Part shown: positions 1 through 64,000 of the stretch, one piece after another
Layout of the letters: each line of letters begins with the position of its first letter
Position numbering within the stretch: the stretch's first letter is position 1
From: Pseudomonadales bacterium
Lineage (GTDB): Bacteria; Pseudomonadota; Gammaproteobacteria; Pseudomonadales; Azotimanducaceae
Reading direction: 5' to 3'
NCBI GenBank assembly: GCA_965208815.1
Contig: OZ242357.1
Span: 1,447,710-1,511,709, forward strand
DNA length: 64,000 nucleotides
The notes under the pieces: generated by a model
What the model was told of the DNA's origin: nothing
Seen by the model: only the letters and a program-made list of their open reading frames with translations
Databases searched by the model: none
Made by a program: the position numbers and the translations under genes

Positions 1-2
1 GA

Positions 3-368
3 ATGCGGAAGTACGGACCAGTCTATGTAACTGGTGACTTCAACACGGCACATACCGAGATTGACTTGGCACGCCCCAAGCAAAACGAAGGAACGACCGG
101 ATTTCTGCCTATCGAAAGAGAGGCTCTCGGCGAATGGATGGCTTCAAGCTGGGTTGACGTGTTTCGCATGCGGCATCCCAAAGAACCGGGCCACTACACT
201 TGGTGGCGTCAATGGGGCGGTTCCCGGGAAAACAACGTCGGATGGCGCATCGATTACGTGCTGGCATCTCCCTCGGCAGCACGCCTAACTAGTGATGCAT
301 TCATCTGGCCAGACACGTTAGGTTCCGACCATTGCCCCATTGGAGTCGACACTAATCTGTCAATCTAA
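3..368 (+). CDS. xth: Exodeoxyribonuclease III / AP-endonuclease (EEP) family, C-terminal part; the 5' end lies outside the window
   Basis: The ORF is open to the window edge. The 121 aa carry ExoIII-type motifs (GDFN, WRIDYVL, terminal SDHCP). Confidence 0.8.
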   Translation: MRKYGPVYVTGDFNTAHTEIDLARPKQNEGTTGFLPIEREALGEWMASSWVDVFRMRHPKEPGHYTWWRQWGGSRENNVGWRIDYVLASPSAARLTSDAFIWPDTLGSDHCPIGVDTNLSI

Positions 369-394
369 AGACATCTCACTTGAGGAGAAGTCTT
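368..394 (+). terminator. Imperfect hairpin directly after the xth stop codon
   Basis: aagacatctc / acttgag / gagaagtctt gives a 10-bp stem with one mismatch and a 7-nt loop. No clear T-tract follows. Confidence 0.25.
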
Positions 395-540
395 GCAATC
401 CAATAGCACACAGTCAATCCTCGCACGCATGCGATCATTGAAAAAGAGCTGGATTTCCTAGGAACGAGATTAAACAAGCCAACATCGGTTGTAATTCGAC
501 GTTGGCACCCTCGATTGTCGTTGAACGACCTGTTTAGTTC

Positions 541-810
541 CTAAGCTACCTTATTTGAAGACTGTGCACCCACACCACTCTCGGCTGGTTGGGGTTGTAC
601 TGCTGCCGGTTCCCGACGCCAGCGAGCCTTCATGCCAGTAAAGCTCAATTGAGCTTTTGCCTGTTCATCGGCCCATTCTTTGTCAAGTTCCTTGGCAGCG
701 GCGAGTCCGTCATCGGATCGGGGAAAGTATTTCTGTCGAAGTTTCCCGTTTACAGAACGAGCGACTCTATAACTCTTGTACGATCCTTGTTCATGTTCGT
801 ATACGCTCAC
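541..810 (-). CDS. Small hypothetical protein (89 aa), possibly an AP2/integrase-DBD-like fold
   Basis: GTG start preceded by aggaagg about 8 nt upstream. The N-terminal YRVARSVNGKLRQKYFPRSDDGLAAAKELD resembles AP2-type DNA-binding motifs. No other support. Confidence 0.4.
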   Translation of the reverse strand: MSVYEHEQGSYKSYRVARSVNGKLRQKYFPRSDDGLAAAKELDKEWADEQAKAQLSFTGMKARWRREPAAVQPQPAESGVGAQSSNKVA

Positions 811-1204
811 TGTGATTACCTTCCTGGTTGAAACAGTTTCCGTATCATAACAAATCTCTTGCGTCTTGTTAAGCGATACCGAATTAACTCATAGAACGAA
901 TAGCCACAAGTTAGACGGCAGTTGTTAAGAAGCTTCGACCTGCAGAATGATTAAAAGTGACTGCCATTAGTTATTAACACCAAAGTTTTGGGAACTCACA
1001 TCCATCGATCAGTTGGCGAATCGATCCGATTGAATTGTTAGCAATTGCTGTCTAGAGTACTAACAAGTGCTTTCATCGAAAGCAATGAATTTTGTCACTT
1101 CTTGCATGAGCTGCCAACCCCGGCCTTCTCCTACTTAATCACTTAGTCAAGTCCGACCTTCCGCTCAAGGCTAATCTTGCTCCATCCAAACAAGCAAGTA
1201 CCTG

Positions 1205-1213
1205 CTTCGAATG
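1205..1213. repeat. Left copy of the 9-bp target-site duplication (cttcgaatg) of IS1380-family copy 1
   Basis: The identical 9-mer abuts both IS ends (1205-1213 and 2914-2922). Confidence 0.8.
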
Positions 1214-2913
1214 CCTTGATATCCGGTTAAGGTCTGCAGAGGTCGGATTCTAGATCATTCCATCCAACGCCAGATAGTTTTTGCTCTTGAATGGGACGAG
1301 GATGCCGCCACGAACGCCGAGTGTGCGCGAGAGTCGACGGGGAACCGCATATTTCGGCGCGACTGCGCGTTGGCGCGCTGGTTTTGCGAGTTTTGGGACG
1401 AACCGATTCGCGGAAGAGCGGAACTCTTCGCCGGTACGTGGAACATGTCGCCGCTACGTCAGTCTCGATGTCGCCCGACACGGCGCTCAGCTTGCGACGG
1501 TCTCCCCGAAGCTGTCCGCGGCATGAAGCAGCCAGGCCAGCTCCCAGTTCGAGCGCGCGAAGTTCAGATACAGACGACGGCCGGTGCGCACCAGCACGGC
1601 CACCGTGCGCATCAGGTGCCGGATGACGTAGCCGAGGCTGCGGCTCCGCGCCTCCTTGGGCAGCATGCGGTGCTGGACGGCCCGCACCAGCAGCTGGGCG
1701 ATCAGGGCGCACTCGTAGTACGCCTGGTTCGCCCGGAACCCCATGCAGCGGGGATGGTGCAGGTTCATCTCCCGCAGCGGGCCCTTGAACGCGTTCTCCT
1801 GCCCCTGCTTGCCGCGATGGCGGAGCACCAGCTCCTTCAGGTCGAGATCGTCGCGCGACACCAGGATCACGGTGTGCCGCGGAAACAGCAGCCGCTCCCC
1901 GCCGACCACTTCCTGGCGCACCACCACGTAGGTCTGCATGTTGCGCCACCGCGTCGGGCGATGCGTGATCAGCGCCGCCCTCTCGTGCTCGTTGATCTCC
2001 TCCCAGTCCGCGTCCTCCAGCACCTGTGCCGCCGCGTCCAGGATCGGTCGCTTGGCGACCTCCGAGGTCACGCTGACCGAGTAGTCCCAGCCCCGGTCCT
2101 CGAAGTGCTCCACCACGTCCCTGCGGTAGTAGGCGTTGTCCATGCGCCCCCACACCGGAACGCCCGCCAGCAGCGGCTCGACGTCGCGCTCCACCTGCTC
2201 GAGCCAGCCGTGGGCGGGATGGGTGTTGCCCGGCCGAAGACGACCGCTCACCTGGACGTGCCCGACGAAGGCGGCCGCCAGCTGGTAGCCGGTCTCCCCC
2301 TGGTAGTCCCTGGCCGCCCCCTCGAAGCGTCCGCCCCGCACCTCGATCTGCGTGGAGTCCAGAAACAGCGGCACGTAGCCCAGCTCGTCGAGAAAGTGCC
2401 GCGCCATCCCCGGAACCACCTCCTGCGCCATCTTGCGGCCCACCGCCCGCAGCGCGGCGACGTCCGTATCCTCGAAGCGGGCCAGATGCTCCCCCACCCG
2501 GCGAGGGCTCGGACGCTCCGTGAGACCCAGCAGCTCGCACGCCGTCCGGTCCCATCCCAGAACCTCCAGATCCGACAGGGCACCGTTCCCCAGGGCCAGC
2601 GAGGCGATCAGCGACCATGTCCGCTCGGCGTCCGGAACCCCCCGTCGCCGTCGCTTCAGAGAGCGCAGAGAAGAGAGCGCGCGAAACAGATCCAGTCGAC
2701 GCGCCATGCGCGAAAGAAAGCACAGCCCGCCCGATCCCGTGAGATGGTGATTGCTGAAATCGACCTCGACGCGACGGGGATTTGTTATCATGCTCATACG
2801 CCTCCGGTGCGCACCTGACAGGTGAGTTGTTTGTGTAACGCTATTTTAGCGAAACGACCTGTTATGAGCGCGCCGGATTTTCTTTGGCAATTTCGCTTAA
2901 CCGGATATCAAGG
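1214..2913 (-). mobile_element. IS1380-family insertion sequence, copy 1 (1700 bp)
   Basis: Perfect 18-bp terminal inverted repeats (ccttgatatccggttaag / cttaaccggatatcaagg). A single 436-aa DDE transposase. Near-identical second copy at 53968-55667. GC is visibly much higher than the flanks. Confidence 0.9.
1487..2797 (-). CDS. IS1380-family DDE transposase
   Basis: 436 aa. The layout matches ISEcp1-type transposases as I remember them: N-terminal ...FSNHHLTGSGGLCFL..., LDSTQIEV, RMDNAYY, HRGKQGQENAFK. Confidence 0.9.
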   Translation of the reverse strand: MSMITNPRRVEVDFSNHHLTGSGGLCFLSRMARRLDLFRALSSLRSLKRRRRGVPDAERTWSLIASLALGNGALSDLEVLGWDRTACELLGLTERPSPRRVGEHLARFEDTDVAALRAVGRKMAQEVVPGMARHFLDELGYVPLFLDSTQIEVRGGRFEGAARDYQGETGYQLAAAFVGHVQVSGRLRPGNTHPAHGWLEQVERDVEPLLAGVPVWGRMDNAYYRRDVVEHFEDRGWDYSVSVTSEVAKRPILDAAAQVLEDADWEEINEHERAALITHRPTRWRNMQTYVVVRQEVVGGERLLFPRHTVILVSRDDLDLKELVLRHRGKQGQENAFKGPLREMNLHHPRCMGFRANQAYYECALIAQLLVRAVQHRMLPKEARSRSLGYVIRHLMRTVAVLVRTGRRLYLNFARSNWELAWLLHAADSFGETVAS

Positions 2914-2922
2914 CTTCGAATG
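2914..2922. repeat. Right copy of the 9-bp target-site duplication (cttcgaatg) of IS1380-family copy 1
   Basis: Identical to 1205-1213. Confidence 0.8.
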
Positions 2923-2972
2923 CTTGCCTTCTGTCAAGTACAATGCAAGGATTCTCTGGGTTGGAAATTTAA

Positions 2973-3986
2973 ATGACTCCACGCCGACAATTCATTAGAA
3001 ACGCTGCTCTCTTGGCCGTGGGATCTCACGCTCTGCTCCGAACTGGATCGCTGAGTGCTGCAGTCTCCGAAGCGGATAAGTTGCGCATGGAAGGATGGCC
3101 TGAAATGCAGTACACAACACTTGGTCGCACAAATTTCCAGGCTAGTCGACTAGTGTACGGTTGCGGAGCCGCCCTCTCCCGACGCAAAATGGATCGATCC
3201 CTCAATGCAGCTTTCGACCACGGAGTAAACGTCTATGACGTGGGTACGAGCGACTACTACAACGCTGCCGAACGAAATCTCGCTGATTTCGTAAAGAACA
3301 AACGCGACAAGATCTTTCTGATTTCCAAGTCTTGGCTCGAAGCCGGTCGAAACGAAGAGCCCACCGTTGAACGGGCAAAGGAGATCGCTACCAAGTGGCG
3401 TGCGGCTATGGAAAAGAGTCTGCAAGAACTTGGACAGGACCATGTTGACTCCTACTACACAATGGATGCGAAGAATCCTGCCCTTGTAAAGAACGAGGAG
3501 ATTTACAGAGAATTCGAGAGAGCCAAGGAAGCTGGAAAAGTCACCTACTTTGGATTGAGCACGCACGACAATGCCCAAAACGTACTGCTCGCAGCGGCTG
3601 AAACTGGATGGTACGACCTCGCGATGGTTGCTATCACTCCTGCAGGCTGGTATGACTGGGCAACCCGTCAGGTAGTTAAGGACTCACCAACAATGGCTGA
3701 GCTGAAACCTGTTTTCGACAAGGCACGGGACGCTGGCATAGCTCTAGTGGGCATGAAAGTGGCCCGACATCTCGCAGGAGCGATGTTTGGAGGCCGAGAG
3801 GCGAAGAAGGCCTATGACGGCCACTACACCAAGTCGCTCCAAGAATCTGGTTTCTCTCCATTCCAAAAAGCCTATGCGTATGTGCTGGAGCATGGAATGG
3901 ACGTAGTGAACGCGGACATTCAAAGTTTTGACATTCTTGAAGAAAACTTCATCGCTGCAGCAACCTCCAGGAAGTTTCTGAGCTAG
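2973..3986 (+). CDS. Aldo/keto reductase family oxidoreductase with a twin-arginine (Tat) signal
   Basis: N-terminal MTPRRQFIRNAALLAVGS is a Tat-type signal. The body resembles AKRs (GRTNFQASRLVYGC..., YFGLSTH). Confidence 0.75.
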   Translation: MTPRRQFIRNAALLAVGSHALLRTGSLSAAVSEADKLRMEGWPEMQYTTLGRTNFQASRLVYGCGAALSRRKMDRSLNAAFDHGVNVYDVGTSDYYNAAERNLADFVKNKRDKIFLISKSWLEAGRNEEPTVERAKEIATKWRAAMEKSLQELGQDHVDSYYTMDAKNPALVKNEEIYREFERAKEAGKVTYFGLSTHDNAQNVLLAAAETGWYDLAMVAITPAGWYDWATRQVVKDSPTMAELKPVFDKARDAGIALVGMKVARHLAGAMFGGREAKKAYDGHYTKSLQESGFSPFQKAYAYVLEHGMDVVNADIQSFDILEENFIAAATSRKFLS

Positions 3987-4855
3987 GCGATTGACTGTGA
4001 CGGCTCCCTGAACGGAAGTTGGCCTCGAACGAACGACCAGATGTACTCGCAGCAGCGGTGAGCACCTGCTGAAGGTCGGTACGCAAACGCATGCGGTAAG
4101 TTTGGCATATAGCGATATATGACTGCCGTATTACGCTCCTGCAATGCCCGGATAAGATCCATTGTCATCTCTTCGGGCACGTTTGCATCGTCTCCCGGTT
4201 GTACAACCATAGTCGGAGGTGGTTGTACCGCCTCCCCGCTTCTCAAGGTACGTTGCACACTCGCATCTTCCATTCGTCGAATTGAACCAAAGTATCCATC
4301 GTGCGCACGAACTAGATCGTCTCGTCCGGTGCTTTGGGCGAATTGGTACCGATACACAGGATTAGAAACCGGCCAAAGCGCGACGATGTAGGCGGGAGTA
4401 GCCGATATTTCACGTACCTCTTCAAATCGTTCCTCATCGACACAGATTTGGGTTGACTGGTGATCTTCGCGTTGTGAATTCAATCCCGCAAACAGTACCA
4501 AGTGTCCACCTGACGAACTTCCAATGAAACCGACCGACTCTGCATGGACGCCAAATTCCTTGGCATGGAAGCGTAGAAAGCGAATTCCCGCCACAACATC
4601 GGCAGAAGCAGCGGGATGGGGGAAGTCTGGACCGCATCGAAAATCCAATGACAAGACTGTGAGTCCTTTTCGTGCAAGGGATTCCGAAACGAACCAAGGT
4701 GTTGTCCGATCATTGGCCGTCCATGCACCACCGTGAACCATGACAATTCCGTGTCCGATTGAGTGCTCAGACCGATAGCATCGCGCAAGAAGTTGTCGAT
4801 CGTGAGCTTTGGCAAACACGACATCCTTGTACTTCACCTTAGGTTGAGTTCCCAT
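3983..4855 (-). CDS. Alpha/beta-hydrolase fold-3 esterase/lipase
   Basis: HGGAW oxyanion motif and GSSSGGH (GxSxG) nucleophile elbow. Confidence 0.75.
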   Translation of the reverse strand: MGTQPKVKYKDVVFAKAHDRQLLARCYRSEHSIGHGIVMVHGGAWTANDRTTPWFVSESLARKGLTVLSLDFRCGPDFPHPAASADVVAGIRFLRFHAKEFGVHAESVGFIGSSSGGHLVLFAGLNSQREDHQSTQICVDEERFEEVREISATPAYIVALWPVSNPVYRYQFAQSTGRDDLVRAHDGYFGSIRRMEDASVQRTLRSGEAVQPPPTMVVQPGDDANVPEEMTMDLIRALQERNTAVIYRYMPNLPHAFAYRPSAGAHRCCEYIWSFVRGQLPFREPSQSIA

Positions 4856-4863
4856 AGACTTGC

Positions 4864-5826
4864 CTACTCCAAACTTAATGCGGCAACACCTATGCAGCTC
4901 TCTCCACCTGCTGCATAGAAGAGATAAGTCTGTTCATCGTCCACAAGGATTGCTGGATCCCTCAATTGACAAACCGATCCGTAGGCAACGCTTCTGATTG
5001 AGGGTTCTACAGCCTCCTTCGCTCCTTCCCATTCTCTTTCGGGACGTAGTAGCTCATAAGAATCGGTCTCGACCCATTCTTCAAAAGGTTGATTGAGATC
5101 GATTGTTGATACGAGAATTCTCTCGGGAGCATCGTAGACCTGAGTCCAGAAAACATGAAGCGTCCCGTTCTCGACAAGAAGAGCAGAGTGCCGCATGTTC
5201 GAATTAAACAGTCTTGGTCCTGGTTCAAACTTCTTGAACCCATCACTTGAATGGAAAAACTGACCGGGCATTGTCATCGCAAAGAGTTCGTTCTTATACG
5301 TGAACGCACGCAAATAGGTTGGACCAATGGTCTCCGGATAAGCATCAAAGTCGATTCCATCCTTCGACGTTGCCACGCGAGACAATTGACGACCATAGGA
5401 CTCCAATCCGTGAAAGTACATGACCATGCGCTGATTGTCGTCATCGATGTGCACATCGGGAGATGCGATGTGTGGTGTGCTGTACTCCTTGTGTGAACTG
5501 TGAGGTAGCTTCATAGGTGTCGATGTCGTAACCTCCCCGTTGGGTTGTGGAGGCACGGTGGGAAAGTGGGAGTCTCGAAGATGAAGTGAGCCGGGAACAT
5601 GGATAGTCCAAGGACCTTCAATCCTGTCGGAGTACGCCAGTCGTATGTAGCTTCCCTTGTGATCGGCAAAGTACAAGTAGTACTTCCCTAAAGGCTCATC
5701 AATCCAGTCAGGAACCCGAATCGGGGAAGGACCTTGAATATTGACCCCAATGCTAGGGTCCGATCGAGCCGAGACAATCGGTTTGTCAATCAGACGCGTC
5801 GCTGTCCAACGAGCGGTCGTACTCAA
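4864..5826 (-). CDS. Beta-propeller glycoside-hydrolase-like protein (GH43/GH32-clan-like, tentative)
   Basis: 320-aa ORF with a TTG start. Repeated blade-like segments and an RDPAI motif near the C-terminus. Function not secure. Confidence 0.4.
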   Translation of the reverse strand: MSTTARWTATRLIDKPIVSARSDPSIGVNIQGPSPIRVPDWIDEPLGKYYLYFADHKGSYIRLAYSDRIEGPWTIHVPGSLHLRDSHFPTVPPQPNGEVTTSTPMKLPHSSHKEYSTPHIASPDVHIDDDNQRMVMYFHGLESYGRQLSRVATSKDGIDFDAYPETIGPTYLRAFTYKNELFAMTMPGQFFHSSDGFKKFEPGPRLFNSNMRHSALLVENGTLHVFWTQVYDAPERILVSTIDLNQPFEEWVETDSYELLRPEREWEGAKEAVEPSIRSVAYGSVCQLRDPAILVDDEQTYLFYAAGGESCIGVAALSLE

Positions 5827-5876
5827 ATGACTTCTAGAGTGTGGATATTGGCGGGAGAGCGTGAGAGTTAGGACCC

Positions 5877-6695
5877 CTAGCGCTTCGCATTATTGAAGGT
5901 CTGCAGTAGCTTGTCGTACTCAGCGCCGTTTGGGCCATTGAGAAAATCCTTATGCCCGAGCAACTGAGCCATAGTTTCGCCGTGTTTCTCGACCAACTCA
6001 TCGGCGTGGGAACTGTAGTCTTCCACCGGACGCATCATCAAACGCGTGTATGTAATGTGGCACACAACGCGAGCTCCCTCGGCTTGGCGTTCCCAATTAC
6101 TGTGCCAAATATTGCCATTCCACAAAGCAACAGATCCGGGTGGACACTCAATTGCAATCGCACCACGCTTCTCTGCAATCTCTTCTGCATTGGGATGTCG
6201 TCTCAACACGTGACTTCCCGGAATGACTAATGTAGATCCTTTTTCCTTCGTAAATTCATCACAAGCCCAACAGGCGGTCAGAAGCATGTTGTGTTCTGGA
6301 AACGGAGCAGGCAACCAATTGTGATCGGCATGCAGCCCAATTGACTTAGATCCTTGAGGTCTTATGCTCGCGGCCACTTGGCTTATAAGAAATCCCCGCC
6401 CAACTGAGAACTCGGCCATTGCAAGCAGCTTGGGAGACAGTACTGCCCGAGCAAATAGCTCGTCTTTTGCGAGCAACATATTGAACGACTTGTCTTCACG
6501 AGCAACTTCGATGATTTTTTCTCGGAATCTGTGATTGAATTCCTCGCTCGAAACGTCATGCAACACGGTCCAACCTTGCATGGTTAGTTCCCGGCAATTC
6601 TCCCCAAGGTCTAGTTCTTCGACAATGGGCGCGAGCTCAGGAGATAGGGCATCGGGTGCGAGAGTGTCGAAATACAGTGTTGGTTGTTCAGCCAT
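5877..6695 (-). CDS. Phytanoyl-CoA dioxygenase (PhyH) family Fe(II)/2OG oxygenase
   Basis: I chose the internal ATG at 6695 (MAEQPTLYF...), which is preceded by aggag. HADHN...H motifs are typical of PhyH. The longer ORF to 6848 overlaps the divergent neighbour. Confidence 0.75.
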   Translation of the reverse strand: MAEQPTLYFDTLAPDALSPELAPIVEELDLGENCRELTMQGWTVLHDVSSEEFNHRFREKIIEVAREDKSFNMLLAKDELFARAVLSPKLLAMAEFSVGRGFLISQVAASIRPQGSKSIGLHADHNWLPAPFPEHNMLLTACWACDEFTKEKGSTLVIPGSHVLRRHPNAEEIAEKRGAIAIECPPGSVALWNGNIWHSNWERQAEGARVVCHITYTRLMMRPVEDYSSHADELVEKHGETMAQLLGHKDFLNGPNGAEYDKLLQTFNNAKR

Positions 6696-6839
6696 GCGAA
6701 GAGTTCTCCTAGTCAAAACGGATTTTAGCAACAGAGTTTTTCCTCTGCAGCCCAAAAGAAATTTCGCCGGATCATTGCTTGGATCTGACCGATTTCGGCG
6801 GGTCGTACAATGCAGGTCAGTTTGTTTGGTAGTGCAAGC

Positions 6840-7604
6840 ATGCAGCAAATTGACGATCTACACGAAGAAGGTCAAGTGCTTTACGACTTTCTTTCCACGT
6901 TGGACGAAAGTCATTGGACACGGGAAACGCCGTTCAAGAACCGAACTGTCAACTGGGTAGTTCAACACCTGCACGACGCCGATCGGTGGGCGTACCATTC
7001 CATTACTGACCCAGACGGATTTCGAAAATGGATGAAGGAACGCTCGTCAGGTGGAAGCAATGAATACACCAGAATTGAAGGTATACCATTATTGGAGCGA
7101 TGGCACGCCTACTTGGGTGAACTCTGTGAAGCGATGCGCCAGGCCGACCCTGCACTGCGTGCTCCTTGGTTCGGCCCCGATATGGGAGTTCGAATGATGG
7201 CGACAGCGAGACAAATGGAAACGTGGTCGCATGGACAAGACATCTATGACTTGCTAGGTGCTGAACGAACGCACACCGACCGAGTCAAGAACATCTGCCA
7301 CATCGGTGTTCGTACTTACGGCTGGACTTTTGTCAACAGGAAGCTTACTCCACCAGAACCCATACCCTATGTAGAGCTAATAGCACCATCGGGCGAAGTA
7401 TGGGAGTGGAACGATCGATCAGAAAATCACTGCATTAAAGGTACGGCTGTTGATTTTGGACGAGTCGTGACTCAAGGTCGCAATATTGCTGATGTATCAC
7501 TTGAAGTCGTTGGAGATTCAGCAAAGGCTTGGATGGAAATTGCTCAGTGTTTTGCTGGACCGCCTGAAGATCCTCCGCCCCCGGGGCACCGCACTGGACT
7601 CTAA
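6840..7604 (+). CDS. DinB/MDMPI-superfamily protein (TIGR03084-like)
   Basis: MQQIDDLHEEGQVLYDFLSTLDESHW...HLH... is a DinB-like N-terminus. The C-terminus ends ...CFAGPPEDPPPPG. The start could also be 6810. Confidence 0.55.
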   Translation: MQQIDDLHEEGQVLYDFLSTLDESHWTRETPFKNRTVNWVVQHLHDADRWAYHSITDPDGFRKWMKERSSGGSNEYTRIEGIPLLERWHAYLGELCEAMRQADPALRAPWFGPDMGVRMMATARQMETWSHGQDIYDLLGAERTHTDRVKNICHIGVRTYGWTFVNRKLTPPEPIPYVELIAPSGEVWEWNDRSENHCIKGTAVDFGRVVTQGRNIADVSLEVVGDSAKAWMEIAQCFAGPPEDPPPPGHRTGL

Positions 7605-7693
7605 ATAAAGATGTTCTTCTCACGGTGTTGAGAGTCCAAAGCAAGACTACGACTGTAGTTACCCAAGCAATGCAGTAATTCAGGAAAGATCTC

Positions 7694-8767
7694 ATGAAAT
7701 TTGGAGTTTGTGTTGCATCCCACATCAGCGACATTGACTATATAGTCCGAGCTGAAGAGTTGGGATTTCACTCTGCTTGGCTTGCTGACAGCCAAATGTT
7801 ATGGTCCGATTGCTATGCGACATTGGCTTTAGCAGCTACCCGAACCCAACGAATTAACCTAGGTACTGGTGTTGCAGTCACAGGAACCCGACCACCGGCT
7901 GTGACGGCAAGCAGCATTGCAACAATTAATGCTCTTGCACCCGGACGAACATTCTTGGGAGTCGGTTCCGGCAATACAGCAATGCGTGTGATGGGATTGC
8001 CGCCTCAAAGAATCGCAGACTTCGACCGTTACTTGAAGGAACTCCGTCCATTGCTTCGAGGTGAAGAGTCTCTAGTTTGGTTCAAGAACGAAGAGATTCC
8101 AATTCGGCATGTTATGCCGAACGACGGGTTCGTCAACTTCGATGATCCCATTCCTTTGTACGTATCTGGTTTCGGACCAAAATCCTTGGGTATTGCGGGC
8201 AAACACGGAGATGGTGCGGTACTGGCGATGCCCGCAAATGCAAACATCATGGCCAATATCTGGAGGATGTTGGAAAAGCATGAGGATTCCAATCAGAATT
8301 CAATTGATCGCAGTTCGTTTCTAACAACTGCGCTTACTGCGATAGTCGTACTAGATCCCGGTGAACCCATCGATAGTCCGCGGGTTAAGTCAGAGTGTGG
8401 AGCGATGGCAATGGCGGCCATACATTTTGGATATGAGCAAGTAAGAAACTTTGGCCGGAAACCGGGAGGAGCCCTTGCCTACGTGTGGGAAGACTATCGA
8501 GAAATGATCGAGTCTTACCCAGAGAAGAGAAGACACCAACGAATTCACGCGGGCCACAATTGTTGGGTCCTACCAGAAGAGGAAAGATTCTTGACGCCGG
8601 ATGTATTGCGTGCATCCAGTTTGATCGGAACCAAAGATCAAATCATCGATCAGCTTGGTCAGCTACACGAAGCAGGATTGGATCAAGTAATGGTGCTACC
8701 CAACTTTGATACTCGATACCAATCGATTGAACGACTTGCCAAAGACGTTGTGGGCAACGTTTACTAA
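7694..8767 (+). CDS. Luciferase-like (LLM class) flavin/F420-dependent oxidoreductase
   Basis: MKFGV...AEELGFHSAWLADSQ...INLGTGV... is a typical LLM N-terminal TIM-barrel signature. Confidence 0.8.
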   Translation: MKFGVCVASHISDIDYIVRAEELGFHSAWLADSQMLWSDCYATLALAATRTQRINLGTGVAVTGTRPPAVTASSIATINALAPGRTFLGVGSGNTAMRVMGLPPQRIADFDRYLKELRPLLRGEESLVWFKNEEIPIRHVMPNDGFVNFDDPIPLYVSGFGPKSLGIAGKHGDGAVLAMPANANIMANIWRMLEKHEDSNQNSIDRSSFLTTALTAIVVLDPGEPIDSPRVKSECGAMAMAAIHFGYEQVRNFGRKPGGALAYVWEDYREMIESYPEKRRHQRIHAGHNCWVLPEEERFLTPDVLRASSLIGTKDQIIDQLGQLHEAGLDQVMVLPNFDTRYQSIERLAKDVVGNVY

Positions 8768-8769
8768 TT

Positions 8770-9531
8770 GTGAGTACTACATTGAACGCAACTTGGACAG
8801 ATGCCTCAGATCCACAGGGCTACAAGACTCTCGAGTTTCGCGTTCATCGAGAAGGTGACCGCTTGGTCACAGGAAGCCTTTGGACGCCAAATGAGTCAAT
8901 TCGTCCCAACACGTTGATGACGTTTGGACACGGAGCATCGGGAACTAGATATCAATTACCCATCCCTTACCTCGCCCGAAAATTAGCCAAGGAAGGAATT
9001 GTTTCACTATCCATGGACGGACCAGTTCACGGTCTCCGACAGAAAGGTGAAGGGGGTCGTCCAGCTCTTTCACAAGAAATGCGACGGTCCAACATGATCG
9101 AAGACATGATTGTGGATTGGAGCGTAGCAGTAGAAGTCACAGAGTCTCGAGTGGGATTTAACGCCGATAAGTTTGGCTATTTCGGTCTCTCCATGGGTTC
9201 GATTTTCGGAATTCCATACCTGGCACAACGTATGGAAGACAACCAACACGTAACCGTGGCAACTCTTGGATTACTTGGCACAACTGGGGCAGTTTCAGTT
9301 TTGGCCGAGAGACTCAGTCAGGATGCATCAACAATCACCGCACCCGTACTCTTCCTTATGCAGTTGGAAGATGAGCTTTTTCCGCGAGATGGCTATCTAG
9401 AATTGTTTGACGCATTAGGAAGCGAAGACAAACGGCTTCACGCAAATCCCGGATTACATCCAGCGGTTCCAGCAGAAGAAATCAACTTCTGTCTCAGCTT
9501 TGTATTGGATCACCTTAGAGGCGACAACTAA
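8770..9531 (+). CDS. Alpha/beta hydrolase (dienelactone-hydrolase-like)
   Basis: GTG start 2 nt after the upstream stop. GLSMG nucleophile elbow. Confidence 0.6.
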   Translation: MSTTLNATWTDASDPQGYKTLEFRVHREGDRLVTGSLWTPNESIRPNTLMTFGHGASGTRYQLPIPYLARKLAKEGIVSLSMDGPVHGLRQKGEGGRPALSQEMRRSNMIEDMIVDWSVAVEVTESRVGFNADKFGYFGLSMGSIFGIPYLAQRMEDNQHVTVATLGLLGTTGAVSVLAERLSQDASTITAPVLFLMQLEDELFPRDGYLELFDALGSEDKRLHANPGLHPAVPAEEINFCLSFVLDHLRGDN

Positions 9532-9560
9532 AGATCGGTTGGCTACCGTACGTTTTTCAA

Positions 9561-10817
9561 CTAGAAAAATACAAACGAGCGAACTACCACGTTCTTCCGG
9601 CAGGGTGCATCTTCAGGTGCGGTGGGATCCACACACGCAGTATGAAAAGACCAACGCGACACGGACCCGTCAGTCACCGAGTCGTAGCACTTAAGCATTG
9701 ATACCTCAGTTGAAGTCTGCTGAGGAAACCAATACCACTCGTGATTCGGGCGATATGTAAAGCGCGTAGTTTCTCCAACTCTATCGTCGTAGACGCGATA
9801 GTTGGTGATGTACGGCTGATCGGCAAAGGATGGCCATGCGCACAGAACAAATGGGTTCTGTCGAACGGTTTCCATGGGCTTCGCTAGATTGATCGACATG
9901 AACCGACGTGACATTTTCTCGTCAGCCTGCTGCTCCGTGTAGTTCTGCACACGTCCAAAGTTCCTCAAGTTTTTCGTGAGTAATTCTCGACAGCGAACCC
10001 TTCCACTGTTGTCATTCAGATCGTTGTGCACGATATATGCATAGTTTCCATTGACCCCTGGATTCTTGTTTGCTTGGTCTTCCCTTCGATCTCCCTTATA
10101 TTCCTTGTCGAAAACATCGTGGTTGTAAACAAGCGCGTCGGTCGCGTCAGGAAAGAAGTCAAGCAGGAGCTGTTCCATTTCAAGATAGAACACTCGCTCT
10201 ACCTCTTCATGGTTGTAGAAATCAACACACTTCGATTCACAGTGACCGAGCGAGACGCCCAACTTATCCATGCACTCGGGACTTGTTGGAGGTAGCCCAG
10301 GGTAGTTCTCCTTCATTCTCCTTGCATCTCTCAAAATCTGAGGAAAATACAGAGACCTTCGTCCATTGTCTCGTTCATTCTTGCGCAATGCCGATGCTTC
10401 AGTTTCTCGGGAAGTATCCCTCCATAGTGCATTTGAAGAGACTATCGAGTATGACGGTTCTTCGTGGATCGTATACCGTAGAGGTACTACGAGTCCTCCC
10501 TCGGGAGCTCTGATACCCTGAGCTTGAATGTACTCGAGACACTCGTCGTAGCCACGAAAGCCATTTCCCCACTTCGTCGTGATGGGTCCTGGCGGCGCAC
10601 TCTCAATCATGTCAATGACCGCCTGCCCTCTTCCTGTAGCAACCAGTGCAAGTGCGTCTTCTGTGGCGGCTGTCGTACCAGCGTCCCCATTGCGTTCGTA
10701 GGACATATACGAGATTCCCCCATTCGCCGCTATAGGCGAGGGTTGTCCTTTTGTTAGCTCGAACGGAGGTACGTAGCTATGCGCTTCCAAAGTATCAGCA
10801 GACTCATACTGTTTCAT
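9561..10817 (-). CDS. CmcJ/NvfI-like putative oxygenase with an N-terminal extension of about 170 aa (tentative)
   Basis: The C-terminal roughly 250 aa have the family-like features VHNDLND, INL..P and a terminal ...VVVRSFVFF. Confidence 0.4.
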   Translation of the reverse strand: MKQYESADTLEAHSYVPPFELTKGQPSPIAANGGISYMSYERNGDAGTTAATEDALALVATGRGQAVIDMIESAPPGPITTKWGNGFRGYDECLEYIQAQGIRAPEGGLVVPLRYTIHEEPSYSIVSSNALWRDTSRETEASALRKNERDNGRRSLYFPQILRDARRMKENYPGLPPTSPECMDKLGVSLGHCESKCVDFYNHEEVERVFYLEMEQLLLDFFPDATDALVYNHDVFDKEYKGDRREDQANKNPGVNGNYAYIVHNDLNDNSGRVRCRELLTKNLRNFGRVQNYTEQQADEKMSRRFMSINLAKPMETVRQNPFVLCAWPSFADQPYITNYRVYDDRVGETTRFTYRPNHEWYWFPQQTSTEVSMLKCYDSVTDGSVSRWSFHTACVDPTAPEDAPCRKNVVVRSFVFF

Positions 10818-11012
10818 GACGCGTTCCTAACCGGCACACAGAAATTATGACATATCGACATGTGGGGAGCAGGCTTGTTGATTGAACGCCCCTTCCTCTA
10901 ATCCGACGAATATAGCGACGAATCGCTCCGATTTGCTACATTCTCGGTGTATTGGGAAATCCTTAAACTATACTTTGCACCTGTAGCACCCACCTGCCGG
11001 CGTTTCCGATCC

Positions 11013-11447
11013 ATGATCCAATCTAGCCTGACTTCGATTCTTAGCTTGTTTCAGTCTGGAGCCCAACAGTCGCAAGATGATGTGTTCAACGAAGCGACGC
11101 TCATGATATTGTCGCGGGCGACAAGTGAAGACTCGAACATTCACAAGGTGGAAGTTCAAACGGTCCAGGATCTTGTCAGAGAGACCACGGGCGAAGAGAT
11201 AACATCTCGCGACGTTAGAGTTGCCGCGAATTCCCGACTCTACGAAGAAGCTCCGCTGGACCGATACCTTGCTTCAGCAAGTCGAGCCCTGTCTTACGAT
11301 CAACGTCTGCAGATTATGAACGCTCTTGTACGAGTCATTAAGTCCGACCAACGAGTCACAAACCGCGAAGTTGCATTCTTCAACAACGTTGCCGGTGCAT
11401 TCCGCATCACTCCTGCCGATGTGCTGGGGCTGCGACCACAAGACTAG
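11013..11447 (+). CDS. TerB-like (tellurite-resistance TerB/DjlA-N family) protein
   Basis: ATG at 11013. Two helical repeats, each ending in acidic or N-x-E motifs (...SEDSNIHKVE..., ...SDQRVTNREV...), as in the TerB fold. Confidence 0.5.
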   Translation: MIQSSLTSILSLFQSGAQQSQDDVFNEATLMILSRATSEDSNIHKVEVQTVQDLVRETTGEEITSRDVRVAANSRLYEEAPLDRYLASASRALSYDQRLQIMNALVRVIKSDQRVTNREVAFFNNVAGAFRITPADVLGLRPQD

Positions 11448-11505
11448 ATCCTTTCGTTCGCGCAACGGACGAAACTCTTGCTAAAACGCTGTAATTCGAG
11501 GAACA

Positions 11506-12594
11506 ATGCGTAGCCTCTCACCCGAGGAATTGCAGTCCTTTGTCAAAGACGGCTATGTCGTGCTTCGAGACATAGTTCCTCGTTCCACTGTCGAATCAGC
11601 ACGAAGGACGTTCTACAAGTCTATCGAGACCTCTCTAACGGAGTCTCAGCGATTGCTCAGTTCTTTAGTCCAAGACTCAGATAATGGAACAAGGAAGGCC
11701 AAGCTGAAAGAGCACGCGACTCTGGCAAGCTCTTGGTTGAGACTCGGTCGCCACCCGGACTACCGCAGTCTTGTTAGCGAGGATGCGGATGTTAGAAAGT
11801 TGGTTGAGCAAGCCATGGGCGAACCGGTTTACGGCTTTCAATTCGCTCAAGTTGCGGCTCGATTTCCAACAGAACCGAGCGAGTATGTAACAGAGTCCGG
11901 CTATCGTGACAAAGACATACCTTTCTATGGCTGGCACGGACATTTGGACGGACTGTGGAATGGCTCTCAATCTCCGCATCAGGATCTCACCAGATCTATG
12001 TCGAAGGAAGAGTGGGAACAATGGAACCAGGAAAAAGGACGTAACGGGGTTCAACGTACGTATCCGGGCACCGGGGCGAATATGACCAACTTTACCGCGT
12101 TGCTTGGTATTCCCCTTTCCGATCAATCCAAGGAAGGAACTGGAAATCTAGGTTTGTTAAAAGGCGCACATCACCCAATCTCTCGATTCTTTCGGTATCA
12201 ACGCAGTCAGGGAGGACCATTGGGTCCCGATGGCCCAGGTTGGCAGAGATTGCACCGAGAAGCACCCAATGGAAGTGGATTGAGACACTACCCAGAGCAA
12301 GTTCGAGAGCAATTTGAGGACGAGGCAGAATATACAAGCGATGGTCGTATGTGGCCAAAACCGACGTTGATTAAGCTTTCTCTTGGTGATGCAATTCTGG
12401 TGTTGCACGCTGTACCTCACAGCGCGAGCCGATGCGAAGGAAACGAGCCGAGAATAATGGCTTACTATCGTTTGACTTCTCTCGATCGTCCTGATAATGC
12501 ACGAGCAAGCTATATAGAAGGACTATGCGATTGTTGGCACGAATGGAGAGGAATACGAGACTCAGTCAATGAAATCCTTGCTACACCGTCGTAA
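11506..12594 (+). CDS. PhyH-like dioxygenase superfamily protein (divergent)
   Basis: The N-terminus LSPEELQSFVKDGYVVLRDIVP is typical of PhyH. There is a C-terminal LHAVPHSAS His motif. Confidence 0.45.
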   Translation: MRSLSPEELQSFVKDGYVVLRDIVPRSTVESARRTFYKSIETSLTESQRLLSSLVQDSDNGTRKAKLKEHATLASSWLRLGRHPDYRSLVSEDADVRKLVEQAMGEPVYGFQFAQVAARFPTEPSEYVTESGYRDKDIPFYGWHGHLDGLWNGSQSPHQDLTRSMSKEEWEQWNQEKGRNGVQRTYPGTGANMTNFTALLGIPLSDQSKEGTGNLGLLKGAHHPISRFFRYQRSQGGPLGPDGPGWQRLHREAPNGSGLRHYPEQVREQFEDEAEYTSDGRMWPKPTLIKLSLGDAILVLHAVPHSASRCEGNEPRIMAYYRLTSLDRPDNARASYIEGLCDCWHEWRGIRDSVNEILATPS

Positions 12595-12681
12595 CATTCA
12601 CGATACTCGGACAAATTTCAGCAATGCACAACCAATGAAAGAGCCAATTAATACCAACAATCTTGCACTAGGGAGGTCTTG

Positions 12682-13887
12682 ATGGATCTGGAATACAGTG
12701 CCGAATATGAGCAATATCGGCAGGACTTAAGGAAGTTCTTAGACGAGAACAAACACCGTTCTCCAGGGATGGTTGGTACTGCATTCACAGGCGAAGAACG
12801 TGAGAAGATCGCTCGGGACTGGCAGGCATTACTCATCGAAAACGGCTATGCCGCAAGAACGATTCCAAAGGAATACGGTGGTGCTGGACAGGAACCCGAT
12901 CCTCTAAAGGCTCACATCATCGCAGAAGAGTTCGCTCGCTATCGTGTTCGTCCGGGACATTCTGGCGACAACCGATTAGTACCAACGGTGCTGGATCTAG
13001 GAACAGAAGAACAAAAACGGTGGCTCGTACCCCCGACACTGAGGGGAGAAATGACTTGGTGTCAGGGTTATTCGGAACCACAAAGCGGATCCGACTTGGC
13101 TTCACTATCAACTCGAGCACATGTAGATGGCGACGACTTTGTAATTAACGGACAAAAGATTTGGACTTCAGGAGCTCAACGAGCCGACATGATTTTTTGC
13201 CTTGTTCGAACTGAACCCGAAGCTCCTAAACATCAAGGCATTAGCTACCTCGTGTTTTCCATGAAGACCCCGGGGATCGAAGTTCGTCCACTCGTGACGA
13301 TGACGGGAGAGGCAACATTCAATGAGGTTTTCTTCACCGATGTAAGAGTACCGACGACACAGATCATTGGCAAACGCGGTGAAGGATGGTTCGTTGCAAA
13401 CAACACACTAAAGTACGAACGTGAAGGACTAGGCGATCCCAATCAAGCAGAGAGTAGACTGAGAGAAGTTGTCGCGATCTTGGAACGCGAAACCGTAGAC
13501 GGCCAAAGAATTATGGACAATCCCGTCTATCGCGACAGACTGTTACGGCTTCAAGGTCAAGTACTTGCTATGAAGTACAACAGCATGCGCATCTTGACCA
13601 GTCGGAGCAAAGGTGAGGAACCGGGACTACCTCGATGGATTGTGAAGCTTCAAGGTTGTGAGCTCAATCACCAATTGGCCGGGCTTGTAATCGACGCGCT
13701 TGGAGAACTGGGAACGTTGTACTACAACTCTCCGCTCTTGAGAGACAGAGGTATGTGGCAACAACGCTACATGATGGATCTTGGTTTGATCATTGGCGGT
13801 GGAACGGCGCAAATCCAGAAGAACATCATCGGTGAGCGTGCACTGGGTCTACCCAAAGAACCCAAGTACGCCGAAGTGTCGAGTTAA
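12682..13887 (+). CDS. Acyl-CoA dehydrogenase
   Basis: gggagg lies 5 nt upstream of the ATG. ACAD N, middle and C-terminal domain signatures are present (WCQGYSEPQSGSD, GGGTAQIQKNIIGE). Confidence 0.85.
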   Translation: MDLEYSAEYEQYRQDLRKFLDENKHRSPGMVGTAFTGEEREKIARDWQALLIENGYAARTIPKEYGGAGQEPDPLKAHIIAEEFARYRVRPGHSGDNRLVPTVLDLGTEEQKRWLVPPTLRGEMTWCQGYSEPQSGSDLASLSTRAHVDGDDFVINGQKIWTSGAQRADMIFCLVRTEPEAPKHQGISYLVFSMKTPGIEVRPLVTMTGEATFNEVFFTDVRVPTTQIIGKRGEGWFVANNTLKYEREGLGDPNQAESRLREVVAILERETVDGQRIMDNPVYRDRLLRLQGQVLAMKYNSMRILTSRSKGEEPGLPRWIVKLQGCELNHQLAGLVIDALGELGTLYYNSPLLRDRGMWQQRYMMDLGLIIGGGTAQIQKNIIGERALGLPKEPKYAEVSS

Positions 13888-13891
13888 TCAT

Positions 13892-14971
13892 ATGGACTTT
13901 GCATTAAGCGAAGAACAGCAATTTCTTCAATCAACCGTCTCGGACTATCTCGCTGCCAATTGCACATTAGATCGAGTTCGGGATTGTGTAAAGGACTTTC
14001 AAACAACCGATCCTAATCTAACCGAAGGTCTGGTTGCGTTGGGAGTACCGGGCGTCGTTATTCCCGAAGAATTTGGGGGAACCGAACTAGGCTATTTGGA
14101 AGCAGCACTCATTGCTGAAGCTCTCGGTGGATCTATTGCTCCATTTCCGTTCATCGGAACGAGCGTTATTGCTCCCTATCTCATTACTCATGCTGGAAGT
14201 GATGAACAACGTGCATCTCTTCTGCCCAAGATCACAACGGGTGAGATCCAATTCGGAATCGCTTTTACCGAAAGTATTGGAAGGCGAGTGACAAATCCTA
14301 CCCAAGCAAATGATGGTCGATTGTCAGGTGAACAAACATTTGTTATTGATGGAAGCGATTGCGAACTGATATTGATTTCTACCGAAGGTGGTGAGGTCTT
14401 TGTAGTCGAATCTCCTGCAGTCGAACGAGAAGAACTGAAGTCCATCGATCGGACTCGTTCACTGACTAGAGTGAAGCTTGACAACACACCGTGTGAAGTA
14501 TTGCCAGGAACGGTTGATGATCCAACGCTGCTCTCGCACGCCCTAGACATAGGTCGAATTATGATCGCCGCTGATACGTTGGGGGCAGCACAAATCATGC
14601 TTGACAAGTCTGTGGAGTACGCCGGAGAGAGAAAGCAATTCAATCGAGTAATCGGCTCATTTCAAGCTGTCAAACACATGTGTGCGGAGATGGCAGCGGA
14701 ACTGGAACCATGTCGCTCCTTAGTTTGGTATGCCGCACACTCTGTTTTGGCGATTCCCTCTGAGACTCACCTCGTTGCCTGCCATGCAAAAGCACATCTT
14801 GCAGAGGTTGGTCAGTTTGTCGCTCGCAAATCCACTGAAGTCCACGGAGGTATGGGTTTCACCGACTTGTTGGGGCTTCACTATTGGTTCAAACGCATTG
14901 GCTTGAATCGGCAACTCCTAGGTACACCCGACCAAGTGCGTGAGGAAGCCGCACAAGCGCAAGGCTGGTAA
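13892..14971 (+). CDS. Acyl-CoA dehydrogenase (second subunit or paralog)
   Basis: ATG at 13892, 4 nt after the upstream stop. ...FGGSIGSFQAVKH...HGGMGFT... are ACAD C-terminal motifs. Confidence 0.85.
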   Translation: MDFALSEEQQFLQSTVSDYLAANCTLDRVRDCVKDFQTTDPNLTEGLVALGVPGVVIPEEFGGTELGYLEAALIAEALGGSIAPFPFIGTSVIAPYLITHAGSDEQRASLLPKITTGEIQFGIAFTESIGRRVTNPTQANDGRLSGEQTFVIDGSDCELILISTEGGEVFVVESPAVEREELKSIDRTRSLTRVKLDNTPCEVLPGTVDDPTLLSHALDIGRIMIAADTLGAAQIMLDKSVEYAGERKQFNRVIGSFQAVKHMCAEMAAELEPCRSLVWYAAHSVLAIPSETHLVACHAKAHLAEVGQFVARKSTEVHGGMGFTDLLGLHYWFKRIGLNRQLLGTPDQVREEAAQAQGW

Positions 14972-14977
14972 CCAAGG

Positions 14978-15787
14978 CTACGCCGCTGTCTGACCCCAAT
15001 CCATTGCATTCTCAACGATCTTAAGGAAATGATCGTTCGACCACGGCCCTCTAAAGGTTGTGGGAGTCGTTCCGTCCTCGTTTACGCTGGAATCTACAAA
15101 CGGTTGCATGTTCGTTGAAGGAGAGTGTGTATGACCGAGCGCGACATAGCAAACCGCCCCTTTTCCAACCAGTCTCTCCGTGCCTAGGAAACGTGTCTTG
15201 CCGTCAGATTGGATAGATGTGTCTTCGGTGTAGTGAAAACCAAAACCAGGCGGAGATGGATCTTCAACAAGTTCAGTGGAAAGCAATGGGTTGTCCACGC
15301 CTATTGGTTCAACAAGGTAGAGTTCATCTTCCACTTCAAATTCCGAAGGTAATCCGCGAAACAGGGCGTGTTCGCCAACCTCGACTCTTACCTTAAAGCG
15401 ACGAACCGGTGGGTGGTTTAGGAAATAAGCTCCCAGCAAGTCGTGGTGCGGCAATCGAACCATCTCCCGGCGATTGCTTGCGTCACTCAAGCGTTTTGCG
15501 CGACCGCCGCTCGTGCCGTGTAGTGCAAACCACTTGCCACCATCACTGAGCCATTGCTCTAGGAGTCGAGTTTGGTCGTCGTTTGGATAAGGTCCCGCAA
15601 CATAGGAAACTAGAAAATCTGCGGATTGAAGACGTTCGTCCAGGGACGAAAAGTCTTGCGCGACCGTAGTGTGGAATCTATGACGGTAGAGCATCTGCAA
15701 CAGTTGAATCCGTACAAAGTCCATATCGTGCCCTGCATTGGATCCGATTGGGAATCCACCTACGACTAAGTGTGCTCGTCCGCTCAA
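14978..15787 (-). CDS. ThuA-like / class-I glutamine-amidotransferase-fold protein (tentative)
   Basis: 269-aa ORF with a TTG start. LVVGG...H..., FALHGTSGG and VALGH segments resemble ThuA-domain proteins. Confidence 0.35.
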   Translation of the reverse strand: MSGRAHLVVGGFPIGSNAGHDMDFVRIQLLQMLYRHRFHTTVAQDFSSLDERLQSADFLVSYVAGPYPNDDQTRLLEQWLSDGGKWFALHGTSGGRAKRLSDASNRREMVRLPHHDLLGAYFLNHPPVRRFKVRVEVGEHALFRGLPSEFEVEDELYLVEPIGVDNPLLSTELVEDPSPPGFGFHYTEDTSIQSDGKTRFLGTERLVGKGAVCYVALGHTHSPSTNMQPFVDSSVNEDGTTPTTFRGPWSNDHFLKIVENAMDWGQTAA

Positions 15788-15835
15788 AATGCTTACCTCA
15801 AATCTAGGTGGAACGATGGTACTCGAATGCTTGTC

Positions 15836-16177
15836 CTAGAACTGAAACTCAGGAACCTCAACGTACAGGCCATCCAGTTCTTCAGTGACTGGAATTTGAC
15901 ACGACAAACGCGATGTTGGAGTGATTTCGGGGTTCATCCCAAGCATCGCTTCCTCATCGCTACTCGGCTCACCGAGTCTGTCATACCAATCGTCCGGCAG
16001 GATTACGTGGCAAGTGGCACATGAACACTCACCACCGCAGTCGGCGTCGATGCCGGGTATGCCGTTGTCAATGATGTTTTTCATTAAGGACAGTCCAACT
16101 TCGCCTTCGATTTCGTGCTTGGTACCGTCAAAAGAAACGACTGTGATCTGTGGGCCGGGCTTACTGCTGGTGTTCAT
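15836..16177 (-). CDS. [2Fe-2S] ferredoxin, adrenodoxin/putidaredoxin type
   Basis: CGGECSCATCH plus a distal SRLSC cysteine pattern. I chose the ATG at 16177 (a TTG at 16195 is possible). Confidence 0.85.
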   Translation of the reverse strand: MNTSSKPGPQITVVSFDGTKHEIEGEVGLSLMKNIIDNGIPGIDADCGGECSCATCHVILPDDWYDRLGEPSSDEEAMLGMNPEITPTSRLSCQIPVTEELDGLYVEVPEFQF

Positions 16178-16281
16178 GTTTGTAGGCAGACTCAATTAGA
16201 AATTCATTTGACGTAGTGATGTTTGATGATTACGCACACAATCTCTCGAAAACTGTCCGATTGATTACAATTATGACGCAT

Positions 16282-16357
16282 TCCACCTTAGCTCAGTTGG
16301 TAGAGCAGCTGACTGTTAATCAGCGGGTCGCTGGTTCGAGCCCAGCAGGTGGAGCCA
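16282..16357 (+). tRNA. tRNA-Asn (anticodon GTT) with encoded CCA
   Basis: Hand-folded cloverleaf: acceptor TCCACCT/AGGTGGA, D-arm GCTC..GAGC, anticodon stem GCTGA/TCAGC with loop CTGTTAA, T-arm GCTGG-TTCGAGC-CCAGC, then GCCA. Confidence 0.95.
16312..16357 (+). repeat. attL: 46-bp core (tRNA-Asn from the anticodon loop to CCA)
   Basis: Exact 46/46 match to 37822-37867, with mismatches immediately outside both ends. Confidence 0.85.
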
Positions 16358-16400
16358 GTTTTTACTGGGACTTCAGAAATTAGCATTCTCGCCAAATCAC

Positions 16401-16430
16401 TCTTGTCTCCAGTTTGTCACCAAATCGACA
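16401..16430 (+). promoter_or_regulatory. Tandem TTGTC(T/A)CC motifs (11-bp spacing); candidate integrase arm-type site near attL
   Basis: tcttgtctccagtttgtcaccaaatcgaca matches 36271-36300 at 24 of 30 positions, in the same orientation. Confidence 0.35.
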
Positions 16431-16972
16431 GCAATTCGCCAAACGCGCCTAATTCGAGGAACCTGCAAGAATGACGAAATTTCAACACTGAATTTCAAGA
16501 TCTGATCAATACAAAGGCAGGTCAATCTGCACAGGAATGTCATCCAGTCTTGCCACAGACCAAACTATAGGGGGCACACGCTTCAATGCGGTTCGAAACT
16601 CCTGTCTGTTCTCTACATCCATTGCGTTGATCACATGAGCGGTACTAACTCATGGAATTCTGGTTTTTTGGTTTCGAACATAGCTGTTTTGAACTAGTAA
16701 ATTTGGATTTTCTGGACGGGATTGCAATCCCACCGTGCAACTATAGTTGGCGCGCTTACTTGCACCGTTGCAACCTGCAAACGGCGCGGGCAGATTGCGG
16801 TCAGTAAAGATCTTAGTCGCGAGGCCTAGTCTTGGGAGATACGCTGTGGAAAACCTTTGCCCTGTCCGTGTCGCCAGTCCAAGGCCGGCAAACAGGGGCA
16901 TCTCGAAGCCGCGGACTGCGTTGTGCTTAATGGACTGTTTTTTTGCAAGCCCTTGGAAATTTTTTTGAAGAA

Positions 16973-18214
16973 CTATGGCGACTCTGGTGTAGCTGGCTGC
17001 ACACTGGACCAAATGGTCAGTCGTAGTTCGTTGTCGAATAGTTCATATATGGGTCGTCTTCCTGAATGCGTTTCGCTTGCTACAAGTATGTGACGAACTC
17101 CCTCGCCTCGCGATTCCAAAAAGGCGTTTCCAGTACGACGACTACTCATAGCCGAAAGAAATCGAACTAGGAGTTGATTTCTCGTGAAGACTCGATAGGG
17201 CATTGTGTTAACGGTGATGGTGTTTGGTAGGGCTCCGGGGCTATAAATCTCTAGTCGATCAGAGAAGAGGAAGAGGCGTATTTTCGCACCTGACATTGAA
17301 TAGTCACGATGAGCAACTGCGTTGACAATGGCTTCGTGTATCGCGTCCAGATCAAATTGCGGGTAATCCTTACGTCCCCGGTGCTTTAGCGCTGGCCTGA
17401 GCATGAAGCGGTCCACAAATGCAGAAGCATCATCGATCTGAGCATCTACAGTGCCATTGATTTCTTGACTGTGAACCAATTCATTCGAGTACAGACGATG
17501 TCCTCGGTATACCGCAGCCGAGATGAGCGCAGATTCCATGTACTTTTGTGGCTGCTTGCCAAACGCAAGAAGTCCTGAGACTGTTGGTCGTACTAGGTTA
17601 CTCTCATCTTGAGCCAACACTCGAGTATTCAACAACAGGTCGGTCCAAGGAATTGCCCCTCGTCCGTAACTGAAGAACGACTTCATGAACTCGTGGTCGA
17701 GATCGTCAGCGGTCGCGCCAGGCACCCATTGTTCGTCGAAAACGAATGCGCGACCGCGCTCTTGAAATAATCGCGCTAACATCGCACCAGCCAGCACCTG
17801 CTTGGAGTCTCCCACTCTTTCGTAGTGCAGACCATTGCGAGTACTGTGGACGTACAGACCCCGAGGAATTTCGACAAGCATTACAAGTTCGTTTGTGCCA
17901 GTCTTGCTAGTTAGTTTTTCTCGCCTGACAAGCGGGGTGATAGGTGGATCGCAGTTGTTTCTTGCAATGTTTACGATCCACTGTTCTACATGTGAAGCAT
18001 GTTCAAAGGGGATTCCTTGCACAATTCCAGAATTGTCCACCCCGAGAAACAGAACGCCTCCACTGGAGTTTGCGAACGCCACCATTTCACCAGCCATCGG
18101 ATCGGGTTTTGGAGAGCTTACGCGACCCTTCTCAAACTCGAGAGTCTTGAATTCCGCACGTGCATCCTCACGGTTCTCAAGTTGCCTTAGGACTTCTTCC
18201 TGCGTGTCAAACAT
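16973..18214 (-). CDS. AlbA_2 (Schlafen-like) + HATPase_c_4-like domain protein ('RecG-like' putative DNA-binding/ATP-binding protein)
   Basis: N-terminal ...EFK...VAFANSSGGVLFLGVDNSGIVQGI (AlbA_2 signature). The C-terminal half has HEAIVNAVAHRDYS...LEIYSPGALP (HATPase_c_4-like). Confidence 0.65.
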   Translation of the reverse strand: MFDTQEEVLRQLENREDARAEFKTLEFEKGRVSSPKPDPMAGEMVAFANSSGGVLFLGVDNSGIVQGIPFEHASHVEQWIVNIARNNCDPPITPLVRREKLTSKTGTNELVMLVEIPRGLYVHSTRNGLHYERVGDSKQVLAGAMLARLFQERGRAFVFDEQWVPGATADDLDHEFMKSFFSYGRGAIPWTDLLLNTRVLAQDESNLVRPTVSGLLAFGKQPQKYMESALISAAVYRGHRLYSNELVHSQEINGTVDAQIDDASAFVDRFMLRPALKHRGRKDYPQFDLDAIHEAIVNAVAHRDYSMSGAKIRLFLFSDRLEIYSPGALPNTITVNTMPYRVFTRNQLLVRFLSAMSSRRTGNAFLESRGEGVRHILVASETHSGRRPIYELFDNELRLTIWSSVQPATPESP

Positions 18215-18225
18215 TGTGCAACAAG

Positions 18226-21186
18226 CTAATAGCCGTACCGCTCTCTCCTAAGGCGGAACGCTTCCTCGCTCCCCTCCATAATTTCACTTACCAATTGCTT
18301 CATTTGTATCTTGTCAATGCTGCCAGATTCACGCACCGTTCCAAGGCGGTTTTCAGTTGCAAGAGCAACAATGAGCTCGGCATCTCCGTTTACTGGAATG
18401 TTCGCATTGTGAGTTGCAATGATCACCTGGCGAGAAAACTTTTGTCGTCTAAGCAAGTCTACAACTACGTTGTACACATAGCGATTGTCCAAGTCGTCTT
18501 CGGGTTGATCTATTACGATTGGGTGATCACCTGCAGATAGCAATAGACTCAAGATGGCAGTGCTCTTTTCCCCGACGGACCCAGCCTCTATAGACTTGAA
18601 CGAGCCATCCGGCGAACGCACTTTGGCAAGAACCAAGTCTTCGGGCAAAAACCTCTCCATTTCCTCAATATGAACTCGGTCTTTGCGAGTAAGTGCAGTG
18701 AAGATTGTTCTCGTTAATCTTCCTTCACCTGTAAGAAGATGTGCTAAGTTGGAATTGGATTGTTGAAGATTCGATTCAGTGCCAGCGAGTTCAATATCCT
18801 TGCGCATAGCACGGGACAGCGCAACTATCCGGTCGGGTACGTTTCCGTCTTGGCCAAAGACGTAGTCGCACAAAACGTTCCAATCCTGCTCTCGCAATCC
18901 TGATCCTCCGAACCATTGATCGCGCCGATCTTCGAAATCACTTCGGTCTGCGAACGGGCGAATTTCCAATCGAACATCTGCATCCCTTTCATCCAAGACT
19001 TGCGCCAGCTGTTTCCGGATATTGGCTCGCTCGTCGTGGCAATTTGCTAATCGTCGTTGCGTCTCAAGTACCTTCGCTTCGATTGACTCAATCTCCTTGT
19101 CTATACTTTGTAAGGAGTCAACTTCTCGCTCCAGTTGGGCTTTTCGTTGGAGCAATCGCTCGTGCTGGGCAAGCTCTATGTTGCGAGAGGACATTTCCTC
19201 GACAAGTGCAACATAGGCCGATCGTGTTTTGTCGTAGCCGCTTTGCCATGACGTCGACTGTTCGTTAGCTATTTCTTTCTCCAGGTCACGCAGTAAGCCA
19301 GCTTGCTCACGCAACGCAACAGCGGTTGCTTTAAAGGTGGAACCAATACGATCGGCAACGCGTACTAGCCAAGACTCTGTGGATGCAGTTGATTTGGGAG
19401 CTTTCGACTCCTTTTCCTCTTCCTCTATAGACATTGCTTCTTCTTCTATACTTGACGCAACGTTCTCGAGGCTTGTTCGCTGCTGGACTAACCAATTCCT
19501 TTGACGTTCAAACGTCTCGTAGTCCGCAAGCACTACCTCTCGCCCTTCACTTTTCAGGAAATCAATTTGATCGCTTACCGTGCGGAGATTGGTGACGACG
19601 GTTGGGATTGCATGACTCTTTTCGGTAAGACGTGTTCGAACGTTTTGCAAACGCTCAAGTTCCACAGTCAGCTTCTTTCTTTCGTCGTCGATAGCACTCA
19701 ATTCTGCCGGGTCGATTAGTGCATCCAACTCTGCTCGTTGAGCAGTAGGATTGCGAGCTATTTCTGCAATTTGCCGTTGGGAGAGAATTCTTGGTGCTAT
19801 TAGGCTACGCGGGTCCAGTAATACTATTTGGTGACTATCTCCATTCGTTTCCAGCGCAACGGTAAAGCCATGTGCATTTCGGGATATTCTGTAGTGCTTG
19901 TCGGCCACAACGAGATCGACAGATATCGTGTGATCGGGCAGCAACGTGCCCTTTGTGTCACCGAAATCACGATTGGCTTTCTCGCTAAGAACAGATACAA
20001 CAGCACTTCGTGAAGTTGTAGAGGAATCCCCAGGCAAGTCTTCGTATCGCGCTCGGTCCAAAACGTATCGCAAGTACTCGAGAATTGTCGACTTCCCGCT
20101 GCCGCGTCCACCAATGAGAGTAGTCAAGCACTGATTGAATGGGATGCTGGCTTCATTGTAGAAGTCTGTCCTTTGTACGATCAAACGTTCGATGCGGGGA
20201 TAGCTGCAACTAGGAGGTCCTTCCTCCATTCGCCTAAGTCGGGATTGAGGATCGAGCAGCGCTAGCCGGATGCCCTCAACATCTGGCACGGCCATTTTCA
20301 TCCAAGTAAATTTGCGACCTACAGTCTTGTAGTTGTGAGGGTCCGAACACTGTATCAACGGCCAGTGCTTCCCCGATCGAATTTGGTCCTTTTGAATATC
20401 CGTCAGTGTGTCCCAATCGTCAAACCTGCGTTGAGCAATCCATCGACACAACAGATCCTGAAACGCGGGAGGCAGATCTTCAAACTGTCGATTCGTTTGA
20501 AACCCGTGCCAATCCCTGCGACTTATGATTTGCTCGCGCAAGTGTCCCTTCATTTCGTCCCACAGCGACGTCGCATCTCCTAGATTGAACGTCGCTCCCA
20601 GAAGCTCATTAGCCAATCCTTTGCCACTATCAGCATGTGCGGGTATGACGAGGAATTTCATCCTTCGTTGCCCGTTTTGGGGCTGACAATAGGCATACAG
20701 TCGATCTAGAAAACCTAGAACTGATCGTCCTGTTGAGAGTGGGACACCGGAGTTGGGATCAAATCGATCACTTGCCCCAAAGACGTGGTTGATTGCATTA
20801 TCAATGTGGTTGGCATCTGTGCTAGCTTCAAATATGACGAGAATGTGGATCGGTCTTTCTCCTCCCACTGAGAACTCCACTCCAGGCAATATCACAGGCG
20901 TTGAGCGCTCATCAACACATCCAAAATATGGAGACAGGAAGCGATAGCCGTCGACACTGTTATGGTCTGTCAAGGCGATTACGTCCATTCCTTCACCATC
21001 GGCTGCCTCTCGACATGCTTGTATTACGCGTTCTGCAATCGCCTCTAAGCGAAGTGGGTCGGAGTCTCGAAATGACTGAATGGCCGCTTTGAGGTCTTCA
21101 CCGAATTTTTTCTCGGCGTCAAAAGGTGTATGCACATGCAAGTCACACCGCAACCATCGGGCTCCAAAATCAAACATCTGAACCAT
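18226..21186 (-). CDS. PHP-domain phosphoesterase fused to a Rad50/SbcC/SMC-like ABC ATPase with a long coiled coil
   Basis: 986 aa. N-terminal CDLHVHTP and ALTDHNS (PHP). Walker A GGRGSGKST, then several hundred E/R/Q/L-rich residues. Signature-like SVGEKSTAIL, Walker B IVIDQPEDDLD and ATHN follow. Confidence 0.7.
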   Translation of the reverse strand: MVQMFDFGARWLRCDLHVHTPFDAEKKFGEDLKAAIQSFRDSDPLRLEAIAERVIQACREAADGEGMDVIALTDHNSVDGYRFLSPYFGCVDERSTPVILPGVEFSVGGERPIHILVIFEASTDANHIDNAINHVFGASDRFDPNSGVPLSTGRSVLGFLDRLYAYCQPQNGQRRMKFLVIPAHADSGKGLANELLGATFNLGDATSLWDEMKGHLREQIISRRDWHGFQTNRQFEDLPPAFQDLLCRWIAQRRFDDWDTLTDIQKDQIRSGKHWPLIQCSDPHNYKTVGRKFTWMKMAVPDVEGIRLALLDPQSRLRRMEEGPPSCSYPRIERLIVQRTDFYNEASIPFNQCLTTLIGGRGSGKSTILEYLRYVLDRARYEDLPGDSSTTSRSAVVSVLSEKANRDFGDTKGTLLPDHTISVDLVVADKHYRISRNAHGFTVALETNGDSHQIVLLDPRSLIAPRILSQRQIAEIARNPTAQRAELDALIDPAELSAIDDERKKLTVELERLQNVRTRLTEKSHAIPTVVTNLRTVSDQIDFLKSEGREVVLADYETFERQRNWLVQQRTSLENVASSIEEEAMSIEEEEKESKAPKSTASTESWLVRVADRIGSTFKATAVALREQAGLLRDLEKEIANEQSTSWQSGYDKTRSAYVALVEEMSSRNIELAQHERLLQRKAQLEREVDSLQSIDKEIESIEAKVLETQRRLANCHDERANIRKQLAQVLDERDADVRLEIRPFADRSDFEDRRDQWFGGSGLREQDWNVLCDYVFGQDGNVPDRIVALSRAMRKDIELAGTESNLQQSNSNLAHLLTGEGRLTRTIFTALTRKDRVHIEEMERFLPEDLVLAKVRSPDGSFKSIEAGSVGEKSTAILSLLLSAGDHPIVIDQPEDDLDNRYVYNVVVDLLRRQKFSRQVIIATHNANIPVNGDAELIVALATENRLGTVRESGSIDKIQMKQLVSEIMEGSEEAFRLRRERYGY

Positions 21187-22063
21187 TGCTGTCTAAATTA
21201 CCCGGACCGTTAGGACGATTGACTTCGTTCGTTTCAGCAAACGACGCGCTTCTTGGAATTGGTGTTGCGAAGGGTACAAACTTGGCAACTGGAATGAAAG
21301 GAACTGTTAGTGAATGGAACCCAACAATAAAGTAGCATTTTAGCCTATGGATTGAGCATCTCAAGACACCACAAACTGCAAAGTTCGGCACGTGAGTACT
21401 TGTTCAAAAACAATGCATAGAGATTCGTCTCTAGCTTGGAGCTAATTCCCATTTTGAGCTCCACGAGAACCCGACAAGAACTGAACGGCACCAACAAGCG
21501 TGGGCATCCGCTACGGACAATGCTGAACGAGAGCGCACTCTGTCTGCTGCACGTGCGAGATGGATTCTACTGGCAGAGAGCGCTAAAGAGGGCGCATTGC
21601 AGCACTTTCATCGCATAGTTGCCAAACCCCCGAAGACAGTAATGAAGGAAACCAGATGCACCGGTAACATTCAATGGCGGGACTGAAACTAGGCACATCA
21701 TCAAGCTCCATCGAAAGAACGATCCAGGTACTTCACAATCTGGATGCCACTCAAGTTGTAGAAAGTTGTGTACTGTAGCCGGGGAATCAGCTTGGTTTCT
21801 AAAAACCATTAGGCCAATGGCTTGTAATTGGCTCGTTAATAGAACAAACAAAAAAAACGATGATCTGGAGGTGATAGGCGACGGCGAGCCAAGGTGGCTC
21901 TCAGGAAACTGGAAAACGCAATTTAGGGACGTTGACTTGGATAGACCTACACAACGAGGTTTTTCTGCAACGATTGTTTCCCTCCAATTGAGATGTTAAA
22001 ACAACGGGCAGACCAACCATATCCTAAAATTTGGCTCAATCGCATAAACCGAACACGCAACAA

Positions 22064-22954
22064 ATGTCTAGAGCGCTAAATCTGATGTCTGTTTTTCGTG
22101 ATAAGGCGGCAGAACTGCAGCATGCACGAACTCAATCAGCTCTAATTCACGGGACATCAGACATACGAGCAGCAGGAAACCGAGTAGAAGACGCGTTCCG
22201 TGACTTTCTCAAGAGCGTTCTTTCTCCTCGTTACTACGTTACACACGGCCACCTTATTGATGACAGCGGGCGAACGAGTCCACAATTGGATGTGATAATC
22301 GCTGACCAGTTTAATTTGACCTCGGTTTTGACAGGCAGTGATGGAACACAATATATACCTGCAACGTCTGCATTTGCAATTGGCGAGGTCAAATCAACCT
22401 ACAACAATTCCAAGAATCACTTCAAAGAGTTTACCGACAAGATCTCATTGATCCACGAAGAGTTATCGCGACCGCTAGTTTTAAATACGGTATTTACACT
22501 TTCGAATGATACAGAACTTCATCATGCAATATTGGGAAGTTCTTTTAAATATTTGAATTATTTGTATTCTTTCCTATTTTGTATTGATTCTGGTGATTTT
22601 CAATTCGAGAAATTGAGCCCTATTCTTACAAGTTCGGAACCTCAATACTTGCCTAATGTCTCTGTGTTTCTAAGTGGAGAAAGTTCTGGTATTTTGGCGT
22701 ACGCAAAAAGCAACTCAAACGGCATTAGCTATCATAAGTACCCATGCGAAGTACAGAATCAAGGGTATAGGTGGTGCTTTATACGAGGACACGACATTGA
22801 CGAAGGATCGCGTGAAGGTGTTCATCTTGCTAATCTTTATGCACAAATATATGATCATCTCGCTGGTTCCCACCTTGAACGTACTAAGGTCTACGACTAC
22901 CTTCGAGAAATGGTATATCGTGGTTTCTCTAAGTCTTCGATTAGATGGATTTAG
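22064..22954 (+). CDS. Orphan PD-(D/E)xK-like nuclease-fold protein (DUF6602-like, tentative)
   Basis: ATG at 22064. SPQLDVIIAD ... AIGEVKS fits a D...(E)xK nuclease core. The gene is visibly AT-richer than its neighbours. Confidence 0.45.
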   Translation: MSRALNLMSVFRDKAAELQHARTQSALIHGTSDIRAAGNRVEDAFRDFLKSVLSPRYYVTHGHLIDDSGRTSPQLDVIIADQFNLTSVLTGSDGTQYIPATSAFAIGEVKSTYNNSKNHFKEFTDKISLIHEELSRPLVLNTVFTLSNDTELHHAILGSSFKYLNYLYSFLFCIDSGDFQFEKLSPILTSSEPQYLPNVSVFLSGESSGILAYAKSNSNGISYHKYPCEVQNQGYRWCFIRGHDIDEGSREGVHLANLYAQIYDHLAGSHLERTKVYDYLREMVYRGFSKSSIRWI

Positions 22955-24324
22955 GGAGACTATACTCCAACTAGAACCGAATTGAATGCCCTAGAATTTT
23001 GCCGAGACTCGCAAAGCGTTTCCGACGCGCTAGAATACTTTGTCTTGTCTACGCGCTCGAAGCCCGATTTCCTTATATTTTTAGATCGAGGCGGAACTCG
23101 GATGATCGCTCTCCTCAGAGCTACATACCGGCGATCCCGCATTTGACCAGATGTAGGAAACGCTTCACGATGTATACGACATGCCCCAAGATGAGTTCTG
23201 AGCAGTTCCGCGTTAGTTCCATGTCGCTGCGCTCATGAATTTTCATTTGTTGTTGATCGCGGCGACGAGACGCTTCGCGCGGGCGCGGGACCGGATCCTA
23301 GCTATCGAACAGTGGATCGCCTCACGCATTTCTAGCATGCCTGCTCGCTTCTTCGCCAAAAACGCGGAACCAGATACAGGCGTAATAGGATGAGAGTTTC
23401 GGACTAATCGAGTATGAGTCGAGCCAACAATTCATTTAACACGGTTTAGTGCGATAGCAACAACGGGGCAATCCAAAACTGCGCGCACAATGTGGAAGTG
23501 TTTCCGTGCGAACTCCTCAACAGGCCGACCAATTGGCAGAAGTCGCCACAGGTTAGTGGGCTGTGCACAATGGCTAAAGGAGGATACACACGGGTAAGGC
23601 AACCAACGCCTCTGCATTCCCCAAAATCGATCCTGGGACGCTCAAAAGAAACTGTGCGTTTACTATCACAAGACGGCGAAAGGGAATGGAACCAAATCGA
23701 TCATGGTCTCGGTGGCCCGAGCGCTGGCAGGCTACTTGTGGGACAGTGGACGCAACTCCATGGACCAACTGCAATTATCGTGCACGCGAGCAGCGTGACT
23801 GCAACCGCAACTTAGCCCGATACTGAACCGATCTCGTACACGAGCGACATGAATGCTACCTGGGAACACTCGAATACGCTATGCGGACTGCTCGAACGAG
23901 GAGCGATCCTCGCTGGTAGACTGAGAATAGCCTTGTTAAGCTGTAGCATTCTGTAGTGGCAAACCTACGCATGACAGAGTCCCCATGGTTTATTTCTTCA
24001 TTCAGGGAGCCCTTCGACAAGGAATCGAAATTGGCTAGTGATGTTCTTTACTCCATTGAATCCCTGCGAGCAGTCAAAAAATGAGAGCGAATTTTCTTTC
24101 GATAACAAGAACAGAAGGTATCCGTGAACACCATTGTAAGAGCGCTCCGGTTGGTGCTAAGAAAAATCAAGAAGATACCATGCTCGATATCTTGAAGCCA
24201 GCCATATCATTTAACTTGCCACAAGCCGATAGGTATGTGCCTGAAGGTGCGTGCACAAGACCTTCGAAGAGTGAAAAAGCATCTAGATACATTAAGCTCG
24301 GGTTAAAGCAGGACGTTTGATTAA

Positions 24325-27120
24325 GTGCTCTCCTGGAACGAGATCAGACTCAGAGCCGCATCATTCGCGAAAAAATGGAAGGATGCCAAGTACGAGAAAG
24401 GAGAGACACAGAGTTTTTACAACGATTTCTTCGAGGTGTTTGGTGTCCAACGACGAAGTGTAGCTCGGTATGAGCAGCATGTAGCTAAGCTGAATAATAC
24501 ATCTGGCTACATAGACCTGTTTTGGCCCGGTCGATTGCTTGTCGAGCAAAAGAGCGCAGGCCGCAATCTCAAGAAAGCTTACGGACAGGCAGGAAAATAC
24601 TTCGACGCTCTCAGCGAGGACGAACGTCCGAGGTTCATCCTAGTCAGCGACTTTCAGACCTTCATTCTCCACGATCTCGATGAACGTCAGGAAACAGAAT
24701 TTGCCCTGGTTGACCTGCCACGGAACGTCGAGGCGTTTGGTTTCGTAATAGGTGTCGCACGTCGCGAATTTCGCGACCAAGACCCTGCGAACATCAAGGC
24801 TGCTGAATTGGTAGGGCGACTTCATGATTCATTGGCCGCTACAGGCTACAAGGGGCATGACCTAGCACGGCTTTTGGTGCGCATTGCGTTCTGTCTGTTT
24901 GCTGACGACACTGGGATATTTGATCCCCGCGACATATTCCTTGACTTCATAGAACAGCGAACGAGCGTAGACGGTGCTGATTTAGGTCCATGGCTAATCC
25001 AGTTGTTTCAAGTGCTTGACACACCAGTGGAGGAACGATTGGCAACCTTGGACGACGCACTTGCTCAATTTCCCTATATCAACGGAATGTTGTTTGCTGG
25101 TCCCCTACGAATACCCGCATTTGACAGCCAATTGCGTAATGCATTGCTGGATGCGTGTAAGTTTGACTGGTCAGACATTTCTCCTGCGATCTTTGGGGCT
25201 CTCTTTCAATCGGTTATGGACCCTGAGCAACGTCGTGCACAAGGAGCACACTACACGACTGAAAAGAATATCCTCAAAGTTATCGAGCCACTGTTCATGG
25301 ACGATCTTCGAGCCGATTTTCAACGACTAAAGGCACGTAAAGATAATAGACGCCGGACCGACCTTCAAGCGTTTCAGAAAAGGCTTGGCGACTTACGATT
25401 CTTCGATCCTGCTTGTGGTTGCGGCAACTTTCTCGTTATTGCATATCGTGAATTGCGACTTCTCGAACTGGACGTCATTAGGGAGATGCGCGGAGCTGGA
25501 CAAGTGGAAATATGGGACGTCTCTTCACTGTCTCAGGTCAATGTAAATCAGTTCTTTGGAATCGAAATTAACGAGTTTCCTGTTCGAATAGCGGAAACGG
25601 CTCTTTGGATGATGGATCACATCATGAACAACCGATTGAGCTTCGAATTTGGGCATACCTATTCGCGCATTCCGCTCGAATCCTCTCCAAGCATTGTGTA
25701 CGGAGATGCTTTGGAGATGGATTGGAAAAACGTGCTATCGCCAGGGAGTTGCTCGTTTGTACTTGGAAATCCTCCATTCGCAGGTTCTAAATTTCAATCC
25801 ACGAGCCAGCGAGCGCAGGTTCGTCGCATTGCCGCACTTGGAGGTAGTGGAGGCTCATTAGACTTCGTGAGCGCATGGTTCATCAAGGCAGGTGAATATG
25901 TCCAGGAAAGCAATTCTCGCATTGGATTCGTTGCTACCAACTCGATCACTCAAGGGGAGCAAGTCGCACAACTTTGGCCAATTCTCTTCGACCGCTATGG
26001 GTTGGAATTGACATTTGCGCATCGTACGTTTGCATGGGGATCGGATGCACGCGGCAAGGCTCATGTCCACGTAGTAGTCCTAGGATTGGACCGGCGGGAA
26101 AATGCGCGTTCTTCAACCCGCCTATTCACATATCCCGACATAAATGGCGAACCGAATCAAAGCCAACACAAGAAGCTATCTCCCTACCTAGCTGACTCAA
26201 GTGGAGTAGCTGACTCACATCTGACCGTGCGCGAAGAAAGTAAGCCCATAAATCGGATGCGAAGGCTTCTATTCGGTACCCAGCCCCTCGAAGATGGAAA
26301 TCTCACCTTTTCGACGGCCGAAAAAGCAGCGTTCACAATACAAGAGCCGCTCTCTGCCCCATTCTTCCGACCGTTCGTCGGGGCACGAGAGCTACTGCAA
26401 GGAAAAGAACGTTGGATTCTTCACACAGAGAACATTAATCCTGCAGTCCTCCGCAAAATGCCACTAGTTCGAGACCGAGTACGAGCTGTTCGGGCATTTC
26501 GTGCGAAAAGCACGCGTGCAATCACAAAGCGACTCGCACAATTTCCGACAAAATATGGGGTTTCTGTTGTGCCTGGCAAGCCCTTTCTAACAATTCCAAG
26601 GGTAAGTTCAGAGAGGCGTGACTACACTCCATATGGCTGGCTCGAGCCACCTGCAATTCCTAGTGAAGCCACACTGTGTTTACTCGATGCAACTCTAATT
26701 GAATTTGCACTGCTTACATCCGCGATGCATATGGCTTGGTTGCGTCATATTGGTGGACGCTTAAAGAGTGACTACCGTTATTCCATAGGCCTGGTTTACA
26801 ACACCTTCCCAACTCCTCCTGTATTTCCCGAAAATCAGGCACGATTGTCCAAACTTGAACCATTGGTGCGGGCGATTCTTGACGCACGTGCCTCACACGC
26901 CAGTGAGACGCTTGCCGAACTTTACGATCCGGATTTCATGCCAGCGGAACTAAGGAGAGCACATCAAGTTCTGGATCGCGCCGTAGATCGCCTTTACAGA
27001 TCTAAACGATTTGACTCCGAACGAGAGCGATTTGAACACCTGTTTGCCATGTACGAGAAAATGCGTAGACCACTAACAAATCCAACAGGGACTAAGCGAA
27101 AGCGACGCAAGCGAACTTAA
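24325..27120 (+). CDS. MmeI-family Type IIL restriction-modification enzyme (nuclease + N6-adenine MTase + TRD in one polypeptide)
   Basis: GTG start. The N-terminus LSWNEIRLRA...FFEVFGV...YIDLFWPGRLLVEQKS (D-x9-E-x-K) is colinear with MmeI as I remember it. FFDPACGCGNFLV is motif I and GNPPFAG is motif IV. 931 aa. Confidence 0.8.
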   Translation: MLSWNEIRLRAASFAKKWKDAKYEKGETQSFYNDFFEVFGVQRRSVARYEQHVAKLNNTSGYIDLFWPGRLLVEQKSAGRNLKKAYGQAGKYFDALSEDERPRFILVSDFQTFILHDLDERQETEFALVDLPRNVEAFGFVIGVARREFRDQDPANIKAAELVGRLHDSLAATGYKGHDLARLLVRIAFCLFADDTGIFDPRDIFLDFIEQRTSVDGADLGPWLIQLFQVLDTPVEERLATLDDALAQFPYINGMLFAGPLRIPAFDSQLRNALLDACKFDWSDISPAIFGALFQSVMDPEQRRAQGAHYTTEKNILKVIEPLFMDDLRADFQRLKARKDNRRRTDLQAFQKRLGDLRFFDPACGCGNFLVIAYRELRLLELDVIREMRGAGQVEIWDVSSLSQVNVNQFFGIEINEFPVRIAETALWMMDHIMNNRLSFEFGHTYSRIPLESSPSIVYGDALEMDWKNVLSPGSCSFVLGNPPFAGSKFQSTSQRAQVRRIAALGGSGGSLDFVSAWFIKAGEYVQESNSRIGFVATNSITQGEQVAQLWPILFDRYGLELTFAHRTFAWGSDARGKAHVHVVVLGLDRRENARSSTRLFTYPDINGEPNQSQHKKLSPYLADSSGVADSHLTVREESKPINRMRRLLFGTQPLEDGNLTFSTAEKAAFTIQEPLSAPFFRPFVGARELLQGKERWILHTENINPAVLRKMPLVRDRVRAVRAFRAKSTRAITKRLAQFPTKYGVSVVPGKPFLTIPRVSSERRDYTPYGWLEPPAIPSEATLCLLDATLIEFALLTSAMHMAWLRHIGGRLKSDYRYSIGLVYNTFPTPPVFPENQARLSKLEPLVRAILDARASHASETLAELYDPDFMPAELRRAHQVLDRAVDRLYRSKRFDSERERFEHLFAMYEKMRRPLTNPTGTKRKRRKRT

Positions 27121-27144
27121 CAAACTCTAGCTCCTAGGACGGCT

Positions 27145-29490
27145 ATGAAGAAACACTTTAGCAGTAACGAAGTTCCACTAGCGCAATTGCTCGATCAGTC
27201 AGCTACAGGAGTCCTACAGTTACCAGACTTCCAGAGAGGGTGGGTGTGGGACGACGATCACATTCGAAGTCTACTGGCTTCCATATCGCTCTCGTACCCA
27301 ATAGGGGCAGTGATGACTCTTCTAGTATCTCGAAATTCCGAAGTAAATTTCAAAGCGCGTGTACTTGAGGGTGTGAAAGCATCTTCGGTGCGTACGCCTC
27401 AAAGTCTTCTTTTGGATGGACAGCAAAGACTAACTTCCTTGTTTCAGGCACTTGTATCAATGGAACCTGTCGCTACGCGGGATGCTCGAGGACAAGAGAG
27501 AAGCCGGCACTACTACGCACACATTGGTATATGCATCAATCCGGAATCAGATAGGGAGGAAGAAGGAATTCTTAGTATTCCCTCCGATCGCATTGTTCGA
27601 CGAGACTTCGGCAGAAGAATTGAATTGGATCTGAGCACTCGAGAGCTTGAAGTTGCTGCAGAAATGTTTCCGCTAGGTATAGTGCTCGACAGTAGCAAGA
27701 CTATGGATTGGCAAATGGAGTATTTGCAGAATGGGCAAGGCGATCCCTCAGATCGCTTGGACAAGTGGAAAGACTTTCAGGAAGCAGTGATCAATCCCAT
27801 TGTTCAGTATCACGTACCAACAATTGAGCTCGATGTTTCAACGCCCAAGGAAGCAGTCTGTCAAGTATTCGAAAAAGTCAACACGGGTGGTGTGACGCTG
27901 ACAGTGTTTGAACTATTGACCGCAACATTCGCTGCCGAAAACTTCGAACTACGAAAGGACTGGGAAGATCGCCGAGCGCGTATGGCCCAGCACGATCTAC
28001 TAAAGGGTGTCGATGGAACCTCGTTCTTACAAATCATCACCCTTCTATCAACATACAAACGACGAAGACTGCAATTAGTGACTCAGTCTAAGGACGAAAG
28101 GATTTCAGCAGTGTCGTGTAAACGACGCGACGTACTTCAATTGTCGCTGCAAGATTATCGAGATTGGGCGGACGTCGCCGAACGAGGTCTCTTGCGCACG
28201 ATACCGTTTCTTCACAGCCAGAAGATCTTTCAATCAAAGGACATTCCCTACGCAACACAATTGTTGCCCCTTGGCGCCATCTTTGGATGGCTAAGCGTGG
28301 AAAACAAGCACGAATCATACGTTAACCAGCAAAAGCTAGGGCAGTGGTATTGGTGTGGCGTGCTTGGTGAGATGTATGGAGGGGCCTCAGAGACGCGCTT
28401 TGCAAACGATGTGGAGGACTGTATCGCCTGGGTTGAGAATCACGAAGAACAGCCACCTCGCACTGTGCGGACCGCACAATTTCAGGCCGACCGACTCCTT
28501 ACGCTTCGCACTCGAAACAGCGCAGCATACAAGGGACTTTATGCGCTACAAATGAAACAGGGCAGCCGAGATTTTAGGACTGGCCAATCAATTGACGTAC
28601 ACGCGTATATGGAGCACGCAATTGATATTCACCACATATTTCCACGGACTTGGTGCGATCAGCACGAAGTTAGACCTAGTATCGCTGACACTATCGTCAA
28701 CAAGACGGCACTTGACGCACACACGAATCGCCGAATTGGAGGCAATGCTCCCAGCATCTACCTGTCAAGAATCGAGGCGAATGATGGTATTGAACCGCAA
28801 GTTCTGGATGGATTTCTACGTTCGCACGACATCGACCCGTTAGCCTTACGTGGAGACCAGTTCAAGCAATTCTTCAATAGGCGATTTGAAAGCCAGTTAA
28901 GGCAGGTTGAACGGGCCATGGGAAAGCCGGTGAATCGAAGTCCTGAGCTCAAGGCAAGTCCATTCATAGAAAACGATGCTGAATTGGATGGAGATCTGCA
29001 AGCGCTAATTAATTCGGGAGAGTCAATTGTCCTCGAGTTTAAGTCGACAGCTCGGCGAAATCTTAGGACACATACAGTAGATTACGCCATCACATGGTCG
29101 ATTGTTAAGACAGTCGCGGCATTTCTTAATACGAATGGAGGAACACTTCTTGTAGGAGTCGATGACAACGGTCATCCTATTGGCATCGAAAAAGACTTCG
29201 ACCTTGTCAGAGGAAAGAACCGAGATGGTTGGGAATTGTGGCTGACGTCGGCAATTACAAATGCCCTTGGACAAGTGGCAGCAACAGACATTTCCACAGT
29301 CTATAGCTGCCTGAATGATGTCACTATTGCTCGGCTGGACGTCCGACCTAGTATAGATCCCGTCTTCGCTAAGAAATCAGACGAGAAACACCAGCGTTTC
29401 TTCGCTCGAATCAACAATTCGACACAGGAGCTCTCCGGGCAAGGAGCACTTGCGTATCAGCAAAAGCGATTTCCTAAGCGAGAGCTCTAG
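27145..29490 (+). CDS. GmrSD-family (DUF262 + DUF1524/His-Me) Type IV restriction-like nuclease fused to a C-terminal AlbA_2/Schlafen-like domain
   Basis: LPDFQRGWVWDDDHI and LLDGQQRLTSL (DUF262). DIHHIFP...NKTALDAHTNRRIG (DUF1524). C-terminal IVLEFKS...VAAFLNTNGGTLLVGVDDNGHPIGI (AlbA_2). Confidence 0.8.
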   Translation: MKKHFSSNEVPLAQLLDQSATGVLQLPDFQRGWVWDDDHIRSLLASISLSYPIGAVMTLLVSRNSEVNFKARVLEGVKASSVRTPQSLLLDGQQRLTSLFQALVSMEPVATRDARGQERSRHYYAHIGICINPESDREEEGILSIPSDRIVRRDFGRRIELDLSTRELEVAAEMFPLGIVLDSSKTMDWQMEYLQNGQGDPSDRLDKWKDFQEAVINPIVQYHVPTIELDVSTPKEAVCQVFEKVNTGGVTLTVFELLTATFAAENFELRKDWEDRRARMAQHDLLKGVDGTSFLQIITLLSTYKRRRLQLVTQSKDERISAVSCKRRDVLQLSLQDYRDWADVAERGLLRTIPFLHSQKIFQSKDIPYATQLLPLGAIFGWLSVENKHESYVNQQKLGQWYWCGVLGEMYGGASETRFANDVEDCIAWVENHEEQPPRTVRTAQFQADRLLTLRTRNSAAYKGLYALQMKQGSRDFRTGQSIDVHAYMEHAIDIHHIFPRTWCDQHEVRPSIADTIVNKTALDAHTNRRIGGNAPSIYLSRIEANDGIEPQVLDGFLRSHDIDPLALRGDQFKQFFNRRFESQLRQVERAMGKPVNRSPELKASPFIENDAELDGDLQALINSGESIVLEFKSTARRNLRTHTVDYAITWSIVKTVAAFLNTNGGTLLVGVDDNGHPIGIEKDFDLVRGKNRDGWELWLTSAITNALGQVAATDISTVYSCLNDVTIARLDVRPSIDPVFAKKSDEKHQRFFARINNSTQELSGQGALAYQQKRFPKREL

Positions 29491-30480
29491 AACGCTTGTT
29501 GCCAGATAGAGTGCTAATTTAAGCCTGAGTCTAATTTCCATAGGATTTCAGCTCGTTTCACGTTTTATGAGGTATGGGTTCCTGGGGGAGCCATTCGATT
29601 ACGCAACGTCTCATACTGACAGAACGTTTTCACCTACAAAGCCATTTATCCCATCCTGACGCGAGGCTTGGTGCAGTGACAGGACAAGCTTACTGCAATA
29701 GCAATTGGTGGTCTCACAACGTGGGCCTCTATACAATTGGTTGAAACCCCAGAATCAAGGATTATGAGATGCCGGGCCCACTGGAAGTAGACTATAGAGA
29801 CATTGAAAGGCTGAGTGCCGACAGATTGACTTGTCTCCTGAGCAAATTGCTCAGATGCGAGGCTACGAAAAACTCCATTCCTCAGAGTTCAATAGAAGTG
29901 GGAATGAACATTAGTGCTCCTGATGGAGGCATTGACGCTCGAATTGAATGGAAGGATATACCAATCAAAACGGATTTCCTACCATGCCAAAGCTGTGTAT
30001 TCCAAATTAAATCTGGCCGGGTTCAACCGAACGACATTAAGCTTGAACTTACAAACAAGGACACAATCAAGCCCCTAATTGATCGAGCGTTCCAATCGGA
30101 GTCTGCATACATCTTGTTCGTTGGTCAAGAGAGAAATGTCATGAATGCCGACAAGTTGAAGAATGCAATTCGAAATGTTCTTAAAAGCAACGGCAAGAGC
30201 TATGCAGATTCAGCATCGATCCACATATATGACGCTGAAAAAATCAGAAATTGGGTTAATTCTTTCCCGTCGGTAACCATGGACGTCTGCAACTGGAGTG
30301 GCAAGCCCGTCCCTACCGGATTGATGTCGTTGGACTCCTGGCAGCAGTTTAGTGATCACGCGGAAACCAACTTCGTAGTCGACGATCAGAGACGTCAAAT
30401 ATATACCTACTGTGTTGCTCAAAAATAGTGGGAATCAAAACGAGGTGTTTTAGTATAGATTCCCCTAGGAGCACACAATC

Positions 30481-30774
30481 ATGTCCAAACGAGTTGCCTT
30501 GACGGCGGAGGAGCGAGGAGAGCTGGTTCTTCGTCTGCTTCGGAAGGAAGCCACGGCATCGGATCTTGCCCGCGAGGCATCAATCTCCGAGCCCACGCTG
30601 TACCAGTGGCGCGACGCCTTTCTTCGCGCTGGATTCGCCGGCTTGAACGGACGTTCCGACCGCGACTCGGAGAGGCGACGGCACGCTCGGGAGCTGGCGC
30701 AGCGGGACCAGGTGATCGGCGAGATGACCGTGGCTCTGAAAGTGCTAAAAAAAAACTTGGGGGTCTCCGAGTGA
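30481..30774 (+). CDS. IS3 OrfA (HTH transposase subunit)
   Basis: 97 aa with an HTH (...ASDLAREASISEPTLYQWR...) and a leucine-zipper-like tail. Confidence 0.85.
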   Translation: MSKRVALTAEERGELVLRLLRKEATASDLAREASISEPTLYQWRDAFLRAGFAGLNGRSDRDSERRRHARELAQRDQVIGEMTVALKVLKKNLGVSE

Positions 30775-31748
30775 CGCAGGAGCTTCGCGATCGGGTTCGC
30801 CAAGAGATGGAGGCCTGGAACGGAAAGCTGCGTCTGACCCGTCTGCTGACCCATCTGGGAGTGTCGACGTCGACGTGGTACCGACTTCCGAAGGGAGACT
30901 CGGAACCTCGGGGACGACCTCGGGATCCCCTCGATCCCGTCCGCGTCGAGGCGGTTCGGGACCTCTGCCGGCGCTATCCTTTCTGGGGCTACAAGCGCAT
31001 CGCGGTGGTGGCCCGGAGAGACGTCGGCCCGGGCTATTCCGACCGTCTGACGTACCGCATCATGCGGGAGCTGAACCTGCTGCAGAAGCGGGCTCCCCGC
31101 CGTGCCGAGCTGCACCAGACGAGGCACCTGTTCGAGCTGCTTCCCTCGCGCCCCAACGATCTGTGGCAGATGGACGTGACCTACCTCCACCTGCCCCAGG
31201 GGCACTGGTGGTACGCGGTGACGGTGATCGACTACTACTCCCGGTACCTGCTGGCGTGCCATCTGACGCCGTTCCAGAACGCGGGCTCGGTGGCGGTCGC
31301 CCTGGATCTCGCCCGGGCCGAGGCGGAGCGCTTCCACGGTCCGCTGGATCGCGAGCCGACGCTGGTCACCGACAACGGCTCGTGCTTTCTGGCCCGCAAG
31401 TTCCAGAAGCACATCGAGGAGCGGTTCTCCCATGTGCGGATCCAGTATCGAACCCCGCAACAGCTGGGACTGCTGGAGCGGTTCCATTCGACGTTGAAGA
31501 AGGAGGAGGTGTACTGGCGCATGTACGACGGACCCAACCATGCCCGGCAGTGTCTCGAGGAGTTCCGCGATCGCTACAACCGGGTGCGGCCGCACTGGGC
31601 GCTCCGGCCCTCCGAGAAGGAGGATCCACTGACGCCCGCCGACGTCTACGAGGACGGCCTGGCGGTCGTCATACCGAAGTGGCAGAAATGGGCGAGGGCG
31701 GCGAAGAAAAAACTGGAGGAGGCAGCTATGGAACGGAAGGCCGCGTAG
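30606..31748 (+). CDS. IS3 OrfB (DDE/rve integrase-core), normally made as an OrfAB fusion by -1 frameshifting
   Basis: The frame is -1 relative to orfA. WQMDVTY...VIDYYSR...TDNGSCF...LKKEEVY are rve DDE motifs. The functional part starts near the A-run at 30747. Confidence 0.85.
   Translation: MARRLSSRWIRRLERTFRPRLGEATARSGAGAAGPGDRRDDRGSESAKKKLGGLRVTQELRDRVRQEMEAWNGKLRLTRLLTHLGVSTSTWYRLPKGDSEPRGRPRDPLDPVRVEAVRDLCRRYPFWGYKRIAVVARRDVGPGYSDRLTYRIMRELNLLQKRAPRRAELHQTRHLFELLPSRPNDLWQMDVTYLHLPQGHWWYAVTVIDYYSRYLLACHLTPFQNAGSVAVALDLARAEAERFHGPLDREPTLVTDNGSCFLARKFQKHIEERFSHVRIQYRTPQQLGLLERFHSTLKKEEVYWRMYDGPNHARQCLEEFRDRYNRVRPHWALRPSEKEDPLTPADVYEDGLAVVIPKWQKWARAAKKKLEEAAMERKAA
30747..30755 (+). promoter_or_regulatory. 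A9 slippery run; candidate -1 programmed ribosomal frameshift site
   Basis: Nine consecutive A at the orfA/orfB overlap. IS3-family members typically frameshift on A-rich heptamers. Confidence 0.6.
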
Positions 31749-34700
31749 CCATGAACCACGAAATTTCTCTACACCGAAAAATTCCCGCTAATTTTGATAG
31801 CAAGACACTACATTCAAGAGCTACTCGCAACAGAACGCAGACAAATGAGAATTACTGGTCTGTCCGGAGTCGGCAAAACTCGTCTCGCAATTGAGGCATT
31901 GCGAGATTGCGATTTCGCTAGGGATAGGGTCGTGTATGTTGACACACAAATCTGTAAGACCTTTAGTCCTGGTTCACTCCAAACATGGATTGAGAGAGAT
32001 TTGAGTGGGACATTGGTTGTGGACAATTGTGATTTGCGGACACACCAGCTTCTCGTAGATCAAGTTACGCGTTCGGAGAGCAAGTTCGCTCTACTCACTA
32101 TGCACCTCGAACCAGATGCCAAATACGATGACTCCTCCGCATTTTTCCTTTCACCAATGCAGGACAAGTACATTAGCGAGATTTTGGAGCCCATCTACAG
32201 GAATCGTATATTGGACTTCGACCGTGTCGTGGAATTTGCACAGGGATTTCCCAAAATGGCAGTACTCCTTGCTAAAGCGAGACTGGCACAATCAAAGGAA
32301 ATTGGGAAGCTTGATGACGACGTAATGTTAGACAAATTATTAGGAGACCAGGCCAAAATTAATCAAGAAAGAAAAATTCTCAGTGCCTGCGCGTTATTCG
32401 ATAAGTTTGGGCTAGTCGACGGCGCATCAGAAGAGTACAAGTTCGTTGCGTCGCAAATCGCCAATGTTGAGAGCGATACTCTCTATGAATGTGTAGCCCG
32501 CCAAGCGAAGAGAGGAATAGTCGGTCGGTTCGGTAGGTACGCACAAGTCGTACCTAAACCATTTGCAATCAGACTTGCTGCGGACTGGTGGGATACTACT
32601 TCCCCAGACAAGATTTCAGGCCTTCTGGAGACCGAAATGCCTGGACAATTGGAAGACAGCTTTTGTAATCAGGTTTCCAAACTCGACTTTTTGCCGCGTG
32701 CTAAACAACTTGCTGCAAAGCTTTGTGGAGAACAAAGCCCTTTTGGGCGAGCGGAAGTGATCCTGTCAGATAGGGGTTCTCGTCTCTTCCGCTATTTTGT
32801 AGAGGTGAATCCCGTGATAACCGCGAATTCCATTCGACGTGCAATTGGTACATTAAGTGATGCCAAGTTGCTCAACATGGTCGGAGCAACACGAAGAAAC
32901 TTAGTTGTTTCGCTTGAAAAGCTCTGTTTTCGTGAGGAAACGTTTGAGACAGCAGGATGGTCTCTCATGCGACTTGCAATGAATGAGAGTGAGTCTTGGA
33001 GTAACAATGCAACCGGCTTGTTCAAACAGCTGTTTAGAGTCTTTGTGTCCGGCACATCCGCTCCCCCAAAAGTCCGACTCAGATTGATTGACTCGGTTCT
33101 TGCGTTGAACATGGATGCGTCCCGCATCTTAGCTATTAAAACACTTTCTTCCGCGCTAGGATCTCACGGGCCCGGTCGACTTGTTGGAGCGGAATTCCAA
33201 GGTAGCAGCACAACATTGGAAGAATGGCGACCCGAGATTTGGCAGGACGCGTTTGATTATTGGGTACAAATTATCAAACGATTGACACAGTTGGCATTGA
33301 ATGACTCTCCTCAACGATCTCTTGCTAAAGCCGAATTGGGCAAGAACATAAGGTTCCTGGTTCTGAGCTCAAGGTTCATTGTTGACTCACTTGACGAAGC
33401 AATTCACAAAGTTGTGAGTTCTAGTGAACCCTTGTGGGTCGAGGCACTTGAGAGTATCACCTACACTCTTGAGGCCATTGATGACGATACCCCAGCCCAT
33501 GCAGTAGACAAACTTCGAGAATGGTATCAATTGCTCCAACCCATCAAACTCGAGGAAAAATTGTTTTTGTACGTGACGTACGCATTCTACGACTATCGCA
33601 AGTCGGTCGAAGGGGACTACATCGACAACGCCACGACCAACGTTGAGATTCTGGCAAAGGAGCTTTCCACTGAGATCGAATCTTTGCTTCCCCATGTACC
33701 GAGATTACTCGAGACAGAACAGAGACAAGGTTTCCATTTTGGACGGACTTTCACCACCCATGCTAACGAATGGGACAGAGTATTCGACTGTGCCGTTGAC
33801 TTCGTAAGAAAACATTCTGACGCTCACATAGGATTTCTCTGTGGAATGCTGGCTGGAATCCACGACATTAGCCCAGCCAATTGGTGCATCCACCTCGATA
33901 GCTTCTCCGAGGACAGAGATCTGGTGCTCTACTATCCCGAATTTCTGAAGACTGGACTAATCAACCCCTCACACCTAAAGACTCTTGTCGAGAAACTGAG
34001 AACCAAATCGTTCGACGTAGATGCCCTTGCGTCACTAAGTCAATGCTTGAGCATGAGTTCGTTGCCAGCAAGATTAGTGGACAGTTTCCTACTTGATGTG
34101 TCCCACCACTCACCAAGAGCCCGATGGGTAGCATTGGACCTATTGACTATGTATTGCCATGGCGAGGACACTCACCAAAATCATAGCAATGTATTCCGCA
34201 GGCTCTCCCTTGCTATCCCTTCGTTTTGGGATCATCGTAGTAGCAGCTCAATTGATTCGCACAATTGGAAGGAAGCTGTGTTCAAAGTCCTATCGTGGAA
34301 TGGTGATCGAGAGTTCGCAGTTTCGATCACAAAAAGAATACTGATGCTGCTGGCCGAAGGAAACTACACCGAGACTACCTATGTTTTCGACCCAATTCTG
34401 CGCAGAGTACTTGATCTATATCCTCAAGAGACATGGCTTGAAATTTCAGCGTTTATAGAAACGGCAAATTCGGCCGAGCGATTCTGTCTAAGGGAACTGT
34501 TCAGGTGTGAAGAGCTCATAGAACGAGAACACCGTGTCAGCCTCTACTCAGAGGTGCCAGAAAATCTGATAGAGGATTGGTGCAGGAACTCACCAGAAAT
34601 CGCACCAATGTTTGTAGCCGAAACGACAGAAGTTTTTCAGACAGATGGGAAAACATTTTCATTGGCACCCCGGGTTGAATTCTTACTGGACAATTTCGGA

Positions 34701-35067
34701 AAAGTCGACTCCATGCTTGACGCTCTTCGAGCCAATTTGGATACGTTCTCTTGGAAGGGTTCTGCGATCAAGCACTATAAGCGAGAAATTTCAATTTTGA
34801 GAAAACTCGAGGAACACTCCGAGCTTGAAGTTCGCAATTGGGCTTTCGGGAGAATCGAAAGACTTAAGGAGCGAATCGAGTATGAAGAGATGATTGAACA
34901 AGAGCGAAGCATTGGTCTAATCGATCGCGGTTGACAGATTGCGATGTGTAGCGATGCTAGTTGGCTTGGGGAAAGACCTGCCGGATGGGTCTGGCAAAAC
35001 CGGTTGTGCGTTATCTCTTGCGTGACTAGACCAATTAGTTTCGTCGAACGAATGATTCAAGTCGACA

Positions 35068-36250
35068 CTACCAAGTGAGGCTATCGCGAAGTAGCAATAG
35101 ACTGGCTTTGTTGCCCATCATCGCTCTCCACATCATCGACGCCGCTTTCTCATGCGCTTCGCGCAGTGCTTCGGACGCTAGCCGCACGTAGCGATTACTC
35201 ATCGCGATCGTCGCGTGACCAAGGACGTCGCGTAGTATGAAGGCATTAGCACCTGTAGCCGCAAGGCTAGTCGATACGGAACGACGCAAATCGTGCAACT
35301 TCACATCTTCCAATTCCGCTTGACTAGTTGCCATGGCAAAGTACTTGCGAAGCGTTCGGTAGGTGATATGCGTGTTCTCATATGCGCCCACGAATACCCA
35401 TTCGTTGCCATTGACTCTTGGTAGTTGAGTCAATGTGTCGATGACTGGATCTACGAGGGGTATGATGCGTCTACCTGTTTTGGTTTTAGGCAACACCATC
35501 CGTGAGGACTCCAGATTCACGTTCTCCCACCGCAACCCCAAGACTTCACCTATGCGAAATCCTGTCATGGCAGCGAATCGATCGCTGCCACCGCAAACGG
35601 CTGATCTGCTTCCAACCCCGTAAGTTCATCGTTCAGTTTGGCCAATTCGGAACTCGACAAGACCCGATCGCGTGGTTCCTCTTTCGTACGTGTTATGCCT
35701 CGGCAGGGATTGGTACCCGGTTGCCTATATTCCCATGTTTCAGCAGGAGTGAAAATTCGGGAAAGGAAAGTGTGCGGTTCCTCATTGTGGGCGCAACAAT
35801 GCCTTCGACAAGCATCTCAATTTCGCGACGCCCAATTCGTTCAATTTTTCTGCCGCCAATCTTCGAACGAACAAAACGAGACTGTTTGAGGTATTCCATT
35901 TCCGTGCGTTCGCACATCCGATTTGCATCGATCCGTGAAGGTACGAACTCACCGAAAAACCGATCCAACATTTCATTGACAGTGGGAGCGAGTTTGGCTT
36001 CGAGTTTGCGCTCTAGGGGGTCGAGTTGGCCCGATCTGATATTGGCAAGTTCCGCACCGGCCATTTCGCGAGCCTTGCGCAATGAGATTTCTGAACATCG
36101 ACCTAGAATTGCTTGTCGTTTGCGTCCCCCAACCGTGTAGCGTAAGATGTAGCTCTTTTTGCGCGGAGTGATTTGCACACCCAATCCTTTGACGACGTTG
36201 TCCCATATCGTGAAGGTTGTTCTCTTGATTGGAAGTCTCGCATCACGCAC
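35068..36250 (-). pseudogene. int: P4-like tyrosine recombinase (integrase) with two frameshifts
   Basis: The N-terminal arm/DUF4102-like ORF is 35693-36250. The middle segment (TFLSRIFT...NPCRGITRTKEEPRDRVLSSSELAKLNDEL...FAVAAI) is readable only in another frame. The catalytic C-terminus, 35068-35568 (R...HDLRR...GH...Y), is in the third frame. Confidence 0.8.
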
Positions 36251-36270
36251 GATCCGCTAAGTTAGCAATT

Positions 36271-36300
36271 TTTTGTCACCTTTTTGTCACCAGAACGACA
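36271..36300 (+). promoter_or_regulatory. Tandem TTTTGTCACC motifs upstream of int; candidate arm-type site or int operator
   Basis: ttttgtcacc tttttgtcacc agaacgaca lies about 20 bp upstream of the int start. It is homologous to 16401-16430. Confidence 0.35.
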
Positions 36301-36469
36301 TAACAACATCAGCAAACGCAAGATTATTATTTCATTAATGGGCTTCTATAAATTAATCAAATCAATTATTTATGGTAAATATGAGCAAATGCAGGAATCT
36401 GTGTTGCTCAAAAATAGTGGGAATCAAAACGAGGTGTTTTAGTATAAATTCCCCTAGGAGCACACAATC

Positions 36470-36763
36470 ATGTCCAAACGAGTTGCATTGACGGCGGAGG
36501 AGCGAGGAGAGCTGGTTCTTCGTCTGCTTCGGAAGGAAGCCACGGCATCGGATCTTGCCCGCGAGGCATCAATCTCCGAGCCCACGCTGTACCAGTGGCG
36601 CGACGCCTTTCTTCGCGCTGGATTCGCCGGCTTGAACGGACGTTCCGACCGCGACTCGGAGAGGCGACGGCACGCTCGGGAGCTGGCGCAGAGAGACCAG
36701 GTGATCGGCGAGATGACCGTGGCTCTGAAAGTGCTAAAAAAAAACTTTGGGGTCTCCGAGTGA
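36470..36763 (+). CDS. IS3 OrfA
   Basis: 97 aa, one substitution relative to copy A in the supplied translation. Confidence 0.85.
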   Translation: MSKRVALTAEERGELVLRLLRKEATASDLAREASISEPTLYQWRDAFLRAGFAGLNGRSDRDSERRRHARELAQRDQVIGEMTVALKVLKKNFGVSE

Positions 36764-37737
36764 CGCAGGAGCTTCGCGATCGGGTTCGCCAAGAGATGGA
36801 GGCCTGGAACGGAAAGCTGCGTCTGACCCGTCTGCTGACCCATCTGGGAGTGTCGACGTCGACGTGGTACCGACTTCCGAAGGGAGACTCGGAACCTCGG
36901 GGACGACCTCGGGATCCCCTCGATCCCGTCCGCGTCGAGGCGGTTCGGGACCTCTGCCGGCGCTATCCTTTCTGGGGCTACAAGCGCATCGCGGTGGTGG
37001 CCCGGAGAGACGTCGGCCCGGGCTATTCCGACCGTCTGACGTACCGCATCATGCGGGAGCTGAACCTGCTGCAGAAGCGGGCTCCCCGCCGTGCCGAGCT
37101 GCACCAGACGAGGCACCTGTTCGAGCTGCTTCCCTCGCGCCCCAACGATCTGTGGCAGATGGACGTGACCTACCTCCACCTGCCCCAGGGGCACTGGTGG
37201 TACGCGGTGACGGTGATCGACTACTACTCCCGGTACCTGCTGGCGTGCCATCTGACGCCGTTCCAGAACGCGGGCTCGGTGGCGGTCGCCCTGGATCTCG
37301 CCCGGGCCGAGGCGGAGCGCTTCCACGGTCCGCTGGATCGCGAGCCGACGCTGGTCACCGACAACGGCTCGTGCTTTCTGGCCCGCAAGTTCCAGAAGCA
37401 CATCGAGGAGCGGTTCTCCCATGTGCGGATCCAGTATCGAACCCCGCAACAGCTGGGACTGCTGGAGCGGTTCCATTCGACGTTGAAGAAGGAGGAGGTG
37501 TACTGGCGCATGTACGACGGACCCAACCATGCCCGGCAGTGTCTCGAGGAGTTCCGCGATCGCTACAACCGGGTGCGGCCGCACTGGGCGCTCCGGCCCT
37601 CCGAGAAGGAGGATCCACTGACGCCCGCCGACGTCTACGAGGACGGCCTGGCGGTCGTCATACCGAAGTGGCAGAAATGGGCGCGGGCGGCGAAAAGGAA
37701 ACTGGAGCAGGCAGCTCTGGAACGGAAGGTCGCGTAG
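36595..37737 (+). CDS. IS3 OrfB (DDE/rve), -1 frame relative to orfA
   Basis: Near-identical to copy A OrfB. Differences cluster at the C-terminal tail. Confidence 0.85.
   Translation: MARRLSSRWIRRLERTFRPRLGEATARSGAGAERPGDRRDDRGSESAKKKLWGLRVTQELRDRVRQEMEAWNGKLRLTRLLTHLGVSTSTWYRLPKGDSEPRGRPRDPLDPVRVEAVRDLCRRYPFWGYKRIAVVARRDVGPGYSDRLTYRIMRELNLLQKRAPRRAELHQTRHLFELLPSRPNDLWQMDVTYLHLPQGHWWYAVTVIDYYSRYLLACHLTPFQNAGSVAVALDLARAEAERFHGPLDREPTLVTDNGSCFLARKFQKHIEERFSHVRIQYRTPQQLGLLERFHSTLKKEEVYWRMYDGPNHARQCLEEFRDRYNRVRPHWALRPSEKEDPLTPADVYEDGLAVVIPKWQKWARAAKRKLEQAALERKVA
36736..36744 (+). promoter_or_regulatory. A9 slippery run (candidate -1 frameshift site)
   Basis: Nine consecutive A at the orfA/orfB overlap. 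Confidence 0.6.
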
Positions 37738-37821
37738 CCATGAACCACGAAATTTCTCTACACCGAAAAATTCCCGCTATTTTTGATAGCAAGACAAATC
37801 ACACAAAATTCTCAAAAAACT

Positions 37822-37867
37822 ACTGTTAATCAGCGGGTCGCTGGTTCGAGCCCAGCAGGTGGAGCCA
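37822..37867 (+). repeat. attR: 46-bp duplicate of the tRNA-Asn 3' part
   Basis: Exact match to 16312-16357. There is no 5' half of a tRNA upstream, so this is not a second tRNA gene. Confidence 0.85.
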
Positions 37868-38000
37868 CCTCTTCCTTTCGTAACTCGGGCGCATCAAGGC
37901 GCAAGTTTAGCCGAGTACCTCCTAGATCCAAATGCGTTCAGACCTCAGGATTTGCGAACGTGCTTCTCCATGTTCAAGTCACACATAGACGTTTTGATGT

Positions 38001-39575
38001 CTACCCGTCAGACAATATGGCTCTAGCTGCGTTTCGACCGGGTATTCCTGTGACTCCTCCACCGGGATGAGATCCGGCTCCGCAATGGTACAAACCTGAA
38101 ATCGGTCCGCGATAAGCACCAAAACCCATAACGGGACGATTTCCCCACAACTGATTCAGAATGTGGGCAATGTGGAAGATATCTCCTCCCGGCAATCGAA
38201 ATCTTCTCTCCAAGTCCAAAGGAGTAAGTACCTGTCGAGAAATTACAGAACTACTAAAGTTGGGAGCAAATTTGTCAATCGTTGCAAAGATCGTGTCTGC
38301 TGCCTCTTCTCTAAGGTTCTCCCAGTCTCTATCACGCGGAAAATGTTGACAGAAAAGGCTCGCGACGTGTTTGTCTGGAGGTGCTAGTGTGTCGTCAACT
38401 ATGGAGGGAATCAGCATTTCTATCACAGGATTCGTCGACCAATTGCTAAGTCTCGAGCCCAAGTAAGCAGTCTCCATGTACTCGAGTGTCGGACCAATCA
38501 CGATTCCAGATTGAAGATGGTCTTGTTTAGTGTCGTTTGCTTTGCATGTAAATTGCGGGAGCTCGGAAAGAGCTACGTTGATTCTCAGAACAGCCGACTC
38601 AGACCGGAGACTCTTAACTCGATCACGAAAGTTCGAACCGATCGTGCCCTCGTCTAGGAGATCTAGGTAGAGGTGTTGCGGTGCAACATTGGCAGCGATG
38701 GTTGTTGCTTCAAACTCGGTGCCATCCTTCAACTTAATCCCACGGACGAGATTTTGGTATGTGGTCACTTCGACGACTTCTGAGTCGGTGTAAATGTGAA
38801 CACCGCGTTGGACTGCTTCAGCTTTCATTGCTTGTGTGATCGCGCCCATTCCGCCGATTGCATGACCCCAGGCACCCGTCCGATCGATCACTTGTCCGAG
38901 TGCATGGTGAAGTAGTCCATAGGAAGTCCCCGCTGAATTTAGCGAAATGTGACTCCCAACTACTGCATCGAAGGCAAAGGCGGCTTGAATGTGGGGATTC
39001 TCGAACCATTGAGACAGGAATTGTGTGATTGGCGACACAAACAGATCGATGAGATTGCCACGCGCTTTAGGTGCGAGACTTCGAAACTCACGCACGTTCG
39101 ACAGCAGACCGACCCAATTGCTCCATCCTCCACCTAATCGCGGAGGTTCACGCTTCATCAATTGCCGAGCAACGTCTCCAACTGAAGACAACATCTCTTT
39201 GAATTTGAATAGTGCGTTTGAGTCATTCGTTGAAAACCGAGCGAATTCTGATGCTGAGTCCTTGTCGTCGTTAAAGACACTGAGCGATTCAGCGTCCGAA
39301 ATCGGGAAGAAATTGGCTATTGGTCTCGGCACGATGCGGAGACCATGTTCATAGAGCCTCAGATCCCGAATGACATCGAGATCCAATAGACCCACGGTAT
39401 AGCTTGCGATCGAGTTCCTAAACCCCGGATGGAATTCCTCGGTGATAGCCGATCCTCCAACTTCTGAATGACGTTCGAAGACTCGAACCTTCATTCCGGC
39501 ATTAGCGAGGTAACAAGCACACACCAATCCGTTGTGTCCCCCACCAATAATGAGGACTTCGTTCTTAGCAGGCAC
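38001..39575 (-). CDS. FAD-dependent oxidoreductase, phytoene-desaturase (CrtI)-related family
   Basis: GTG start. VLIIGGGHNGLVCACYLA is a dinucleotide-binding motif. The 524-aa length and C-terminal GAGSHPGGGVTG are typical of the family. Confidence 0.7.
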   Translation of the reverse strand: MPAKNEVLIIGGGHNGLVCACYLANAGMKVRVFERHSEVGGSAITEEFHPGFRNSIASYTVGLLDLDVIRDLRLYEHGLRIVPRPIANFFPISDAESLSVFNDDKDSASEFARFSTNDSNALFKFKEMLSSVGDVARQLMKREPPRLGGGWSNWVGLLSNVREFRSLAPKARGNLIDLFVSPITQFLSQWFENPHIQAAFAFDAVVGSHISLNSAGTSYGLLHHALGQVIDRTGAWGHAIGGMGAITQAMKAEAVQRGVHIYTDSEVVEVTTYQNLVRGIKLKDGTEFEATTIAANVAPQHLYLDLLDEGTIGSNFRDRVKSLRSESAVLRINVALSELPQFTCKANDTKQDHLQSGIVIGPTLEYMETAYLGSRLSNWSTNPVIEMLIPSIVDDTLAPPDKHVASLFCQHFPRDRDWENLREEAADTIFATIDKFAPNFSSSVISRQVLTPLDLERRFRLPGGDIFHIAHILNQLWGNRPVMGFGAYRGPISGLYHCGAGSHPGGGVTGIPGRNAARAILSDG

Positions 39576-39718
39576 AGTTAAGTTGCTCTAGTCACAAGTC
39601 GTCTACATTTCGAACAGGAATCGTACTTGAACCCACGACAAAAAGGGAACCAGATCGATTCGATTGCTATCTCTATATACGTGGGGATAGTCTAGATTTC
39701 ACGTAGTCGATTAGAACG

Positions 39719-41527
39719 CTAGCGGTAGGAACTAGCCTGGATCTCATAGAGTTCCGCGTATTGCATGCCTGATGCCATCAGTTCTTCATGAGAGCCACAC
39801 TCGACCATGTGCGAGCCTTCCATCACGACGATTTGGTTCGCCATTCTCACGGTACTGAACCGGTGAGAGACAAGCATGGTTATTCGCCCAGATGTGGGTG
39901 ACATTGTTGTGCTGTCATTATGCTGGGCAGCACTTACATAGCGCTCAAAAAGCGCATGTTCCGTTTCGGCATCCAGAGCGGCAGTCGGTTCGTCCAGCAT
40001 AAGAAGCAGAGGTTCGTCCCGCATGAAGCCACGTGCCAGCGACAGTTTCTGCCATTGGCCAAAGCTCACTTCCACCCCATTCTTCCAGGTGGGTCCAAGC
40101 TGTGTATCGAGACCCGACGGAAGTTGATCGAGAACATCCTCCGCGCCCGCTCTACTCACCGCAGTCTCGACAGCAGGACGGTTCTCAATGCGAGGTTGAT
40201 CGCCGATTCCCACCGTTTGATCTGCCACTAATTCGAACTGAAAGAAGTCCTGGAATGCTCCGGATAGACGTTCTCGCCATGCAATCGGGTCCATCTTGTT
40301 GAGATCCTTTCCGTCAATCAGGATTCGTCCCGCTGTGGGTTCATACATGCCTGCCAGCAACTTTACGAGCGTTGTTTTGCCCGCGCCATTCTCGCCCACG
40401 AGTGCTACTACCGATCCAGCGTCGATATGGAAGCTGACGTTCTCCAATGCCGGCTTTTCTGTTCCTGGATAACAGAAGGTAACGTCTTCAAAGGTTATTC
40501 CGTGCTCCAAGGTAGTTGGAACTGGGTCGCTACGTTGTGTGGTCATTGCATTGGAATAATCTTCGAGCCAGGCAAGCCGCTTGGCTCCGTCCATCCATAT
40601 GCCACGCAAGAAACCGAGTTCGCCAACTGTAGCACTGATGTAGGCTGCCAAGCGCGAACCTGCAGCAAGAACCAACAGAGCAGCCCCCGGTGGTGCCGCA
40701 AGAACATAGACCGTGAATACCACTGCTCCAACGTAGCCTGCACCAAAGATGGACCAAGCGACCACGGAAATGCCGGCCGTATGCCATCGCGCTCGCGCGA
40801 TGGGTTCATACCATCGACGCCAAGCCTGGTGTCGGTCTCGGACTATCCGATTGCCAATGTTGGACAAGCGCACTTCCTTACCGGGTGATGCCGTTGTCGC
40901 GATGTCAAAAAGATGCTTGGACAGACGTGAGGCCGGAGCGTTTTGTTCTTCGATTCTTCGTTCTACGCCGGGCCGGGTTGTGGAGGAAACAACCGTCGGT
41001 AGAGCAGCCAAAGCCAAAAGCAACAGAGAGGGGTGAACCGAATAGAGCAACGCGCCGGTGATTCCCAATCGAATAAACCACCCCACAGTCGCAAACATTG
41101 AGTGATACATGTGATCCAGCGTGAACACCTGATCGCGCAAAACCGTCAATCGATCTAAGTACTCTGGCCGTTCGTGGTGTGCGATGGTTGCAACACTGGC
41201 TTGAAGTTGCGCCACATGAGACTCGAGAGCTATCGAAACGCGATCCCGGAATCGGCGCTGCGTACGATCGCTGACGACACGCAGTGCCCACGTCAGAGTG
41301 GCCGAAAGTCCTAGCCCCAAAGCCCCAATCCATGTGTAGACTGGATTGTCCTGCAACAAGCCGTTGGCGAGAAGCATCAGCCAGAGCGCGAATAGCGCAT
41401 CCGGCATCGCAGCACAAATCGTCAATACAAAAGCGATGAGCAAGAGCCAGGGCTCAGCTGTGTAGCCTCGTTTCACAGCTCGCCACATCGACGGCAATGC
41501 CGCCGGCATTGAATCAATCGAGGACAT
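39719..41527 (-). CDS. ABC exporter, fused permease/ATP-binding subunit
   Basis: TM region followed by GENGAGKTT (Walker A), a signature-like SFGQWQKLSLAR and LMLDEPTAALD (Walker B). I chose the start at 41527, which overlaps the upstream gene by 14 nt; 41509 and 41599 are also possible. Confidence 0.8.
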   Translation of the reverse strand: MSSIDSMPAALPSMWRAVKRGYTAEPWLLLIAFVLTICAAMPDALFALWLMLLANGLLQDNPVYTWIGALGLGLSATLTWALRVVSDRTQRRFRDRVSIALESHVAQLQASVATIAHHERPEYLDRLTVLRDQVFTLDHMYHSMFATVGWFIRLGITGALLYSVHPSLLLLALAALPTVVSSTTRPGVERRIEEQNAPASRLSKHLFDIATTASPGKEVRLSNIGNRIVRDRHQAWRRWYEPIARARWHTAGISVVAWSIFGAGYVGAVVFTVYVLAAPPGAALLVLAAGSRLAAYISATVGELGFLRGIWMDGAKRLAWLEDYSNAMTTQRSDPVPTTLEHGITFEDVTFCYPGTEKPALENVSFHIDAGSVVALVGENGAGKTTLVKLLAGMYEPTAGRILIDGKDLNKMDPIAWRERLSGAFQDFFQFELVADQTVGIGDQPRIENRPAVETAVSRAGAEDVLDQLPSGLDTQLGPTWKNGVEVSFGQWQKLSLARGFMRDEPLLLMLDEPTAALDAETEHALFERYVSAAQHNDSTTMSPTSGRITMLVSHRFSTVRMANQIVVMEGSHMVECGSHEELMASGMQYAELYEIQASSYR

Positions 41528-43313
41528 CAAGCGCGAGTCCCCCTTCTTCTTCAGTAAACCGGGATGCTTGGAGATCGAACATCGTTCGATAGCGTCCATT
41601 CAGTTGCATCAGAGTTTCGTGAGATCCCTCTTCAATGACTCGGCCATGCTCTAGAACGCATATGTGGTCGACTTGACGCACGGTTGAGAACCGATGGGAA
41701 ATCAATATCGTTGTGATATCTCGCGTTTCCTGCAGGATTCGTCGAAAGATCTCTCGCTCGCCTCTTACATCCAATTGAGCAGTCGGTTCGTCGAGGAGAA
41801 CAATTCCTGCTCCACAGTAAGTCGCACTCAATGCTCGAGCAAGTGCTATTCTTTGCCACTGGCCTCCAGATAAGTCGATTCCTTGAGCGTACGCTTTGCT
41901 CAATGTCGTGTCGAGATCAGCGAGGTCGCTTGCACCTGCGCTCTCCAATGCACGAAGAATGACTTCTTCGGTGGCTTGCCCAGCAGGATCGACGTTATCG
42001 CGCAGTGTCAGTTCGTACCGCACGAAGTCTTGAAAGACAGCAGTTATTCGATTCCTCCAGTTGATCAGATCCCAGTCGCATAGATTTACTCCGTCAATCT
42101 CGATGGAGCCCTGCGTCGGGTCGTAGAGCCTGCACAACAGCTTCGCCAACGTAGTTTTTCCCGCACCGTTCTGGCCAACGATCGCGATAGAAGAGCCAGC
42201 GGGAATAGTGAGGTTTAGGTCCTCAAGTATTGTCTTCTCCCCAGTGGGATACTTGAAACTGACGTTGCGGAAGCATATGTTTCGCTCAGGTTTTAAATCG
42301 GAAGCGTAGGTCCCGTTCGGTAGCGATCCCACGTCGTACATGGAGCTGCCCAGTCGCATGGTCGCTCCCGCGGGCGCAGAGGCATTGTCCAATGCCCACG
42401 ATAACCCACCAAAAGCGATCATGCTGGTGGTGAAAGCGAGGCTAGCAAACATAACCATTCGATCTAGTCCCAATTCATTGGATGACATGTCGATTGCCAT
42501 CACCGTAAACACCATCGCGTTGGCAGCCAACACCAACAGCAAACTCCAAACCACCGGTTTCTCACGCAATCGTGTGGCTTCCCATCGAAGGTCGTGAAGG
42601 CGTCGTCTGTGTGATCGGAAACGTTCAACTACCCAACCTGCCAGTCCAAAAAGTCGGATTTCCTTGGATGCGGGAGGATTTACGGCAATCTTGTACGCAT
42701 AGTCGGCATGTCGTTGCGCCGTGCGAACCGCGTCAGTGTTGCGATCTCTCCAAACGCCACTCTCGCGAAGCAAGTAGTGGGTGGAAATCCAAGCACCTCC
42801 TAGTACAAGTGGAGCCCACCACGCATAAGCCGAAAGAATCATGCACGCCACCAATCCTGCGCACAGTTCTACAAGTCCGGAAGCGATGAAATCCATCGAG
42901 ATTGAAAGTGGTGGACCAGAAATGCCAAGATCGAAGTCGCGAGCTAGAGCGAGATCGTGGGTAAGATCGGCGTTCTCCAGATGCCCCATTCCTTCGGGAC
43001 GAACGCAGGTTTCGCTAAGACGATCATAAAGCAGACACGCAACGTGGTCTCCTAAATTCTTGCCTACGACCAAGTGAAGCGGCGGTAGGACCTGAACCAG
43101 CACAAAGAATGATCCAAGTAGAATCAGCGGCGCAAGCAGATCAGATTGTCTCTCGACAGCACCAATCAGCATTCCCATTGCGACAGCCAACAGTGCTGGG
43201 AGAAGGCCGCGACTAATCAGAAGTAGCCACCATGCGACGGCAAGCGCGAAGTGAGAGCGATGCAAGAGCATCATGTATAGCCATTCGTCGCGAGAAGTTA
43301 TTCGATCGAACAA
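41514..43313 (-). CDS. ABC exporter, fused permease/ATP-binding subunit (probable heterodimer partner)
   Basis: GQNGAGKTT, LSGGQWQRIALAR, VLLDEPTAQLD. TTG start at 43313 (an ATG at 43274 is possible). Confidence 0.8.
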   Translation of the reverse strand: MFDRITSRDEWLYMMLLHRSHFALAVAWWLLLISRGLLPALLAVAMGMLIGAVERQSDLLAPLILLGSFFVLVQVLPPLHLVVGKNLGDHVACLLYDRLSETCVRPEGMGHLENADLTHDLALARDFDLGISGPPLSISMDFIASGLVELCAGLVACMILSAYAWWAPLVLGGAWISTHYLLRESGVWRDRNTDAVRTAQRHADYAYKIAVNPPASKEIRLFGLAGWVVERFRSHRRRLHDLRWEATRLREKPVVWSLLLVLAANAMVFTVMAIDMSSNELGLDRMVMFASLAFTTSMIAFGGLSWALDNASAPAGATMRLGSSMYDVGSLPNGTYASDLKPERNICFRNVSFKYPTGEKTILEDLNLTIPAGSSIAIVGQNGAGKTTLAKLLCRLYDPTQGSIEIDGVNLCDWDLINWRNRITAVFQDFVRYELTLRDNVDPAGQATEEVILRALESAGASDLADLDTTLSKAYAQGIDLSGGQWQRIALARALSATYCGAGIVLLDEPTAQLDVRGEREIFRRILQETRDITTILISHRFSTVRQVDHICVLEHGRVIEEGSHETLMQLNGRYRTMFDLQASRFTEEEGGLALDVLD

Positions 43314-43400
43314 GCTCGTTCCTTGGACTCTGAGAGCTGTACTGGATGCCGGTCAGCAGTATCCAATTAAAGAGTAATCGAACTTTGTTGAGTAGCCACT

Positions 43401-44219
43401 ATGCAAATTCCGAAATTTGACGGAACCGTGACAGGTGAACAGCTAGAAACACTCTTGGAATTTTCAAAGGAGCAAGTAATTCGGGCGGGAAAAGTCATTC
43501 TGAATGGATTTAGGACCCGTCGTGAGTTTGTTGACAAATCAGACGGTTCAGACTTTGATCCAGTGACTACATCGGATCGAGAGGGAGAAAATCTGATCCG
43601 CAATGCCATCGCCGATCGTTGGCCAGAACACGGAATATTGGGCGAAGAATTCGGATACACCCCTGGAAATGGCCTCACGTGGGTAATGGATCCAATAGAT
43701 GGTACGCGTGCATTCGTGAGTGGTTTGCTCCATTGGGGTGTACTGCTCTCGCTCTACGATGGACGGAATGTCCTGCTTGGCGTCATGTATCAACCTTATG
43801 TGGACGAACTATATTGGGGAATTACTGCAGAAGCCCATTATTCGCAACGCGAACAGACGCGTAGATTGCAGACTAGTGATTGCTATGAACTCTCACACGC
43901 CATATTGTCGACCACCGATCCTCACCTGTTTCTGAAGAGGGACGAATCACTAGCATTTGAGAATGTGCTGCGCAAGGTGCGCCTCAGTCGTTTTGGAGGC
44001 GATTGCTACCAGTACGGCCTTGTGGCGATGGGATTCATCGACATAGTGATTGAAAACAATCTCAACCCTTGGGACATCCAAGCACTGATCCCAATCGTCA
44101 AGGGAGCAGGAGGGTGCATCACAACATGGGAGGGAAACGATCCAAGCATGGGTGGAAACGTAGTGGCGACTAGCTCTCAGAGACTGCACGAGCGGGTATT
44201 AAACACACTCAAGGCTTGA
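43401..44219 (+). CDS. Inositol-monophosphatase family phosphatase (IMPase or histidinol-phosphatase-like)
   Basis: WVMDPIDGT and the C-terminal NPWD...GAGG motifs. Confidence 0.8.
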   Translation: MQIPKFDGTVTGEQLETLLEFSKEQVIRAGKVILNGFRTRREFVDKSDGSDFDPVTTSDREGENLIRNAIADRWPEHGILGEEFGYTPGNGLTWVMDPIDGTRAFVSGLLHWGVLLSLYDGRNVLLGVMYQPYVDELYWGITAEAHYSQREQTRRLQTSDCYELSHAILSTTDPHLFLKRDESLAFENVLRKVRLSRFGGDCYQYGLVAMGFIDIVIENNLNPWDIQALIPIVKGAGGCITTWEGNDPSMGGNVVATSSQRLHERVLNTLKA

Positions 44220-44337
44220 GTGAATTGTCACTCAGACCACACAAAGTGCGAAACGAGTCTAAGAATATTTTCGATGAAGTAGTTTTCCATCCCTTAGTTC
44301 TAGAGCTTCCTGCTACTCTAAACCTTAGGACGGAAGT

Positions 44338-47300
44338 TCAAGAATCGTCGGAGGCAGGTTCGACAGCCCGTGTCCATCGGATTGCGTCGGCATAGATCCT
44401 ACGCCATCGCCAGTCCTCACTGACTCCAACCAAATCTACATCCACTGTTCCCTCTTCCAGCTCGAACTCACCGATGACATTCCACCCTAGAGATGCTTCC
44501 TTAGAATCCAACTCTACATTCCAAGAGCCGTCTCCGTTGGCGACCACGAGGTTGTACTTGTACTCGCGTCCCTGTGGAAACCACTCGTCATGATAGGGAA
44601 GATGGTATTCGAGCTTCCAGAGGGAAGCTTCCGGCAGCGTAGTTGAAAATCTCGCTGTTCGGAAAGTATTCCCCTTTACCTGCTGTGCTGTCGTCTTGCG
44701 GTAGTCACCGTGTGCATTCGCAAGCGATGCACGCGACCACATGTCTCGTTGACTACGCCATCTATACGCGTTTACTGGTAGTCCTGCGTCAGTGTCCAAT
44801 TGAAGAAGCGGCTCACGAAACCAGCTAGCCGGTCCGATATTCAAAGGCACTGAGTAATCAGGGTCTGTCTGAAAGATCTGAAACCCCGGGCTCAAGTCGT
44901 CGACGACGATGCCCATTTCTTCTGGTCTCCATGTGCTGTCCTCAATGTATGGGGGCAGTTCCAAATCGGTTTGCTCATCTTCAGAGACCGTATTGACACT
45001 TAGTGACCAAGGCTGGCGATTTAGGGAGAGTGTGGGATTGAGGTTTGCTTGGGTCAATTGGTATGGCGTAACTATGTTGATTCGCTTCGACGATTCCCCG
45101 CCAACAATAAGTGGTTTGGATTCCTCAAAGTGAGGGAATCCCCATTCATTATTAGTTGTGCCAAAATATTCAATAACAACCACCCCAGGAGTCTGTTCAG
45201 AGTTTCTCACTTCTACCGAAGCTAGCCACTGTGGAGTACCACTCGCGTCGTCGTTAATTCTGATGTTTTTGACAGTTGAAGCTTTAAAGCCTGGCAAACT
45301 CGAGGTCTCTAGCCAATCTGTGAGGAACGGTTCAACATTCACGCCGTGTTCCTCTGCAACAGCAATCAAGTCTTCTAGCGTGTAGTTTCTTCCTGCAAAG
45401 TTGTCCTTGATTTTGCGAATCCAAGCGCTAATGCTCTCGTTCCCGTTTGCAAGAACCAAACCACGAGCAATTTCATTGCTTTTGAGAAGCATGAGTTCCA
45501 AGTCTCCCTGGTACCCGCTACTTGAAGGAAGATCAGCTAAGGAAACTTGCTCCATATAGCTCCATGCAGATGCCCGAGATCCGTAGTTGCCAATCATGCT
45601 TAAGTCGTTTCGCAGGACGCCAGGATCGCCGCTTTCCCAAGAATCATCCGCAGCCCAAGCCGTTCGATCCGGATTGAGCCGAGTCAGTGCTGAGATGAAA
45701 AACGTCGCATAAATCGAAGAAAATCTAGGGTGGAGATTAAACAAAGTTACAACTAGAGACTGCATGATCAGATCCAACGATTGCGCATACGGGCCCTGCG
45801 CGGTGGTTTTGTGAGACCAGAATCTCTCGGGCAAGTTTAGCCACATGCTTTCCGTCATGACTGCGCTATCGAAAAACCCTTGTAGAATCGCCAGTTGAGC
45901 TTCGATCTGTTCCTGCGAGTCTTCAACTTTTCGGGAAGCACGGTTGAGTGCAAGGTCAATTCTTGCTCGAGGGAATCCATGTTCTTTCATCATGAAAATC
46001 CCTGGCAGTGAGTTCACGGAATCCATACGCCATCCGCCGCCAATGGTTCTTAGTTTTCTTGGAACCTCGACTAATGCCAACTCATTGTGAGAAATCGCAA
46101 TTCCTTTGTCCTTGTACCATTCAATGCGCTTCTTGGCTTCGGCAACAAACTCACTATCCTTCTCAAGAAACATTTGGAGATTTTTCGCGTGACGTTTGTG
46201 CAAATGCATTTCAAACGTCAGTTCACCCACGTTCAACGATCCGCTGACGAAATTCGAAGCAAACAATCCGAATTCATGAATTGGATTCTCAGGTGTCACC
46301 TTGTACGTTCGAGAACCGTCCGACTCATCCAGTTCGAGTCCCATTGCAACTAATGTCCATGTGTTACGGGTAAGGCTAACCGTGAGGTCCACTTCAAAGT
46401 AGTCTCGGCCTCGCTGACTCGCTCCAAAGTCAGCGTTGACGGCACCAGGTGTCGGATACCAGTGGTTACCAGGCATTAAGGCAACAAAGCTCCTATTAAA
46501 TATCGATCCGTCGATACCTAGCAAAGGTGCGGCAACTGTCGGTACGTCGTTACTATTCAGGTAGTCAATCGCACCGTCAAAGTAAGCAAACCGATGGTCT
46601 GGCACTCCCTCTGCAGATACTCTCAGCATGTGCTGTCCAACGAGGCTTTCGGCATTGCTTAAGGCGATCAGAAGCAGACCGCTTTCAAACCTGTAGTCGG
46701 CAGGTTCTCCGTCTAACTCAATACTGCTGATGCTCATTGAAGGGTTGAAAGAAAAGACAAGGCTGTTCGATTGAACTTCGCCGACTTCCATGTCATACAA
46801 CAGATCAATTGCAAGCTTCTTCCCGGGATCGATGTGAACTTCCCCGGTAATCTCTCTAATGTCGATGCCTCCCTTCCAATTGACCTCCTGATGAGCCAAT
46901 TGCCAGTCATTCGATCGTATTCCGGGACTGAGAGCACCGTATACGGCGAAACCAAACGCACCAGCACAAACGACTACAGTGGTAGTACATGCCAAGATAT
47001 TGGAGAGCGGAGTACTGCTGTCCCTTCGTTTGTGAAAGAGGGTTGCCGCAACTGTCAGCCCAATTGCTCCGACAACAGTGGCGAATCGGATCGCCAGCGT
47101 TTTCCAGTCGGGAAATTGGGGCAGTAGGTCAGAGATGAAAAGTACGTCGTTGGAGGATGGTGAGACCAATCCTCGAAGTGAGTACGGAGAGTCTAACAAC
47201 AGCAACAACCAAGCGAACATTGCAGCAATTCCGACAACTGCCACCGCCACACGAAATCGAAGCACACTTGAAAGAAATACGGCAAATGCACACCAAATCA

Positions 47301-47802
47301 ACACCATGACCGGAACATCAATTGCGAGTAGATTCAGCAAGGAGTGAATTTGAAATGGTTCAGCAAACCCAAAACCGGCCAGACTCATGACCAATCCGAA
47401 TCCGTATGCCGACAGAATTAGAACAGCCGCAAAGATCCAAAGCAAAAAGGTATAGCCGAGTATCCGACCGGCAGAGTATTCGAAGTTTGAAACAGGTTTC
47501 GAATCGAGAACCTCGCCGACACGATACTTGGCTTGCTGTTGAGACGAGTCAAACACCATCAGTAGGGCAACCAGTTGAAACATCAAGAAAAAAGTTGGTT
47601 CTATGTTTCCCAACAGGTAGAACGGCGTGGCTGTAGATGGTGTATAAGGCGCAACAAAATGAAGCGACAAACATGCAAATGTGTAACCGACACCTGAAAC
47701 CAAAGTGATTACAAACACGGCTGTCCAAAAGCGTACGAGGCGAACGGCGGTTCGTGTCTCCGCGCCTGCAACGCTCAAGATGTTTCTCACTGACAGACCC
47801 AT
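44338..47802 (-). CDS. Large multi-pass membrane protein with an extracytoplasmic M1-aminopeptidase-like but apparently non-catalytic domain
   Basis: 1154 aa. The N-terminal roughly 300 aa contain many hydrophobic helices (ABC-2-permease-like). I saw no HExxH in the translation. Confidence 0.45.
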   Translation of the reverse strand: MGLSVRNILSVAGAETRTAVRLVRFWTAVFVITLVSGVGYTFACLSLHFVAPYTPSTATPFYLLGNIEPTFFLMFQLVALLMVFDSSQQQAKYRVGEVLDSKPVSNFEYSAGRILGYTFLLWIFAAVLILSAYGFGLVMSLAGFGFAEPFQIHSLLNLLAIDVPVMVLIWCAFAVFLSSVLRFRVAVAVVGIAAMFAWLLLLLDSPYSLRGLVSPSSNDVLFISDLLPQFPDWKTLAIRFATVVGAIGLTVAATLFHKRRDSSTPLSNILACTTTVVVCAGAFGFAVYGALSPGIRSNDWQLAHQEVNWKGGIDIREITGEVHIDPGKKLAIDLLYDMEVGEVQSNSLVFSFNPSMSISSIELDGEPADYRFESGLLLIALSNAESLVGQHMLRVSAEGVPDHRFAYFDGAIDYLNSNDVPTVAAPLLGIDGSIFNRSFVALMPGNHWYPTPGAVNADFGASQRGRDYFEVDLTVSLTRNTWTLVAMGLELDESDGSRTYKVTPENPIHEFGLFASNFVSGSLNVGELTFEMHLHKRHAKNLQMFLEKDSEFVAEAKKRIEWYKDKGIAISHNELALVEVPRKLRTIGGGWRMDSVNSLPGIFMMKEHGFPRARIDLALNRASRKVEDSQEQIEAQLAILQGFFDSAVMTESMWLNLPERFWSHKTTAQGPYAQSLDLIMQSLVVTLFNLHPRFSSIYATFFISALTRLNPDRTAWAADDSWESGDPGVLRNDLSMIGNYGSRASAWSYMEQVSLADLPSSSGYQGDLELMLLKSNEIARGLVLANGNESISAWIRKIKDNFAGRNYTLEDLIAVAEEHGVNVEPFLTDWLETSSLPGFKASTVKNIRINDDASGTPQWLASVEVRNSEQTPGVVVIEYFGTTNNEWGFPHFEESKPLIVGGESSKRINIVTPYQLTQANLNPTLSLNRQPWSLSVNTVSEDEQTDLELPPYIEDSTWRPEEMGIVVDDLSPGFQIFQTDPDYSVPLNIGPASWFREPLLQLDTDAGLPVNAYRWRSQRDMWSRASLANAHGDYRKTTAQQVKGNTFRTARFSTTLPEASLWKLEYHLPYHDEWFPQGREYKYNLVVANGDGSWNVELDSKEASLGWNVIGEFELEEGTVDVDLVGVSEDWRWRRIYADAIRWTRAVEPASDDS

Positions 47803-48198
47803 AGATGATTCCTACTCGCAGGGGGCTTGAGCTCAGCCTTGTTCATGCAATTCTTGTGCCATGATTCCGCAATTTTTGGCGGAAGATCACCGTTTTATCC
47901 TGTGAATTGAAGGGGAATTGCTACGAGCACAGAATTGTAGTGGTTCAAAGGCAAGAGGGGCGCGTTGATAAGGCTGTTTAACTCATGACTAGCGAGACAT
48001 CAGCTACCTCAAGCCTAACTGAGCTCATGTGCATTAGTTGTCTTCATCGCATCATCCGTAGGCTGGCAAAAACACTAGGCTTATATAGTTGCCTAAAATC
48101 TCGAGTCAAACCCATAAGTGAACAATCCGCTTAAAGTGATAGAAGTTGACGGTGCTCGTGTCTTCTTTCCACTTACTCATTGATAACCGGAGCCACCA

Positions 48199-48993
48199 AT
48201 GATCCTACAAAACTCGTTTCGAACCGCACTCGACGAAGGCAAACCGACGATGGGAACCCACTTCTTGTTTGCCGAACCTGATATAGCTGAAATGATTGGA
48301 GATACGGGCTTGTTCGACTACGCAGAATTTGTGGGTGAGTACTCGACGTTCGACATGTCAATGCTCTATCACCTTGCTAGGGCAGCTCAATGTGGCAATT
48401 TACCTTTAATGATCAAGCTGGATCAAGAAGGACAAGGGTTTTGGGCACAAGCGGCACTAGGCGCAGGTTTCAAGTCAGTTCTCTTTACCGACGTTCGAAC
48501 TCCCGAAGATGTAGAAATGTGCCACCGAGCAATTGCTCCAGATCAACCTGGAGTTCACGGTTTCATGGGCGTCAAACTCCGCCGACCAGCGTTGATGAGT
48601 TATGACACCGAACCATATGGTGAGGACCTAAATTCCATAGTCAAGGTAATCATGATTGAAAAAAGCGTGACGGTTGACAATATCGATTCAGTTCTTGACC
48701 GAGCCCGTACTCTTCAATTCGACATGACTCAATGGGGACCCGCTGACTTCGGCTTTTCTAAAGGACCAGGAGGCATAAGCGGGAGTGAAATCAGAGAGTA
48801 CGAAGAGCTGGTCATAAAGAAATCGATTGAATACAACGTGCCCCCACGAATCGAGATCGGAGAGGTCGAGCAAGCCCAACGCTACATCGACATGGGTGTG
48901 CGCCACTTTTGTATTGGGTGGGACCGGTTTATCTTCCGGCAAGCTCTCGGAAGACTGGGATCGGGTTTGAGAAAGGTCCTAGAAACAATCTAG
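48199..48993 (+). CDS. HpcH/HpaI aldolase / citrate-lyase-beta-like family protein
   Basis: 264 aa. The N-terminal FRTALDEGKPTMGTH... and the overall layout resemble HpaI-type aldolases. Confidence 0.55.
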   Translation: MILQNSFRTALDEGKPTMGTHFLFAEPDIAEMIGDTGLFDYAEFVGEYSTFDMSMLYHLARAAQCGNLPLMIKLDQEGQGFWAQAALGAGFKSVLFTDVRTPEDVEMCHRAIAPDQPGVHGFMGVKLRRPALMSYDTEPYGEDLNSIVKVIMIEKSVTVDNIDSVLDRARTLQFDMTQWGPADFGFSKGPGGISGSEIREYEELVIKKSIEYNVPPRIEIGEVEQAQRYIDMGVRHFCIGWDRFIFRQALGRLGSGLRKVLETI

Positions 48994-49032
48994 AAGTCCC
49001 GAACCTTCGGTACTTGAGGCTGAACCGCTAGT

Positions 49033-50052
49033 TCACCAGACCTTCTGCCAGGTTCGAGTTTCTTCCGACTGGTACATTGCTTTCGCTGTGCGGAGTTCAC
49101 CCATGGCGTATTCAGGAGAGGCTGCCAATGTTCGGTTGTCTAGTACCGCAGCAGCAAAATCTTCCAGTTCCGCGCCATAACTATCAACTTTGGGCGCAAA
49201 CGTACCCATGATCTCTCTTCCCTTTGGAGAGTCTTGGTTGTAGAGCATCAACCTGCCCTTTCTACCGCGTTCGAGAACAATCTCTCCCTCAGATCCTGTA
49301 ATGCGAAAGTCGGCTTCCGGACCAATTGCTCCCATAGTCAGAACAGCTTTGAATGTCGCTATAACGCCCGACTGAAACCTCATCAATGAGAGTCCAAAAG
49401 AGTCTGTCTCGCGGTGCGGTATGTGGCTTCCCGTCGATGCAATCACTTCATCGATTTCACCGAGCATGATTCGCATTGGACGGATCCAATGTGCCCCGCC
49501 ATCCATACAAACTCCTCCGCCCGCTTCAGCAAGACGAAATCGCCAAGGGATGGGATCGCTGGAATCAAACCGTTGTGGATCATAAAACGTTCCATGGGCA
49601 GTGAGCACCTCGCCGATGGCACCCAACTCGATCAACTCGCGAGTCTTGTGTGCATCCCACCAATATTGCGCTTGTTCTGCAACCATGAAAACTACGTCAG
49701 AGTTTTTTCCGGCTTTAAGGATGCGTTCAGCCGAGGGTATGTCAGTTGAAATTGGCTTTTCAAGAAGTGTGTGTTTACCTGCATTGAACGAGATATAGCA
49801 TGCCTCCTCATGAGCATCATGTGGGAGCATCAAGTCAACGGCATCAAAGGACCCCTTCTCAATTCCTTCCTCTAAAGAACTGAACGCTTCACTATTAGTT
49901 TGTTGAGCAAATGCTTCGGCTCTTGTCAAGTCAGAATCAATACACGCTTTGACTTGAATTCTTGTTGCAATTCGACGGATTCCGTCTAAGTGTGCACGTG
50001 CGATTTGTCCACAGCCAACGAGCGCAAGGCTGAGTGTCTCTGATTTGACCAT
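49033..50052 (-). CDS. Gfo/Idh/MocA family oxidoreductase
   Basis: LALVGCGQIARAHL Rossmann motif and an EKP motif (LLEKPIS). Confidence 0.8.
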   Translation of the reverse strand: MVKSETLSLALVGCGQIARAHLDGIRRIATRIQVKACIDSDLTRAEAFAQQTNSEAFSSLEEGIEKGSFDAVDLMLPHDAHEEACYISFNAGKHTLLEKPISTDIPSAERILKAGKNSDVVFMVAEQAQYWWDAHKTRELIELGAIGEVLTAHGTFYDPQRFDSSDPIPWRFRLAEAGGGVCMDGGAHWIRPMRIMLGEIDEVIASTGSHIPHRETDSFGLSLMRFQSGVIATFKAVLTMGAIGPEADFRITGSEGEIVLERGRKGRLMLYNQDSPKGREIMGTFAPKVDSYGAELEDFAAAVLDNRTLAASPEYAMGELRTAKAMYQSEETRTWQKVW

Positions 50053-50077
50053 CGACTTGTGGCTTCCGTAACCGGGC

Positions 50078-51283
50078 TTAGATTCCTATGTCTTGTAAGT
50101 TGTAATCAGTGAGTTCAGCCATTCGGTTCGAATCCCAAGTGTAGTCTGAGGCTCGGTCTCGAAGTGGCGCGTATTCGTACGGAGTCTCATCGGGATACCG
50201 CTTTCTTCGCGCGTTGATCCCAAACATGATCATGCGTGATCTTGATCGAATGTAATCCTCAGTGTAAGTCGTGATTGGATTGTGAACCCCTCCGCTCTTG
50301 ACGTTCAACACTGAACTGCGTCGATGGAATCCAAAATTCAAGGTGACTCGATACTTCGTGCTAGTGTTGCAGAAGGAACCGTGAATCGCTTGCCGATTCG
50401 TTATCACGACATCTCCGGGATTGCAAATAAGTGGCACCGCTTTCGGCAACCTGTCGGATCCTTCCTTCTCGATCATCGCCTTGATGTCAGCTTTTCCTTG
50501 TCGATGCGAACCTGGTACTACCCAAAGCCCATTCTCGGCGTCGCATCCGTAGAGTTGAGCCATGAAATTAAAACCGTGGGTATTCTCGTCTAGAGTTGGC
50601 TTAGTCCAATGGGTCCATCCGTCTTGGTGCCAAGCTACAGAACCACCAAGGCCAGGATGTTTGATCCAAAGAACTTCGTTGAAAGGCGTGAAATCCGGAC
50701 CGTGAATAGCGGCGGCTACACGTAGCAAATCGGGGTGCCCATAGACGCGAAGATAGGCTTCAGAGAACTGTAATGCGCCAGAAATGACCTGAACAATTTC
50801 CTTTGGAGCATCGGAGGGAGGCTCCAATTGAAGCATTTGGGACGGGTGCCTTCCATGAGCAGCTTGGGTTCCACCCACTGGGTCTGACAATGGTTTGACC
50901 CAACTAATTGACCTAGCTTTGCAATTGCTACCCAAAGCCGGTCGGCCGAATCGGTCGAGTTTCGAATCGCGCGACACTGGAACGCGACGAAGAATTTCCG
51001 CCACGTCGTTCTCGATGTCTGTGAGCTCTTGCTCCTTTAGTACGTTCTCAAAGACATAGAACCCACACTCCAAATAGGAGCCAGCAATTTGAGGATGTAG
51101 TTTGCCCTCGTCTGTAAATCGAATGGGACCTCGATTTCCCAGTTTCATCGCACGCTCTGTACCTATGCGACGATACTCAATCATTGCCTTTTCAGCACTT
51201 CCGTAGTCGTGCCTAGCAGATTCTGAGTTTGGTAACTTTGCATGTGCCATAGGAGTTGGTTCCTCGTTTAACTCTAGTTCCAT
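50078..51283 (-). CDS. PhyH-family Fe(II)/2OG dioxygenase
   Basis: WHQDGW...H facial-triad-like motifs. The start ATG overlaps the upstream stop by 1 nt (TGATG), suggesting translational coupling with the sulfatase. Confidence 0.65.
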   Translation of the reverse strand: MELELNEEPTPMAHAKLPNSESARHDYGSAEKAMIEYRRIGTERAMKLGNRGPIRFTDEGKLHPQIAGSYLECGFYVFENVLKEQELTDIENDVAEILRRVPVSRDSKLDRFGRPALGSNCKARSISWVKPLSDPVGGTQAAHGRHPSQMLQLEPPSDAPKEIVQVISGALQFSEAYLRVYGHPDLLRVAAAIHGPDFTPFNEVLWIKHPGLGGSVAWHQDGWTHWTKPTLDENTHGFNFMAQLYGCDAENGLWVVPGSHRQGKADIKAMIEKEGSDRLPKAVPLICNPGDVVITNRQAIHGSFCNTSTKYRVTLNFGFHRRSSVLNVKSGGVHNPITTYTEDYIRSRSRMIMFGINARRKRYPDETPYEYAPLRDRASDYTWDSNRMAELTDYNLQDIGI

Positions 51284-52734
51284 CAGTCAGGGAGTCCAAG
51301 GCGTTCGAATTGTTCAGATGGCGCATCATTCCACTTCATTGCTTCGATCAAGCCCCACGCTAATCGTTTTTCTTCCCGTTCGTCTTTGACGGGACTGACC
51401 TGTCCGGGATCTGAAGAGAGGTCAAACATCTGAGTCTTGAAAAGGTTTTCGATCTCACGCGACCAAACTGCCGGTATACGCATTACAGGACAGCCTTTTG
51501 TAAACGAAAGCGGTTCATTCCACTGCATATTCGACAGTTCCCTGGGACTGAAAGGACTTCTCATATGTGTGGGCATCAGAGTGTAGTGACTTAAGGGAGC
51601 GTTGCCATTCTCTGGTCCACGCATGTACACATATCGTCCATCGGTTATGTTGACGTGAGCTCCAAACATACCGAACATGGCGAAGTCCCTGACGGACTGG
51701 TCTGTGTCTGAAAGTTCGACAAGATCAGATCCCTGCATATCGCGTGGTTGATCAATTCCGAACCATCCGAGGAGGGTCGGTCCAATGTCAATGGTTTGCG
51801 TGAGACTGCTGCGCCGCACCCCTGCTCGCTTTGACCTTGGATCCCAGATAAACAACGGAATGTGTGCCGTCTCGTTGTACCAAGGCATTCTCGCCTTTCC
51901 CCACCAATCGTGTTCGCCGAGCATAAAACCGTGATCGGTCACAACCATAAGCATGGTATCGTGCCACATGTCGTGTTCGTCCATGAAGTCAATGACCGTA
52001 CCGAGATAGTGATCGCACTGTGTCAGCAAAGCCGCATACTGAAATCTCAGATACTCGACTGCGTCGGGATCCTCAGTAACTCGTTCGTACTTGGGCCAGT
52101 CGAAGTGCGGACCGTCCCAGTCGTAGTTGTACTTGTCCTTCCATTGCTTCAGAGTGAAGAATGGCTCGTGAGGATCGAAAGTCTCGATTTGCAGGAACCA
52201 ATTGTCCTCTGACCAGTTGTTGTCCAAGAACAGCTTTCCTTCGGCGAAGGTTCTTGCCTGTGGAGTTAACGTCTCTTCTTGCATGTACTTGCGGTTTACT
52301 TGATCCTGTCTTGCCACTCGACCTAGATGATCTATGTAAGGTGGGTCTGCGACCTCACCCCTCCACGCATCTCCTTCCTGACCACGAACATTGACCCAAC
52401 TTGAGTATCGATGGTGGTAGGTCGCACCCCCATCTTCCCAATAGTGGTAGTGATCCGAAACCAAGTGAGAGTAGATTCCGTTTTGGCGCATTAGGGTGAA
52501 TGTCGAGTCGTCAAAGGGTTCGAATGGACCCCAGGATCGGTGAAGAAAGTTGTGGCGTCCCGTGTGGAGTTCTCTGCGTGCTGGAATGCAGGGCATGCTT
52601 CCTATGTAGTGGTTATCGAATACAACGCACCGCTCTCCCAGACGAACGAAGTTGGGAGCGAGAGTCCAGTCACATCCGTAGTTTGGCAGCATGTGCCTAT
52701 TGAGTGAGTCATACATGACCATGATGGCTTTCAT
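51283..52734 (-). CDS. Sulfatase (formylglycine-dependent type), no obvious signal peptide
   Basis: The CIPAR (CxPxR) motif in ...SMPCIPARRELHTGR... is the formylglycine target site. The 483-aa length is sulfatase-like. Confidence 0.8.
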   Translation of the reverse strand: MKAIMVMYDSLNRHMLPNYGCDWTLAPNFVRLGERCVVFDNHYIGSMPCIPARRELHTGRHNFLHRSWGPFEPFDDSTFTLMRQNGIYSHLVSDHYHYWEDGGATYHHRYSSWVNVRGQEGDAWRGEVADPPYIDHLGRVARQDQVNRKYMQEETLTPQARTFAEGKLFLDNNWSEDNWFLQIETFDPHEPFFTLKQWKDKYNYDWDGPHFDWPKYERVTEDPDAVEYLRFQYAALLTQCDHYLGTVIDFMDEHDMWHDTMLMVVTDHGFMLGEHDWWGKARMPWYNETAHIPLFIWDPRSKRAGVRRSSLTQTIDIGPTLLGWFGIDQPRDMQGSDLVELSDTDQSVRDFAMFGMFGAHVNITDGRYVYMRGPENGNAPLSHYTLMPTHMRSPFSPRELSNMQWNEPLSFTKGCPVMRIPAVWSREIENLFKTQMFDLSSDPGQVSPVKDEREEKRLAWGLIEAMKWNDAPSEQFERLGLPD

Positions 52735-52765
52735 TTTCCGACCTCCCGGTTTTCCCTAAGAACTT

Positions 52766-53872
52766 TCACTGAGCACTTGCTTCCACCCGACTATCCCCTT
52801 TCTGACGTTTCGTCTCAGGCACGAGAGCTTGGCCTTTGGCACGCTTAGCCTCTATCTCTTCTCGAGTCTTTTTCATCATGATGAAACGCTCTGGAGTCGC
52901 TGGATGAGTCAGTGTAAATCCTGTCCTTCGAATGTCCATTGATGCCATTCTGCGCCAAAACCTCTCAATGTCGTCCAAATCCACATCGGCATTTGCCAAG
53001 TAGTACATGGCCAAATAGTCCGCTTCACGTTCATATCTCTTGGACATGGCCCGCACACCAAAATAAGAGAAAACTCCACCTGCCCAAACACGACCATATC
53101 CCGCAAGAGCAATGTCGAAAATCAATCCAATTCCAGCTCCCGCTCGAGCTTTGGGTACGTGGCTAGCAATGTTGTGTGCGAGCTCATGGCCTATTACGAA
53201 CTGAATCTCCTCAGGACTTTCTGCAAAGACAATCAGTCCATTGTTAATTGTGATTGATCTTCCATTCGCAGTCGCATTGATCGAGCTATTGCTAGTAACG
53301 CGGATGTTGGAACGACAGGTCAAGACCGACTCAAGCTCTAATTCGATGCTCTCCGAGCCGCGGGCAACCACTATCTTGATGGGTTTGCCGTCTGACTGAG
53401 CAAGCGTCTTACGCATTAGCTTTCGGGCTTGCTTGCTATTAGTAACCGCTTGGTCGCCAATTCCCACTATTCGGTCTCCAAGTTGGAGTGGAGAGTCTCC
53501 AGCAGGCGAATCTTTTGCTATACCCCAGATTTCTGATCGCTTACCAACAATAGCCGTAGAGCCGCTTCGCATACCCATAAGAGAATTTGGAACACGTTCC
53601 TCGTGTGCAATCCAAATTCCATTCCGATACTCGACCAGATTTCGACAGTAAGGAGTGTTATTTGCAACGATGGGCCAAGCAAGATCTGCAATTAGTTGCG
53701 TGTTGTTGCGCAGCGTTTGCTCAGCCAGATCAAGTTGAGATTTTGCTTCTTCCTCCAATTCTGAAGGAAGTACCAGAGGCACTCGCGACGATATGGTGCA
53801 ACCCGTTACAAGCGCCACAAGACCAAAGACGAGTACGGGCAAAGCCAAGTGGGTGCGCAATTGACAAAACAT
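52766..53872 (-). CDS. M48-family zinc metalloprotease lipoprotein with a PDZ-like insert
   Basis: HELAHN zinc motif. I chose the ATG at 53872, which gives MFCQLRTHLALPVLVFGLVALVTGC (lipobox). A PDZ-like LQLGDRIVGIGDQAV segment is present. Confidence 0.7.
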   Translation of the reverse strand: MFCQLRTHLALPVLVFGLVALVTGCTISSRVPLVLPSELEEEAKSQLDLAEQTLRNNTQLIADLAWPIVANNTPYCRNLVEYRNGIWIAHEERVPNSLMGMRSGSTAIVGKRSEIWGIAKDSPAGDSPLQLGDRIVGIGDQAVTNSKQARKLMRKTLAQSDGKPIKIVVARGSESIELELESVLTCRSNIRVTSNSSINATANGRSITINNGLIVFAESPEEIQFVIGHELAHNIASHVPKARAGAGIGLIFDIALAGYGRVWAGGVFSYFGVRAMSKRYEREADYLAMYYLANADVDLDDIERFWRRMASMDIRRTGFTLTHPATPERFIMMKKTREEIEAKRAKGQALVPETKRQKGDSRVEASAQ

Positions 53873-53967
53873 ACTACGCGAGAACTCGTTTCTAAACTTT
53901 TGCAAATAGACGTTGTGTTTGAACTTCGCTGCCTATTATCTATGTTCGAAGGCTCATGATTGTCCAC

Positions 53968-55667
53968 CCTTGATATCCGGTTAAGGTCTGCAGAGGTCGG
54001 ATTCTAGATCATTCCATCCAACGCCAGATAGTTTTTGCTCTTGAATGGGACGAGGATGCCGCCACGAACGCCGAGTGTGCGCGAGAGTCGACGGGGAACC
54101 GCATATTTCGGCGCGACTGCGCGTTGGTGCGCTGGTTTTGCGAGTTTTGGGACGAACCGATTCGCGGAAGAGCGGAACTCTTCGCCGGTACGTGGAACAT
54201 GTCGCCGCTACGTCAGTCTCGATGTCGCCCGACGCGGCGCTCAGCTTGCGACGGTCTCCCCGAAGCTGTCCGCGGCATGAAGCAGCCAGGCCAGCTCCCA
54301 GTTCGAGCGCGCGAAGTTCAGATACAGACGACGGCCGGTGCGCACCAGCACGGCCACCGTGCGCATCAGGTGCCGGATGACGTAGCCGAGGCTGCGGCTC
54401 CGCGCCTCCTTGGGCAGCATGCGGTGCTGGACGGCCCGCACCAGCAGCTGGGCGATCAGGGCGCACTCGTAGTACGCCTGGTTCGCCCGGAACCCCATGC
54501 AGCGGGGATGGTGCAGGTTCATCTCCCGCAGCGGGCCCTTGAACGCGTTCTCCTGCCCCTGCTTGCCGCGATGGCGGAGCACCAGCTCCTTCAGGTCGAG
54601 ATCGTCGCGCGACACCAGGATCACGGTGTGCCGCGGAAACAGCAGCCGCTCCCCGCCGACCACTTCCTGGCGCACCACCACGTAGGTCTGCATGTTGCGC
54701 CACCGCGTCGGGCGATGCGTGATCAGCGCCGCCCTCTCGTGCTCGTTGATCTCCTCCCAGTCCGCGTCCTCCAGCACCTGTGCCGCCGCGTCCAGGATCG
54801 GTCGCTTGGCGACCTCCGAGGTCACGCTGACCGAGTAGTCCCAGCCCCGGTCCTCGAAGTGCTCCACCACGTCCCTGCGGTAGTAGGCGTTGTCCATGCG
54901 CCCCCACACCGGAACGCCCGCCAGCAGCGGCTCGACGTCGCGCTCCACCTGCTCGAGCCAGCCGTGGGCGGGATGGGTGTTGCCCGGCCGAAGACGACCG
55001 CTCACCTGGACGTGCCCGACGAAGGCGGCCGCCAGCTGGTAGCCGGTCTCCCCCTGGTAGTCCCTGGCCGCCCCCTCGAAGCGTCCGCCCCGCACCTCGA
55101 TCTGCGTGGAGTCCAGAAACAGCGGCACGTAGCCCAGCTCGTCGAGAAAGTGCCGCGCCATCCCCGGAACCACCTCCTGCGCCATCTTGCGGCCCACCGC
55201 CCGCAGCGCGGCGACGTCCGTATCCTCGAAGCGGGCCAGATGCTCCCCCACCCGGCGAGGGCTCGGACGCTCCGTGAGACCCAGCAGCTCGCACGCCGTC
55301 CGGTCCCATCCCAGCACCTCCAGATCCGACAGGGCACCGTTCCCCAGGGCCAGCGAGGCGATCAGCGACCACGTCCTCTCGGCGTCCGGAACCCCCCGTC
55401 GCCGTCGCTTCAGAGAGCGCAGACCCGAGAGCTCGCGAAACAGATCCAGTCGACGCGCCATGCGCGAAAGAAAGCACAGTCCCCCCGATCCCGTGAGATG
55501 GTGATTGCTGAAATCGACCTCGACGCGACGGGGATTTGTTATCATGCTCATACGCCTCCGGTGCGCACCTGACAGGTGAGTTGTTTGTGTAACGCTATTT
55601 TAGCGAAACGACCTGTTATGAGCGCGCCGGATTTTCTTTGGCAATTTCGCTTAACCGGATATCAAGG
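53968..55667 (-). mobile_element. IS1380-family insertion sequence, copy 2 (1700 bp), no flanking direct repeat
   Basis: Same IRs as copy 1 and roughly a dozen substitutions by eye. The flanking 9-mers attgtccac and cccaattac differ. Confidence 0.9.
54241..55551 (-). CDS. IS1380-family DDE transposase
   Basis: 436 aa, intact, with a few substitutions relative to copy 1. Confidence 0.9.
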   Translation of the reverse strand: MSMITNPRRVEVDFSNHHLTGSGGLCFLSRMARRLDLFRELSGLRSLKRRRRGVPDAERTWSLIASLALGNGALSDLEVLGWDRTACELLGLTERPSPRRVGEHLARFEDTDVAALRAVGRKMAQEVVPGMARHFLDELGYVPLFLDSTQIEVRGGRFEGAARDYQGETGYQLAAAFVGHVQVSGRLRPGNTHPAHGWLEQVERDVEPLLAGVPVWGRMDNAYYRRDVVEHFEDRGWDYSVSVTSEVAKRPILDAAAQVLEDADWEEINEHERAALITHRPTRWRNMQTYVVVRQEVVGGERLLFPRHTVILVSRDDLDLKELVLRHRGKQGQENAFKGPLREMNLHHPRCMGFRANQAYYECALIAQLLVRAVQHRMLPKEARSRSLGYVIRHLMRTVAVLVRTGRRLYLNFARSNWELAWLLHAADSFGETVAS

Positions 55668-55672
55668 CCCAA

Positions 55673-55706
55673 TTACAAACAGTCCACGCTATAGTATAGA
55701 ATGTAC
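55673..55706 (+). promoter_or_regulatory. Candidate promoter and conserved 5' block of the TlpA-like paralogs
   Basis: ttacaa-18 nt-tagaat. The block cacgctata(gtata)gaatgtac recurs at 58265-58281 upstream of the second paralog. Confidence 0.3.
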
Positions 55707-55737
55707 GCTCCAAATTACAGCTGAACACACCACTTTC

Positions 55738-57696
55738 ATGAAACAGCTATTTTCCGCGGTGGGCCTTGCACTTCTGGTATTGCTTCTTGCTTCCTGCAGT
55801 TCCAGTCCACCTATCACTTACACAATATCGGGTGATTTCATCGTCGTTGAGAACCCTGAACCCGAAGATACCGACGCTTCTGACGAGGCTACCAGCGACA
55901 CATCGCTCGACTCTGAGTCGGAATCGAATGCGCCCTTAGATGCGACTTCTGTAACGATTTCCGTTACTTACGAAACTACGACCAAGGACGGGGAAACTGA
56001 AACAGTCGAATTGGCGTCAGGAAGTTTTGTTGACGGCAAAATCTCGTTTACTGGTGAGATCGCTGAGCCCACAACAGTGAAAATCTCTGCCGATGTGAAC
56101 GAGGAAGACCAATTTACTGTTGAAGCGTTGCTAACAGCTGAACATGAGGTCAAGTTCGCACTCATGGATTTCTGGGGTGAATATCCTTACGATCAGCTCG
56201 TTTTGGTTGGAGGTTCACATCTGTCGAAAGATAGCACCAAGAATTTCAGCATCACTGCTGATTTGAGTGCTGTTGACGAGGATTTGTCGAGCGCGATCGT
56301 AGATGCATATGGAACGCAATACGACGAAGAAGGAGAACCTCAAATGTTGGAACTCGGCAGAGTATTGCTTGTCGACAAAAAGTTTGTATTTGAGGCCGAT
56401 ATCGACGAACCTGCCATCATCAACGGGTTCGTCTCGACGGGAGGCGACTACCACGGATCATTTAGAGCAGTGGCCGAACCCAATGCCGACATTGCTATAT
56501 ATCCGCATGGGGATGGTTCAGCAAACGAACTCTTGGCAACTTCCGATTCCAGTATTCACAAAAACCTCATTGAAAGTTGGCAGCAGTCTGAAGAGTATTT
56601 GTCTACATTGGACAAATATTCCGACGCCTACAAGCAATATATGGCAGATTGGGAAGCCGAACAGGAAGCAGCAGAAAGCGAAGACGATAGTGAGACTGAT
56701 GCTTCAGGTGGGGAATTGGCTGAAGAGAACGAAGATCAAGTAACTGAAGAGGCCGGGGAAATGCTGGCTTCCGCAGAAACCGAAGAGGACACCTCCACCG
56801 AGGCAACGTCAGAAGATTCGTCAGACTCGACAGAAGCAGGTGTACTCCCCGCCGAAGGTTGCGAGCATATTGCTCAAGAAGCTGAACAATCTAGTGGCTT
56901 TTCGGCTGCTGGCGACTTTGAGATGCCCGCCTACTACAAATTCTATGAAGAACTTGAAACCATTCGATCTTCAGCATTACAGAAAGTCGCTCAAAATTTT
57001 GATAATCCGATGGAGTCGCTGCTGGCCATGGAATTGGGAGCATTTGGCTTTCGTTCAGAAAACCGAAGCGATGCATTTCCAATCTACGACAAACTTGCAG
57101 AGTTGCTTGACGATGAGATCGTCGCTAGCCGCGTGACACCTGCCCGAGAGAGACTCGTCTGGTTCTTGGAATCAGAAGAAAATGATTCTAGTTTGAGTCC
57201 GGGACAGAAGGCACCCGAGTTTACACTTGCCAACCTTGAAGGCACTGATGTTGCTCTCTACGAGGTGCTCGCCGAGAAAGAAGTCGTGCTCATCGACTTT
57301 TGGGCATCTTGGTGTGGTCCGTGCATCGCTGATTTTCCCGAGCTAAAGCGACTCTACGCGGCTTACGACGACCATGGTTTCGAAATCGTCGGTGTGTCTA
57401 TCGACAGCGCACATGAAGATTGGGAACAAGGATCAATCGACAACGAACTTCCTTGGATTGACCTGGGACAAATGGACGGATGGGAGGGTGCTATTGCGAC
57501 TACTTACGGAGTTCTGGCTATCCCTAAGGGCTATCTGCTTGATAGCAAAGGATGCATCTTGGAGAAGAACATCCGACCAGCCAGACTTGAGGAGGTTCTG
57601 GTCGCACGTTACGGTGAGGTGCCCGAATCCAGCGAGTCGGACGTAGAGACTGAATCATTGGATGCTGATTCGGGAACAGACGAAATGGGCGGGTGA
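55738..57696 (+). CDS. TlpA/ResA-like thioredoxin-fold lipoprotein with an acidic linker (paralog 1)
   Basis: ATG at 55738 gives MKQLFSAVGLALLVLLLASC (lipobox). The C-terminal FWASWCGPC motif marks the thioredoxin fold. The longer ORF from 55576 starts inside the IS end. Confidence 0.8.
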   Translation: MKQLFSAVGLALLVLLLASCSSSPPITYTISGDFIVVENPEPEDTDASDEATSDTSLDSESESNAPLDATSVTISVTYETTTKDGETETVELASGSFVDGKISFTGEIAEPTTVKISADVNEEDQFTVEALLTAEHEVKFALMDFWGEYPYDQLVLVGGSHLSKDSTKNFSITADLSAVDEDLSSAIVDAYGTQYDEEGEPQMLELGRVLLVDKKFVFEADIDEPAIINGFVSTGGDYHGSFRAVAEPNADIAIYPHGDGSANELLATSDSSIHKNLIESWQQSEEYLSTLDKYSDAYKQYMADWEAEQEAAESEDDSETDASGGELAEENEDQVTEEAGEMLASAETEEDTSTEATSEDSSDSTEAGVLPAEGCEHIAQEAEQSSGFSAAGDFEMPAYYKFYEELETIRSSALQKVAQNFDNPMESLLAMELGAFGFRSENRSDAFPIYDKLAELLDDEIVASRVTPARERLVWFLESEENDSSLSPGQKAPEFTLANLEGTDVALYEVLAEKEVVLIDFWASWCGPCIADFPELKRLYAAYDDHGFEIVGVSIDSAHEDWEQGSIDNELPWIDLGQMDGWEGAIATTYGVLAIPKGYLLDSKGCILEKNIRPARLEEVLVARYGEVPESSESDVETESLDADSGTDEMGG

Positions 57697-57718
57697 GGCT
57701 CAACTAATTTCTAGTGAA

Positions 57719-57754
57719 CCGGCGTATCGAAGTCTTCATTTCTCGGTACGCCGG
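57719..57754 (+). terminator. Hairpin terminator candidate
   Basis: ccggcgta...tacgccgg stem followed by tatcttttcc. Confidence 0.5.
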
Positions 57755-58303
57755 TATCTTTTCCAAATCTGACAAGCCAATAAGGTAGCCTGCGACTGTG
57801 CGATTTGAATGATTTCGCCAGGGCACCACGAATTCTCAACGTGATTCGTTCAAACTAATTCTTGAGAAATGAACCCCCTGGTGAGATTCAATTGTGGGAA
57901 ATTCTCTAGACCGTCTACAGTTGGTATTCATCAGGTGCGCCGTCGGGAGAGCAGGGAGTAACGTCTGTCTCCCCAAAAGGAATGGAACGACCTTCCCATT
58001 TCTTTGTACCACTAGCAAGTCGGTTGATAAAACGCTTCTAGCTAATCCAGATCCAACTCGGTGTCAAATTGAGTTGGCGGCGATCAATCGAAAAATGAAA
58101 TTGGGTTGAGCGAACCCTAGCCCACAAAGTGTTCACTGGCGGTCAGAACTCCCCAGGCAGTGAGAACTGTAGCTTTGCCGGATTAGAAGTTCCTATCTCA
58201 CACGTATATCCAAATCTTGCAAGTTCTTCTGGACTCGACAGATGGTTCCAGGGGCACGCTATAGAATGTACAGTTCAAATTCAACTCTGCTCACAGCACT
58301 TAC

Positions 58304-60259
58304 ATGAAAAAGCTACTTTCTTCATTTGGACTTGCACTTCTGGTATTGCTTCTAGCTTCCTGCAGTTCTAGTCCTCCAATCACTTACACAATTTCGGGTG
58401 ACTTCATTGTCGTAGATAATCCTGAGCCCCAAGAAGTTGACGATTCTGACGAGGCAACCACCGACACATCGTCTGATTCTGAGACAGAATCTACTGCACC
58501 CTTGGACGCTAGTTCCGTAACGATTTCAGTAACTTACGAGACCACAACCGAGGACGGAGAAACTGAAACAGTCGAATTGGCATCAGGAAGCTTCGTCGAC
58601 GGCAAGATTACGTTTACCGGAGAAATCAATGAACCGACGACTATAAAGATTTCAGCAGATGTGAGCGATGAGAACCAGTTTTCAGTCGAGACGTTGCTAA
58701 CAGCTGAACATGAGGTCAAGTTCGCGCTAATGGATTTCTGGGGTGAATTCCCCTACGATCAGCTCGTCTTGGTAGAGAGCGCACACTTATCTCAGGATTC
58801 CACCAAGAGTTTCACCGTTTCTGCTGACCTCAGTGCGGTGGACGCAGATTTATCGAGTGCTATCGCAACTGCTTGGGGCATGGAGTTCGATGAGGAAGGA
58901 GAACGCCAGCGTCTAGATCTTGGCAAAATCCTGCTTGTCGATAAGAAATTTGTAATTGAAGCCGACGTGGATGAACCAACTGTCATCAGTGGATACGTAT
59001 CCACAGGCGCTGACTACTATGGAATGTTTACCGCAGTTGCTGAGCCCAATGTCCAAATCGATGTGTTTCCCCATGAAGATGGTTCTGTGGATGAACTTTT
59101 GGTGACTTCCGACACTGGTATGCACAAGAACCTGATAGAGAGTTGGCAACAATCTTATGAATACTTGGCAAAGTTGGACGACTATGATGAAGCGTTTAAG
59201 CAGTATCAAGCCGAATGGGAAGCCAAACAAGAAGCTGCTGAAAGTGAGGAAGAGGGTGACCAAGACATTGGTACTTCTGATTCAGATGAGACGCTGATCG
59301 CCGAAGGAACTGACGAACAAGACTCTGAGGAGTCCTCGGAAACAGTTGCAACCGAAGATGCTGAGGCCGATGTGGATGAATCTTTGGCATCGGAGGATTC
59401 AACTTTACAGCCCGCCGAAGGGTGCGAGCACGTCGCTCAAGAGTCGGAACAATCCGTAGGTATTGCTGCCGCTAGCGATTATGAATATCCCGAGTATTAC
59501 CAGATTTACCTACAAAAACAATCGATTCAATCAAACGCACTGCAGAAGATTGCAAAGGAAATGAAGGATCCTTTAGAGTCTCTTCTCGCAATGGAGTTGG
59601 GAGCATTTAGTACTCGATCAGAAAACCCCAGCGATGCGTTTCCAGTTTACGACAAGCTCGCAGAGTTGCTCGACGAGGATCTAGTCGCACGACGAGTGTC
59701 TCCCGCTCGCGATAGATTCGCACGACAGTTGGAGTCTCAGGAAAATGATGCTAGCTTGAGTCCCGGCCAGAAAGCGCCGGAGTTCACACTTGCGAATCAC
59801 GATGGCACAGAAGTTGCTCTCTACGATGTCATTGCCGAGAAAGAAATGGTGCTCATCGATTTCTGGGCATCATGGTGTGGTCCATGCATCGCAGACTTTC
59901 CTGAATTGAAGAGGCTCTATGCGGCATACAACGACCTAGGCTTTGAGATAGTCGGAGTATCCATTGACAGCGCACTTGAAGATTGGGAACAGGGATCTAT
60001 CGACAATGAACTACCCTGGATCGATCTAGGAGAGATGGACGGATGGGAAGGCGCTACTGCAACTATGTACGGTGTTCTTGCAATTCCAAAGGGCTACTTG
60101 CTCGATTCACAGGGTTGCATTCTCGAAAAGAACATCCGTCCTGCCAGACTCGAAGAGGTACTCGTTGCTCAGTATGGTGAGGTGCCGGAATCAAGCGAGT
60201 TGGATGCAGAGACCGAATCGGATGAAATTGATTCCGGATCGGACGAAATGGGAGGATAG
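58304..60259 (+). CDS. TlpA/ResA-like thioredoxin-fold lipoprotein with an acidic linker (paralog 2)
   Basis: MKKLLSSFGLALLVLLLASC lipobox. FWASWCGPC. Colinear with paralog 1 over its whole length. Confidence 0.8.
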   Translation: MKKLLSSFGLALLVLLLASCSSSPPITYTISGDFIVVDNPEPQEVDDSDEATTDTSSDSETESTAPLDASSVTISVTYETTTEDGETETVELASGSFVDGKITFTGEINEPTTIKISADVSDENQFSVETLLTAEHEVKFALMDFWGEFPYDQLVLVESAHLSQDSTKSFTVSADLSAVDADLSSAIATAWGMEFDEEGERQRLDLGKILLVDKKFVIEADVDEPTVISGYVSTGADYYGMFTAVAEPNVQIDVFPHEDGSVDELLVTSDTGMHKNLIESWQQSYEYLAKLDDYDEAFKQYQAEWEAKQEAAESEEEGDQDIGTSDSDETLIAEGTDEQDSEESSETVATEDAEADVDESLASEDSTLQPAEGCEHVAQESEQSVGIAAASDYEYPEYYQIYLQKQSIQSNALQKIAKEMKDPLESLLAMELGAFSTRSENPSDAFPVYDKLAELLDEDLVARRVSPARDRFARQLESQENDASLSPGQKAPEFTLANHDGTEVALYDVIAEKEMVLIDFWASWCGPCIADFPELKRLYAAYNDLGFEIVGVSIDSALEDWEQGSIDNELPWIDLGEMDGWEGATATMYGVLAIPKGYLLDSQGCILEKNIRPARLEEVLVAQYGEVPESSELDAETESDEIDSGSDEMGG

Positions 60260-60288
60260 GGCTTAAAAGAAGCTTAATACGTAAATCA

Positions 60289-60336
60289 GCGTACCGAAAT
60301 CTCCTTGTTGAAGCAGCTCTTCATCTTTCGGTACGC
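60289..60336 (+). terminator. Hairpin terminator candidate
   Basis: gcgtaccgaaa...tttcggtacgc stem followed by cggatttctttcc. Related to the hairpin after paralog 1. Confidence 0.45.
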
Positions 60337-60642
60337 CGGATTTCTTTCCAGTTTCGAGCTGAATTGTTCGATTTTGTGAATCGGCAGAATTGAGCTTTAA
60401 CTAAGCTCAATTGAATGCTGCTACTTCGATGGGGGCGATATTAGTAACCTTCAAATGTGTCTTCAATCTGCATTGAGGTTCCCAACAATTGAAACCCGTT
60501 GCACTTCTTGCGATGAATGTTTTGGAAGCTATACACTAAATGCCGTAGTGCGATGAAGACAAGCCACCTATAGCTTGTAGCTTGGAAGAATTGGAGGCGA
60601 AGTGTGGAAGCCCGGCGAAACACTATGAAGTGTTACGATCCG

Positions 60643-61416
60643 TTATTCGTTAACCCACTTGGCATTTCGCTTTTCTCGGAACGCCGCCATGCCCTCGGCA
60701 GCCTCTTCAGATCGAAACATCCGGCCGCTCCAAACCGATGTCTGTTCAAATCCTTCGGAACGATCCCATCCGGGAACCCGGCGCACCAGCTTTTTGCACT
60801 CGACAACTGCATTCGGGCCGCCCATGTTGATCATATCGATCTCTTCTTGAACAGCGGACTTAAGCTGATCGGCAGGAACTGCTCTGTGCACAAAGCCCAT
60901 GTCCACTGCTTGAGAGCCCGTGAATCTTTCGCCCGTGAGGAAAAGCTTCATTGCATGGTGGGTCCCAAGTTTTGGAATGCAAACAACCGAGATCACTGCA
61001 GGGATCACACCGATACGGACTTCGCTAAAACTAAATCTGGCGTCTTCCACTGCAACGACGATGTCGGCTGCTCCCACCAGACCCAATCCACCGGCAAACG
61101 CGGCTCCGTTTACTGCCGCAATCACTGGTTTGTCGCTATCCATGATTCGGGTAAGCACATCCGGGTACGGAACAGACCTTCTTCCTTCAATTGAAGCACC
61201 CGGAGGGCTCTTAAGGTCTGCACCGGAACAGAAAGCGGGCGGTGCGCCGGTTATCACAGTGCACCGAACAGATGGGTCTTGGTTCGCTTCCCCAAGATGG
61301 TCGTAAAGTTCGCTAACAAGTACCGACGAGAGTGCGTTTCGGTTATCTGGACGATTGAGCGTTATCCAAGCCGCACCTGTCTCGATCTCATACTTGGTGG
61401 CTTCTGTCGTTGCCAT
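60643..61416 (-). CDS. Enoyl-CoA hydratase/isomerase family (methylglutaconyl-CoA hydratase-like by context)
   Basis: Crotonase fold motifs (...FCSGADL..., AAVNGAAFAGG). The start overlaps the upstream stop by 1 nt. Confidence 0.75.
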   Translation of the reverse strand: MATTEATKYEIETGAAWITLNRPDNRNALSSVLVSELYDHLGEANQDPSVRCTVITGAPPAFCSGADLKSPPGASIEGRRSVPYPDVLTRIMDSDKPVIAAVNGAAFAGGLGLVGAADIVVAVEDARFSFSEVRIGVIPAVISVVCIPKLGTHHAMKLFLTGERFTGSQAVDMGFVHRAVPADQLKSAVQEEIDMINMGGPNAVVECKKLVRRVPGWDRSEGFEQTSVWSGRMFRSEEAAEGMAAFREKRNAKWVNE

Positions 61417-63401
61417 TAGTTTTCTCCCTCGGGTGTATCCATTTCAACGAGAACGACATCTTTGTCGACCTGGTCGCCGGCTTCAACACGAAGACCGGTG
61501 ACTACTCCATCCATAGGAGCGGTAATGCGGTGTTCCATTTTCATTGCTTCAAGAATGACGAGAAGCTGTCCCGCTCGAACTCTCTGACCAACACTCACTT
61601 CAGTGGTCAGAATCTTTCCTGGCATTGGAGCTGAGAGACCGCCTTCGATATCGTCGGTTCCAGGTAGCACAAATCGAGGAAGTTCTTTGAGAGCAATATC
61701 CCCAGCTGGTCCTTGTACGAACCATGTATCCGGATCTCCGGAGATTTCAAACTCCATTCGACGGTCGTTGATCGTGAGTTCAGCTGAACTGGGAGTTACC
61801 GAAAGTACCTCTACTTTGTATGCCCTATCGTCCACCGTCATTTCGAATGTGGTTCTCGATTTCGCACGGTACTCAAGCCGCAAATTACTCCCGTCGTGTT
61901 CAAATGTGGCTCGCTCTGGAGGCATATGTGAGTTTCGCCATCCGGTTGGTATGTGTGAGAGGACCTTGGCGTCATTGCGACGTGTGCACTGGCTGCAAAC
62001 AGCAATTGCGATGACGGCATCAGCCAATTCCTGCTGACTGGGGTTATGAACCAAAGTCGGCTGGACGCGATCGATAAAGTCTGTTGTCGTGTCGCCTGCG
62101 ATGAATTCGGGTGTACGCAACGTTGCAACAAGGAAGTCGCGATTGTTTCTGATTCCCTGAATGCTCGTGGTTTCAAGTGCACGAGCGAGTTTGGCAACGG
62201 CTTCGCGACGGGTAGCGCCGTGTGTTATGACTTTTGCGATCATCGGATCAAATTCGACGTTTACCTCGCTTCCTTCCGAAACTCCGGAGTCGAATCGCGC
62301 CGTGTTGCTGGGTCGCCACACCTTAAGAACACCTGGAGATGGCAAAAAACCTCGTGCCGGATCTTCGGCGTACAGCCGTGCTTCTACCGAGTGTCCGTTG
62401 ATTGCCAGATCGCTTTGGTCGTAACCTAGTGGTTCTCCTTCGGCAACCCGGATTTGTTCTCGCACGAGATCAAATCCGGTGATCTCTTCAGTGATGGGGT
62501 GTTCGACTTGAAGGCGTGTGTTTACCTCGAGAAACCAAAATTCGTCTTTTGATACCAGGAATTCAACCGTTCCAGCTGACGAGTACCCAAGTTTTTTGGC
62601 CGCAGAGATTGCCGCCTCTCCCATTCTCGCTCGTAGTTCCTCACTAACAGCAGGCGATGGCGCTTCTTCAATAATCTTCTGATGTCTACGCTGAATGGAA
62701 CACTCTCTTTCGAAGAAGTAGACGACGTTACCGTGGAGATCACCCATGATTTGGATTTCCACATGTCGTGAAGATGTGACCCATCGTTCAAGAAAAACGG
62801 TGTCGTCGCCAAACGAAGCACCTGCTTCGCGCCGAGCACTATCGACCGCATCTGCAAGTTCCTCTTGGCTCTCGACAATTCGCATTCCACGACCACCACC
62901 TCCCGCGGATGCTTTGACGAGCACGGGATAGCCCACGTCTTTAGCAGCGGCGTTGATATTGGTGGATTCGTCGATTCGCTGCGCAGTAAGCGTAGGAACA
63001 GATGCTTCCGACATCATCGCTTTTGCGGCGAGTTTGTCTCCCATCTGGCCGATAGCTTCTGGGGGAGGACCGATCCATATGATTCCAGCATCTTGAACTG
63101 CCTGTGCGAAGTTCGCATTTTCCGAGAGAAAACCATAACCTGGATGGACGGCGTCTGCCCCGGACATTTTGCAGGCATCGATGATCTTATCGGCGTTGAG
63201 ATATGTCTCGGCAGATGTCTTGCCATTCAACGCAATCGCAATATCCGCCTCCTTGACAAACGGAAGGTTGATATCTCCGTCTGCATAGACGGCCGCCGTA
63301 GCTATTCCCATATCTCTCGCAGTACGAAAGACTCGACTCGCGATCTCGCCGCGATTGGCAACGAGGATTCTGCGGATAGGTTTGATGTCTACATTCTCCA
63401 C
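61416..63401 (-). CDS. Biotin-dependent acyl-CoA carboxylase alpha subunit (biotin carboxylase + BCCP)
   Basis: GTG at 63401, preceded by aaggag 8 nt upstream. RILVANRGEIA. C-terminal EAMKMEH biotinylation motif. The longer ORF to 63692 overlaps the upstream gene. Confidence 0.85.
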   Translation of the reverse strand: MENVDIKPIRRILVANRGEIASRVFRTARDMGIATAAVYADGDINLPFVKEADIAIALNGKTSAETYLNADKIIDACKMSGADAVHPGYGFLSENANFAQAVQDAGIIWIGPPPEAIGQMGDKLAAKAMMSEASVPTLTAQRIDESTNINAAAKDVGYPVLVKASAGGGGRGMRIVESQEELADAVDSARREAGASFGDDTVFLERWVTSSRHVEIQIMGDLHGNVVYFFERECSIQRRHQKIIEEAPSPAVSEELRARMGEAAISAAKKLGYSSAGTVEFLVSKDEFWFLEVNTRLQVEHPITEEITGFDLVREQIRVAEGEPLGYDQSDLAINGHSVEARLYAEDPARGFLPSPGVLKVWRPSNTARFDSGVSEGSEVNVEFDPMIAKVITHGATRREAVAKLARALETTSIQGIRNNRDFLVATLRTPEFIAGDTTTDFIDRVQPTLVHNPSQQELADAVIAIAVCSQCTRRNDAKVLSHIPTGWRNSHMPPERATFEHDGSNLRLEYRAKSRTTFEMTVDDRAYKVEVLSVTPSSAELTINDRRMEFEISGDPDTWFVQGPAGDIALKELPRFVLPGTDDIEGGLSAPMPGKILTTEVSVGQRVRAGQLLVILEAMKMEHRITAPMDGVVTGLRVEAGDQVDKDVVLVEMDTPEGEN

Positions 63402-64000
63402 GTGCCGAACTCCTTGGTGCCTTGTACTTCTCCACTGTGACTGGCCGATAACGATATGCCTAGTACATTGCGGGTTTCTCTTGGATCGATCATTGCATCG
63501 TCTGTAATTCGAGACGTGGCAAAGAGACCTTTGGAGCGTTCTTCGAGCCAGTATTCGGCCCCAGCCACACGTTTGGCATTTGCATCTTCGTCGAAGGGAA
63601 GGCCGCGTCTTTGGGCTGCCCGGCGTTGAACTATAGTCATTACGCCAGCTTGTTGCCTTGGTCCCATTACAGCGATTTTTGCTGTTGGCCACGTATAGGT
63701 AAATCGTGTTCCGTACGCACGCCCGCTCATGCCGTAATTCCCTGCGCCATACGAAGCACCAGCGATTACGCTGAAGTGGGGAACTGTTGAATTCGTGACC
63801 GCATTGATCATTTTGGACCCGTTCTTGGTAATGCCACCCTGTTCAAACGAAGCGCCAACAACATACCCAGTGATGTTGTGAAGAAATAGAAGTGATACAT
63901 CAATTTGATTGCATAACTGTATGAATTGAGAAGCTTTTTCAGCGGACTCCGACATTAGCGGACCGTTGTTGCCAAGAATTCCGACGGGGTATCCGTGAAT
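63389..64000 (-). CDS. Acyl-CoA carboxylase carboxyltransferase (beta) subunit; the 5' end lies outside the window
   Basis: The ORF is open to the window edge. ...FLHNITGYVVG...NGSKMINAV...SVIAGASYGAGNYGMSG... is typical of MccB/PccB-type carboxyltransferases. Confidence 0.8.
   Translation of the reverse strand: MHGYPVGILGNNGPLMSESAEKASQFIQLCNQIDVSLLFLHNITGYVVGASFEQGGITKNGSKMINAVTNSTVPHFSVIAGASYGAGNYGMSGRAYGTRFTYTWPTAKIAVMGPRQQAGVMTIVQRRAAQRRGLPFDEDANAKRVAGAEYWLEERSKGLFATSRITDDAMIDPRETRNVLGISLSASHSGEVQGTKEFGTWRM

Follow-up and report, generated by a model that had tools for sequence, protein, structure and literature searches.

We conclude with high confidence that the interval enclosed by a 46-bp direct repeat in the window (the whole 64-kb stretch of DNA analyzed) is a classical integrative genomic island, of the kind that targets tRNA genes, which carries defense cargo and is now decaying. 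Insertion at a tRNA-Asn gene was demonstrated by comparison with relatives. The cargo appears to consist throughout of anti-phage defense modules, five in number and with functions predicted from sequence: a TrlF-TrlG pair, a NucC-fold DUF6602 protein, an MmeI type IIG enzyme, a GmrSD-Schlafen fusion, and an Avs8A-type STAND protein. Since a 99%-identical relative lacks the island, we regard it as a real but ordinary mobile island.

Insertion of 21,510 bp at tRNA-Asn

ARAGORN identified one tRNA in the window, an intact tRNA-Asn(GTT) with encoded CCA (16282-16357, plus strand; Rfam RF00005, 69.1 bits). Its 3' 46 nt form the attL core (16312-16357, plus strand; delimited by direct reading, repeat search, and attB alignment). 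As the first-pass annotation had reported, direct reading and repeat search revealed the same sequence with 46/46 identity at 37822-37867 on the plus strand (attR core), and the bases bordering the two copies are unlike (TG versus CT upstream, GTTTTT versus CCTCTT downstream). That annotation rightly had the repeat reach the CCA, but placed its start inside the anticodon loop. The identity block actually starts at tRNA position 31, where the 5' strand of the anticodon stem ends, and therefore takes in all 7 nt of the anticodon loop (16313-16319) and everything on to the CCA. By chance, ∼4e-19 exact repeat pairs of 46 bp would be expected in 64 kb, and a 25-nt core searched with up to 3 mismatches occurred solely in the two repeat copies (0 occurrences in 100 shuffles). 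The attR core is a displaced 3' fragment of tRNA-Asn that lacks the 5' half: Rfam detected no second tRNA in the whole window at the gathering threshold or in 16300-37900 at E ≤ 0.1, and the earlier impression that no complete gene is present at 37800-37870 was borne out by both ARAGORN and Rfam.

The empty site proposed as a check by the first-pass annotation was found in four relatives (L082, L085, L086, and L088), where tRNA-Asn is followed directly by the sequence starting at 37868. In L082, a 314-kb conspecific metagenome scaffold, blastn aligned positions 1-11754 with window positions 49572-37822 (99.1% identity) and positions 11709-21575 with window positions 16357-6490 (99.4%); the two matches overlap by precisely the 46-bp core. 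L086 and L088 share ∼85% and ∼84% nucleotide identity with the window, respectively. The gene order over the empty site (oxidoreductase, tRNA-Asn, ferredoxin, ThuA, acyl-CoA dehydrogenase) is that of the right flank of the window joined to its left flank. Because tRNA-Asn abuts the sequence from 37868 in the conspecific as well as in relatives at ∼85% identity, the 21,510 bp at 16358-37867 (equivalently 16312-37821; delimited by L082 blastn and attB alignment) are a strain-specific insertion at attB. The complete gene block was not found in any relative lacking the repeat, in keeping with the original reading, and only the trlF-trlG cassette recurred elsewhere, in a different context. Neither an excision product nor an attP was observed, and no intact version of this island turned up elsewhere.

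An ancestral presence of the block at this locus, with the empty sites of the relatives produced by deletion between the 46-bp repeats, is very unlikely. Recombination across these direct repeats would indeed yield the exact L082 sequence, and the base composition of the block is near that of the core: the island is barely set apart (GC3 of 0.46 versus 0.50 ± 0.035; modestly raised tetranucleotide distance), the sole outlier being the DUF6602 gene. However, three lineages at 99%, ∼85%, and ∼84% identity are precisely without the block, which would call for repeated identical losses. Moreover, the repeat is itself an integration signature, an integrase lies inside while housekeeping genes are absent, and the two copies have stayed identical though attR is free of selection. 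Even an ancestral block would still have entered by site-specific integration, merely earlier.

Even less probable is an assembly or binning artifact in which a repeated tRNA sequence led to foreign DNA being joined into the chromosome. The source is apparently metagenome derived, and other assemblies of the same species (L083, L084, L087, and L089) end at tRNA-Asn. Against this, both junctions are present and split attB as a true integration would, two mis-joins at a 46-bp repeat would have had to be coordinated to produce a chimera, and the indel rate is very low, with 2 gap openings between the window and L082 in 21.6 kb.

Integrase pseudogene, IS3 copies, and decay of the island

Pfam searches of fragments and three-frame reading revealed a pseudogene of a P4-type tyrosine integrase (Arm-DNA-bind_3 plus catalytic domain) at 35068-36250 on the minus strand, reading inward from the attR end. 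It contains two frameshifts between ∼35568 and 35700, which are unlikely to be assembly errors because of the low number of gap openings relative to L082. The stitched 395-aa product matched Phage_integrase at positions 2-170 of 172, with the catalytic residues intact. In the proposed scenario, an element with a P4-type tyrosine integrase would have recombined through its attP into the tRNA-Asn gene of the chromosome. The 3' 46 nt of tRNA-Asn(GTT), anticodon loop through CCA, would have been present in this attP as well; the element-derived copy would now complete the functional tRNA at attL, and the original tRNA 3' end would have been pushed 21.5 kb downstream to attR. We infer the position of the crossover within the 46 bp and the role of the integrase from knowledge of the integrase family, and mobility from the anatomy of the island and its presence versus absence. 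The location of the integrase at the displaced-fragment end, away from the intact tRNA, counts against this explanation: in the best-known P4-type islands, the integrase is not placed beside the displaced fragment.

The integrase, with its P4-type Arm-DNA-bind_3/DUF4102 N terminus, would also fit a degraded P4-like phage satellite or phage-related element, in which the defense genes occupied a variable hotspot and the satellite genes were lost. P4-like satellites carry such defense hotspots, and ∼2.8 kb of the island is without an ORF and could represent eroded genes. Nevertheless, we consider this origin unlikely: no primase, capsid-size, cos, or regulatory satellite genes were detected, neither the ORFs nor the six-frame scans revealed any gene for phage structure or replication, and the 46-nt att core was not found in IMG/VR contigs. 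The attL-side arm of the island (16358-16972) holds no convincing ORF in the ORF list, as its 120-aa ORF had no Pfam match, and it is absent from the trlFG-bearing relative L081, where similarity ends at 17007. A 1.37-kb stretch without ORF or known content (22955-24324) gave no Pfam match in six frames, no Rfam match, and no conservation beside DUF6602 homologues.

The tRNA-targeting island is in decay and has probably lost self-excision: in addition to the two integrase frameshifts, one IS3-family copy lies between the integrase and attR and another lies within the Avs8A-like gene. No excisionase, replication, or transfer genes were found in the island. Copy alignment, boundaries, and inverted repeats placed IS3 copy 1 (1397 bp, GC ∼60%) at 30411-31807 on the plus strand, flanked by a CTAC target duplication at 30407-30410 and 31808-31811. 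Copy 2 (36400-37796, plus strand; copy alignment and boundaries) is located between the integrase start and attR and flanked by AATC at 36396-36399 and 37797-37800; it matched NCBIfam transpos_IS3 and Pfam rve. The copies differ at 13 of 1397 bases, and the element contains an A9 slippery run. Two 99%-identical copies in direct orientation inside the interval, one of them just 25 bp from the attR core, might suggest that the segment was delivered as a composite transposon or by IS-mediated rearrangement, to which we assign a negligible probability. The two copies are flanked by separate 4-bp target duplications, which marks both as simple insertions that have not recombined with each other. 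Furthermore, the ends of the inserted DNA are the tRNA core, not IS ends, and a 1254-aa ORF is restored by removing copy 1.

Predicted defense cargo

Domain annotation of ORFs revealed no housekeeping gene between the repeats, as previously noted, and the gene list drawn up by the first-pass annotation (a PHP-SMC ATPase operon, a PD-(D/E)xK orphan, an MmeI-like enzyme, a GmrSD fusion, an Mrr-STAND gene, an integrase remnant, and two IS3 copies) proved right throughout. The prospect it raised of an undescribed system was not sustained: the large ORFs fit families already named (TrlF/TrlG, DUF6602 or "Damona," MmeI, DUF262-Slfn, and Avs8A), and thus provide no evidence for such a system.

The least-studied part of the island is the TrlFG pair on the minus strand. 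The trlF-like gene (18226-21186) encodes 986 aa with an N-terminal PHP phosphoesterase domain (HVHT; weak match, E = 0.0057) fused to an ABC ATPase of the SMC/Rad50 type that contains a long coiled coil. The protein matched the NCBIfam TrlF family NF045780 over its full length with 471 bits (cutoff, 350), and Foldseek matched its AF2 model to MukB, Smc, JetC, Rad50, RecN, and LmuB. Its relationship to the anti-phage protein Ppl shows in matches to the Ppl equivalog (241 bits; cutoff, 1000) and to PADLOC Ppl (1.8e-43). The trlG-like gene (16973-18214) encodes 413 aa with a Schlafen/AlbA_2 nuclease domain (PF04326, 1.5e-15), whose Ex4ExK motif reads EDARAEFK in the translation, and HATPase_c_4 (PF13749, 1.2e-16). 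This architecture is that of Photorhabdus TrlG and of the pSlfn-HisKinase class, and the protein is predicted to be a Schlafen-type tRNase with a GHKL-like domain. Among bacterial Schlafen proteins, the Slfn-HisKinase architecture is the most common (Taboada et al. 2025, bioRxiv 10.1101/2025.07.24.666596). TrlF would sense or process foreign DNA, with TrlG as the putative growth-arresting effector. By blastn, a 4.35-kb trlF-trlG cassette (17007-21358, minus strand), including ∼170 bp upstream, was 88% identical to a copy in L081, another metagenome contig with an unrelated context. A promoter scan indicated a promoter-like site at 21364-21337 upstream of trlF. Adjacency of trlF and trlG was kept in three of four other contexts examined (90%, 60%, and 52% identity).

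The DUF6602 gene (22064-22954, plus strand; PF20247, 1.8e-18) encodes a stand-alone nuclease of 296 aa from the ATG (mechanical ORF start, 22031), with a GC of 0.41 and GC3 of 0.37. PADLOC returned PD_DExK and NucC effector matches. The AF2 model (pLDDT, 93.8) matched NucC structures 6uxf and 6p7p in Foldseek (E = 3e-13; TM, 0.74 to 0.76), and we predict a NucC-fold, "Damona"-like nuclease. No cyclase or Cas10 was found near the gene or beside a 54%-identical homologue, nor did the island contain a cyclase able to activate a NucC-like nuclease.

The gene at 24325-27120 (plus strand) encodes a 931-aa type IIG restriction-modification enzyme of the MmeI family, with five of five MmeI Pfam domains and 1132 bits against PADLOC REase_MTase_IIG. 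It is a close homologue of MmeI, matching crystal chain 5hr4_C with 912 bits over residues 2-921, and its translation contains the D-X9-EXK nuclease motif, the FxDPACGxGNF motif, and the NPPF methyltransferase motif. Located 24 bp downstream and co-oriented, the GmrSD-Schlafen fusion gene (27145-29490, plus strand) encodes 781 aa with a DUF262 NTPase domain (GmrSD_N, 3e-29; DGQQR), a DUF1524-like His-Me finger (IDIHHIFP; GmrSD_C sub-threshold, E = 0.0034), and a C-terminal AlbA_2/Schlafen domain (8.5e-14; Ex4ExK motif, ESIVLEFK). Homologues of ∼600 aa found in a representatives search were mostly without the Schlafen domain. Of the Schlafen architectures described in the literature, it is DUF262-Slfn that fits.

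The Avs8A/PD-lambda-4A-like STAND gene is split on the plus strand into a 5' part with an Mrr-like nuclease effector (29769-30410; PADLOC PD-Lambda-4_A, profile positions 5-203 of 1283) and a 3' part with the P-loop GLSGVGKT and sensor repeats (31812-34934; ORF reconstruction). The IS3 interruption of this Mrr-STAND gene had been left unmentioned by the first-pass annotation. Deleting the IS and one duplication copy returned the single ORF, whose product matched PD-Lambda-4_A at 5-1273 of 1283 (E = 9.6e-74). Since the gene is cut by IS3, it is presumably inactive.

Comparison with known systems

In Photorhabdus laumondii, the TRL operon trlR-trlF-trlG limits growth at 36°C, and trlG mutations lift the restriction (Hapeshi et al. 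2020, bioRxiv 10.1101/2020.06.02.129163). In the island, trlF is likewise followed, after 11 bp, by a gene for an AlbA_2 plus HATPase_c_4 protein with the architecture of TrlG; no gene like the small regulator trlR was found upstream of trlF. The sole published phenotype of the TRL operon is temperature restriction, not phage defense. The single-gene anti-phage protein Ppl is matched by the island TrlF in its models, but far under the equivalog cutoff.

In CBASS and type III CRISPR systems, NucC acts as a nuclease activated by cA3. The predicted DUF6602 fold matches the whole NucC chain, whereas the protein is longer (296 aa versus ∼240 aa) and only 13 to 18% identical. The "Damona" cassette of Vibrio integrons, counted among the anti-phage systems of these cassettes, shares the DUF6602 domain and the PADLOC cross-matches. 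MmeI (PDB 5hr4) shares its five domains and its nuclease and methyltransferase motifs with the island enzyme. The DUF262 DGQQR motif, the His-Me finger, and the Schlafen Ex4ExK motif link the fusion by architecture to the DUF262-Slfn class, of which an E. coli UC4224 protein has been tested, and to GmrSD/BrxU/SspE type IV enzymes; the island gene differs in standing after an MmeI-type enzyme. In E. coli, a DUF262-Slfn fusion confers protection from T3 and T7 (Taboada et al. 2025, bioRxiv 10.1101/2025.07.24.666596). The Avs8/PD-lambda-4 family detects the phage major capsid protein, and its Avs8B partner is reportedly dispensable. Apart from the IS, the island gene matches this profile over its full length, with an Mrr-like N terminus and P-loop, but it is split by IS3 and the Avs8B partner is absent.

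Islands in asn tRNA genes are exemplified by the Yersinia high-pathogenicity island. In the Islander catalogue, the commonest class combines a 3' tDNA fragment with an anticodon-centered site (Hudson, Lau and Williams 2015, PMC4383910). The present island differs from Islander islands in its purely defense-related cargo, in its integrase, which is a pseudogene at the fragment-proximal end, and in its host, an uncultured gammaproteobacterium known from metagenomes only. Common to both are an intact tRNA gene, a displaced 3' fragment that lies downstream of it and is oriented alike, an identity block centered on the anticodon loop, an internal tyrosine integrase gene, and strain-specific presence.

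The island is a strain-specific insertion in tRNA-Asn

The window contains a single tRNA gene, tRNA-Asn(GTT), which ARAGORN placed at 16282 to 16357 on the plus strand; no second tRNA was found with Rfam, either at the gathering threshold across the window or at E ≤ 0.1 across 16300 to 37900. Direct reading and a repeat search confirmed the perfect 46-bp repeat of the tRNA-Asn 3' end that the first-pass annotation had reported: 37822 to 37867 (attR) matches 16312 to 16357 (attL) at 46 of 46 positions, and the bases adjoining the copies differ on both sides. By chance, about 4e-19 such repeat pairs would be expected in 64 kb. The identity block starts at tRNA position 31 and runs through the whole anticodon loop, both the variable and the T arm, and the 3' strand of the acceptor stem to the encoded CCA. 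A 25-nt core, allowing up to 3 mismatches, occurred at two places only in the window, attL and attR. Internal degenerate att sites, a sign of tandem arrays, were sought in the window, and none were found.

To reach empty sites in relatives, homologues of the oxidoreductase encoded at 38001 to 39575 (minus strand) were sought at the protein level, and their contigs were inspected; one homologue (P0123) showed 98% identity and four others (P0124 to P0127) 83 to 87%. On the conspecific metagenome scaffold L082 (314 kb; ENA ERZ23491743), the genes run from ABC transporters through oxidoreductase, tRNA-Asn, ferredoxin, and ThuA to acyl-CoA dehydrogenases—i.e., the right flank of the window is joined straight to its left flank. 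With blastn, L082 1-11754 aligned to window 49572-37822 at 99.1% and L082 11709-21575 to window 16357-6490 at 99.4%, and the overlap of the two matches is exactly the 46-bp core. An empty site was also present in L085 (which encodes P0123, too), L086 (∼85% nucleotide identity), and L088 (∼84%), and tRNA-Asn was called at the expected place in each of the three. A five-way alignment revealed that the empty site, attB, consists of the left half of attL and the right half of attR. As the first-pass annotation had anticipated for an empty site, tRNA-Asn runs directly into the sequence starting at 37868 in all four relatives. Since these relatives carry an empty attB, the 21,510 bp are a strain-specific insertion. 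Two other explanations would be that the block is ancestral and was repeatedly lost, or that the assembly is chimeric; the first is contradicted by the precise absence of the block from lineages at 99%, ∼85%, and ∼84% identity, the second by the two junctions, which split attB just as an integration would.

A conspecific NCBI contig (GCA_009840545.1) stops 17 nt past the core, within the tRNA 5' half, and also fits an unoccupied site. Among GTDB representative genomes queried with the right-flank oxidoreductase, the best of the matches listed had 63% identity and no adjoining tRNA, and there was no match to the junction sequence or to the 46-nt att core when JGI metagenomes were scanned with each of the two, nor to the core in IMG/VR. 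Four further contigs (L083, L084, L087, and L089), representing independent assemblies of the species and its relatives, end 160 to 200 bp past the oxidoreductase gene, inside or at tRNA-Asn; these breaks could stem from the presence of several identical copies of tRNA-Asn or from a population that is heterogeneous at the integration site. Another small variable spot was noted in L088, where a gene for a 301-aa protein weakly matching HSDR_N (581-1486) is inserted upstream of a conserved 1154-aa gene; closer relatives have nothing at this position.

Island class, integrase decay, and insertion sequences

Downstream of the intact tRNA gene lies its cognate 3' fragment in the same orientation, a tyrosine integrase gene (PF00589) is located between the tDNA and the fragment, and the unoccupied site recurs in L082, L085, L086, and L088. 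In all of these sequence features, the island accords with a tDNA-integrated genomic island, and it belongs to the commonest class of such islands, with a 3' tDNA fragment and an anticodon-centred site. In the Islander data set, a 3' fragment was present in 3760 of 3919 islands, and the site was anticodon centred in 2083 (PMC4383910).

The integrase gene (35068 to 36250, minus strand) is a pseudogene of P4 type (Arm-DNA-bind_3 plus Phage_integrase) that, by three-frame reading, contains two frameshifts. PF00589 matched the integrase fragment at 4.8e-24 and covered positions 2 to 170 of 172 on the stitched 395-aa protein, in which the catalytic domain is complete. Because the window and L082 differ by 156 substitutions with just 2 gap openings across 21.6 kb, and no homopolymer of at least 5 bases is present at the shift sites, the frameshifts are probably genuine. 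Going by what is established for tyrosine-integrase islands, the attP of the element would have borne the 3' part of the tRNA; strands would have been exchanged inside the 46 identical bp, probably in the anticodon loop, so that the element-borne copy would now complete tRNA-Asn. With its integrase frameshifted and an insertion sequence between the integrase and attR, the island is presumably no longer able to excise itself. A reading of the island as a satellite remnant is contradicted by the ORF and six-frame searches, in which no satellite gene and no phage structural or replication gene was detected.

Two IS3 copies are present within the island, copy 1 (30411 to 31807) with a CTAC target duplication and copy 2 (36400 to 37796) with an AATC target duplication, the latter ending 25 bp from attR. 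They differ at 13 of 1397 positions; where orfA meets orfB, both contain a slippery A9 run. The two copies might be taken for the ends of an IS-composite transposon; each has its own target duplication, however, and they are therefore independent simple insertions. Taken together, the ancestral block, chimera, satellite, and composite transposon readings seem rather improbable to us.

Outside the island, the core region carries a 1.7-kb IS1380-family element in two copies that are ∼99% identical (1214 to 2914 and 53968 to 55668). Its transposase is encoded on the minus strand (NF033539 at 1.4e-57), its terminal inverted repeats are perfect (CCTTGATATCCGGTTAAG), and its GC content is 60 to 66%, versus ∼49% in the host. 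Both IS families lie ∼10 to 15 points above the genome in GC (∼60 to 66%), and their near-identical copies with intact target duplications, together with the high GC, suggest that these elements arrived recently from donors of higher GC and are still transposing. The second IS1380 copy is adjoined by tandem paralogues (55576 to 57696 and 58304 to 60259; 67 to 82% nucleotide identity) encoding 650- to 700-aa proteins with a C-terminal AhpC/TSA-thioredoxin domain.

Composition and stretches without genes

The GC content of the island is only slightly below that of the core (GC3, 0.46 versus 0.50 ± 0.035), and tetranucleotide distances were 0.16 to 0.22 for the island versus 0.13 to 0.17 for the core. 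The only clear compositional deviant is the DUF6602 gene (GC, 0.41; GC3, 0.37), and the island is not detectable by composition alone. No convincing gene was found in 16358 to 16972. Two further stretches, 21187 to 22030 (0.85 kb) and 22955 to 24324 (1.37 kb), are free of ORFs and remained blank in six-frame Pfam scans and in Rfam searches at E ≤ 0.1, which revealed neither a trlR-like gene nor pseudogene remnants. A DUF6602 homologue on other contigs (L094 to L097) is likewise trailed by ∼1.4 kb in which no ORFs other than small ones were called. This gap is unrelated in sequence to that of the window, and no conserved noncoding partner downstream of DUF6602 was found.

Defense cargo of the island

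The trlF-like gene (18226 to 21186, minus strand; 986 aa) was assigned to the TrlF family with NF045780 (471.1 bits versus a cutoff of 350; residues 8 to 985 on profile positions 2 to 944 of 944). The score against the Ppl equivalog model NF042955 was 240.7 bits and thus below the cutoff of 1000, and the PADLOC Ppl match (E = 1.8e-43) was strongest across residues 558 to 983. By these profile scores, the product is a relative of Ppl and not a Ppl equivalog. At its N terminus, there are a PHP HVHT motif and a weak PHP match. In the AF2 model (pLDDT of 74 overall; residues 330 to 960 good), the protein resembles the heads with coiled coils of MukB, Smc, JetC, Rad50, RecN, and LmuB. Directly downstream on the same strand, separated by 11 bp, lies a trlG-like gene (16973 to 18214, minus strand) for a 413-aa protein with Schlafen/AlbA_2 and HATPase_c_4 domains by Pfam, whose translation contains the Schlafen catalytic motif. 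This Slfn-plus-HATPase architecture is the commonest among bacterial Schlafens (bioRxiv 10.1101/2025.07.24.666596).

The trlF-trlG pairing recurs in L081 (90% identity), L090 (60%), and L092 (52%; a Rhodothermaceae MAG). On the metagenome contig L081, the match to the window (88% nucleotide identity) is confined to 17007 to 21358, in another context and without a tRNA, which argues that trlFG travels as a 4.35-kb cassette. The conserved cassette stops 172 bp upstream of trlF, and neither the ORFs nor the three-frame translations of 21187 to 22030 gave an HTH or Pfam match that would indicate a trlR-like regulator upstream of trlF. In L081 (3052-9876), the cassette adjoins a 1186-aa HTH_3 protein, an IS1595-type transposase, and small unknown ORFs; the contig otherwise holds NorB/COX1 genes, and the trlFG spot is another variable region. 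A 53%-identity TrlF homologue in L091 (GCA_012516115.1, a Firmicutes MAG; 6001-11359) is located within a BREX locus, flanked by BrxC/PglY-like and BrxL genes, and is followed by a gene for a 786-aa protein that has no Pfam match and is not of TrlG type.

The DUF6602 gene (22064 to 22954, plus strand) was identified by Pfam and PADLOC, and its AF2 model (pLDDT of 93.8) has a NucC fold: in Foldseek, the whole NucC chain was covered (E = 3e-13; TM, 0.74 to 0.76). No cA3-producing CD-NTase or type III CRISPR system was found in the island or beside the homologue P0252 in four contexts. In Vibrio integrons, a DUF6602 cassette termed Damona has been described as one of the anti-phage systems; the island gene has the Pfam domain and the PADLOC cross-matches in common with it.

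Farther downstream, an MmeI homologue, i.e., a type IIG restriction-modification enzyme (24325 to 27120, plus strand), contains all five MmeI Pfam domains (N-terminal nuclease, helicase-like spacer, methyltransferase, target recognition, and C-terminal) as well as the D-X9-EXK and NPPF motifs, and matched the MmeI crystal chain 5hr4_C with 912 bits. MmeI-type enzymes combine modification with cutting at a constant distance from the recognition site; the family definition includes cleavage ∼20 nt away and m6A modification of a single strand. The next gene, 24 bp downstream (27145 to 29490, plus strand), codes for a 781-aa GmrSD-Schlafen fusion identified by Pfam. Its N terminus matched DUF262 (PF03235; 103 bits versus a cutoff of 33.2) and contains a DGQQR motif in LLLDGQQRLTSL; the match to GmrSD_C/DUF1524 (PF07510), centered on IDIHHIFP...N, was subthreshold (17.7 bits versus a cutoff of 23; E = 0.0034). 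At the C terminus, AlbA_2 (PF04326) was matched across residues 626 to 763 (52.5 bits versus a cutoff of 25.3), with ESIVLEFK as the Ex4(E/D)xK motif. By domain content, the protein belongs to the DUF262-Slfn class of bacterial Schlafens (pSlfn). Among 1.84 billion cluster representatives searched, most relatives were ∼600 aa long and aligned to residues 5 to 600, the DUF1524-like region included, and about six of the top 150 reached through the Schlafen domain. A DUF262-Slfn fusion makes Escherichia coli resistant to T3 and T7, and the Schlafens of bacteria act by cleaving tRNA (bioRxiv 10.1101/2025.07.24.666596).

An Avs8A/PD-lambda-4A-like gene, detected by PADLOC on the plus strand, lies in two parts (29769 to 30410 and 31812 to 34934) with IS3 copy 1 in between. 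Removal of this copy and of one CTAC duplication restored a 1254-aa ORF, whose product covered positions 5 to 1273 of 1283 of PD-Lambda-4_A (E = 9.6e-74), with an Mrr-like N terminus, a P-loop STAND, and a sensor. Avs8 recognizes major capsid proteins of the HK97 fold by binding them and activates its Mrr nuclease; with its frame split by the IS3 element, the island gene is presumably inactivated.

In the core region, an ABC ATPase gene at 41514 to 43313 matched PADLOC mad3 (3.5e-26) and was rejected as a defense gene. At the equivalent position, the core region of island-free conspecific scaffolds has two genes for ABC transporters, and automated defense annotation would therefore probably report a false positive here.

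Discussion

The reading of this region as a tRNA-integrated defense island held up, and the finding is real. The undescribed system that the first-pass annotation expected here did not emerge: every large ORF belongs to a named family. Little is added in principle, since tRNA-integrated defense islands are well known. The locus does provide a clean natural example, with the occupied and the empty site at 99% identity, from a host that appears to be known from metagenomes only. Its defense modules were gained as a block, which was then eroded by insertion sequences, with Avs8A knocked out and the integrase disabled.

The mechanisms we ascribe to the cargo would follow from family membership and published work, and the practical value of the island is in its test candidates. 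Besides the TrlF-TrlG pair, which links Ppl-type and Schlafen-type immunity, these are the GmrSD-Schlafen fusion behind the MmeI-type enzyme and the NucC-fold nuclease, which stands alone with no cyclase found nearby. Of all the parts, the trlFG cassette most deserves experimental work. TrlF might be a DNA-sensing or DNA-processing ATPase-phosphoesterase and TrlG a growth-arresting RNase. We tentatively propose, as a possibility rather than a probability, that TrlF-TrlG is a widespread two-gene anti-phage (abortive-infection) system in which a Ppl-like PHP/SMC-type ATPase would sense or process incoming DNA and control a Schlafen-type tRNase, TrlG. A literature search found no paper describing TRL as phage defense.

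TrlF owes its name to the Photorhabdus temperature restriction locus, trlR-trlF-trlG, where growth at 36°C becomes possible once the operon is deleted or trlG, which encodes AlbA_2 plus HATPase_c_4, is mutated (bioRxiv 10.1101/2020.06.02.129163). Under the same tentative proposal, this temperature restriction would represent autoimmunity, possibly through self-activation of TRL. Of the other two genes of the Photorhabdus operon, no trlR was found upstream of trlF in the window, and the trlG partner is present.

Follow-up and report, generated by a model that had tools for sequence, protein, structure and literature searches.

Introduction

What function is served by two adjacent genes, one encoding a PHP–Rad50-like ATPase and the other a Schlafen-like protein, that lie at one edge of a genomic island in a member of the Azotimanducaceae? 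The first-pass annotation proposed a candidate defense system without a name. The latter part does not hold, since gene 1 belongs to NCBIfam NF045780 and the trlF–trlG module already has a name and a genetic analysis from Photorhabdus laumondii, where it belongs to the "temperature restriction locus" (TRL; PMC7554251). The window, that is, the entire 64,000-nucleotide stretch of DNA analyzed, carries a divergent member of this named, poorly understood module. With somewhat better than even confidence, we regard this divergent TrlF–TrlG pair, carried as cargo of a tRNA-Asn island, as most likely a defense module that conditionally arrests growth and is directed at phages or other mobile DNA.

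Layout of the gene pair and its island

The pair and its surroundings comprise the following features:

18226..21186, minus strand: trlF-like gene, 986 aa, PHP phosphoesterase plus Rad50/SMC-type ABC ATPase (ORF from ATG; NCBIfam TrlF_fam_ATP)
18215..18225, minus strand: intergenic spacer from trlF stop to trlG start, 11 nt (ORF coordinates)
16973..18214, minus strand: trlG-like gene, 413 aa, AlbA_2 plus GHKL-like HATPase_c_4 (ORF from ATG; Pfam; Foldseek)
21337..21364, minus strand: tentative sigma-70-like site upstream of trlF, 10 of 12 matches (single site upstream)
16282..16357, plus strand: tRNA-Asn (GTT), integration target of the island (ARAGORN)
16312–16357, plus strand: left direct repeat, the 3′ 46 nt of tRNA-Asn (repeat family D5)
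37822..37867, plus strand: right direct repeat, partial tRNA-Asn 3′ end at the far island border (repeat family D5; exact match)
16358..37867, no strand assigned: 21.5-kb tRNA-Asn genomic island with the pair and other defense genes (repeats; gene content)

The ORF listing places both genes on the minus strand, co-directional and 11 nt apart, in the operon-like arrangement first described. Both ORFs are long and have strong family matches, and are therefore not chance ORFs. No obvious Shine-Dalgarno sequence was seen in the 11-nt gap. Fewer sigma-70-like sites occur upstream of trlF than shuffling leads one to expect, and the site at 21337..21364 thus provides no evidence of function.

The last 46 nt of tRNA-Asn recur exactly at 37822–37867, and an exact 25-mer, with 0 expected by chance, is shared by the tRNA and the right repeat. 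The pair forms the tRNA-proximal end of the island, and the defense genes between the two borders bear out its earlier assignment to the first cargo slot of a defense island. The remaining cargo includes a type IIG restriction–modification (RM) enzyme, a GmrSD_N–AlbA_2 protein, a NucC-like nuclease, and a PD-Lambda-4_A homologue. The island is decaying, with a broken integrase and a neighboring gene split by an IS, and this weighs against the defense-module reading.

TrlF, a PHP domain joined to a split ABC ATPase

Four regions can be delineated in the product of gene 1:

20227..21159, minus strand: PHP domain region, approximately residues 10–320 (conserved ligands; AF2)
19747..20196, minus strand: ABC head N-lobe, residues 331–480 (motif alignment; PDB profile search)
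18988..19710, minus strand: coiled-coil insertion, residues 493–733, approximately 240 residues (AF2 helices)
18229..18975, minus strand: ABC head C-lobe, residues 738–986 (motif alignment; AAA_21)

Against NF045780 (TrlF family AAA-like ATPase, TrlF_fam_ATP), gene 1 scores 471 bits over profile positions 2–944 of 944, where the curated cutoff is 350 bits, and its plasmid homologues bear the PGAP name TrlF. Pfam returns SMC_N, AAA_21 (residues 870–930), AAA_23, and AAA_15, together with a weak PHP match; CehA/McbA and PHP profile matches are weak. The AF2 model, of moderate confidence (mean pLDDT 69; low over 184–234 and 273–324), resolves a PHP region at approximately 10–320 in which strands alternate with helices, a head N-lobe at 331–480, helices across 493–733, and a head C-lobe at 738–986. 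Its best Foldseek matches are the heads of SMC, JetC, MukB, Rad50, and LmuB, and a PDB profile search matches residues 342–601 to SMC heads. Pfam, AF2, and Foldseek thus concur with the first-pass description of a PHP domain and a Rad50/SMC head split by a coiled coil, and the motifs cited for it (CDLHVHTP, ALTDHNS, GGRGSGKST, SVGEKSTAIL, IVIDQPEDDLD, and ATHN) are all in the translation.

Among 70 TrlF homologues, the PHP residues H17, H19, D74/H75, E104, H114, H184, D282, and H284 are conserved; Walker A (G359–T367) and the Q-loop (Q470) are invariant; and the signature (S870–G872), Walker B (D893/E896), D-loop (D898/D900), and H-loop (H926) are invariant or nearly so. Both the PHP metal-binding set and the ABC ATPase motif set are complete. 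The coiled coil is modeled as helices at 493–524, 526–593, 605–667, and 672–733, with the hairpin apex near 594–604; its translated segment holds one Cys only and lacks a CxxC zinc hook.

TrlG, a Schlafen-like module joined to a GHKL-like domain

Two modules were located in gene 2:

17795..18148, minus strand: AlbA_2/Schlafen-like module, residues 23–140, acidic motif from E16 (Pfam; SLFN alignment)
17012..17290, minus strand: HATPase_c_4 module, residues 309–401 (Pfam 1.2e-16)

Pfam recovers the two-module composition that had been proposed, with SLFN_AlbA_2 at 23–140 (1.5e-15) and HATPase_c_4 at 309–401 (1.2e-16). The AF2 model is again moderate (pLDDT 66, against 69 for TrlF), with the AlbA_2 part poorly modeled; Foldseek matches it over the full length to 3lmm (DIP2311; E 7e-15), followed by histidine-kinase catalytic domains and Schlafen N-domains. 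The motif E16-x4-E21-F-K lines up with E-x4-E-(F/I)-K in the active site of the eukaryotic RNases SLFN12 and SLFN13; GVD60-N61 lines up with GVD-D248 of SLFN13. In terms of the SLFN11/12/13/14 family, E16 and E21 align with E205 and E210 of rat SLFN13 and column 61 with D248. E16 is invariant across homologues and E21 nearly so. Column 61, which corresponds to the third catalytic Asp in Schlafens, is Asp in 25 of 27 homologues and Asn in the window protein and P0121, a substitution that weighs against the defense-module reading. TrlG departs from Schlafens further in that the similarity is weak (E ~0.01), its AlbA_2 module is a single lobe as opposed to the pseudo-dimeric Schlafen core, and the domain fused to this module is GHKL-like rather than a helicase. 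Also invariant are E294, N298, H302-R303-D304-Y305 (window motif HEAIVNAVAHRDY), S325-P326-G327, and S368-R369-G370-E371.

A conserved mobile pair

Of the 30 evaluable genome loci in the close clade, 25 have TrlG encoded immediately after TrlF; of the 35 metagenome loci centered on TrlG, 22 have TrlF upstream. The TrlF and TrlG pairwise identity matrices correlate at r = 0.95, a value reached by none of 2000 Mantel permutations. The synteny across genomes on which the original proposal depended is thereby upheld: trlF and trlG are inherited together as a conserved mobile pair. Its distribution is patchy, horizontally mobile, and spans many phyla. In every lookup of close homologues the pair is present and the rest of the neighborhood unrelated. 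It is often nested in BREX, as PglX-TrlF-TrlG-PglZ-BrxL (L014, L104), or in type I RM operons, as hsdR-TrlF-TrlG-hsdS-AAA-hsdM, and elsewhere adjoins GmrSD genes and conjugative-transfer (ICE) genes.

Could these be two independent single-gene modules that travel together, TrlF as a Ppl-like exonuclease and TrlG as an autonomous Schlafen-like/GHKL protein? Ppl does function as a single gene, and solo occurrences are numerous: TrlF without TrlG in L009, L010, L012, L013, and L027, TrlG without TrlF in 13 of the 35 metagenome loci, PglX-TrlG arrangements included, and TrlF-like genes mostly alone in distant-clade loci and on most of 1087 plasmid records. The same BREX slot may hold one gene only, TrlF in L010 and TrlG in L111, L116, and L118. 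Such solo genes, along with the missing trlR-like regulator (see below), weigh against the defense-module reading. Independence is nevertheless unlikely given the correlated identity matrices, the fixed order, the spacers of approximately −1 to 18 nt (counted where the start codon is unambiguous), and the insertion of the pair as a bare two-gene unit into unrelated neighborhoods (e.g., L001). The pair is moreover retained from 87–90% down to 24–41% identity, at which the order persists on a Burkholderia plasmid and on the IncC plasmid pNDM102337, where trlF and trlG overlap by 19 nt.

Named relatives: TRL and Ppl

The TRL operon of P. laumondii DJC consists of trlR, a small putative regulator, trlF, and trlG (Front Microbiol 2020;11:548800, PMC7554251). 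It causes growth arrest at 36 °C, its promoter is induced by temperature upshift, and trlG mutations abolish the arrest; many missense changes fall in both TrlG domains, and no mutation of any kind was recovered in trlF (PMC7554251), so that a role of TrlF in the growth-arrest output is only putative. The window pair shares the order trlF then trlG, and Photorhabdus TrlF, a large PHP protein annotated as "histidinol phosphatase," is the namesake of the NF045780 family whose threshold gene 1 passes. Photorhabdus TrlG, of similar size, carries AlbA_2 (14–128) and HATPase_c_4 (298–365) and was mis-annotated as recG (PMC7554251), as in source annotations of TrlG here; the two are likened through this published description rather than direct alignment. 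The window pair differs in belonging to a separate clade, 24–41% identical to the plasmid pairs compared, in residing in a tRNA-Asn island rather than between polA and dsbA, and in that no small trlR-like regulator was found upstream of it in the window.

Ppl, which the first-pass annotation overlooked, is the nearest named defense relative of gene 1, in a weaker relation than TrlF. The similarity spans residues 273–983 at 240 bits (NCBIfam NF042955), far below the curated cutoff of 1000, and PADLOC PDLC02208 gives 1.8e-43. Ppl, a validated single-gene anti-phage system, likewise joins an N-terminal PHP nuclease to a C-terminal ABC-type ATPase; its PHP region, however, aligns poorly with gene 1, and it acts alone, whereas the gene 1 clade has a conserved TrlG partner. 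According to a review, Ppl is an ssDNA 3′–5′ exonuclease that NTPs inhibit by binding to its NTPase domain as well as its PHP domain, and that becomes active when nucleotides are depleted and free 3′-OH ends are available (PMC12904381).

Proposed function and alternatives

A defense role is likely for the pair, supported by the island cargo, the nesting in BREX and RM operons, and the precedents of Ppl defense and TRL growth arrest. That it acts as an SMC-like DNA sensor or nuclease system, as first suggested, is a reasonable inference. TrlF would dimerize through ATP-engaged heads and sense DNA ends and nucleotide levels, and its PHP domain would degrade DNA. The AlbA_2 module and C-terminal end of TrlG may contact nucleic acid, with the GHKL-like pocket serving as a nucleotide switch. 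TrlG would deliver or license growth arrest, and might do so as a nuclease of the Schlafen type. In the searchable literature, no study turned up in which a TrlFG pair was challenged with phage or plasmid, which weighs against the defense-module reading.

Alternatively, TrlG may be no effector at all, and instead a DNA-binding transcriptional regulator or sensor of trlF or of neighboring defense genes. Source annotations name a "predicted HTH transcriptional regulator" or "putative DNA binding domain-containing protein," the C-terminal helix-helix-strand-strand would be compatible with a winged helix, its neighbors vary as for defense-island regulators, with PglX and type IIG enzymes among them, and N61 replaces the putative catalytic Asp. 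We deem this improbable: a place just after trlF, across a very short spacer, is unusual for a regulator, the Schlafen-type acidic motif is retained, and in Photorhabdus the operon has trlR as its own putative regulator while TrlG loss, with missense mutations in both domains, relieves growth arrest (PMC7554251).

Less probable still is a physiological growth-control device, as first published, that arrests growth upon temperature or other stress and plays no role against mobile DNA. Temperature restriction is the sole published phenotype of the pair, which weighs against the defense-module reading, and the promoter responds to the same stimulus (PMC7554251). Growth control alone is disfavored by the patchy, mobile distribution of the pair across many phyla, by its occurrence on plasmids, conjugative elements, and tRNA islands and inside BREX or RM operons, and by the homology of TrlF to the defense exonuclease Ppl. 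Conditional self-toxicity is, moreover, common among defense systems.

Comparison with other coiled-coil ATPase systems

The growth-arresting defense module favored here also invites comparison with Mre11–Rad50/SbcCD, whose ABC ATPase head is likewise interrupted by an antiparallel coiled coil and acts at DNA ends together with a metal-dependent nuclease, as TrlF would (Foldseek of gene 1 versus Rad50 and SbcC, E ~1e-6 to 1e-9); the TrlF nuclease is, however, a PHP domain in cis rather than an Mre11 phosphodiesterase in trans, and its coiled coil is short. A housekeeping DNA-repair complex of this kind, suggested by the head fold and the attached nuclease-type domain, is scarcely credible given the absent zinc hook, the island location and sporadic presence, Rad50 and SMC NCBIfam scores far below cutoffs, and E. 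coli genomes with no near match to gene 1.

Lamassu (LmuB) and Wadjet (JetC) resemble TrlF in the fold of the SMC-type head and its coiled coil (JetC 1e-10 and LmuB 2.6e-7 by Foldseek; LmuB 2.7e-11 by PADLOC) and, as a concept, in linking a nuclease to SMC-like sensing of DNA. The matches are confined to head and coiled coil, the pair lacks LmuA/LmuC or JetA/B/D partners, and TrlF has a fused effector and a Schlafen-like/GHKL partner. PADLOC returns only partial head-domain matches, to LmuB, AriA, GajA, and PtuA, consistent with the earlier exclusion of Lamassu, Wadjet, Gabija, Septu, and PARIS. Profile searches thus assign the genes to named families, but PADLOC-DB v2.0.0 has no entry for the pair as a defense system, and the proviso that it might belong to an already named system applies to the genes and not to the pair. 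A further parallel is RloC, which is linked to type I RM and in which an anticodon nuclease is joined to a Rad50-like ABC ATPase bearing a coiled-coil insertion; like TrlF it couples such an ATPase to a nuclease and is often embedded in RM loci, and it differs in its nuclease domain, the position of that domain, and its zinc hook.

Assignment of the gene pair to the TrlFG family

The two genes under study are co-directional on the minus strand with a gap of 11 nt between them, and both reading frames, together with every motif quoted in the first-pass annotation, are found in the window as that annotation claimed:

18226-21186, minus strand, trlF-like gene (gene 1, TrlF), ATG start, 986 aa
16973-18214, minus strand, trlG-like gene (gene 2, TrlG), 413 aa

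Its description of the products as PHP/SMC_N and SLFN_AlbA_2/HATPase_c_4 proteins is likewise accurate by Pfam; its designation of the pair as unnamed is wrong. The pair corresponds to trlF-trlG of the Photorhabdus laumondii temperature restriction locus (TRL), and a further relative, the single-gene anti-phage protein Ppl, had been missed. NCBIfam places gene 1 in NF045780 ('TrlF family AAA-like ATPase') with 471.1 bits (cutoff 350), in a full-length alignment of residues 8-985 with profile positions 2-944 of 944. The presumed homology to the Photorhabdus genes themselves (PluDJC_RS01880, PluDJC_RS01875) is drawn from this TrlF-named model and from plasmid pairs annotated by PGAP. Gene order and domain architectures are identical to those of the TRL operon, in a co-directional arrangement with the 11-nt spacer, and the window pair very probably belongs to the TrlFG family. 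The locus is a new, divergent representative of a known module with an unsettled mechanism, not a new class of system.

The TRL operon is ordered trlR-trlF-trlG, and trlR at its head encodes a putative transcription factor of just 79 aa; its trlF is annotated as a histidinol phosphatase, and its trlG, composed of AlbA_2 and HATPase_c_4, is mis-annotated as recG (Hapeshi et al., 2020; PMC7554251). The operon causes a growth arrest that depends on TrlG: temperature upshift induces the promoter, deletion of the operon lifts growth restriction, and complementation brings it back; in spontaneous mutants growing at 36 °C, trlG is hit by missense, stop or IS mutations and the larger trlF by none (PMC7554251). 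This lack of trlF mutants may mean that TrlF is dispensable for toxicity, or it may mean that TrlF restrains TrlG, such that its loss is counter-selected. Unlike the TRL operon, the window pair is without a trlR-like gene: a search upstream of gene 1 (minus strand, 21187-22030) gave no credible candidate, and a 94-aa ORF upstream of trlF, which has no Pfam match and looks non-coding, was rejected. A literature search found TrlG mentioned in no paper besides that of Hapeshi et al. (2020).

Ppl, which joins PHP and ATPase modules in one protein, guards against T7 and Bas63, the latter of which counters it with gp130 (PMC11482910). According to a 2026 review, the E. coli protein is an ssDNA 3'-5' exonuclease; NTPs that occupy its PHP domain and its NTPase domain inhibit it, and depletion of nucleotides together with 3'-OH ends activates it (PMC12904381); among TrlF-like proteins, this solo relative is the only one with a reported mechanism. 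Gene 1 reaches 240.7 bits against the Ppl model NF042955, below the curated cutoff of 1000, and matches the PADLOC Ppl model at 1.8e-43 (146.8 bits), mainly over residues 558-983; its NCBIfam match to the Spaf_1101 model is sub-threshold. By this score and by the presence of a partner gene, the window protein falls outside Ppl.

The first-pass annotation had also set the pair apart from Lamassu, Wadjet, Gabija, Septu and PARIS, and this stands. In PADLOC, the LmuB (2.7e-11), AriA, GajA and PtuA models match gene 1 partially and over the head only, gene 2 matches no Lmu model, and neither gene matches the Jet models, the JetC likeness lying in fold only. Rad50/SbcC is similarly rejected, with Rad50 profiles scoring 16-24 bits against cutoffs of 700-1087 and no CxxC zinc hook in gene 1, whose residues 490-735 hold a single Cys. 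E. coli genomes, searched at the DNA level for near-identical sequence, gave no match, a phage collection yielded only weak and partial ones, and looking up the context of both window proteins and of P0001 by exact sequence returned no record.

Architecture of TrlF

Pfam assigns SMC_N, AAA_21, AAA_23 and AAA_15 to gene 1, with a weak PHP match. The AF2 model (mean pLDDT 69) has four parts, namely, a PHP region (about 10-320), a head N-lobe (331-480), four long helices forming an antiparallel coiled coil (493-733), and a head C-lobe (738-986). Its best PDB matches in Foldseek are the heads of SMC, JetC, MukB, Rad50 and LmuB; sequence and profile searches of the PDB likewise found SMC/Rad50 heads only, structures of Ppl or TrlF being absent from the results. 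Across 70 aligned homologues from a close and a distant clade, the PHP ligands H17, H19, D74/H75, E104, H114, H184 and H284 are kept in both clades and D282 in the close clade only, and the Walker A, Q-loop, signature, Walker B, D-loop and H-loop motifs are conserved. Since ligands and ABC motifs alike are preserved, the PHP and ATPase modules of TrlF both look active.

TrlG and its Schlafen-like site

TrlG comprises SLFN_AlbA_2 (23-140) and HATPase_c_4 (309-401), an architecture that is very widespread in bacteria and functionally uncharacterised; of the candidates scored, more than 5000 matched at E <= 1e-5. The AF2 model of TrlG (pLDDT 66) is weak over AlbA_2. In Foldseek it matches DIP2311 (3lmm), a structural-genomics protein, over the full length (E 7e-15), followed from rank 2 on by GHKL catalytic domains of histidine kinases and PDK and then by weaker Schlafen N-domains. 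Profile comparison with the PDB aligns the active-site region of SLFN12/SLFN13 with E16-x4-E21-F-K...AFAN..GG...GVDD of TrlG (E ~0.01), a motif described as invariant. E16 and E21, conserved among homologues, correspond to E205 and E210 of rat SLFN13, both essential for its RNase activity (PMC5862951). The column of the catalytic D248 of SLFN13 is TrlG position 61, which is D in 25/27 homologues; the window protein has N there, as has its relative P0121 (87% identity), and the adjacent D60 is retained.

18032-18034, minus-strand gene, TrlG codon 61 (Asn), column of SLFN13 D248

The Schlafen-type active site of the window TrlG may consequently be attenuated, to judge from this substitution. In the HATPase_c_4 part, the invariants are E294, N298, H302-R303-D304-Y305 (in the window, HEAIVNAVAHRDY), S325-P326-G327 and S368-R369-G370-E371. 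A Hjc-like PD-(D/E)xK identity for residues 39-77 (E ~0.004-0.02) was dropped because this short, weak match falls on the GG..GV segment already aligned with the Schlafens. By itself, N61 would suit a TrlG that acts as a regulator, as would existing annotations and the promiscuity of its partners; the downstream position of the gene, the separate trlR of the TRL operon and the conserved acidic motif nevertheless make such a role improbable. In its 90%-identity cluster, the exact TrlG sequence is joined by 22 peptides of 44-56 aa annotated as HicB-like, which looks like a clustering artefact rather than biology.

Conservation of the pair

A scan in which each species was represented by one genome yielded 78 loci. 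Acidobacteriota, Planctomycetota, Rhodothermales, Myxococcota, Bacillota and others contribute to the close clade (40-60% identity), and here a TrlG homologue directly follows TrlF in 25 of 30 evaluable loci, whereas Ppl is a single-gene system; synteny of the two families had been correctly predicted in the first-pass annotation. TrlG is entirely absent from five loci (L009, L010, L012, L013 and L027), and two others (L076 and L078) are decayed copies. Pairwise identities of TrlF and TrlG in the close clade correlate with r = 0.95, a value reached by 0 of 2000 Mantel permutations, with TrlG the more conserved of the two. At 24-41% identity, the order trlF-trlG recurs on two plasmids, the IncC plasmid pNDM102337 and one from Burkholderia thailandensis. 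From the side of TrlG, metagenome loci have TrlF or a remnant of it immediately upstream in 22/35 cases and lack it in 13/35. Such solo occurrences of either gene are what two independent, co-travelling modules would produce, an account to which the fixed gene order, tiny spacers and co-divergence leave little probability. The genes trlF and trlG are inherited as a unit.

Several loci are decay products of the TrlFG module. Remnants of TrlF of about 70 aa lie upstream of an intact-looking TrlG in L121 (4772-4982), L122 (1463-1673) and L095 (1732-1959), and an insertion of about 1.6 kb interrupts TrlG in L076 (8484-11292).

Genomic contexts in other genomes

The pair is repeatedly nested within restriction and BREX operons. 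On pNDM102337 the gene order is HTH-hsdR-TrlF-TrlG-hsdS-AAA-hsdM; in L014 and L104 it is PglX-TrlF-TrlG-PglZ-BrxL, and L010 has the latter order without TrlG. In L003, L090, L091 and L094 the pair precedes a PglX-like gene, and in L111, L116 and L118 a PglX-like gene is followed by TrlG without TrlF. Close homologues whose context was looked up have the pair amid unrelated genes: it adjoins GmrSD and an AAA_15/DUF3696 ATPase (L080), lies inside a conjugative element (L081, L082), or forms a bare two-gene insertion in a transporter and purine-metabolism neighbourhood (L001). Between L010 and L098, the PglZ-like proteins share 68% identity. Upstream of PglX-TrlG in L111 (1-2610), PADLOC places its candidate single-gene system PDC-S06 (974 bits), an AAA_13/SMC_N protein; here, too, a TrlG has a coiled-coil ABC ATPase for a neighbour.

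In the distant clade (24-28% identity), which consists mainly of Bacteroidota and Clostridia, TrlF is usually found without TrlG. In at least 13 of its loci, from Bacteroidota and others, solo TrlF directly follows a type III Res-like helicase/endonuclease gene, which suggests a different, RM-coupled use of TrlF. In these loci, which fall within L030-L071, solo TrlF lies 3-9 nt downstream of the ResIII gene (for example, L030, 5347-7992, and L038, 5071-8004), and L038 also has an RE_endonuc domain. The TrlF-like superfamily comprises 1057 clusters at 50% identity (E <= 1e-30), and TrlF-like genes are very common. Matches occur on 1087 plasmid records, among them conjugative plasmids (IncC and others) of clinical Enterobacteriaceae isolates, and most appear solo; on pKPC2-EC14653, one adjoins a type II RM pair. 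These contexts point to defence, with pairing that is not obligate.

Possible functions of TrlFG

We lean, with some reserve, towards a function of the pair in defence; the specific division of labour that we propose between its two proteins is less likely than not. It would make TrlF a Ppl-like, ATP-gated sensor and nuclease for DNA ends, and TrlG the output, a nucleic-acid-binding, nucleotide-switched protein behind growth arrest that possibly acts as a nuclease. The complete two-component immune module would have TrlF, a Rad50/SMC-like PHP nuclease, sense foreign or broken DNA and nucleotide depletion and thereby turn on TrlG, a Schlafen-type nuclease of prokaryotes equipped with a GHKL ATP switch, to arrest growth. 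This speculative reading is unlikely in its entirety. If true, it would give bacteria an equivalent of the coupling of DNA damage to SLFN11-type RNA cleavage in eukaryotes, cast the Photorhabdus temperature restriction as autoimmunity of a defence system, and have BREX and type I RM operons recruit TrlFG as an accessory. A purely physiological temperature switch accords with the sole published phenotype, and is rendered very improbable by the mobility and defence contexts of the pair. Housekeeping repair is rejected.

The value of the locus lies in tying together the TRL, Ppl and Schlafen literatures and the BREX/RM nesting of the pair. TRL genetics, Ppl biochemistry and this nesting could belong to one story, in which the Photorhabdus growth phenotype would be explained as defence-system autoimmunity; joining them yields a testable hypothesis for the function of bacterial AlbA_2/HATPase_c_4 proteins.

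A decaying island at tRNA-Asn

An intact tRNA-Asn precedes the pair, and an exact 46-nt repeat of its 3' end bounds a 21.5-kb integrative island:

16282-16357, tRNA-Asn, intact, left island end
16312-16357 and 37822-37867, direct repeat of the tRNA-Asn 3' end, exact 46 nt
22031-22954, plus strand, DUF6602 protein, PADLOC matches to a CRISPR-associated PD-DExK model and to NucC-type effector nucleases
24325-27120, plus strand, MmeI-family type IIG RM enzyme (PADLOC, 1132 bits)
27145-29490, plus strand, GmrSD_N (DUF262) protein with C-terminal AlbA_2, 24 nt after the type IIG gene
29769-30428 and 31794-34934, PD-Lambda-4_A homologue, N-part and C-part, split by an IS
30410-31807, IS3-type element with rve transposase, 1398 bp, 3-bp CTA target duplication
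35068-35568 and 35693-36250, minus strand, tyrosine integrase in two ORFs (Phage_integrase catalytic, Arm-DNA-bind_3)
36399-37796, second copy of the 1398-bp IS, 99% identical, target duplication AAT

The island thus runs from TrlFG through the DUF6602/NucC-like, type IIG, GmrSD_N-AlbA_2 and split PD-Lambda-4_A genes to a broken integrase near the right repeat and the second IS, which sits 25 nt from that repeat. The DUF6602 gene diverges from trlF across an 844-bp spacer, and no cyclic-nucleotide synthase was seen near it. The type IIG and GmrSD_N-AlbA_2 genes may constitute a separate operon; the latter brings a second Schlafen-like domain into the island. The two parts of the PD-Lambda-4_A homologue cover profile positions 5-203 and 226-1273 of 1283, and the integrase, being broken into two ORFs, is probably a pseudogene. 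By its gene content, split gene and broken integrase, this is a decaying defence island with TrlFG as the tRNA-proximal cargo. PglZ and BrxL were not found in the island, where the MmeI-type IIG enzyme stands alone, and a role of the window pair as a BREX accessory between pglX and pglZ, the arrangement of L014, L104 and L010, was rejected. A promoter and terminator scan gave nothing beyond shuffle expectation.

Beyond the island, the window holds two further repeated features:

1214-2914 and 53968-55668, 1701-bp IS with DDE_Tnp_1_4 transposase, high GC, two 99%-identical copies
55576-57696 and 58304-60259, tandem paralogous genes, 706 and 651 aa

The first IS copy (1214-2914) is flanked by an 8-bp target duplication, TTCGAATG, and the tandem genes are 67-82% identical in DNA (repeat families D3 and D4).
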